Shown here piece by piece: positions 1 through 32,000 of a DNA stretch of 32,000 bases. The position numbers were made by a program, and so were the translations under genes. Below the pieces are notes generated by a model that saw only the letters and a list, made by a program, of their open reading frames with translations, searched no databases and was not told where the DNA came from. Origin of the DNA: Promethearchaeum syntrophicum (GTDB lineage: Archaea; Asgardarchaeota; Lokiarchaeia; Sigyniarchaeales; Promethearchaeaceae); NCBI RefSeq assembly GCF_008000775.2, contig NZ_CP042905.2, forward strand, positions 1,410,001 to 1,442,000. The letters are read 5' to 3'. The first letter of the stretch is position 1, and every line of letters starts with the position of its first letter.

Positions 1-477
1 GGAAATAGAAAAGTCATGAATGCTACTCAAGATACTTTTATAAGTAGTACTTATTGGACTGGAAGAGTAGGTCCTACTGCAGCAATTGCTACAATCAAGA
101 AGATGCAAAATCTTAATGTTCCTGCACATTTAGACAAAATTGGGAAATTAATTGGAGAAGGCTGGCAAAAAATTGCAAGAAAAAATGAAATAGATATTAC
201 AATTCATAAACCAAATTGTTTAATTAGCTTTACCTTTGAATATCCAAATACAAAAGAATTAATGACTCTTTTTATTCAAGAAATGTTGAAGCGGAATTAT
301 CTTGCAGGAACATGTGTTTATGTAAGTTATGCTCATACTGAACAAGTTGTTTCAGCATATCTCAAAGTAATTGATGAAGTATTTGGAATTCTTTCAACAG
401 CAATAAAAAATGGTAACATCTTAAAATTAATCGAAGGACCTTTAAAGCATGATGGATTCCAACGATTAGTCTCTTAA
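1..477 (+). CDS. Class-III PLP aminotransferase (glutamate-1-semialdehyde aminomutase-like), C-terminal part; gene begins upstream of the window
   Basis: The frame is open from nt 1 (GNRKV precedes the listed Met at 16), so the ORF is 5'-truncated by the window edge. The segment FISSTYWTGRVGPTAAIATIKKM resembles the C-terminal domain of HemL/GSA-type aminotransferases, which are often recruited to sugar-amination clusters. Family call is from memory, not a search. Confidence 0.5.
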   Translation, partial: GNRKVMNATQDTFISSTYWTGRVGPTAAIATIKKMQNLNVPAHLDKIGKLIGEGWQKIARKNEIDITIHKPNCLISFTFEYPNTKELMTLFIQEMLKRNYLAGTCVYVSYAHTEQVVSAYLKVIDEVFGILSTAIKNGNILKLIEGPLKHDGFQRLVS

Positions 478-479
478 TT

Positions 480-1433
480 TTAAACAACCCATTTTGAGGG
501 GTTTACAATTTTTTCTTCTACTTCAGTAAAAGCATTCAAAATCTCTATTTTTACTTTTTCTCCTAAGGGAGGGAGATTTAAATAATTCAAATTTTCTTTT
601 AACTGATCTAAATTGTCAACACCCATGATTATGCTTGAGATTTCTTTCATATCTCGAACAAAACAAAATGAAAGTTGAGCAATAGATAAATCGGCCCTTT
701 TAGCAATTTCTGCAAGTTTGTGTAAATGATGTGCTGCGATTTTTAGTGTATCGGGGAGTTCCTTTGGGTTCATAAATATAAGTCCTTGTAAGAAAACACT
801 TCGTGCAAAAATAATTTTGTTTTTGAAATGAAGTTCCTTTAATAATCCAGTTTTAATTAGACGGTGATCCAAGATATTTATTGGTATTTGTATCACATCT
901 AATTCTTCTTTCTCCAAAAATAGCTTCACTTCATCAGGATTATAAATTGATACACCAATATGATTAAGATAACCTTCTTCTCTAAGTCTAATTAATGCTT
1001 CTACAATTTTTCCATTTAATTTATGGATATCCTCTGCGTTATGTAATAGGAAATAAGGAATTTTATCAAGATGAAGTCTATTAAGGGATTCAATCACAGA
1101 GTTTTTAATTTTTTTAAAAATTTCATCTTCATTTCCCAAGATCTCAAAAGGAGATAATTTTGTTATGATTTCTGGGGTATTTTGAGATTTATCTGATGAA
1201 AAATTTCTTATAAAATTACCAATAATTACTTCAGAATTTCCATAAGCTGGAGCAGTATCAAACATATTAATTCCTTGATCATAAGCGAATTCTAAGATTT
1301 TTTGCGAATCTTTTTCTGTTGGTTTTCCCGTACGATTAGCGATTCCATATTTAATTCCCAATTGAACAGTTCCCAAAGTTATTTTTGATATTGAAGTTTT
1401 GGAAACATTATTCCTTCTTAAATCCATATCCAT
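480..1433 (-). CDS. Aldo/keto reductase family oxidoreductase
   Basis: 317 aa. N-terminal LGTVQLGIKYGIAN and FDTAPAYGNSEVIIG match the AKR (DTAxxYGxSE) signature region. Size is typical. Convergent with the aminotransferase gene, 2-nt gap. Confidence 0.75.
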   Translation of the reverse strand: MDMDLRRNNVSKTSISKITLGTVQLGIKYGIANRTGKPTEKDSQKILEFAYDQGINMFDTAPAYGNSEVIIGNFIRNFSSDKSQNTPEIITKLSPFEILGNEDEIFKKIKNSVIESLNRLHLDKIPYFLLHNAEDIHKLNGKIVEALIRLREEGYLNHIGVSIYNPDEVKLFLEKEELDVIQIPINILDHRLIKTGLLKELHFKNKIIFARSVFLQGLIFMNPKELPDTLKIAAHHLHKLAEIAKRADLSIAQLSFCFVRDMKEISSIIMGVDNLDQLKENLNYLNLPPLGEKVKIEILNAFTEVEEKIVNPSKWVV

Positions 1434-1551
1434 ATTTGCAATACTTAAAAATTAAATGTTGGTATTTTTGAAAGGATTGAAATTTTCTTGTAAAAAATAT
1501 ATTTCAACAACAAATATAAACTTTAATTTGATTCAGATATAGTATTTTAAT
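1434..1551. promoter_or_regulatory. Divergent intergenic region that must carry promoters for the AKR (-) and GNAT (+) genes
   Basis: 118-bp AT-rich spacer between divergently transcribed ORFs. Individual TATA/BRE elements cannot be told apart from the AT-rich background. Confidence 0.35.
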
Positions 1552-2064
1552 ATGAATAAAAAAGATATCAGAATTAATGGAGAAAGAATTTATCTTGTTC
1601 CTTTAACAGTTGAATATGCCAGTGAAAAATATTGTTCTTGGCTTAATGATCCAGTTGTAAACAAATATCTGGATACAAAAAATGCAACGATTGAAAACTT
1701 GCAAAAATATATTAAATCGAAATATGAAGATCCAAATTGTTTATTCTTTGGAATATTTGATAAAAAAACTAATAAACATATAGGAAACGTTAAGTTAGAA
1801 CCCATAGATTTCAATTTAAAAACTGCTGTTTTAGGTACACTTATTGGAGAAAAAAATTATTGGGGGATGGGAATTGCCCCAGAAGTTTATAAATATTTAT
1901 TGAAATATGCTTTTGATGAATTAAAACTAGAAACTATTACTGCAGGTATGTATAAAGGCATTGTTGGTGCTCTTAAAGCGGTTAAAAAAGTAGGTTTTAA
2001 AATTCATAAGGAATTTGATGATGCTTATAAGGTTCTTTTAAAGAAAGAAGATTTTATTTTTTAA
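1552..2064 (+). CDS. GNAT (RimJ/RimL-type) N-acetyltransferase; candidate PseH-like sugar N-acetyltransferase
   Basis: 170 aa. ERIYLVPLTVEYASEKYCSWLNDPVVNKYL is a typical N-terminus for Acetyltransf_3-type GNATs. WGMGIAPE sits in the acetyl-CoA-binding region. Adjacent to pseC/pseB. The PseH role is inferred from context only. Confidence 0.65.
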   Translation: MNKKDIRINGERIYLVPLTVEYASEKYCSWLNDPVVNKYLDTKNATIENLQKYIKSKYEDPNCLFFGIFDKKTNKHIGNVKLEPIDFNLKTAVLGTLIGEKNYWGMGIAPEVYKYLLKYAFDELKLETITAGMYKGIVGALKAVKKVGFKIHKEFDDAYKVLLKKEDFIF

Positions 2065-2120
2065 ATTTTGAAATAAGTCTATAGAATCTTGAATTTGTGA
2101 TAAATTAAAAAAGAAAGTGG

Positions 2121-3263
2121 TTATTGTATTTCAAAAATTTGATAAATAGTCGTAATAACAACTTTTACATCATTATCACTCATACCAGGATAAATAGGAA
2201 TACTAATTTCTCTCTTATAAAATTCTTCACTTATGGGGTATGATCCTTTTTTATATCCTAATTTTTGATAATAGGGAAATAAATGTATAGGAATATAATG
2301 AACTTGAACCCATAATCCATTTTTCCTCATTTCTTCAAATATTATTCGTTTCTTGGAGATATATTGATCTTTAAGCAGGATTGGAAAGAGATGATACGAA
2401 GATTTCACATTAGGTGTATCATAAATCATCTCAAAATAAGGATTATTTTTAAATTTATTATAATACTCTTGAGCAATTTCCCTTCTACGTTTCACAAATT
2501 GATCAAGTTTTTTCAACTGTGAAAGACCTAATGCTGAATGTATATCAGATAATCTATAATTATATCCTAGCATTTGCATTTCATAATACCATGAACCTTC
2601 ATTATGTGATAAATCTTGTTGCTTTTTAGTAATCCCATGGGTTCTAAGTACTCTTATTTTGTTAGCGAATTCTTGTGAATTAGTAACAATCATTCCACCT
2701 TCACCTGTGGCAATATGTTTCACCGGATGGAAACTGAAAATTGCCATATCAGAATAAGAGCAATCACCAATGGAATGATTATTATACCTTGCACCTAAAG
2801 CATGGGAAGCGTCTTCAATAATAATGAGGTTATGTTTTTTTGCTATACAAGAAATTTTTTCCATTTCACATGGAAGACCTGAATAATGAACAGGAATAAG
2901 AATTTTTGTTTTTGATGTAATTTTTTCCTCAATTTTTGATTCGTCTATCAAACCATTTGGTTTTATATCAATAAATACAGGTTTTGCACCACAATATAGA
3001 GCACAATTTGCTGAGGCTGCAAAAGTTAATGGAGAAGTGATTAATTCATCATCCTTACCCAAATCTGCTGCTAAGCAAGCAATGTGAAGTGCTGCAGTTC
3101 CATTAGCCATAGCTATTGCATATTTTACTCCGACTCTTTTAGCAAAACTTTCTTCAAATTCTCGTACTTTTGGTCCTGTAGTTAAATAATCACTTTTTAA
3201 AACATCAATCACAGCTTGAATGTCATCATCATTAATTGTTTGTCTACTATATGGAATATTCAT
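2121..3263 (-). CDS. pseC: DegT/DnrJ/EryC1-family PLP sugar aminotransferase, PseC-like (UDP-4-amino-4,6-dideoxy-N-acetyl-beta-L-altrosamine transaminase)
   Basis: 380 aa. N-terminus IPYSRQTINDDDIQAVIDVLKSDYLTTGPKVREFE and the PLP-lysine region SFHPVKHIATGEGGMIV are typical of this family. The start codon overlaps the pseB stop (TAATG at 3263). Confidence 0.7.
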   Translation of the reverse strand: MNIPYSRQTINDDDIQAVIDVLKSDYLTTGPKVREFEESFAKRVGVKYAIAMANGTAALHIACLAADLGKDDELITSPLTFAASANCALYCGAKPVFIDIKPNGLIDESKIEEKITSKTKILIPVHYSGLPCEMEKISCIAKKHNLIIIEDASHALGARYNNHSIGDCSYSDMAIFSFHPVKHIATGEGGMIVTNSQEFANKIRVLRTHGITKKQQDLSHNEGSWYYEMQMLGYNYRLSDIHSALGLSQLKKLDQFVKRRREIAQEYYNKFKNNPYFEMIYDTPNVKSSYHLFPILLKDQYISKKRIIFEEMRKNGLWVQVHYIPIHLFPYYQKLGYKKGSYPISEEFYKREISIPIYPGMSDNDVKVVITTIYQIFEIQ

Positions 3264-4285
3264 TATAATAACTCCAAAGATACAAATAACTCTTTAACTT
3301 TTTCTTGAGAAATTACGGCTTCTTTTGAGCGATAAAAATTCATTTTATTAATATCTATTTTCTTTCCCTCAGTTATATAAATTGGATATTTTTCAAGTTT
3401 TGTATATTCTTCAATTTGTGACGTAATCACAAAAAAATTTTGATATTCATAAGTTCGTGTAACTTCGTTTTCATTCATCATTAATTCATGAATTTTTTCA
3501 CCAGGACGGAGACCAATAATTTCTATTTCACTAGATGCATTATGTTTTTCTTTTAAAATATTAACTAATTCAATAATTTTAAATGCAAGCAATTTTGGAA
3601 CAAAAATTTCTCCTCCAATTGAGAATTTTAATGCATTAAAAATCAGATTTACAGATTGATTAGGGCTAATGATAAATCTTGTCATTCGAGAATCCGTTAG
3701 CGGTATTTTTTCTCCATTAATGATTTTATCTTCAAAAAAGGGGATAACTGAACCTGTACTTTCTAAAACATTTCCATAGCGAACAGTAGTAAAAATTGTT
3801 TTGTTTTTTCCTTTATTATAGTTTCTTTCGGTAAAAAGTTTTTCTGAGACAAATTTACATGCTCCATAAGTATTTATCGGATTACATGCTTTATCTGTTG
3901 AAACCATAACTGCTATTTCAACATTACATTCTAAGCAAGCATTTACTACATTTAATGAACCAAAAATATTTGTTTTAATACATTCTTCAACATTATATTC
4001 CAAAATATCTAAACGCTTCAATGCTGCAGCATGAATAACAATATCCACACCTTGCATTGCTCTTAATAGGCGACTATAATCTCTGACATCTCCAATTAAA
4101 TTTCTTATTTTATTATTATGATTAAAAAGTTCTTGAATTTTATGATGCTTAACTTCATCTCTACTAAATAATCGGATACTTTGAGGATTGAATTCTAATA
4201 TTTTCTTTGTTAATTTCCTACCTAAGAAACCTGTTCCTCCGGTAATTAAAACGACCTTATTATTAAAAATTTTGTTATAACTCAT
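3263..4285 (-). CDS. pseB: UDP-N-acetylglucosamine 4,6-dehydratase (inverting), PseB/FlaA1-like short soluble CapD-type SDR
   Basis: 340 aa. Collinear with my recollection of Helicobacter PseB: VLITGGTGFLG, SRDEVKH, IGDVRD, GVDIVIHAAALK, EYNxxECIKTNIxG, STDKACNPINTYGACK (YxxxK), VRYGNV, MTRF, GGEIFVPK, GLRPGEKIHE. Confidence 0.85.
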   Translation of the reverse strand: MSYNKIFNNKVVLITGGTGFLGRKLTKKILEFNPQSIRLFSRDEVKHHKIQELFNHNNKIRNLIGDVRDYSRLLRAMQGVDIVIHAAALKRLDILEYNVEECIKTNIFGSLNVVNACLECNVEIAVMVSTDKACNPINTYGACKFVSEKLFTERNYNKGKNKTIFTTVRYGNVLESTGSVIPFFEDKIINGEKIPLTDSRMTRFIISPNQSVNLIFNALKFSIGGEIFVPKLLAFKIIELVNILKEKHNASSEIEIIGLRPGEKIHELMMNENEVTRTYEYQNFFVITSQIEEYTKLEKYPIYITEGKKIDINKMNFYRSKEAVISQEKVKELFVSLELL

Positions 4286-4335
4286 ATTTTAATGAAACAT
4301 TCTTTAAAAATTAAATTTTCGTATATTGGAATGGA

Positions 4336-4527
4336 TTAAAATTGAATAAGGTTAATACCAAATAGTAGAAATAATAAATAAAGAACTAAATGATAATAAT
4401 ATTTAAAAGTTTTTAAAATGGATTTAGTGATGATTATAATCGTTACAATAAAACCATGTATTGATAAGAAAATTAGAAATTGGATAAGAATGTGAATTAT
4501 TATTTTATTCATTAAAACTCTAATCAT
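4336..4527 (-). CDS. Possible small hydrophobic membrane protein (63 aa), unknown function
   Basis: The ORF lies in the 387-bp gap between the flippase and pseB on the same strand. It has two or three hydrophobic stretches. There is no recognisable motif, and it could be a chance ORF in AT-rich DNA. Confidence 0.2.
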   Translation of the reverse strand: MIRVLMNKIIIHILIQFLIFLSIHGFIVTIIIITKSILKTFKYYYHLVLYLLFLLFGINLIQF

Positions 4528-4672
4528 CTATGAATTTTATTTGGATGTAAAGTGTGCTCAAAAAGTGGAAATTCGCGAAATAAAAGGATAAAAAAAAAAG
4601 TCACGAAAACTGGTTAATGTTGGTACTTTTGTCTGAAATAAAATTATCCAAATTTCAAGCTTAGTTATCATA

Positions 4673-6154
4673 TTATGTATTATTATTGAATTTTATATGA
4701 TCCATCATTTTTTTGGGATTTAAAATATCCAAAAAGAATCTCAAATCCTTTTTAGTTAATATTTTGGCTATTAAAAGAAAAATAAAATAAATCGTCAATA
4801 CCGCAACTAATATTACAATTGTTAAAAAAAAAGACAAATTTAATGTTGAGCAATAAAATGCAATAATAAAAAGAAAAACAAGAAGAATTAAATGGAAAAT
4901 TTGTTTTTTCCCAATTTTTCCAACACCAAAATGTTTTTGACAATAAACTCTTAAAATTATAGTCACGGGAAAGAAAGCTAACCATAAACCTAGATTAATA
5001 CCAACTATATCAAAAATTGGGATGAAAAAAATCCAGGATATTAATGAAAATAAGAAACTTAAAACTGCAAGCAAATTATATAATTTAAACTTCTCAGTGA
5101 CAATTAATAAAGGATAATATGGGACAATTAAAGGAAAACTAAGTAAACTTAGTAAACAACCAAAGAAAAATAAACCTCCTTTTTCAAAATATATATTACC
5201 TAATAATTTTGAAATAAATATCTCAGCAAAAAAAATCCCACCTAATATTAAAAATCCATTCAGAATTGTCATATATTTTTCAAATAAATTAATAGATTCT
5301 CGTATTCTAGTAAGATCATTTTTTTCTAGGAGATTAGTAAAATTTGGGATCAATAAACTCCTAAAAGCTTGTTCTAAACTCTGAATAACTAGAAAAATCA
5401 TGGAAATTACACTATATATTCCTAACAATTCTTCCGAATAACTTTTTAAAAAGAAAAAAATTCCTAAATTTGTAATTAATGTATTGATAATTAAAGGAAT
5501 CATAAAAATAAGATTTAACTTGATATATTGTTTGAATATATTAAATTTAAATTGAGTAAAATGAAAGGATCTTTTAGAAAACAAAAAGAAAATTAACCTT
5601 ATCAGTTCTATTAATACATAACAAATTAGAAATAAAATGAAATTCTTTAAAAATAATATTGAAATTAAAGATGAAAGAAAAAATATAAAATGACCTATAA
5701 TAAAAGGTATCTCAGTTCTTACAACATTCATTTGAGACCTATAACTTAACTCAAAAACTAAATTAAATGATCTGAGGAGAAACTGAATAAAAACAATAAT
5801 AAAAATATATTTCAATTCAAGTATATTTGAGATTAAACCGGAATTTAATTGAAAAGCAAAAGTAATAAATATTATTATTGCAGAAATAGTTATCAGGCAA
5901 ATTTCAATAACTAAAAATGTTGAAAATGCTTCATTTTTATTAAATCTTGTTTGATCGGTCATTATTTTTAGATGAGGAGTTTCCAAGCCTAATATAGAAA
6001 ATAAGGAAAAAAATCCCATGAACGATAACGCTATCTGTTGATATCCAAATAGTATTGGAGTAAATTTGCTTACAGCTATAAGATATATTATTCCCTCAAA
6101 TAGCCGACTAATTGTACGAGATATAAAAATGAAAAGACTTTTCCTCCCAATCAT
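4673..6154 (-). CDS. Wzx-like oligosaccharide/polysaccharide flippase (MOP superfamily polysaccharide biosynthesis protein)
   Basis: 493 aa and hydrophobic throughout (about 12-14 predicted helices by eye). The N-terminal region (SRTISRLFEGIIYLIAVSKFTPILFGYQQIALS) is typical of Wzx/RfbX-type proteins. Located between GT2 and pseB on the same strand. Confidence 0.6.
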   Translation of the reverse strand: MIGRKSLFIFISRTISRLFEGIIYLIAVSKFTPILFGYQQIALSFMGFFSLFSILGLETPHLKIMTDQTRFNKNEAFSTFLVIEICLITISAIIIFITFAFQLNSGLISNILELKYIFIIVFIQFLLRSFNLVFELSYRSQMNVVRTEIPFIIGHFIFFLSSLISILFLKNFILFLICYVLIELIRLIFFLFSKRSFHFTQFKFNIFKQYIKLNLIFMIPLIINTLITNLGIFFFLKSYSEELLGIYSVISMIFLVIQSLEQAFRSLLIPNFTNLLEKNDLTRIRESINLFEKYMTILNGFLILGGIFFAEIFISKLLGNIYFEKGGLFFFGCLLSLLSFPLIVPYYPLLIVTEKFKLYNLLAVLSFLFSLISWIFFIPIFDIVGINLGLWLAFFPVTIILRVYCQKHFGVGKIGKKQIFHLILLVFLFIIAFYCSTLNLSFFLTIVILVAVLTIYFIFLLIAKILTKKDLRFFLDILNPKKMMDHIKFNNNT

Positions 6155-6280
6155 AATTATTGTAAAATATTAAGTCTTTTTAACTCTTATGAGGCTTAAG
6201 GTATTTTTTCTAAATTCTTATTCGTTTTTCTATAAAAACCTGAAATTCTCTTTAAATGTATAGGTGGATTATTTTAAATT

Positions 6281-7051
6281 TCAATATTTTTTGAATAATG
6301 CAGTAGAAATATATTGATTTATAATTCTCAACAATCGAAACATTGAATAAAAAGTACTTTTCTTAGTATTATTTATAATAAAAGCTTTTTTACACTCTTT
6401 GATACCTGCTAGAATATTTTTTAAAGTTCCCGTACTCGTACCACCAGTCATCATTTTTACATAGGGTGTATTTTTATCTCTAAGTTTAAAGTCATTCAAT
6501 TCGAATGCCCTAAGGAAAAATTCAAAATCTGCAGAAATTTTGAGATCTACCTTATATCCCCCAATTTTATCATATACAGATTTTTTAATAAAAGTTGAAG
6601 GATGTGGAGGAAACCACCCCCAGTAAAATTTACCCTTTTTAAAATTGCCAGATTTAATATTTCTTATCACTTTTTTTTTTGAATTTATTAGTAAAGTATT
6701 TCCATAAAGAATATCAATATCTTGACAATTAAATTCATTTACTACATCTTGCAAGACATATTCATCGAAATATACATCATCTGAATTTAAAATGTTGATA
6801 ATTTTTCCTTTTGCCATCGCAATTCCTTTATTCATAGCATCATAAATACCTTTATCTTGTTCGGATATTATTTTAAAATTATCGTATTTTTTGAAACTAT
6901 TCTGGGCAATCTCCACTGTTTTATCAGAAGATTTACCATCTACTATAATATATTCATAATCCTTGAACTTCTGAGATTTTATTGATTTAATTGTTTCAGA
7001 TATGGTTTTTTCTGAATTATAACATACCGTAATTATGCTTAATCCTGTCAT
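6281..7051 (-). CDS. Family 2 glycosyltransferase (GT-A fold)
   Basis: 256 aa. LSIITVCYNSEKTISETIKSIKSQKFKDYEYIIVDGKSSDKT and NSDD (DxD-type) are classic GT2 N-terminal motifs. Confidence 0.8.
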   Translation of the reverse strand: MTGLSIITVCYNSEKTISETIKSIKSQKFKDYEYIIVDGKSSDKTVEIAQNSFKKYDNFKIISEQDKGIYDAMNKGIAMAKGKIINILNSDDVYFDEYVLQDVVNEFNCQDIDILYGNTLLINSKKKVIRNIKSGNFKKGKFYWGWFPPHPSTFIKKSVYDKIGGYKVDLKISADFEFFLRAFELNDFKLRDKNTPYVKMMTGGTSTGTLKNILAGIKECKKAFIINNTKKSTFYSMFRLLRIINQYISTALFKKY

Positions 7052-7192
7052 AAATTTATCATTCGATTTTTGCAGTTATTATAATAAAAATTAGTTTTCT
7101 TAATATATTAGTTAACATTTCTTTATAAAAAAGTTCTATCACGAAATATTTAAAGGGTCTTCAATTATTTAAAATAAGCAAATTATTGCAAT
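7052..7192. promoter_or_regulatory. Divergent promoter region between GT2 (-) and the double-GT2 gene (+)
   Basis: 141-bp spacer between divergent genes. It contains a TATA-like TTTATAAAA at 7122-7130, about 65-70 nt upstream of the + strand start candidates. This is not distinguishable from background with certainty. Confidence 0.35.
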
Positions 7193-8821
7193 TTGAGTAT
7201 TATGACCTCACAAGAAATAGTTGTTCCTAAGGATAAAATTAAGAATTTTATGGATCAACCTTGTGAGGACAAAAAAATGAATTCTAAAGTTCATATAATA
7301 ATTCCAGTTTTTAATGAAGCAAAATCCATTGTTGAAATTATTAATCGCATTCATGTTGTCATGAAAAGTAGATACAATTATAAAATAACTGTTATAGATG
7401 ATGGTAGTTCAGATAATACTTTAAAATTGTTGGAAGAAATGGAAAGCAAGATTAATTTTCTGAGAAATGACAAGAATTTGGGAAAAGGGGAAACTTTAAA
7501 ACACGGATTTACCCATGCAAACAAGAATGAGATTATTGTGATTTTAGATGGAGATGGAGAACATCGTCCCGAAGATATCCCAAAATTAATTAAACCACTG
7601 TTAGATGGAGAAGCAGATCACGTTATTGGATCAAGATTTTTAAGTAAACAACCAAAACAAGGTAGAAATCCAGATTATTTGAGGAATAAAAAGAAATTCA
7701 ATAAATTACGCTATATTGGTAATTCAATAATCACATGGATGATATATTTATTGTACCAAGAGAAAATAACCGATACTCAAAGTGGTTTTCGCACTTTTGG
7801 ACCCGGAGTAATTTCCAAATTAACCTTAAAATTTTCTGGATTTGAGACTGAAACAGAAATGACACTCAATTTAGTTAATCTAGGGCTGAGAATTGTAGAA
7901 ATCCCAATAAAAAGTGGTTTAAGCACTAGAGAATCTCATATGAATATTATAAGAGATAGTCTACGAATTTTTTTTGTAATTTCAATTATGAAATTTCAAA
8001 AAGAAGGTGTTCTAAAAAATGGAACTAAAGAAAATTCCATTTTTCAGAGACAATTGCTTGAAAATAAAATCTTGGAAAAAATCAATCAAATTGAAACTCA
8101 AAAACTCAAATTATCTTCCTACAAATTATCTATCGTAATTCCTTGTCTTAATGAATCTTCAACAATAATTGGTGTCATTCGGGAAATTTATGCGTTAAAT
8201 TTAAATAATTATGAAATAATCGTTGTTGATGATGGTTCCACTGATAATTCAGTTGATTTACTAAGAAATCTGAAAAATGTGAAGTTATTTATACATAGTA
8301 AAAACATTGGTTATGGAAGAACGTTAATTGACGGGATTCAAAAAGCTTCTGGTGATTTAATCATCACAATTGACTCCGATGGTCAACATGAGCCTAAAGA
8401 TATTCCTATACTTTGTCAACTAATAATTGAGAATAATGCTGATATTGTTGTTGGTTCTAGATATAAAGGTCGGTATAATTATCAAATTCCATTTTTTAAT
8501 CGAGCAGGTGAAGCTTTTATTGAAGTTATAGTGTTCTTAATCTTCGGAAAGATTATTAAAAATAATCAAGGGGGTTTTAGAGTATTTCATAAACGCACTC
8601 TTGATATTTTTAAAAATTTAAAATTTCATGGGATGGCTTTTACAACAGAAATTTTAATGAGTGCATTTTTAAAAAACTATCGAGTTGTTGAAGGACCTAT
8701 TAATCTATATAATCGCCCAATTGGAAAATCTCGAGTAAAAAAGATTAAATTATTACTCAATTTAATTATATGTTTCTTAACTTATTCATTTCAAAGAATA
8801 CTCCGTTTTATTAAAAAATAA
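7193..8821 (+). CDS. Tandem-fused double GT2: two complete Dpm1/AglD-like polyprenyl-phosphate glycosyltransferase modules in one polypeptide
   Basis: 542 aa. Module 1 (about aa 32-262): IIIPVFNE, VIDDGSSDNT, LDGDGEH (nt 7547-7564), then a hydrophobic helix (LRIFFVISIMKF). Module 2 (from aa 311, nt 8123): IVIPCLNE, VVDDGSTDNS, IDSDGQH (nt 8372-8389), then a C-terminal helix (LLLNLIICFLTYSF). The start is uncertain: TTG 7193, ATG 7202 or ATG 7277. Confidence 0.75.
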   Translation: MSIMTSQEIVVPKDKIKNFMDQPCEDKKMNSKVHIIIPVFNEAKSIVEIINRIHVVMKSRYNYKITVIDDGSSDNTLKLLEEMESKINFLRNDKNLGKGETLKHGFTHANKNEIIVILDGDGEHRPEDIPKLIKPLLDGEADHVIGSRFLSKQPKQGRNPDYLRNKKKFNKLRYIGNSIITWMIYLLYQEKITDTQSGFRTFGPGVISKLTLKFSGFETETEMTLNLVNLGLRIVEIPIKSGLSTRESHMNIIRDSLRIFFVISIMKFQKEGVLKNGTKENSIFQRQLLENKILEKINQIETQKLKLSSYKLSIVIPCLNESSTIIGVIREIYALNLNNYEIIVVDDGSTDNSVDLLRNLKNVKLFIHSKNIGYGRTLIDGIQKASGDLIITIDSDGQHEPKDIPILCQLIIENNADIVVGSRYKGRYNYQIPFFNRAGEAFIEVIVFLIFGKIIKNNQGGFRVFHKRTLDIFKNLKFHGMAFTTEILMSAFLKNYRVVEGPINLYNRPIGKSRVKKIKLLLNLIICFLTYSFQRILRFIKK

Positions 8822-9151
8822 AGTTATTTATTAAGTTTTATAAGATTCCACACCACACTTATTTACCTTTTATTTTATGATTTGAATTTTATCGTTAAAA
8901 ATCAATAATTTTACATGATAACTAATTATTTTTTAACAAGAAATCGTTCAATTTTGTTTGTGCGAGAAGTTATTGCAAATTTCAAAATAAATTTATATAC
9001 AAAATAAAATTAACAAAAGAAATTTATTTTTTAATAAATGAATAGGATAGCATTTTTCTGAAGATTTTTTTAGATTTAAAAATTTTTATCAATTTGGATT
9101 AAGTAAATCCCAATATTAATATTATTAGAAAATAAATTCATAGTTATAAAA

Positions 9152-9736
9152 TTGAATATAAAAAAAATTAAAAAGTTTTCATATGTTTTTGGTATTATCT
9201 TAATAAATATCATTTCCATCTCTTTACTTATAGTTTATATAGAAAAACCAGTAGAAGTATGGAAAATCGAACATCAAGATCCTTCAACCAATTATCAAAA
9301 AGGTTCTTTCTTAAATTATTCAGGTGTTATTCGTCTAGAAATTTCAAATGACACTACCTTAGGGGAATATATTTCAATTTCAAAAAAAGTCAATAGATGG
9401 AACAAATTTTTAGAATTTTTACTATATGTAAATTTTTCGAATAGCATAATGAATCCCATAATTAATTTCCACAACTGTTATATTTATTTAAATGAAGGAA
9501 AACCACATTTTCGATCAATAAATGACACTTTTCATCAAATTTATAATAAGGATATAAGTGGTTATTGGGTTAATTGTAAATTTACATGGAATTTTACTCA
9601 TTTTAACACGTTTTTTGATGATTATTATTCAGGTACTTTTCAATTAGCAACACCCGGGGTTCTTAGTTTAACTATTTCATTGATATCTACTGCTGCATTA
9701 AATAATCCTTATATGCTTATTAAAGAAATTCTATAA
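9152..9736 (+). CDS. Signal-anchored (N-terminal TM) extracytoplasmic protein of unknown function, sequon-rich
   Basis: 194 aa. Basic N-terminus plus one hydrophobic helix (FSYVFGIILINIISISLLIVYI), with the rest non-hydrophobic. It has at least five N-X-S/T sequons (NYS, NDT, NFS, NDT, NFT). It apparently starts at TTG because there is no in-frame ATG near the 5' end. It ends 25 nt before the next gene. Confidence 0.55.
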   Translation: MNIKKIKKFSYVFGIILINIISISLLIVYIEKPVEVWKIEHQDPSTNYQKGSFLNYSGVIRLEISNDTTLGEYISISKKVNRWNKFLEFLLYVNFSNSIMNPIINFHNCYIYLNEGKPHFRSINDTFHQIYNKDISGYWVNCKFTWNFTHFNTFFDDYYSGTFQLATPGVLSLTISLISTAALNNPYMLIKEIL

Positions 9737-9761
9737 AAATATAATAATGTGAAGAGAAAAC

Positions 9762-11774
9762 ATGATTTTAATATTAAACATAATATTCTTTCTTTGTTGG
9801 TTCTTGTTTTCTATTAGTCCGGGGATTATTTTATTTCATTCGCTTTATCACAATGTTGAGAGAATAAAGATTACTTACTTACCATGGTATTTTTCATTAG
9901 GGGTCTTAATTACAACGCTTTTAACTTTATTAATATATCTAATTGGTTTTTATAGTATCTTTGGAATTGTATTATTAATAATTATATTTGATTTTACGAT
10001 TTTGATTTTAGATTATAGAAAGAAAGGGGCAGATTTCTCCAATAATCCATTGAAATTTTGGATAAATAAATACTTTAAATTTGAGAAGAAATTTGATAAT
10101 CAAAAATTAAAGCTGATAAATAGAAATTCTATTTTATCAGGGTTTTTATTTATCTCTGTTTTAGGAGCAATATTTTTTATTATATTAAAATCTAAATACC
10201 CTCAACTTGATACATGGTATTATTATCATATGATTATGGATTTAATGAATTTAAAAATCGATATAATCAAAAATTTTCAAATCTATGTTGATTCCATTTT
10301 AAACTCAAACTATATATCATTTTACTTATTAATGATATTATCACCATTTTCATATAATTTTCATATTATAATTCTGACATATATTTTTCCATTTATTCAA
10401 ATTTTTTTATTAATGTTAGTGATTAAATATATTTGTAATAAAATTTTGAGAATTAAACCTTATTTATCGTATTTAATCTTCTCTGCTAGTGGTTTTTTAA
10501 TAACATGGATGAGTTTTACTTTACCCTCATCAATTTGTATTATAGCTCTTTTACTTTTTATTATCGAAAAATATTATAAAGATTTTGGTGATAAAAAACT
10601 AGTTATATTAAATTTATTTTTAATATTTTTATTTCACAGACCAACATTTTTTATCTTAACTATTGTATTTCTTTTATTTGAAAGCAAAAATATTGTAAAA
10701 ATGATTAGAAAAAATAAGAAAAATTTAAAGATCTTTTATTTAATAATTTTTTCATCTATAATTACATGTATATTATTGCAAATTTACTTTCAGACTTTCA
10801 CTTTGCTATTTTCACGAATTGGTGGAACATTATCGGAAGAGAAACAGGCTGTATTGATTCCTCCAACATTTAGTGAATGGGTTTTGAAGATGTCAGGTGG
10901 ACCAATTATTTTCATTTTTAGTATACTTTATCTTGTTTTTATTTTGATTGAAAAAAAGAAGCATCTTGAATCAAAAATAAGATTTTTAAATTTTCTTTAT
11001 TTTTATATGATTTTTCTAATTATTATTTGTATTTTTAATCCTACGTGGGCGCTGATATCAACTCTTCCTTATAATTACTATAGATACTTTATTTATATAG
11101 AATTATTTATGCTCATAATTGCCCCACAATCAATATATTATTTTTTTAATATGTTGAGAAACTTCGATTTTAAAAGAAAAAATTCATGGAGAAAAATAAA
11201 GAATTATACAATGATATTGATTATTTTTCAGATATTGACCATTTCCATTTTTCATTTCTCAAATAATTATAACTTTAATTATTATAATACATTTACACGT
11301 GAGAACCGTATTAAAGCATGTGAGTGGTTAAGAGATAATACAGAAGAAGATTCCATCTATTTAATAATCCCAAATCGACAAATTGTTTGGGAACATCGAT
11401 ATTTTCGTGCAATTTTATATGATCGACATATAGTTAATTATAATGATTATTATTATACATTTGGGAATCAAGATAAAAATTCAACAGATTTTCTCGATAA
11501 TTTTAAATCATTTTTGATAAATGGCACTAAGTTTCTAATCTCGACTGGTATAACATTAATAGAAAATAGTTCGATGACAACTGATTCAATAAACTATCTT
11601 ATGTTAGATTCAATTTCAGATTATCATTTGTATTCTATTCTACTTAATGATACTGATTTTACTATGATTCAATCTTTCCCAACTGTTGAAACACTGAATC
11701 GGAATTTTGATGATAGACTTTACATCTATTTTAACATTACAATATTTGCATTCAGAGAGAAATTAGCTTTGTAA
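9762..11774 (+). CDS. Large polytopic membrane protein, GT-C-fold-like glycosyltransferase candidate (paralog A)
   Basis: 670 aa. Layout: N-terminal 3-helix module, K/N-rich linker, a TM helix followed by the acidic/aromatic loop LDTWYYYHM (Asp at nt 10209), many further helices, and a C-terminal ~190-aa soluble domain. It is clearly paralogous to the ORF at 31111-32000 (SGGPIIFIFSILY vs LSGPLIFIFGITY; ILYDR in both). The CDS is near-certain; the function is tentative. Confidence 0.55.
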   Translation: MILILNIIFFLCWFLFSISPGIILFHSLYHNVERIKITYLPWYFSLGVLITTLLTLLIYLIGFYSIFGIVLLIIIFDFTILILDYRKKGADFSNNPLKFWINKYFKFEKKFDNQKLKLINRNSILSGFLFISVLGAIFFIILKSKYPQLDTWYYYHMIMDLMNLKIDIIKNFQIYVDSILNSNYISFYLLMILSPFSYNFHIIILTYIFPFIQIFLLMLVIKYICNKILRIKPYLSYLIFSASGFLITWMSFTLPSSICIIALLLFIIEKYYKDFGDKKLVILNLFLIFLFHRPTFFILTIVFLLFESKNIVKMIRKNKKNLKIFYLIIFSSIITCILLQIYFQTFTLLFSRIGGTLSEEKQAVLIPPTFSEWVLKMSGGPIIFIFSILYLVFILIEKKKHLESKIRFLNFLYFYMIFLIIICIFNPTWALISTLPYNYYRYFIYIELFMLIIAPQSIYYFFNMLRNFDFKRKNSWRKIKNYTMILIIFQILTISIFHFSNNYNFNYYNTFTRENRIKACEWLRDNTEEDSIYLIIPNRQIVWEHRYFRAILYDRHIVNYNDYYYTFGNQDKNSTDFLDNFKSFLINGTKFLISTGITLIENSSMTTDSINYLMLDSISDYHLYSILLNDTDFTMIQSFPTVETLNRNFDDRLYIYFNITIFAFREKLAL

Positions 11775-11890
11775 CTAATAACCTATAATGATGAAATTGC
11801 ATTCAGATGTAGCTATGTGTATCTTCTTAATCGATTAATAAAAAGAAAAGTGTCTCAGATATAAACTAAAATTATTAATTAATATTGAAG

Positions 11891-12220
11891 AGGAAGTTAA
11901 TTGCGGAGGAAAGAAATATAATGAATTGGATAATTTTCTTATTCAATGAAAGTATAGATATATGGTTTTTATAACCCTAATTATCCAAGGAATAGAATAT
12001 TGATAAAAGGATTATAAAATGATGGTGTTAAAATATATGAAATTAATGAACCATTTAAACAATACTATAAACTTAGCTTGCAAAATTTAAAGAACTTATT
12101 ATGGGTTACTTTTAAAATAATAAAAAAATCATTTAATCTTCCAAAAGTTGATTATATTATCATTTTATATCCTGGTTTTAATTCATTTTTTTTAGCAAAA
12201 TTCATTTCTAAATATAAATT
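11891..12220. repeat. Direct repeat copy A (about 330 bp): duplicate of the upstream region plus first ~90 codons of the GT gene at 14978
   Basis: Aligns without indels to 14923-15252 at a constant offset of 3032 nt. By eye it is roughly 80-85% identical. It includes a 43-nt perfect match (12120-12162 = 15152-15194). Confidence 0.85.
11946..12220 (+). pseudogene. Truncated, nonsense-containing fragment of a GT1/GT4-type glycosyltransferase gene (copy of the 5' end of 14978..16117)
   Basis: In frame from the ATG at 11946 it reads MKV*IYGFYNPNYPRNRILIKGL*NDGVKIYEINEP...KKSFNLPKVDYIIILYPGFNSFFLAKF. The intact gene reads MKVCLFGFYNPNYPRNRILVKGLYNNGVELYEINEP...KKSFNLPKVDYIINLYPGFNSFFLAKF. There are two in-frame stops (codons 4 and 24), and homology ends after about 90 codons. 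The track ORF 12078..12278 is the tail of this fragment. Confidence 0.8.
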
Positions 12221-12384
12221 ATTATCAAAATGTCAATTAAATAAATTTCATAAAAACGTGAAAGCTACGAATATTTAAAAATACAAACAAAGTGTTTGGG
12301 ATAATTTGGCAAAATATTTTTATTTCAAATTGCTAGATTCTTTAAATTAATTAATACGAAAAAATTCTATTATTATGGAATATA

Positions 12385-14667
12385 TTGAAAAAGAAAAAAA
12401 AAAAAATTTTTACACTGATTATTGTTATCATATTTTTAACTATATCTAAAGAATTTCCTAGAATACTACCAGAAATGGAAAATTTTCAAGGAAAAGAAAA
12501 TTCAAAAATTCAAAATAACTACGAAAATCAAGATATTTTAACTAATTCAATAAAAAGATTAATTTATTATCAAAACGCAACAGTAGATCTATCATATTAT
12601 TATTATCCGAGTGATAATTTTATTTGGGATCAAGAAGAAAACGCCTTTTATTCAGAATCAAGTGATTTACAGTTTGAAAACCAGTTACCTTTCACAGATT
12701 ATGGTTTTGAACTTAATATTATAGCTTGTAAGAAATTACTGTCATCTAATGCATCAATTTCTTTTTATGATTATTTTAAGAGAAATGTTTATTTTTCAAT
12801 TTTTTTTTCTCAAATTATGAGAATTGAAGCAAATTCAGAAAAATGTTCTAAATCTTTTACGATACTTTATGATTTAAACAGTGATTATGTCCAAATTCGG
12901 ATTAACTTTCATGATTCTTTGTTAAATGTTTGGATTGAAGGAGAAAAATATGGGCAATTCGAACTTATCGATTTTGCAGCAAACCAATTAAATACTCTTA
13001 ATATTTCAGCCAATCTTTCAATTAATGCCATGAATATTTATAGTTACATTAATGATTGCCAAGAGCAATCAAACCCAATATATAATTATGATGTATTGGT
13101 TAATGATTTTTTGATCAAAAATGCATATCAATCACTTAATTTTCAGAATGAGGATGGATCTTTTAAAGATGGATTTGATGCATATAATAAATCTGGTTAT
13201 TCAATTTCAATCACATCTATGGAAATAATAAAAAGTTACTATGCCTTTCTCATAACTCATGATAATTTCTTGTTAGAATCTGTGAATAAATCTGTTAATT
13301 ATCTAACTAATAAATCATTCTTAATTAATACCTCATTTGGTCTTTCTTATGGGGAAGGAACATCTTTAATCAATGATTTAGCTAGACCATTAATTGGTTT
13401 AGTCTATATTGGTATCTTTGAGGATCGTTTAGGTTATAATAATTTTCCTAACTTGGTTCCTTTCTTAGATGATATTGTTCAGTCAATTATTTATAACGAA
13501 ACAATGGCAAGTATTTTAAATGTAAATGAATGGAATTCTCAAAACTGCATTAATCAACAATTTCAAGCATCTACAGTAATTTATTTATGGGCTATGACAC
13601 GAAATTTCACGAATGTTCATGAAAATCATAGAAAACTGATTCATAACTTTTTAGTGCAATCCCAAAATGATGATGGCTCTTGGAACTATTTTGCAAATTA
13701 TATTGGTTATGAAAAAAAACCTCTATCTTTTGTTTACAATATTCATATTTTGTTTTCATTTACAATGATAAAGTTTTTCTTTCCAAATGATCCTATTTTC
13801 TCTAATTCTACAATATTAGCGTCAATTAATCAGTTTATACAATGGATAGAGTACTTACTCCCCAGTTTTGCATATAATACGAACTATTATGGGGATATAA
13901 AACTAAATATTGATTATAATTATGAAAAAGAATTCCATCATATCCTTGGATTTGCAGGAATTCGTTTTTTTGACGAATTCTTAAATAATAAAAGCATGAA
14001 AAATTTACCATTTCAGATGTTTTATGATAATTTCTTGATAAAACCTGAAACTGTCGATTATCGTGAAGGGATATTAAGTAGTAATTCACTTATTGATGCT
14101 CTTTCTTATCGAATGTTTTTATTCTTCAATTCTACAGAACTATATGAAATACATATAAGTGATGCAGATAGAGATGCTGATGGCGATGGACTCTTGGATG
14201 GTGATGAAGTTTCTCTATATTATACTTCCCCCTTCTTAAATGATACCGATGGTGATGGGCTCTTGGATGGTGATGAAGTTTTTTTATATTATACTTTGCC
14301 CCTCTTAAATGATACTGATGGTGATGGGCTTTTGGATGGTGATGAAGTTTTTCTATATTATACTTTACCCCTCTTAAATGATACTGATGGTGATGGACTT
14401 TTGGATGGTGAAGAAGTTTTATTATACTTTACTTCTCCTCTCTTAAACGATACCGATGGTGATGGGCTTTTGGATGGTGATGAAGTTTTAATATATAAAA
14501 CAAATCCTTGTATTAAAGAAAGCTTTGGAACATTATTTCTAATCTTTTTAAAAGAATCTTGGCAAAGTATGATAATCATTTCGGTATATTTGTCATTAAG
14601 CCTATTTGTTCTCACTAATAAAAACCTAAGTGAAAAATTGAAATTAAGAAAAAATTTCACTTATTAG
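12385..14667 (+). CDS. Secreted, C-terminally membrane-anchored surface protein: signal peptide, unknown N-domain, probable alpha/alpha-toroid (prenyltransferase/SQHop-cyclase-like repeat) region, 5 TSP3/EF-hand-type Ca-binding repeats, TM anchor
   Basis: 760 aa. N-terminus KKKKKKIFTLIIVIIFLTIS resembles a signal peptide. QNEDGSFKDGF and QSQNDDGSWNYF resemble the QxxDG(S/G)W repeat of prenyltransferase/terpene-cyclase-like toroids. Five copies of DTDGDGLLDGDEVxLYYTxPLLN follow. The C-terminal helix SMIIISVYLSLSLFVLT is followed by a basic tail. The start is TTG at 12385 (see the poly-A finding). Confidence 0.7.
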   Translation: MKKKKKKIFTLIIVIIFLTISKEFPRILPEMENFQGKENSKIQNNYENQDILTNSIKRLIYYQNATVDLSYYYYPSDNFIWDQEENAFYSESSDLQFENQLPFTDYGFELNIIACKKLLSSNASISFYDYFKRNVYFSIFFSQIMRIEANSEKCSKSFTILYDLNSDYVQIRINFHDSLLNVWIEGEKYGQFELIDFAANQLNTLNISANLSINAMNIYSYINDCQEQSNPIYNYDVLVNDFLIKNAYQSLNFQNEDGSFKDGFDAYNKSGYSISITSMEIIKSYYAFLITHDNFLLESVNKSVNYLTNKSFLINTSFGLSYGEGTSLINDLARPLIGLVYIGIFEDRLGYNNFPNLVPFLDDIVQSIIYNETMASILNVNEWNSQNCINQQFQASTVIYLWAMTRNFTNVHENHRKLIHNFLVQSQNDDGSWNYFANYIGYEKKPLSFVYNIHILFSFTMIKFFFPNDPIFSNSTILASINQFIQWIEYLLPSFAYNTNYYGDIKLNIDYNYEKEFHHILGFAGIRFFDEFLNNKSMKNLPFQMFYDNFLIKPETVDYREGILSSNSLIDALSYRMFLFFNSTELYEIHISDADRDADGDGLLDGDEVSLYYTSPFLNDTDGDGLLDGDEVFLYYTLPLLNDTDGDGLLDGDEVFLYYTLPLLNDTDGDGLLDGEEVLLYFTSPLLNDTDGDGLLDGDEVLIYKTNPCIKESFGTLFLIFLKESWQSMIIISVYLSLSLFVLTNKNLSEKLKLRKNFTY
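14161..14508 (+). repeat. Tandem repeat, 5 copies of a 69-bp (23-codon) unit inside the surface-protein CDS
   Basis: The GATGG(T/C)GATGG core recurs at 14179, 14248, 14317, 14386 and 14455, an exact 69-nt period. Copies 2 and 3 differ at only 4 of 69 positions. Each unit encodes D-T-D-G-D-G-L-L-D-G-D-E, a perfect EF-hand-loop/TSP type-3 pattern. Confidence 0.95.
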
Positions 14668-14678
14668 ATTTAAGGATG

Positions 14679-14686
14679 TTTTTTTT
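14679..14686 (+). terminator. Oligo-T tract (T8), putative archaeal-type transcription terminator
   Basis: A run of 8 T begins 12 nt after the stop codon at 14665-14667. Oligo-T tracts act as terminators in archaea. AT-rich background limits confidence. Confidence 0.3.
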
Positions 14687-14922
14687 GAAATTCTTTCTAA
14701 TAATTTCTTGATTATCTTTTCTCTTAAAACCTGCAACCCTTTATAACAAAAACTTAAAAAAGAACCATATTAAAATAATTTTTATATAATAAAATTACAA
14801 AATAAACCTTTAGTTCTCAAAAAAGTATATTGTTTTCCTATTTTTTTATTCTTAGTTATTTGCATGTTCTGTACTGAAAAATAATTAGCTAGTAATCTTA
14901 GATATTTGATAAAGTTATTAAA

Positions 14923-15252
14923 AGATAGTTAAGGGGGAGTAAAAAAAATTTAATGATATCAATAATTATCTCATTCAATGAAAGTTTGCTTATTTGGTTT
15001 TTATAATCCAAATTATCCAAGGAATAGAATATTGGTAAAAGGGTTATATAATAATGGAGTTGAATTATATGAAATAAATGAACCATTAAAACCAAACTAT
15101 ATACTTACCTTCCACAATTTAAAGAGCCTATTATTTGCTACATTTAAATTGATAAAAAAATCATTTAATCTTCCAAAAGTTGATTATATTATCAATTTAT
15201 ATCCTGGTTTTAATTCATTCTTTTTAGCAAAATTTTTTTCTAAATATATCTT
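14923..15252. repeat. Direct repeat copy B (about 330 bp): native upstream region plus 5' end of the intact GT gene
   Basis: Partner of 11891-12220 (see copy A). Confidence 0.85.
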
Positions 15253-16117
15253 CCATACTCCTTTAGTTTATGATCCTTTTATATCTCTCTATAATACTTG
15301 GGTAAATGACTATAAAATTCTAAATAGAGATTCTATTTCTTCAGTTTTATTAAGGGTTTTTGAGAAAATTACATTTGATAAATCAGATATACTATTAGCT
15401 GATACATATCATCATAAATATTATTTTTCAGAAGAATATAAAATACCACTTTCAAAGATTTTTAATATTTTTATTGGGGCTGATTCTCAAAAATTTTTTC
15501 CAATAGATCCAAAGAATTTTGCTCTTAATGAAAAATTTTCTAAGAATAAAGGAAAATTTATTGTAAGCTTTATTGGGGGTTTTATTCCACTTCAAGGTAT
15601 AGATTTTATATTAGATGCTGCGAGGATCTTAAATCCTTATAAAGATATTATATTTGAAATAATTGGGGGAATAAAAGGAAATTTACTATTTGAAAAAGCG
15701 AAAAAATTTAAAAAAATACATCAATTGAATAATATAATTTTTTATAATTTTCAACCTCTTGATGAGTTAAAATATTTCATAAATCGTTCAGATATACAAT
15801 TAGGAATCTTTGGAGAATCCTTTAAATCAAAGATTGTAATACCAAATAAGGTATTTCAGGCAATTGCATGTAAAAAAACAGTAATAACTGCAAAAACTCC
15901 CGCTATAAAAGAACTTTTTACTGATGGTAAAGATATAATTCTATCTAAACCAAAATCTGGAAAATCTCTTGCATCAAAAATTTTATTTCTTTATGAAAAT
16001 CAAAATTTAAGATTAAAAATTGCACAGAATGGTTTTTATACATATAAAAACCTTTTAACACCTAAAATTCTAGGATTGAATTTTAAATTTTTTCTGGAGT
16101 CTAATTTAAATGCATAA
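14978..16117 (+). CDS. GT-B fold glycosyltransferase (GT1/GT4-like)
   Basis: 379 aa. N-terminal beta-strand start MKVCLFGFYNPNYPRNRILVKGL. The C-terminal half has FIGGFIPLQGIDFILDAA and IPNKVFQAIACKKTVITAKTPAIKELF, typical of the Glycos_transf_1 donor-binding domain. The stop overlaps the start of the next gene (ATGCATAA, 16110-16117). Confidence 0.7.
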   Translation: MKVCLFGFYNPNYPRNRILVKGLYNNGVELYEINEPLKPNYILTFHNLKSLLFATFKLIKKSFNLPKVDYIINLYPGFNSFFLAKFFSKYIFHTPLVYDPFISLYNTWVNDYKILNRDSISSVLLRVFEKITFDKSDILLADTYHHKYYFSEEYKIPLSKIFNIFIGADSQKFFPIDPKNFALNEKFSKNKGKFIVSFIGGFIPLQGIDFILDAARILNPYKDIIFEIIGGIKGNLLFEKAKKFKKIHQLNNIIFYNFQPLDELKYFINRSDIQLGIFGESFKSKIVIPNKVFQAIACKKTVITAKTPAIKELFTDGKDIILSKPKSGKSLASKILFLYENQNLRLKIAQNGFYTYKNLLTPKILGLNFKFFLESNLNA

Positions 16118-17627
16118 CCATGTGTCTTCCTCATCTAAGAATAATAGTCTATATAAATCAGTTATTGTGATCACAAGTTCTAAAATTATAACTCAACTGA
16201 TTTATTTCTTAGGAAGATATGTACTTCTCATAAATTGGATGAATGAAGAAAGCAATGTAGATTTCATTATCTTTTTTCGATATAGTGAAATTTTTTATGC
16301 ATTTATTTTAATTGCTCCTATTGTAATTCCTAAATTTCTAAATGAGGAAAAAAAAGAGGAATTTGAGAAAATAATTTCTCCATCTCTCTCAATTTTTCTA
16401 ATCAATTTATTAGTAATTATTCTAGCAATTGTAATTTTTGCTTTTTTTTTAAAATCCCAGATTCCTCAAAATTATTTGATATATTCTATCTCTTTATGTT
16501 TTTCGACAGTAAGTTTGGGATTAATGAAATATTTTGAGAGTATTTTATATGGTTTTAGAAAAAATAAAGAGATAATTGCATTAAATATTGGATTAACTTT
16601 GGGTTTCTTATTATCAATTATGATTTTTCATTATTTTTTTATTCTTTCTTTATCTGAAGCCATTATATCATATATAATTGCTAATTTTATTGCTATGATA
16701 ATAGGCTATATATTTTTAATCAAAATCAAAAAAAAATTAAAAGCAAAAATTTCATATTTTCACTTTAAAAAACAAAAACAAGATTATAGAGACTTAATAA
16801 TTCTTGCATCACCAATTATGTTAAGCGGATTAGCTTATATTATTAATTTTAGAATAAGTACTCTGTTTTTACAAGATTTTCCTGATGAATATGTTATTTT
16901 TTTTGAAATATCTTCAAGTTTAATAATATATATAATTGGATTTTTAGGTATTCCAATTCATGATGCAGTTTTTCCTTACCTAAGTTACTCTTATAAGGAA
17001 AAGAATTTTAAAAATATCAAGGAGATTTATTTTTCTACACTTTTTATAATTAGCTCAACATTATTAGTAGCTTTAATAATTTTTTTTTCTTATATTGAAT
17101 TTTTTGTTTTAATTATTTATCCTGAATATCAAAATGATCTTTTTTACAACTCTTTTAGAATTTTAATTATTGGGGGCTATTTCTATGTTTTAAATCAATT
17201 TATTGCAAGATATCCTGTTGCAGACGGAAATTCCAAAATACTCTTTTATAATCAAATAGTTGGTGCATCTGTAAATATTATTTTTATTATTTTCTCCACC
17301 TCTTTTAACGATTATAATTTCTTGCTTTGGGGTTTCACTATTTCTAATATAACAATGTTCATCGTTTATTTTATTGATTTTTGTAAAGTTTCCTCCATCT
17401 CATTAAAGAATTCTAAAATTTTGGAATTGTCTATCAGTTTTTTTAGTCCATTATTTATATTTTATCTTCTTAAAACAGTGAATATCAATCAAATTCTAAG
17501 CGGGATTATTGTTATATCGTTATATTTTGCCTTGTTAGTTTTATTTAAGATACTAAGAATTCATCAAATAAAAGAAATATTTTCAGTTTTCCTGTTTTCT
17601 AAAAATAAAAGTAAAGAAAAAAAATAA
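16110..17627 (+). CDS. Second Wzx-like flippase (MOP superfamily polysaccharide biosynthesis protein)
   Basis: 505 aa, about 12-14 hydrophobic helices by eye, with Wzx-like size and N-terminal region. There is an 8-nt overlap with the upstream GT gene, suggesting co-translation. Confidence 0.55.
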   Translation: MHNHVSSSSKNNSLYKSVIVITSSKIITQLIYFLGRYVLLINWMNEESNVDFIIFFRYSEIFYAFILIAPIVIPKFLNEEKKEEFEKIISPSLSIFLINLLVIILAIVIFAFFLKSQIPQNYLIYSISLCFSTVSLGLMKYFESILYGFRKNKEIIALNIGLTLGFLLSIMIFHYFFILSLSEAIISYIIANFIAMIIGYIFLIKIKKKLKAKISYFHFKKQKQDYRDLIILASPIMLSGLAYIINFRISTLFLQDFPDEYVIFFEISSSLIIYIIGFLGIPIHDAVFPYLSYSYKEKNFKNIKEIYFSTLFIISSTLLVALIIFFSYIEFFVLIIYPEYQNDLFYNSFRILIIGGYFYVLNQFIARYPVADGNSKILFYNQIVGASVNIIFIIFSTSFNDYNFLLWGFTISNITMFIVYFIDFCKVSSISLKNSKILELSISFFSPLFIFYLLKTVNINQILSGIIVISLYFALLVLFKILRIHQIKEIFSVFLFSKNKSKEKK

Positions 17628-17812
17628 TTGTTATTTATCATATCTTTCTAATTAAAAAATTGATTTATGTGCTATTGAGTGTTATCTTATAGATATTTAG
17701 TATTTTTTGATATGATTAATTCCCTTCCTGCTTTACTATATATTTATTCGGCTCCGAAAGTTATAATAGAAAAAATATTTAATGGAAGAAAATTTGGAAA
17801 AATAGAAAGAAG

Positions 17813-19753
17813 ATGATTGAATATTTACCCCATTCAATATTTGAAATAATTTTATCCTTTATTATCTTCCATGCAAATGGCTTTATTCTATTTAGACTCC
17901 TATTTAAAAAATATTCTAATACAATACTCCAAAATAAGAAATATTTTCTATTTTATTGTAATATTGTCTTAACGAGTATTTCTTTCAACACTATTATTGG
18001 CTATTTTATATATTATCTAATGCCAAATAATGTTAAATTTTATAATATTATTCTATGTATTTTCTATTTCTTATTTTTCTCAAAAGAAATTTATAATTAT
18101 TATAATGAACTAAACAGAAATGAATTTTCCAAAATAGAAATCAAATCTTTTCTCTATAGAATAAAAATGAATTTTTTTTATAATCTGAAAAAAAAAAAAA
18201 TAATTAACTTTTTATATTTCTGTATCGTTTTTTATTTTCTATATTTAGCATTTAACCTATTCAATCGAAATGCTTTTGAATATTACAATGTGCCAATGAT
18301 TGACACTCTTGATACCATGTATTTTATGCAAAATGCTATAATAAAAAATACATTCAATTTTGAATTGTTAGCAAGTTATTATCCTTTGGGGTTTTATTTT
18401 AATATGATTTTTTTAAATATTCATACTCCCACAACGGTTTTTTGGTATATTAGATATTTTTCTATTTACCTTTCTCTTTTCAACTTATTCATTCTATATG
18501 GTTTGTTCAAAAGAATGACTAAAAATAGATGGATCCCATTTATTTCTATTTTAATCTTCATTTCATCTAATTCCATTATTGGTACAGCTATATATACCTA
18601 TGCAAACAACTTAGGTTTTGTGATCTCAATTATTACACTAATGAATGTGATTGAAGATGATATTTCAAATCCAAAATTTGTTGGTATGACTTCAATTGTT
18701 GGTATTTTAATTCATACAATTTGTGGAGGGTTTTTAATTCCCGCGATAATTTTGTATTACTTATTTAATTCAAAAAATAATAAAAAAAAAAAAAGAGATT
18801 TACGTATTATTATGACCTTTTTTTTTTGTTTTCTTATTCTCTTTTCTATCTCCTCATTACCTGATATATTAAATTCTATTGGAAATAAAATTTCTAGTGG
18901 AGTGGGTGATAATATCCCAAATACAAATTTAGGAATTCAATGGGATTTTTCAGTAGATTTTGAAAATTCATTATATTATATATTGTTTTCAGGAATGAAA
19001 TCATATTTCCATTATTGGATATTTTTGTATGTATTTGCTATTAAAAGATATAAAAAATATTTACCAATCATACTAACGCTTACTTTTGAAGTAATGATTT
19101 ATTATTTCTTACCTATAACCATAAATGGAGTATGGATTAGAGATATTTTTTCTTTTTATTACCCGTACTTCCGTTATCCTTTTACAGTCAATTTTTTATG
19201 GAATTTTTCAATAATTCTAGGATTAGAATCTTTATATTCAATAATAAAGAATATTTATAGAAAACTGAATGAAAGAATGGTATTGGATTATAGATACAAT
19301 TTTGCTACTTTAATGAATAATTTTAAAGTAGAATATTTTCTAATTTTTTTTATAATAATTTCTACATATAACTATATTCCCTACTATAATGCAAGTCAAA
19401 GGTTTGCCATTCTAAATAGAAATAGCCATATCCCAATTGGTTATCAAGAATGTTTGCTTTGGACAAATTATGAAATTGGAAATATGAATGATGTAGCGAT
19501 ACCTAATTCTTTATTTTCGCATTCTATCGAAGTTTTGAATAGATATTACGTAGCAACCGCAGTTTCATTGAATTTAATAAAATATAACTATTCAAATGAT
19601 ATCAGTAGCGATCTAATAAATTCTGTTGATTTCATAATAATCGATAAACTTAACTATAATTCGAATCTAAAACCTAAATTTACTTATGTTGAATTAGAAG
19701 AATTATTTTTATCCATCGATGGTAATTATTATGTGTTAAGAATCACCATTTGA
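17813..19753 (+). CDS. Large polytopic membrane protein, GT-C-fold-like glycosyltransferase candidate (paralog B)
   Basis: 646 aa with the same layout as paralog A. Layout: N-terminal 3-helix module, K/N-rich linker (..FFYNLKKKKI), a TM helix then the loop MIDTLDTMYFMQ (Asp at nt 18311), many helices, and a soluble C-terminal domain (GYQECLLWTNYEIGNMNDVAIP; compare RIKACEWLRDNTEEDSIYLIIP in paralog A). Confidence 0.5.
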   Translation: MIEYLPHSIFEIILSFIIFHANGFILFRLLFKKYSNTILQNKKYFLFYCNIVLTSISFNTIIGYFIYYLMPNNVKFYNIILCIFYFLFFSKEIYNYYNELNRNEFSKIEIKSFLYRIKMNFFYNLKKKKIINFLYFCIVFYFLYLAFNLFNRNAFEYYNVPMIDTLDTMYFMQNAIIKNTFNFELLASYYPLGFYFNMIFLNIHTPTTVFWYIRYFSIYLSLFNLFILYGLFKRMTKNRWIPFISILIFISSNSIIGTAIYTYANNLGFVISIITLMNVIEDDISNPKFVGMTSIVGILIHTICGGFLIPAIILYYLFNSKNNKKKKRDLRIIMTFFFCFLILFSISSLPDILNSIGNKISSGVGDNIPNTNLGIQWDFSVDFENSLYYILFSGMKSYFHYWIFLYVFAIKRYKKYLPIILTLTFEVMIYYFLPITINGVWIRDIFSFYYPYFRYPFTVNFLWNFSIILGLESLYSIIKNIYRKLNERMVLDYRYNFATLMNNFKVEYFLIFFIIISTYNYIPYYNASQRFAILNRNSHIPIGYQECLLWTNYEIGNMNDVAIPNSLFSHSIEVLNRYYVATAVSLNLIKYNYSNDISSDLINSVDFIIIDKLNYNSNLKPKFTYVELEELFLSIDGNYYVLRITI

Positions 19754-20273
19754 TAAGCATTTACTCAAAATTTTTAAGTGAAATTCTTGAAGCATTATCA
19801 AATTAAGAGAATAATGATGCAATTTATAATTATATTTACTACGCATACTACTCATTTTAACCCTTTCTTGAATATGAATGTCACATATAAAAAATTTAAA
19901 GCATTTATTGCCTCCGAGAAAATATTGGACGGACATTATAAGCCAAGTTTAACCGGTCGGTCGGTTTAATCCGCCTGCAAATTATTGGCTAACAGCGATT
20001 TGTTTTTTTATAGTCCCACATTTCCGATCGATTGGTCGAACTTTAAGCCCTTATCTGTCCTAATTCATTAATATGTGTTTAGTCTTATCTGCATTGATTT
20101 TAAATCTTTAATTCATGCAACATTATTTTCAAAGTTGAATCTATACGAATCAATTGAGATCTTAAAATTGTATCCTTTACTTCAAGTTTGATTCCTTAAA
20201 CTGAAGAGAAATTGATTTTGAATCAATAATAATAAAAAAACTTATGAAAAAGAGATAGTTATGTATTATAATA

Positions 20274-21605
20274 ATGAAAAAAATTAAAATAGCTGTAATT
20301 ATTGGAACGCGTCCTGAGCTGATTAAATTAAGTGTTATAGTTCGTTTATTACAAAATGATAAAGATTTTCATTTGATTTATATACATAGTGGTCAACATT
20401 ACGATGATCAGATGTTTAAGGTTTTTTTAAATGATTTAGAATTACCAGCACCAGATTATAATGTGAATGTTGGTTCTTATCCAAATTCCGTTCAAACGGG
20501 AAAAATGTTAATTGAACTGTATGAAATTATTAAGAAAGAAAATCCAGATATTATCTTAGCTCAAGGAGATACTAATACGGTTTTATGTGCTGCTCTAACT
20601 GCTTTTAAAAATAATCTCCCTTTTGGTCATGTCGAAGCGGGGATTAGATCTTTTGATAGGAGAATGCCTGAAGAAATAAATCGAATTCTTACCGGGAGCT
20701 GTGCTTCACTAAATTTTGCGCCTACAAAATTAGCGGTTGAGAATCTTTTAAATGACGGAATTCTTCCAAATCGAATTTTCTTAGTTGGAAACCCAATTGT
20801 TGATGTTGTGAATGAAAATATTCACATTGCGAAAAAAAAGTCGAATATTGATGTACTGCTCAATTTGAAGAAACAAGAAAAATTCATTCTATTAACAATG
20901 CATAGACCGTCTAATGTCGATAATGTGGAAAATCTTCGAAAAATGATTATTTCATTCTTAAATATTAAGGAAGTAAAATTTATCTTTCCCGCTCATCCGA
21001 GAACATTGAAAAAATTAAAAGAATGTGAATTATATGATGAAATTAGTAAATCGCCTAATTTAAGCATAATTGAACCTCTTAACTATTTTGATATGTTAAA
21101 ATTATTGAACCTTTCATCATTTATTCTTACTGATTCTGGAGGTTTACAAGAAGAAGCAGTGATATTAAAAAAACCATGTATTACTTTACGCGATAACACA
21201 GAACGTCCTGAATCTATTGAAGTAAACGCTAATATTTTAGTTGGAAATGATATAGAAAAAATAAAAACGTCTATTTTAAAACTCTGGAATGATAAAGATT
21301 TTTATAATTCAATGATTCCAGAATCAAACCCTTTTGGTGATGGAAACAGTTCAAAAAAAATAATTCAAATTATAAAAAAGGCATATAATAATCAAGAATT
21401 GTCATTACCTTATATAAAATTCGATAAAATAATTCCATATTGTAAACTGATCGATATTAACGATATTGAAATTAGCGTTGGAGATTTTGAGAAAAGATAC
21501 CATTGTATAGTTTTGGAAATATTTGATAAAACCGGTAATCTGTTGTTTCCCACAAACTCAATGAAATTAGAAAAAAAAATGAGGTTAAAGGTTAGATATT
21601 TTTAG
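20274..21605 (+). CDS. wecB: UDP-N-acetylglucosamine 2-epimerase (non-hydrolysing, WecB/MnaA family) with a ~70-aa C-terminal extension
   Basis: GTRPELIKL, HVEAGIRSFDRRMPEEINR, DSGGLQEEA and PFGDGNSSKKI are the canonical epimerase_2 motifs in the canonical order. At 443 aa it is about 70 aa longer than the 360-380 aa typical of the family. Confidence 0.85.
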   Translation: MKKIKIAVIIGTRPELIKLSVIVRLLQNDKDFHLIYIHSGQHYDDQMFKVFLNDLELPAPDYNVNVGSYPNSVQTGKMLIELYEIIKKENPDIILAQGDTNTVLCAALTAFKNNLPFGHVEAGIRSFDRRMPEEINRILTGSCASLNFAPTKLAVENLLNDGILPNRIFLVGNPIVDVVNENIHIAKKKSNIDVLLNLKKQEKFILLTMHRPSNVDNVENLRKMIISFLNIKEVKFIFPAHPRTLKKLKECELYDEISKSPNLSIIEPLNYFDMLKLLNLSSFILTDSGGLQEEAVILKKPCITLRDNTERPESIEVNANILVGNDIEKIKTSILKLWNDKDFYNSMIPESNPFGDGNSSKKIIQIIKKAYNNQELSLPYIKFDKIIPYCKLIDINDIEISVGDFEKRYHCIVLEIFDKTGNLLFPTNSMKLEKKMRLKVRYF

Positions 21606-21615
21606 TTATTTCTTT

Positions 21616-22650
21616 TTATTTACCTCTGACAGCGGATGAAGTTCCAGGAGGAAAATCTGCAGAAGCTTCAATTTGATTCCAATGTTCGTCGAACCATTTG
21701 ACAGCTAAATTTAGACATTCTTTAAAATTTGGATCTGCTTTAAATCCAATTAGGGATTTTGCTTTTTCATTTGATGCAAGCATTCGTGATTTTGCATCCC
21801 AGTTTCTCCTGGGTAAATATTTTATCCCTGCTTTATTATTAGTGACATTATTTACTAACTGGGCGAGATCTATTATTTTTACTTCTCGTCCTGCAGCTAG
21901 ATTCATTTCTTGTCCAATTGCTTCTTTATAATAACCCATTCTTATTAAACCATCAACAATGTCGCCAACGAATGTAAAATCTCTTGTTTCTTCACCGGTT
22001 CCTGTGATCGGTAATGGCAATCCAGATTTTGCCCAAAAAATAAAGTTGGGAATTACATTTCGATATTGACCAGGAACTTCTCCTGGTCCAAAAGAATTGA
22101 AAAACCTTGCTTTTACTGTAGGTACTTTTTTAATTTTAAAGAAATAATTGCAATAAAGTTCCCCTAACATTTTTGTGATCTGATAAGGTGTTGTCATATA
22201 CATATTTGTTAATTCTTCTTTGTAGGGCATTTCAGCATTAGTAGGATAAATTGAACATCCTGAAGAGGCATATACAAATCTTTGGAGTTTTCCATATATT
22301 GCAGAATATTCTAGTAATTTTAAAGTGCCAAACCCATTAGTATTTAAATCTTTTTCGGGGTAATCAACTGAATTTTGATTTGCAAAAAAAGCAGCTAAAT
22401 GGAATAAAAGATCTGGTTTTTCATTAAAAATTCTCTTCAAAACAATATCGTCAGCAATATCGCCTTTGATAAAAAGTAAATTGGTTGCATTTTGTGGTAG
22501 ATTCCACTCATAACTTGATGAAAGATCATCAACTACTATTACAAATGCATCTAATTCTATTAATTTCTTGGTTAAATTAGACCCAATTGCTCCTGCTCCA
22601 CCAGTAATTACGACAATCTTATCTTTATAATATTTTAAATAATCATCCAT
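21616..22650 (-). CDS. NAD-dependent nucleotide-sugar epimerase/dehydratase (extended SDR)
   Basis: 344 aa. Rossmann motif VVITGGAGAIGSNL, catalytic YQITK (YxxxK), ASSGCSIY. Substrate cannot be assigned from sequence alone. Confidence 0.75.
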   Translation of the reverse strand: MDDYLKYYKDKIVVITGGAGAIGSNLTKKLIELDAFVIVVDDLSSSYEWNLPQNATNLLFIKGDIADDIVLKRIFNEKPDLLFHLAAFFANQNSVDYPEKDLNTNGFGTLKLLEYSAIYGKLQRFVYASSGCSIYPTNAEMPYKEELTNMYMTTPYQITKMLGELYCNYFFKIKKVPTVKARFFNSFGPGEVPGQYRNVIPNFIFWAKSGLPLPITGTGEETRDFTFVGDIVDGLIRMGYYKEAIGQEMNLAAGREVKIIDLAQLVNNVTNNKAGIKYLPRRNWDAKSRMLASNEKAKSLIGFKADPNFKECLNLAVKWFDEHWNQIEASADFPPGTSSAVRGK

Positions 22651-22663
22651 TTTTTATTCTATC

Positions 22664-23602
22664 CTATTTTTTTATATGATTTATAAATTCAGGGTATTTC
22701 TTCTTCATCCATTCGATATAAAGAGGAATACCTTTTTCTACTGGAATGTCAATTCGATGGTCTAAATCTTTGTATGCTTTTGAACAATCAATGGGTTTTA
22801 CCATAGTCGTAAAAGGTTCAGTTCCTTTATATGTAATATGTGAATCTGCTATATCTAAGTTTTTTACTATCAGATCTGAAATATATTTAATATCTACTTC
22901 TTTCTTTGCGGCAATATTATAAACTTCTCCCGGTTTAAAGTTTTCTACAGCATTTGCAACAGTTCGAACAGTATCTGATACATAATCAAATATTCTTTTA
23001 TGACCATTATATACTGTTGCTGGAAGATTAAACATCCCATGGTAGACTAATATTGGAATAACACCTCTGTACGGGCTATATTCTTCATGTGGTCCATAAC
23101 AATTAACAGGTCTTATGCGAACAATTTCATTTCCCCACATTTCCGCAGCATTTAAGCATTGAAGTTCATTTGCCCATTTTGAAATAGCATAATCATTCAT
23201 CTGTTTTATTGGAATTTTATCCATTACATCTTCAGACATTAATTCTCGATAATCCCCATAAACCTCAGCACTACTAAAGGTTGTAAGTTTGAATTTGTGT
23301 TTTTTTTGGAACACGAGAATATTTTTTAATCCAACACAATTTGTTCTCCATAGCATATCATAATAAGCTTCTCCATTCCACCTTCCGTATTCTGCGGCAA
23401 GATTAAAGACAAAATCAAAATTATGTTCTTCGAAGATTCGTTCTAGATGTCGGTATTCACCTATATCACATTTGTAATGAGTTCTTTTGGTTTCAGGACT
23501 GTGATTTAAATCTGCAGTTATTACTTCATATCCTCGTGAACGAAGTTCTTTGGTTAAATTCGTTCCAATAAAACCAGTTCCTCCAGTAATTAAAATTTTC
23601 AA
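22664..23602 (-). CDS. NAD-dependent nucleotide-sugar epimerase/dehydratase (extended SDR)
   Basis: 312 aa. ILITGGTGFIGTNL begins at residue 3, and YAISK is the YxxxK motif. The start must be TTG at 23602 because an in-frame TGA lies 9 nt upstream. A GGTGA Shine-Dalgarno-like motif sits 6 nt before it. Confidence 0.75.
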   Translation of the reverse strand: MKILITGGTGFIGTNLTKELRSRGYEVITADLNHSPETKRTHYKCDIGEYRHLERIFEEHNFDFVFNLAAEYGRWNGEAYYDMLWRTNCVGLKNILVFQKKHKFKLTTFSSAEVYGDYRELMSEDVMDKIPIKQMNDYAISKWANELQCLNAAEMWGNEIVRIRPVNCYGPHEEYSPYRGVIPILVYHGMFNLPATVYNGHKRIFDYVSDTVRTVANAVENFKPGEVYNIAAKKEVDIKYISDLIVKNLDIADSHITYKGTEPFTTMVKPIDCSKAYKDLDHRIDIPVEKGIPLYIEWMKKKYPEFINHIKK

Positions 23603-23978
23603 TTCATTTCACCAATTTTTAAATTTTTTGCAATCAGATTTGAGTAATCGAATTTGATTTTGAATTTAAAAAATTTGTAGATATTAATTTAAATATAGGA
23701 ATATGATTTATATTTTTTCATATGAAGATAAATTAATCTGGCATTCATTGCAGTCATCTAAATTAAATATTACTGGATTTTAATAAATTAATTCATTCGA
23801 CTATTGGAAATCTCAATATTTGATGTTAGAGATGTTTTTGTTTGATCTTCTTTCATAGTGATGTTTATGAAATATTGACAAAAATAAATATGAGAGATAT
23901 CAAGATCTGGAAAGCAAAATAAAAATGATTAATTGTCAAAAAGTTAAAGAATTATTATAAACAACGTTAGTTAGTGAA
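23603..23978. promoter_or_regulatory. Divergent promoter region between the SDR operon (-) and the GT4 pair (+)
   Basis: 376-bp non-coding AT-rich spacer between divergently transcribed gene blocks. No specific element can be resolved with confidence. Confidence 0.35.
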
Positions 23979-25208
23979 ATGAAAATCTTAATATTACAAG
24001 AAACTAATTGGATGTTAAGAGGGCCACATCAACAACATCATTTAATGGAGCGTTTATCTGCCAAAGGTCATGAAATTCGAGTTATTGATTTTGATTTTTT
24101 ATGGCAAGAAAAAAAAGAAGATCATAAATTATTTTATAGAAATAAAAAATATCTTTCTACTCCAAGGATATCAATGAATTCAAAAATCCAAATTATACAG
24201 CCAGGTATGTTAAAATTACCAATATTCTGTTATCTCTCAATACCTATCACTCATTTTTTAAGTATATATAAGGAAATTATTCGCGATAAACCAGATATTA
24301 TAATTGGATTTAGTATTATTAATAGCTTCATAGGCTTAATTCTAGCAAAAATATATAAAATTCCTTTCTGTTACTATTTAATTGATCATCTTCATAAGCT
24401 TTTACCGATTAAGCTCTTTCAATCATTAGCAAAAGCTCTTGAATCGTATAACATAAGAAATTGCAATAACTTATTTGCTATTAATCAAGGTTTATTAGAT
24501 TATGCATATGGACTAGGAGGAGATCCGAAGAAATTTTTATTAATTCCTGGTGGTGTTGATTTAGAAAAATATAAAATTTTGCAAGATTCAACAGAAACCC
24601 GTTTAAAATTAAATATATCTGAAGAGGATACTGTGCTTATGTTTATGGGTTGGATTTACAATTTTTCCGGAATGAAAGAAATCACAGACTATGTTGTTGA
24701 TGAACAAAAGACTATTAAAAAAATTAAACTATTAATTGTTGGAAAGGGGGATTTATTCAATTATATTCAAGAAAAGAAAAAATTACTAAATAATAAAGGA
24801 GATATATTATTAACTGGGCAAGTTCCTTTTAGTGATATACCTAAATATTTACACGCAGCTGATTATTGTATATTACCTGCATATAAAAATAAGATTATGG
24901 AAAATATTGTTCCAATTAAACTATATGAATATCTTGCAGCGGGAAAACCTGTAATTGCAACTAAATTAAAAGGAATTTTTAAAGAATTTGGTTATAATAA
25001 CGGAATCATCTATATTGACAACCCACTCGAGGTTTTTGATGTGGTTCAAAAAATTCAATATAAGAAACATGAAATTTCTCGCTCTGGTTTAGAATTTGTT
25101 AAAAATTATGATTGGAATATAATAATTCCAAAATTTGAAAATGAATTATATAAGATTATTGGAAATCCAATTAACATAAAGAAATCTTTTAAAAGGGAAA
25201 ACCAATAA
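23979..25208 (+). CDS. GT4-family (GT-B) glycosyltransferase
   Basis: 409 aa. The C-terminal domain has FMGWIYNFSGM, LLIVGKGD and PIKLYEYLAAGKPVIATKL (EX7E-region-like motif). Confidence 0.75.
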   Translation: MKILILQETNWMLRGPHQQHHLMERLSAKGHEIRVIDFDFLWQEKKEDHKLFYRNKKYLSTPRISMNSKIQIIQPGMLKLPIFCYLSIPITHFLSIYKEIIRDKPDIIIGFSIINSFIGLILAKIYKIPFCYYLIDHLHKLLPIKLFQSLAKALESYNIRNCNNLFAINQGLLDYAYGLGGDPKKFLLIPGGVDLEKYKILQDSTETRLKLNISEEDTVLMFMGWIYNFSGMKEITDYVVDEQKTIKKIKLLIVGKGDLFNYIQEKKKLLNNKGDILLTGQVPFSDIPKYLHAADYCILPAYKNKIMENIVPIKLYEYLAAGKPVIATKLKGIFKEFGYNNGIIYIDNPLEVFDVVQKIQYKKHEISRSGLEFVKNYDWNIIIPKFENELYKIIGNPINIKKSFKRENQ

Positions 25209-25227
25209 TATAAAAAAGCAACCCAAT

Positions 25228-26397
25228 TTGATGAAGATTATGAGAATTGCTCGAGTAATTGAAATGTTTTATCCCTATATGGCGGGACCTATAAATCAAG
25301 CATTTTGGATATCAAAACAACTTGAAGAAAGGAATATTGAATCTCCCGTTTATACAACTTTTTTAAATGTTGATAATGTGCCTAGAAAAGAAATTATTGA
25401 CAATGTCTCAGTTTCTCGCCATGAGATTAAAGGTAAATTTATGAAATATGTTTATACTCCCGATTTAAAAAATGTTTTGAAGAATTATGATTTCGATCTA
25501 ATTCATGCACACAATTATCGAAATTATCAATCCCAAATCTCCTTTAAAATTGCAAAACAAAAAGGAAAACCCTTTATTATAAATACTCATGGCAGTTTGT
25601 TAAGTTACAGAACATATTTAAAGGGGTTATATACTCTTCCATACATTGGATATGATTTACTCACTAGAAAAAGAATTATAAAAAAAGCTGATAAAGTAGT
25701 TGTTTCATCAAAAATCGAATTTTCCGAGGCAAAAAAGTTTGGTGTTAAAGAAAAGAATATTGTTATTAATCCAATGGGGATTAATGTTTCAAATTATAGA
25801 AAACAAGATAGATTTTATGAAATAAATAAAAAAAATCCATTAAAATTATTATTTGTTGGTAGAATTTCTCGTCATAGAAAAATTGAATTAATAATAAATG
25901 CAATAAAAAATATCGAAAATGTCCATTTAAAAATTGTGGGTGGAGAAGAAAAAAATACTGATTTTTTTAAATCTGGATATCTTAATGAATTGAAAGATTA
26001 TACTACTTCAAATAAATTAAATAAAAAAGTCGAATTTGTCGGTCCCAAATATGGAAAAGATTTAATTAATGAATATACTTCGTCCGATGTCTTTGTTTAT
26101 CCATCCTTAGTGGAAAATTTTGGACAGACAATTTTAGAAGCAAGTGCTGCAGGATTGCCTTCAATTGTCACCCCTGTAGGAGTTGCAAATGAAATAATAG
26201 AAAATAATATCTCAGGATACATTGTTGACTTTGATAATGTAAAAATTATTGCAGAAAGAATTGAGGACTTGAAATCTAGAGAACTAAGGGAAAAGTTTTC
26301 AAAAAAAGTTAAAGAAAACACTGAAAAAAATTATAGTTGGGAAAATATTATCACTAAATACATCAATATCTATAAAGATGTTCTTAAAATCACTTAA
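25228..26397 (+). CDS. GT4-family (GT-B) glycosyltransferase
   Basis: 389 aa. LLFVGRISRHRKIE, YPSLVENFGQTILEASAAGLPSIVTPVGVANEII (classic EX7E region). The ATG at 25231 is a more likely start than the TTG at 25228. Confidence 0.8.
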   Translation: MMKIMRIARVIEMFYPYMAGPINQAFWISKQLEERNIESPVYTTFLNVDNVPRKEIIDNVSVSRHEIKGKFMKYVYTPDLKNVLKNYDFDLIHAHNYRNYQSQISFKIAKQKGKPFIINTHGSLLSYRTYLKGLYTLPYIGYDLLTRKRIIKKADKVVVSSKIEFSEAKKFGVKEKNIVINPMGINVSNYRKQDRFYEINKKNPLKLLFVGRISRHRKIELIINAIKNIENVHLKIVGGEEKNTDFFKSGYLNELKDYTTSNKLNKKVEFVGPKYGKDLINEYTSSDVFVYPSLVENFGQTILEASAAGLPSIVTPVGVANEIIENNISGYIVDFDNVKIIAERIEDLKSRELREKFSKKVKENTEKNYSWENIITKYINIYKDVLKIT

Positions 26398-26489
26398 GAT
26401 TTAGATTTTTGAAAACCCTAAAATAAATGAATATATCGTATATTTTAATTTTGAACTTAAGAAAATTGAAATGAATCCTTTGATATCTC

Positions 26490-26499
26490 TTTTTTTTTT
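26490..26499 (+). terminator. Oligo-T tract (T10) in the convergent intergenic region
   Basis: A run of 10 T lies about 90 nt downstream of the stop at 26397, between convergent genes. It is a possible oligo-T terminator for the + strand GT4 operon. Confidence 0.25.
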
Positions 26500-26509
26500 G
26501 CTTATTTTT

Positions 26510-28717
26510 TTAAAATTCTGGAATTATCCAAAAAAGTGTCTTCTTGTTGTTGGATACTCCAATTCTATTCAAATAATTCAAATTGTTATATTCATGGAAT
26601 TCATTATGTGTAAGTATTCCATAATCTTTTCCATCTAAGAGTAAAATACCTCTTGTTATATCAATATCCCCAATTAGAATATATATATTATCAGATTTAT
26701 TTAAATCATAAAGTTGCTGTAAATAATTAATTTCAGTTCCATTCTCAAAGACGTTTGTATGATTTTCAGAATGAAGATAGTAACCTAATTCATAAGAAAA
26801 GCTTGCATTGTTTGGATTAGAATTCATTTCGAAGAAATAATTAAATGGATATGACCAATGAAAATTACCAATAATTAAAACTGTGGTCGAATAGGAATCA
26901 GAAAAATTTTCCCTATTAGAATAAAAAACTGTTTGTTCAATGAAACTACCTTCAGAATTAGTTATAAAATCTGAGAAATTTGCTTGGTAACATACACTAG
27001 AAAGGGTATGAGTAAGTAAAATAACTAGTAGAATCTTGCGATTTCTTGGATTATTTAGCCAATATTTAAAATTATACAAAATATAAAATCCTAAACCTAG
27101 GAAAAAGATAGGAATATAAAGTTGAATCATTCTAACAATAAAAGTATGAACAACTTGAAGAATTATTAAAATAACGAGAATCACAAGGATTCCAGTAAAA
27201 TATAGAAAATTTAATTTTCCAATTAAACTATATTTTCTATAGATTTGAATCCCAATAATACTTGCTGATATTATTATGAGAAAAAAACCAACTTCAATAG
27301 CCATTATAGCCACATTTGCAGGAAAAAACCCTTTTAATTTGATATTAAGATAAATATAAACAATGGGACCTATAATGATAAGAAGCGGAACAATAAATTT
27401 TCGATAATATTTCTTTTCAATAATAATTGCTTTATTAGTAGAATCAAATAATATTGAAGATGGCTCATCAATTGAATAAGTCCATTTATGAGTTCCCTTT
27501 TCAAAAATATAAAATAAAAATCCAACTAGAGGAATTATAATAAATATAACCCACCAGTAATTGATGAATTTTGAAGTTGTTAGCGTTATCGTCCAATAAA
27601 AATCATTTATAAGATTTATGATGAACAATACTGAGAAAAAAATCAAATCTTTTAGAAATTTGCGAGATTGAATTGTAATTATAATTAAAGAAAACAATAA
27701 AGGGATTAAATAAACCAAAGCATTAATGCTATGAACTATAATTATAGATAGAATTAATATTGATTGAATAAGGTAATATAATCTGTTCTTTTTCAATGAA
27801 AATTTATCATTAAACTTTGTTAGTTTAAATCTTTCATAAAAAAAACTATACATCTGTAATCCAAAAAAAGTAGTTAAAGCAGTTGGCCAGTACTGAGAGA
27901 AGTTTAAAATTGTTCCAAATATCGTTATCGTAAAGAGAAATGTGATTAAAATTGATAAATTCTGATTTCTGATGATTTTTTTTATGAAACAATAAAAAAG
28001 AAAACAGCCAAAAGGCAATTGAAAAATTCCTATAAATCTGGCTAAATTTAATGTATCTAATCCTGAGAATAAAGAAAAAACACTCCCAATAAAGTGATAA
28101 GATAATTCTCCAAAATATATTTTATTATCAGAAATTAACCCATTATCTAAAAAATCGTTAGTTAAGCGCATGTGGAACCAAACATCATCATAACCAACAT
28201 AAGGATTACGGAGGCTTATGAAAAGAGATAATATTAAAAGGAAAAGTAAAAGGTAGAAAGTATTGGAATTTAAAATGAATTTAATGTGAGAAACTAAAGT
28301 GGGTCGATGGTGTTTAATTATTTCATTTTGATCATCATTATTGGGGACTTTATTATGGAAATTCTTACGAAAATAATAAAAACTTAAAGAAATTGCCACA
28401 AAAGAATAATTTATAACAGCAATCGGTAATTTATTTAATGGAATCCACGTTTTTATAAAGATTAAGCTCACAAATACCCAAAAACTCAAGCTAAGAACAA
28501 TTGCAAATAAAAACCGTTCAATATTTATTTCCTCGAAATAATTGATTAGAATCACTAACCCTGGTAAAACAAACAAGAAAATAAATGTCATAAATATATT
28601 TAAGAGATTTAACATTTGGATATCAAGATAAATAATTAATGACCCAAAAATACTTAAAAATATGAATATCAAAGCCCTACGTTTAAAAATTTTATTTTTT
28701 AAGCCTTGAAATTGCAT
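26510..28717 (-). CDS. Large polytopic membrane protein, GT-C-fold-like glycosyltransferase candidate (paralog C)
   Basis: 735 aa. Layout: N-terminal 4-helix module, N/K/H-rich linker, a TM helix followed by RNPYVGYDDVWFHMRL (Asp-Asp at nt 28184-28189, minus strand), many helices, and a soluble C-terminal domain. No WWDYG. Confidence 0.5.
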   Translation of the reverse strand: MQFQGLKNKIFKRRALIFIFLSIFGSLIIYLDIQMLNLLNIFMTFIFLFVLPGLVILINYFEEINIERFLFAIVLSLSFWVFVSLIFIKTWIPLNKLPIAVINYSFVAISLSFYYFRKNFHNKVPNNDDQNEIIKHHRPTLVSHIKFILNSNTFYLLLFLLILSLFISLRNPYVGYDDVWFHMRLTNDFLDNGLISDNKIYFGELSYHFIGSVFSLFSGLDTLNLARFIGIFQLPFGCFLFYCFIKKIIRNQNLSILITFLFTITIFGTILNFSQYWPTALTTFFGLQMYSFFYERFKLTKFNDKFSLKKNRLYYLIQSILILSIIIVHSINALVYLIPLLFSLIIITIQSRKFLKDLIFFSVLFIINLINDFYWTITLTTSKFINYWWVIFIIIPLVGFLFYIFEKGTHKWTYSIDEPSSILFDSTNKAIIIEKKYYRKFIVPLLIIIGPIVYIYLNIKLKGFFPANVAIMAIEVGFFLIIISASIIGIQIYRKYSLIGKLNFLYFTGILVILVILIILQVVHTFIVRMIQLYIPIFFLGLGFYILYNFKYWLNNPRNRKILLVILLTHTLSSVCYQANFSDFITNSEGSFIEQTVFYSNRENFSDSYSTTVLIIGNFHWSYPFNYFFEMNSNPNNASFSYELGYYLHSENHTNVFENGTEINYLQQLYDLNKSDNIYILIGDIDITRGILLLDGKDYGILTHNEFHEYNNLNYLNRIGVSNNKKTLFWIIPEF

Positions 28718-28824
28718 ATTTTTCTCTCAATTTTTCGTAAATAATTAATTAACATTCTTTTATCTATTATATTCATGTCATATTTTTCTTTTGAGTTTTT
28801 TCAAATGATTCGCATTAAATTTAT

Positions 28825-30855
28825 TTATTGATTCTTTAATCTAACTTGGTTGAATTCTTCAAGATCTTTCTTAACAAGCAAACGAGTCATTTTGGTTAGA
28901 ATTATTAATCCTAATATTGACGCGATTGAATAATTTACAACAAAAAATGCTAAGTTTTGAAGAAAAGTTTTGTAAACTTCAATTGATATTTGATAATATA
29001 AATCATAATATGCATCTGTAAAAAATATTTGATATTCTGAAATTTTCTCAATATCTGTAATTAATTCTGTTCGGAATGGGGTATTATTTGTCCAAACAGC
29101 CATACCTCTACTTATATTTGTAATTAAATCTCCATCTTCCCAAATAACAAAATAACCCTTAGAATTATCGGCATCAGTAATTGTCCAATTAATAAAAATA
29201 TTCGGGGTGTCATATTTCACTCGAAAACTAATATTAGAAATAATATTCGGTTCTTTTGAGTATCCAATTGCAAAAATAGATGATTGCCTAGTCAAATTTG
29301 AACTTTTATATTCAATAATATAATAGTAGTAACTCGTTTTATTGAAATAATCCTGAAAAGACAAACTAAAATTATTTGACTTCGAATAAAGCAAATTACT
29401 TTCAGAAGTATCGAATAAGGGAACTTTTTCTCTGTATATATTAATTATGCCATTGATTTCTTCCCAATTCCATAATGGTGGGATCCAAGAAAGATTGAAT
29501 GATGAATTATCTGTTGGATTTGATTGAGAATCAATAATTGGAGCAGAAAGACCATTTCTATATAAGTTTACAATCAAAAAATCCTTATAATTATTCCATT
29601 TCATGTTTATAACAATATTTTTTGACTCGAATCCAGCTGAAATAACAGTAATAAAATGCATTCCTTTTTCTATCCATGGGATAGTATGTTGTGTGAATGA
29701 ATTGATTTTAGCTCGATACTTTAATGATTCTGGAAATTTCAAACCTGACCCATTATAAATTTGCAAAAAAATACTCCTTTTAATAATTTCTTCATTATCG
29801 AATCCAAACGTTTTAACTATGATATTTAAAGATCCGGAATTGTTTAATGCTTGAATCATAGGTGGATTCAATGTAATGATTGAAACTTCTTTAATTATAA
29901 TATAATTTGAATAATCAGTGAAATTTGGACAAAAAATCTTAATTCTGTAATTTCCAATTGGCAAATCATTAAAAACGATTGTATTATTATTTGAAAATGC
30001 ATAGGATCGATATGATAAGATTTCATTTGATAATAATGCCAAAGCAGGATAATCATTTTGAAAATGCGTTGATAAATTAATGTTTAAACTCGAAGGATAA
30101 TTTGGTTTTAAAACAATATTTTTGTGAATTTCTAAAATTTGACTTTCATAAAAAAACTTGAATTTCTCACCGATATCTTGAAAATAGTGACTTTGAATAT
30201 TAAATAGATATTTTTCATTGGCTTTTAGATCTTTGATTTGTATGTCCGTTGGAGATGTTGAAAGAAATTTCTTAAATATTGTCCCATTATCTTCAAAATA
30301 AATAGTTACATTAAATTGATCTACATGATCCACAAGAACTTCATTAAAAAGATTTATAATTATTTCACAATTATATGAAAGTTGTTTTTCTAAGAAGATA
30401 TCAATAAATAACGATTCATTTGGATCCACGATATTAAATGTTTTATAATTATCTTGAAATCCTGGTTTACTTAAAGTAATGTTGTAAGTTCCACTATTTA
30501 ATATTGTAAAATTGCCAAAACCATTCCCATCGGAATATTTAGAAGATACATTTTCATTTTCTGCATTAAAAATTTGAATTAAGACACCACCAAGATCAGT
30601 TGATTCATTCAAATCTTTGATAAAAATGAATAAATTATCTCCCACATAAGAAATATTTGAAGGGAACTCAAAATTATCTGAAGATTTTGGTATTGTTCCA
30701 TAGTTGTAATTATCATAATGACTATTTATATCACAACTATATTCATTCAAATTTCCATAATTTAAAGTATTAAGATTCTGAACAAGAATTAGTGTTGATG
30801 ATACAAAAATTAGATAGAATATTAAAATATAATATGAATTTTGGTTATCTAACAT
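28825..30855 (-). CDS. Cell-surface (S-layer-candidate) protein: N-terminal signal/anchor, several carboxypeptidase-regulatory-like/PEGA-like beta-sandwich repeats, FN3-like region, C-terminal TM anchor with basic tail
   Basis: 676 aa. The N-terminus YYILIFYLIFVSSTLILV is hydrophobic. GGVLIQIFNAENENVSSKYSDGNGFGNFTILNSGTYNITLSKPGFQD is a typical CarboxypepD_reg-like segment, and LPIGNYRIKIFCPNF is a second one. The C-terminus is FFVVNYSIASILGLIILT plus KMTRLLVKK. More than 20 N-X-S/T sequons by eye. Confidence 0.65.
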   Translation of the reverse strand: MLDNQNSYYILIFYLIFVSSTLILVQNLNTLNYGNLNEYSCDINSHYDNYNYGTIPKSSDNFEFPSNISYVGDNLFIFIKDLNESTDLGGVLIQIFNAENENVSSKYSDGNGFGNFTILNSGTYNITLSKPGFQDNYKTFNIVDPNESLFIDIFLEKQLSYNCEIIINLFNEVLVDHVDQFNVTIYFEDNGTIFKKFLSTSPTDIQIKDLKANEKYLFNIQSHYFQDIGEKFKFFYESQILEIHKNIVLKPNYPSSLNINLSTHFQNDYPALALLSNEILSYRSYAFSNNNTIVFNDLPIGNYRIKIFCPNFTDYSNYIIIKEVSIITLNPPMIQALNNSGSLNIIVKTFGFDNEEIIKRSIFLQIYNGSGLKFPESLKYRAKINSFTQHTIPWIEKGMHFITVISAGFESKNIVINMKWNNYKDFLIVNLYRNGLSAPIIDSQSNPTDNSSFNLSWIPPLWNWEEINGIINIYREKVPLFDTSESNLLYSKSNNFSLSFQDYFNKTSYYYYIIEYKSSNLTRQSSIFAIGYSKEPNIISNISFRVKYDTPNIFINWTITDADNSKGYFVIWEDGDLITNISRGMAVWTNNTPFRTELITDIEKISEYQIFFTDAYYDLYYQISIEVYKTFLQNLAFFVVNYSIASILGLIILTKMTRLLVKKDLEEFNQVRLKNQ

Positions 30856-31110
30856 CTCTGATAATTACTATTATATTTTTTTATTGAAAAATTTTTTTCA
30901 AGGTAATGAAAATATGGTGTTAAAGAAAAATCTCTAAAATCGGGTATTACCAATAATTCCAATAAAAGCAATTTCAATAATCTGAAATTTCAAAATATTT
31001 TTTCATCCCTCGTTTTTATTACTTCAAAGGTGTCAGTTCTATTCAAAATTTGGTATTTTAAACAGGTTCCAGCAGTATCTCTTTTAAAATCCATGTTATT
31101 TCAAAAGTTT

Positions 31111-32000
31111 TTAATATTGTATCTCAAAAATAGATAAACTATAGTTTAAAGGATTAATCGTTTTAATATTAGAAACATAATAATCTTGAACATATTCATG
31201 ATAAATTTCGATGAAAGATGGGCTATCCTTAATTAATTCATACAAATCTTCATTAAAAACGGATTCAATTACCAAATATTTTACTGATTTTTCGGTAGTA
31301 TATATTTTTTCTGACAAAACCCTTCCATTCTGCCTCAAAACCTTTCTAGAGTAGTTAAGATAATCAATCAAATCATTTAGATAATTATCGAGATAATAAT
31401 ATCTATTAAGTAAAGTATTAAACAAATATTTCGATTCATTAAATCCTACAACATAGCGATCGTACAAAATTGATTGACTAAAGGCATTAAGGGAATTTGA
31501 AATTGGATGAGGAAGAATCAAAATCAAATCATCATGACCTGTGTTTTCTTTCATCCAAATATAAGATTCGATATGTTCATCTTTGACATAAGCATTGAAG
31601 AAAAAGAAAGAGTAATTTGAACTAATATGAACAAATGAATATAATATTATCTGTAATAGTATCGCTCCTTTAATATACTTCAAAATTGTAGTTTGTTTCT
31701 TGTTTTTAAATATTTTTTTTTTTAGAAATGAACTTATTTTTGGAATCCAATATTTCATTGACACTGGTGCAATTATTATTAAAGATACATCAAGAAATAT
31801 GAAATATCGATAAAATATGTATGGGAAAAAGCTGATCAAACTCCAATATGGCAATAACAAGCAAATTGCTAATAATAGAAGTGTGAAAATATAGGTAATT
31901 CCTAAAATATTTGTATTGACTGATAAATTTGTCCTTTTTTTATTTTTTCTATAGGGATATGTTATACCAAAGATAAAGATTAAAGGACCAGATAATTGAG
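31111..32000 (-). CDS. GT-C-fold-like polytopic membrane protein (paralog D), C-terminal part only; gene continues beyond the window end
   Basis: The reading frame stays open upstream of the listed start (31860) to nt 32000: ..QLSGPLIFIFGITYPYRKNKKRTNLSVNTNILGITYIFTLLLLAICLLLPYW. That stretch aligns with SGGPIIFIFSILYLVFILIEKKKH.. of paralog A. The C-terminal soluble domain shares W(M/L)(K/R)(E/D)NT, (L/I)I(L/I)P and ILYDR with paralog A. Confidence 0.6.
   Translation of the reverse strand, partial: QLSGPLIFIFGITYPYRKNKKRTNLSVNTNILGITYIFTLLLLAICLLLPYWSLISFFPYIFYRYFIFLDVSLIIIAPVSMKYWIPKISSFLKKKIFKNKKQTTILKYIKGAILLQIILYSFVHISSNYSFFFFNAYVKDEHIESYIWMKENTGHDDLILILPHPISNSLNAFSQSILYDRYVVGFNESKYLFNTLLNRYYYLDNYLNDLIDYLNYSRKVLRQNGRVLSEKIYTTEKSVKYLVIESVFNEDLYELIKDSPSFIEIYHEYVQDYYVSNIKTINPLNYSLSIFEIQY

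Follow-up and report, generated by a model that had tools for sequence, protein, structure and literature searches.

Three-component glycosylation systems, as defined in PMC11127046, combine a polyprenyl-phosphate sugar synthase and a flippase with a GT-C enzyme. The bacterial examples include GtrB/GtrA/GtrC, ArnC/ArnT, CsbB/GtcA/YfhO and GT136 ORF12, and their GT-C enzymes have an external domain after the first core transmembrane (TM) helix and sometimes a C-terminal CBM (PMC11127046). An archaeal precedent is found in Haloferax volcanii, where the GT2 Dol-P-Man synthase AglD is accompanied by the Wzx-like flippase candidate AglR and by the polytopic AglS, which adds the sugar outside (PMC3871713). 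For Promethearchaeum syntrophicum MK-D1, PMC11284389 assigns the canonical aglB to DSAG12_01167, and its glycoproteomics showed that glycosylation is sparse, most of the linear N-glycans being carried by a single solute-binding protein.

Here we describe a stretch of 32,000 nucleotides from this organism (the window), corresponding approximately to genes DSAG12_0186x to DSAG12_01881, which forms a glycan-biosynthesis island. It encodes PseB, PseC and GNAT sugar-modifying enzymes, GT2 and GT4 enzymes, a UDP-GlcNAc 2-epimerase and two MOP flippases, together with four large, unannotated polytopic membrane proteins, here called A to D. We consider it somewhat probable that A and D, with B as a probable and C as a more remote member, are integral-membrane glycosyltransferases of the GT-C fold class that face outward, in families so far found only in Promethearchaeota (Asgard archaea). 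They most likely add new families, restricted to this lineage, to an enzyme class already known, not a new kind of system, and would most likely use lipid-linked sugars; the evidence presented below supports this reading in part.

Just upstream of A lies a tandem GT2 fusion (DSAG12_01866; 7193..8821, forward strand), a point that the initial annotation of this DNA had not used. It has two domains of the DPM1/AglJ/ArnC/GtrB type, with two Glycos_transf_2 matches. Its best PDB matches are the Dol-P-Man synthase of P. furiosus (5mlz, E 7.7e-21), ArnC and the GtrB-like sll0501, and its best NCBIfam matches are AglJ, PpgS and ArnC, all under their respective cut-offs. It is named as the aglJ homologue in PMC11284389, and we predict that it is a dolichol-phosphate monosaccharide synthase supplying lipid-linked donors. 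Between the synthase and A is a small N-terminally anchored protein without a Pfam match (DSAG12_01867, 194 aa; 9152..9736, forward strand). Two Wzx/AglR-like, MOP-family flippase candidates are encoded at 4673..6154 on the reverse strand (Polysacc_synt_3, E 7.4e-10) and, immediately upstream of B, at 16110..17627 on the forward strand (Polysacc_synt, E 9.7e-12; named 'oligosaccharide flippase family protein' by NCBI). In layout, the synthase, the flippases and the GT-C-like proteins together correspond to the three-component systems of extracytoplasmic glycosylation.

The reading frames of the four membrane proteins were confirmed for A (DSAG12_01868, 670 aa; 9762..11774, forward strand), B (DSAG12_01872, 646 aa; 17813..19753, forward strand), C (DSAG12_01879, 735 aa; 26510..28717, reverse strand) and D (31111..32000, reverse strand), the gene for the last running past the end of the window, so that of this second A-family paralog the window covers 295 aa at the C-terminus. 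As the initial annotation had described, all four start with a hydrophobic module and a linker rich in K/R/N; a TM helix then leads into an acidic and aromatic loop, after which come many more helices and, at the C-terminus, a non-hydrophobic domain of about 150-200 aa. The loop motifs, whose stated positions were confirmed, are LDTWYYYHM in A (from nt 10206, with D150 at 10209), DTLDTMYFM in B (from 18302, with D167 at 18311) and GYDDVWFHMR in C (from 28195, with D177/D178 at 28189-28184). To call them four paralogs of one family was an overstatement, since by BLASTP only A and D can be shown to be paralogs (32-33% identity over 265 aa, A residues 379-636, E 1e-30), while A/B reaches E 0.016 and neither A/C nor B/C is significant. 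Sequence comparison divides them into an A/D family, a distant C family that has only the N-terminal half in common with it, and an orphan B. Surface-protein genes, proposed as neighbors of all four, lie beside A, C and D only; B adjoins a flippase and the UDP-GlcNAc 2-epimerase.

The profile searches proposed for a GT-C family assignment gave no match in Pfam or NCBIfam for any of the four, nor did PDB sequences match in GT-C families, even with family profiles and at E values up to 10; all named relatives are from Promethearchaeota. This silence of the curated families favors a different reading, to which we give little credence, in which the four are non-enzymatic membrane scaffolds, transporters or envelope-anchoring proteins specific to the lineage, with conserved polar residues that serve folding or ligand binding, and B is perhaps a decaying gene. 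The orphan status of B and the moderate (A) to poor (C) confidence of the structure models point the same way, as does RefSeq, which currently keeps only C-terminal fragments of A (332, then 179 aa) and B (412 aa). However, the long reading frame of A is backed because full-length homologues exist, and these align with it end to end. In addition, several genomes have these genes within clusters for glycan biosynthesis: on other Promethearchaeota contigs, A-type genes share such clusters with genes for GT4 and GT2 enzymes and usually form tandem sets of 2-3 paralogs, and a 79% ortholog of C also lies in a glycan cluster.

Conservation within the A family argues further for enzymes. From its N-terminus, A consists of a 3-TM module with an invariant P20-G21, a K/R-rich linker (aa 85-122, 11 K/R) and a core TM helix; these are followed by external loop 1 (D150-x-W152-x7-D160), H292, W429/P436/R441-Y-F, and an alpha/beta C-terminal domain (aa 501-670). 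The candidate catalytic motif D-T-W-Y-Y-Y-H-M-I-M-D, from D150 to D160 (10209..10241, forward strand), opens the first external loop. Conservation of this Asp, chosen beforehand as a point on which the GT-C interpretation could fail, proved complete among the relatives, at D150 in 20/20 A-type and at the corresponding D178 in 7/7 C-type sequences; at position 152, 18 A-type sequences have W and 2 have Y, and at position 160, 19 have D and 1 has E. The second motif, W-x6-P-Y-x-Y-Y-R-Y-F from W429 to F443 (11046..11090, forward strand), occupies a short K/R-free loop before the penultimate TM helix, and its W429, P436, R441, Y442 and F443 are invariant in 21/21 A-type sequences. Across the conservation set of 22 A-type sequences, two of them high-GC, D150, W/Y152, D/E160, H292, W429, P436 and R441-Y-F are invariant or nearly so, and the invariant Asp, His and Arg lie at predicted outer membrane boundaries in low-GC and high-GC relatives alike. 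R441 may be a ligand for the donor phosphate. D carries the related W-x6-P-Y-x-F-Y-R-Y-F and W-x-K-E-N-T...P, and some A-type proteins have a CBM_4_9-like C-terminal extension (E 7.3e-5, under the Pfam cut-off).

Two motifs, the D-x-W/Y-aromatic first loop and W-L-x-x-N-T-x3-[DS]-x-[VIY]...P in the C-terminal domain, resemble the D-P-Y-F-N-Y-R loop and the W-L-R-x-N-T...WWDYG region of STT3, and archaea with several AglB paralogs are known. The four proteins might on these grounds be degenerate AglB/STT3 paralogs that have lost WWDYG, whether as pseudo-enzymes or as transferases whose acceptor-binding motif has changed, and of the alternatives considered here we find this the hardest to credit. 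Neither WWDYG nor a variant of it occurs in any coding frame, and the canonical aglB lies outside the window, both in agreement with the earlier view that none of the four is a canonical AglB. Moreover, STT3, AglB and PglB were matched neither by Pfam nor by family profiles against all PDB sequences, and no oligosaccharyltransferase is among the Foldseek matches of A, although the PDB holds many.

The predicted topology of the A family fits a GT-C enzyme. K/R-rich and K/R-poor loops alternate alike in all members, which places loop 1, the C-terminal domain and the W...RYF loop, with 0-1 K/R in each protein, outside the cell; by the positive-inside rule, the acidic loop and the C-terminal domain are thus predicted to have the non-cytoplasmic position that had been suggested for them. 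Of the six sequons of A, five fall in the C-terminal domain. Against the GT-C interpretation count, besides the missing family matches, the unusable model of C, the orphan status of B with its non-acidic residue at the family Asp, and the RefSeq fragments, that the outward topology of A needs a helical hairpin at segment 278-306 and that glycosylation in MK-D1 is, as noted above, sparse.

In the AF2 model of A (pLDDT 64.7, pTM 0.66), the loop after the first core TM helix forms three short helices (149-164, 172-182 and 184-193), an arrangement typical of GT-C external loop 1. The top Foldseek match of this model is human ALG9 (9s6s; 583 columns, E 3.3e-4, prob 1.00, TM 0.34/0.40), and mycobacterial AftA (8if8; 523 columns, E 0.09, prob 0.95) is also matched, with sequence identities of 9-12% and TM-scores of only 0.34-0.40. 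That the top fold matches are enzymes of one class again argues against a non-enzymatic role; transporters reach a prob of at most 0.1. Judged from this model, GT-C enzymes appear to be the only credible full-length structure matches for A. The GT-C fold originally proposed for all four is supported for A, while the model of C (pLDDT 50.5) is too low in confidence to classify its fold and curated GT-C family models match none of them.

Protein C is linked to A by its N-terminal part. By hhalign, its family of 7 sequences aligns with that of A in no more than the first ~300 residues (86%, then 95.5%/E 1.4e-8 with 22 sequences), and D178-x-W180-x7-D188 of C is in register with D150-x-W152-x7-D160 of A. 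This first-loop motif, D-V-W-F-H-M-R-L-T-N-D (D178 to D188; 28154..28186, reverse strand), includes D178, W180 and H182, all invariant in 7/7 C-type sequences, as is R170. The C-terminal domains of C and A show no similarity (z = -0.4). UniRef labels C 'Glycosyltransferase RgtA/B/C/D-like domain-containing', a label that Pfam-A did not reproduce.

For protein B, the database search found no ortholog, just its own shortened entry, and its comparison with the A family by hhalign is not significant. It does score better against A-family profiles than composition-preserving shuffles (N-core, z 6.4, score reached by 1/1000 shuffles; C-terminal part, z 3.7, by 1/999), a weak but collinear similarity in two separate regions. 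Among the six reading frames of the whole window, A and B alone have the motif Y-x-Y-[YF]-R-Y (Y-P-Y-F-R-Y at nt 19160 in B), and the B residue aligned with the candidate catalytic Asp of the A family is non-acidic. B is probably related to the A family, from which it has diverged very far.

The surroundings of B bring in an explanation that we consider unlikely, the least so of the alternatives: some or all of the proteins, especially B and C, would serve a surface-glycan pathway of the Wzx/Wzy kind, as repeat-unit polymerases of the Wzy type or ligases of the WaaL/PglL type, with dolichol-pyrophosphate-linked oligosaccharides as substrates instead of Dol-P-monosaccharides. GT4 and Wzx genes precede B on the same strand, a typical wzx-wzy arrangement, and the island has no recognised polymerase or ligase despite its two Wzx-like flippases and many cytoplasmic glycosyltransferases. 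Wzy proteins diverge strongly and frequently escape family models, in line with the absence of Pfam matches here, and the structural evidence covers A, not B or C. For A, however, WaaL ranks only twelfth (E 0.69, prob 0.11, TM 0.12-0.17) against a prob of 1.00 for ALG9, and neither Wzy_C nor an O-antigen polymerase is matched in Pfam. Wzy and WaaL proteins are also ~400 aa long and lack a C-terminal soluble domain of 170-200 aa; C has the N-terminal, candidate catalytic half in common with A; and the Dol-P-monosaccharide synthase adjoining A would be superfluous for a Wzy enzyme.

Returning to the GT-C interpretation, a mechanism can be modelled on the Haloferax and bacterial systems (AglD/AglR/AglS, GtrB/GtrA/GtrC, ArnC/ArnT and CsbB/YfhO). 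At the cytoplasmic face, the tandem DPM1/AglJ-type GT2 would move a monosaccharide from a nucleotide sugar to dolichyl phosphate, and the Dol-P-sugar would be turned outward, possibly via one or other of the island's Wzx/AglR-like proteins. At the outer face, the GT-C-like protein would take the lipid donor at the membrane boundary and transfer the sugar, with the invariant H292 and R441 as candidate phosphate ligands and the loop-1 Asp (D150 in A, D178 in C) as the putative catalytic residue. The C-terminal alpha/beta domain, with the CBM-like extension in some relatives, may hold the acceptor, which could be a glycan bound to protein or lipid, or else a surface protein at its Ser/Thr, and the paralogs would differ in sugar, linkage or acceptor. 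Two neighboring surface proteins with C-terminal TM anchors are rich in N-x-S/T sequons. The one downstream of A (12385..14667, forward strand) has five TSP3 repeats (TSP3_bac, E 2.2e-16) and 19 sequons against ~9 expected, and to name it as an acceptor is speculative; the one between C and D (28825..30855, reverse strand) has Ig-like, CarboxypepD_reg and PEGA matches in Pfam and 23 sequons against ~11 expected, and is a possible acceptor. The main text of PMC11284389 makes no mention of the four membrane proteins or of these surface proteins.

Among known enzymes, AglB, STT3 and PglB resemble the four in their polytopic N-terminal domain with an acidic first loop and their external C-terminal domain, but differ in WWDYG and are matched in neither sequence nor fold. 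ALG9 (GT22, an ER-lumenal Dol-P-Man-dependent mannosyltransferase) and AftA are likewise polytopic and use a lipid-phosphate sugar donor at the non-cytoplasmic face, as A is predicted to do, and AftA also has a C-terminal soluble domain. Unlike them, A has an added N-terminal 3-TM module and no sequence-level match to either, and the acidic motif of GT22 differs from the D-x-W-x7-D of the A and C families. In comparison with the bacterial three-component systems, the lipid here would be dolichol, as befits an archaeon, a small GtrA-type flippase gene was looked for in the window and not found, and at the level tested the sequence families of A-D show no relationship to any GT-C family in CAZy; on the side of likeness, the GT2 beside A matches ArnC and GtrB-like structures, and the CBM_4_9-like extension of some A-type relatives recalls the CBMs present in known GT-C enzymes. 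With AglD/AglR/AglS the differences are that A-D lack detectable similarity to PMT/PMT_2-type models and have the extra N-terminal 3-TM module, that the synthase is a fusion of two domains, and that there are four candidate transferases, of predicted function, where Haloferax has one. The window nevertheless holds the same three gene types, namely the tandem GT2 (7193-8821), the MOP flippases and A-D.

The four polytopic membrane proteins singled out in the initial annotation, A (9762-11774, plus strand; DSAG12_01868), B (17813-19753, plus strand; DSAG12_01872), C (26510-28717, minus strand; DSAG12_01879) and D (31111->32000, minus strand, of which the window holds the C-terminal 295 aa), are all encoded as described, and the acidic/aromatic motifs were confirmed at nt 10209 in A, 18311 in B and 28184-28189 in C. 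The proteins share a layout of N-terminal hydrophobic helices, a linker rich in Lys, Arg and Asn, a transmembrane (TM) helix followed by an acidic/aromatic loop, further helices, and a non-hydrophobic C-terminal domain. In A, about 13 helices have the length and hydrophobicity of membrane spans, and 10 of these follow the N-terminal module. Many TM segments are predicted for B and C from hydropathy, and the poor structural model of C also has many long helices.

The idea of four paralogs stood in part. BLASTP unites A and D (32% identity over 265 aa, E 1e-30), whereas A and B reach only E 0.016, and neither A/C nor B/C is significant. Relatives of A are few, only 14 among 1.84 billion cluster representatives in an exhaustive search; C has six homologs besides its own entry, and for B no homolog was found apart from a truncated copy of B itself. 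All named relatives are members of the Promethearchaeota. Profile-profile comparison links the A family (A, D and relatives) to the C family (C and its homologs), with an hhalign probability of 86% when 9 sequences were used and 95.5% (E 1.4e-8) when 22 were used, residues 11-309 of A being aligned to 46-342 of C. The link extends from the N-terminal module halfway through the core; no similarity was detected between the C-terminal domains of C and A (z = -0.4). The N-terminal module, with three TM helices and an invariant Pro-Gly, is common to the A and C families and to neighboring proteins of about 720 aa in other genomes, and no match to DUF1616 (PF07760) was found in the N-terminal modules of A, B, C and their relatives.

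As a single sequence, B was not significant against the A and C profiles in hhalign. When scored against A-family profiles alongside window-20 shuffles that preserve local composition, B exceeds the shuffles in two separate regions (z 6.4, 1/1000; z 3.7, 1/999), which lends modest support to kinship with the A family. B also has Y-P-Y-F-R-Y where A has Y-N-Y-Y-R-Y, a pattern absent from the rest of the window in all six frames. On the basis of the BLASTP, profile and shuffle comparisons, A and D thus form one family, the C family is distantly related to it, and B is a probable, very divergent relative.

Conserved residues were identified in an A-family set of 22 sequences, drawn from the exhaustive-search matches, one GTDB locus and six metagenome loci, and including two high-GC members. 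D150 of A is present in 20 of 20 A-type sequences, W152 is Trp in 18 and Tyr in 2, and D160 is Asp in 19 and Glu in 1; H292, W429, P436, R441-Y442-F443, W522, P537 and K590 are invariant or nearly so, and P20-G21, part of the first N-terminal helix, is found in 18/18. All sequences of the C family (7/7) carry R170, D178, W180 and H182. A D-x-W-x7-D/E motif lies in register in both families, D150...D160 of A corresponding to D178...D188 of C, and D150 and D178 are placed 7-9 residues past a TM helix. Conservation of the loop Asp among orthologs, set in advance as a test by the initial annotation, therefore holds for A and C, D150 and D178 being invariant. In B the family Asp aligns to a non-acidic position in the profile alignment and IDTLD follows ten residues further on; the acidic first-loop feature of this protein is ambiguous. 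Residues that lend themselves to testing are D150, H292 and R441 of A together with D178 of C.

Membrane topology of the A family was assessed by counting Lys/Arg and Asp/Glu per loop across the alignment, following the positive-inside rule. Rich in Lys/Arg in nearly every member are the linker (6-11 Lys/Arg) and the loops TM5-6, TM7-8, TM8-9, TM10-11 and TM12-13, and acidic or free of Lys/Arg are loop 1 (the loop after the first core TM helix; 2-3 Lys/Arg versus 4-9 Asp/Glu), TM6-7, TM9-10, the W...P..RYF loop (0-1 Lys/Arg) and the C-terminal domain. This predicts an outward orientation for loop 1, the RYF loop and the C-terminal domain, for loop 1 because it is net acidic and preceded in every member by the Lys/Arg-rich linker. 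With such an outward topology, residues 278-306 of A, which include the invariant His at a kink, would have to form a helical hairpin and not a single span. Five of the six N-x-S/T sequons of A are in the C-terminal domain.

An AlphaFold2 model of A built from 9 sequences (pLDDT 64.7, pTM 0.66) is of moderate to good confidence in the core and C-terminal domain and of low confidence in the linker and N-terminal module; its loop 1 includes three short helices (149-164, 172-182 and 184-193). In a Foldseek search of the PDB, this model retrieved human ALG9 first (E 3.3e-4, prob 1.00, 583 columns, TM 0.34/0.40) and AftA second (E 0.09, prob 0.95), the other full-length matches, including WaaL, ABC transporters and channels, being at noise level. 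On this ranking, the single moderate model would place A among GT-C enzymes and not among ligases, polymerases or transporters. The C-terminal domain of A alone matches generic alpha/beta methyltransferase-like folds, and the model of C (pLDDT 50.5) yielded only noise in Foldseek.

Sequence searches place the proteins outside the known families. No match at E <= 10 was found to the curated GT-C families (Pfam PMT, PMT_2/RgtA-D-like, STT3, Glyco_transf_22, ALG families and Arabinose_trans, among others), and Pfam and NCBIfam scans that took in the four whole proteins, all members of the two families, N-terminal modules and C-core fragments returned no relevant family; a weak match of A to DUF6798 covers 24 residues (E 0.0037). 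All PDB sequences searched against C alone and two A-family profiles gave only a designed coiled-coil artefact. UniRef labels C and its Lokiarchaeum ossiferum homologue 'Glycosyltransferase RgtA/B/C/D-like domain-containing protein', an assignment that could not be reproduced in profile scans.

Two other identities were weighed. That the proteins are AglB/STT3 paralogs was rejected: as initially noted for WWDYG, no WWDYG-like motif occurs in any coding frame of the window in a six-frame search, there is no Pfam STT3 match and no relevant PDB-sequence match, and for A no oligosaccharyltransferase (AglB, STT3 or PglB) appears among the Foldseek matches. The aglB of MK-D1 is DSAG12_01167 (PMC11284389). 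A Wzy-type polymerase or WaaL/PglL-type ligase finds no Wzy_C or O-antigen polymerase match in Pfam, and for A the WaaL fold (7tpg) ranks only twelfth in Foldseek (prob 0.11). For B and C, a polymerase or ligase role is a less likely alternative, kept alive for B by the position of its gene after GT4 and Wzx genes. Our preferred reading is that A-D are GT-C-like in their putative mode of working, and A probably in fold as well, outside every curated GT-C sequence family.

Public records of these proteins are inconsistent. A has 670 aa in GenBank (QEE16040.1, differing from the window by one residue, F393V), and in RefSeq 332 aa in an earlier record and 179 aa in the newest (DSAG12_04155); B has 646 aa in QEE16044.1 versus 412 aa in RefSeq (DSAG12_04160). 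The long form of A is backed by full-length homologues, and for B the part that resembles the A family precedes the short start. As a result of the RefSeq shortening, public protein sets lack the putative catalytic half of each of the two proteins.

The genes are located in a glycan-biosynthesis island of 22-29% GC all along the window in Promethearchaeum (Prometheoarchaeum) syntrophicum MK-D1, the first cultured Asgard archaeon. It includes a PseB-type UDP-GlcNAc 4,6-dehydratase, a PseC-type aminotransferase and a GNAT acetyltransferase, two GT2 and three GT4 genes, a UDP-GlcNAc 2-epimerase, two NAD-dependent sugar epimerases/dehydratases, and two Wzx/AglR-like MOP-family flippase candidates (4673-6154 and 16110-17627). 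The inverting PseB-type dehydratase (349 bits versus a cut-off of 408), the aminotransferase and the acetyltransferase are grouped together at 1552-4285, which points to a 2,4-diacetamido-2,4,6-trideoxyhexose or a nonulosonic acid as the likely product. The N-glycans of MK-D1 are reported to include unidentified residues of 304.127, 311.08 and 303.10 Da (PMC11284389). A 153-aa soluble ORF at 16-477, without a Pfam match, looks by eye like the C-terminal region of a class-III aminotransferase and may be the tail of a gene that the window edge interrupts.

Each of the four genes had been described as adjacent to a surface-protein gene, which is so for A, C and D and not for B. N-x-S/T sequons occur at about twice the expectation from composition in the anchored proteins beside A, C and D: 19 versus 9.4 in the TSP3 surface protein (12385-14667, plus strand; DSAG12_01869), 23 versus 11.4 in a 676-aa surface protein (28825-30855, minus strand; DSAG12_01880), and 5 versus 2.8 in the protein at 9152-9736. 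None of the three is mentioned among the glycoproteins in the main text of PMC11284389. A 69-bp tandem repeat at 14179-14496 (4.6 copies, 89% matches) encodes 23-aa TSP3-type calcium-binding repeats of the surface protein, DTDGDGLLDGDEV.LYYT.P.LN, and an antisense 100-aa ORF at 14358-14660 was dismissed as an artefact of this repeat.

A potential donor supply is encoded close to A. A tandem GT2 protein of 542 aa (7193-8821; DSAG12_01866) lies on the same strand 941 bases upstream, with one small membrane-anchored ORF in between, and GT2s of this type make polyprenyl-phosphate monosaccharides. Among solved structures it comes closest to Pyrococcus Dol-P-mannose synthase (E 7.7e-21), ArnC and the GtrB-like sll0501, and in NCBIfam the top-scoring models, none of which reaches its equivalog cut-off, are AglJ, PpgS, ArnC and Dol-P-hexose transferase; it was entered as an aglJ homologue in the glycoproteomics of MK-D1 (PMC11284389). 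Two complete DPM1/AglJ-like domains are fused in this polypeptide, each followed by a hydrophobic stretch that looks like a membrane segment, the second of these, at the C-terminus, being the clearer. The protein might supply two different lipid-linked donors. Double GT2 proteins flank A-type genes in another Promethearchaeota contig, L001, too (16788-19004).

Related loci support a role in glycan synthesis. A 79% ortholog of C is situated among sugar epimerase, UDP-sugar dehydrogenase, 2-epimerase, GT2 and GT4 genes, and on other Promethearchaeota contigs GT4 and GT2 genes border the A-type genes, which usually come as 2-3 tandem paralogs. A recurrent cassette (L001 9620-19004; L006-L009) consists of a GT4 (396 aa) and 2-3 tandem A-family paralogs (about 680-870 aa), followed, where the contig is long enough (L001, L006, L008, L009), by a near-all-transmembrane protein of about 711-725 aa and then a GT2-type or unidentified ORF. 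The N-terminal module of this cassette protein resembles that of the C family and, weakly, DUF1616: the 725-aa representative in L001 matches the C-family module (hmmsearch E 1e-7, hhalign 70%) and gives a DUF1616 match below the cut-off (E 6.6e-6). No counterpart of the cassette protein family was found in the window. A-family members of about 860 aa (P0014, P0015 and L001 11869-14454) have a C-terminal extension of about 165 aa; in one, it spans the whole CBM_4_9 model (E 7.3e-5, 23.6 bits versus a cut-off of 25.9), and two homologous extensions scanned gave no CBM_4_9 match. Extra CBMs occur in GT-C enzymes (PMC11127046).

Should A-D prove to be GT-C enzymes supplied by the adjacent tandem Dol-P-sugar synthase, a multi-enzyme layer of extracytoplasmic glycosylation would exist in MK-D1 and its relatives, and A-D would be founders of new CAZy families. 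Among known organisms, Asgard archaea are the nearest relatives of eukaryotes. A bolder reading, drawn from the single Foldseek ranking and in our judgment improbable, is that A-D form an Asgard-specific GT-C radiation with the eukaryotic ER-lumenal, Dol-P-mannose-dependent ALG9/ALG12/PIG type as nearest structural relatives, tandem duplication and the N-terminal 3-TM module marking lineage-specific surface-glycan diversification on an S-layer-less cell; if true, A-D would be archaeal relatives of enzymes with an unclear prokaryotic origin. To our knowledge, Asgard glycobiology is almost unexplored, and we know of only one glycoproteomic study of MK-D1. Its homology search reported aglB, Ost3/6, and homologues of cytoplasmic agl glycosyltransferases and sugar-nucleotide enzymes, and its main text makes no mention of outward-facing transferases or of the A-D families (PMC11284389).

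The known users of polyprenyl-phosphate monosaccharides are outer-face GT-C enzymes, as in three-component systems (PMC11127046), and Haloferax volcanii has an equivalent set in AglD, AglR and AglS (PMC3871713). The island resembles both in combining a predicted synthase (7193-8821), MOP flippase candidates (4673-6154 and 16110-17627) and the GT-C-like proteins A-D, with synthase and flippase genes linked to a GT-C-like gene; a small GtrA-type flippase gene was looked for in the island and not found. The most likely mechanism of A-D is already well known, the combination of a GT-C enzyme, a polyprenyl-phosphate sugar synthase and a flippase being established in bacteria, haloarchaea and eukaryotes. 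What is new in comparison are the lineage-restricted candidate glycosyltransferase families, in an organism important for eukaryogenesis.
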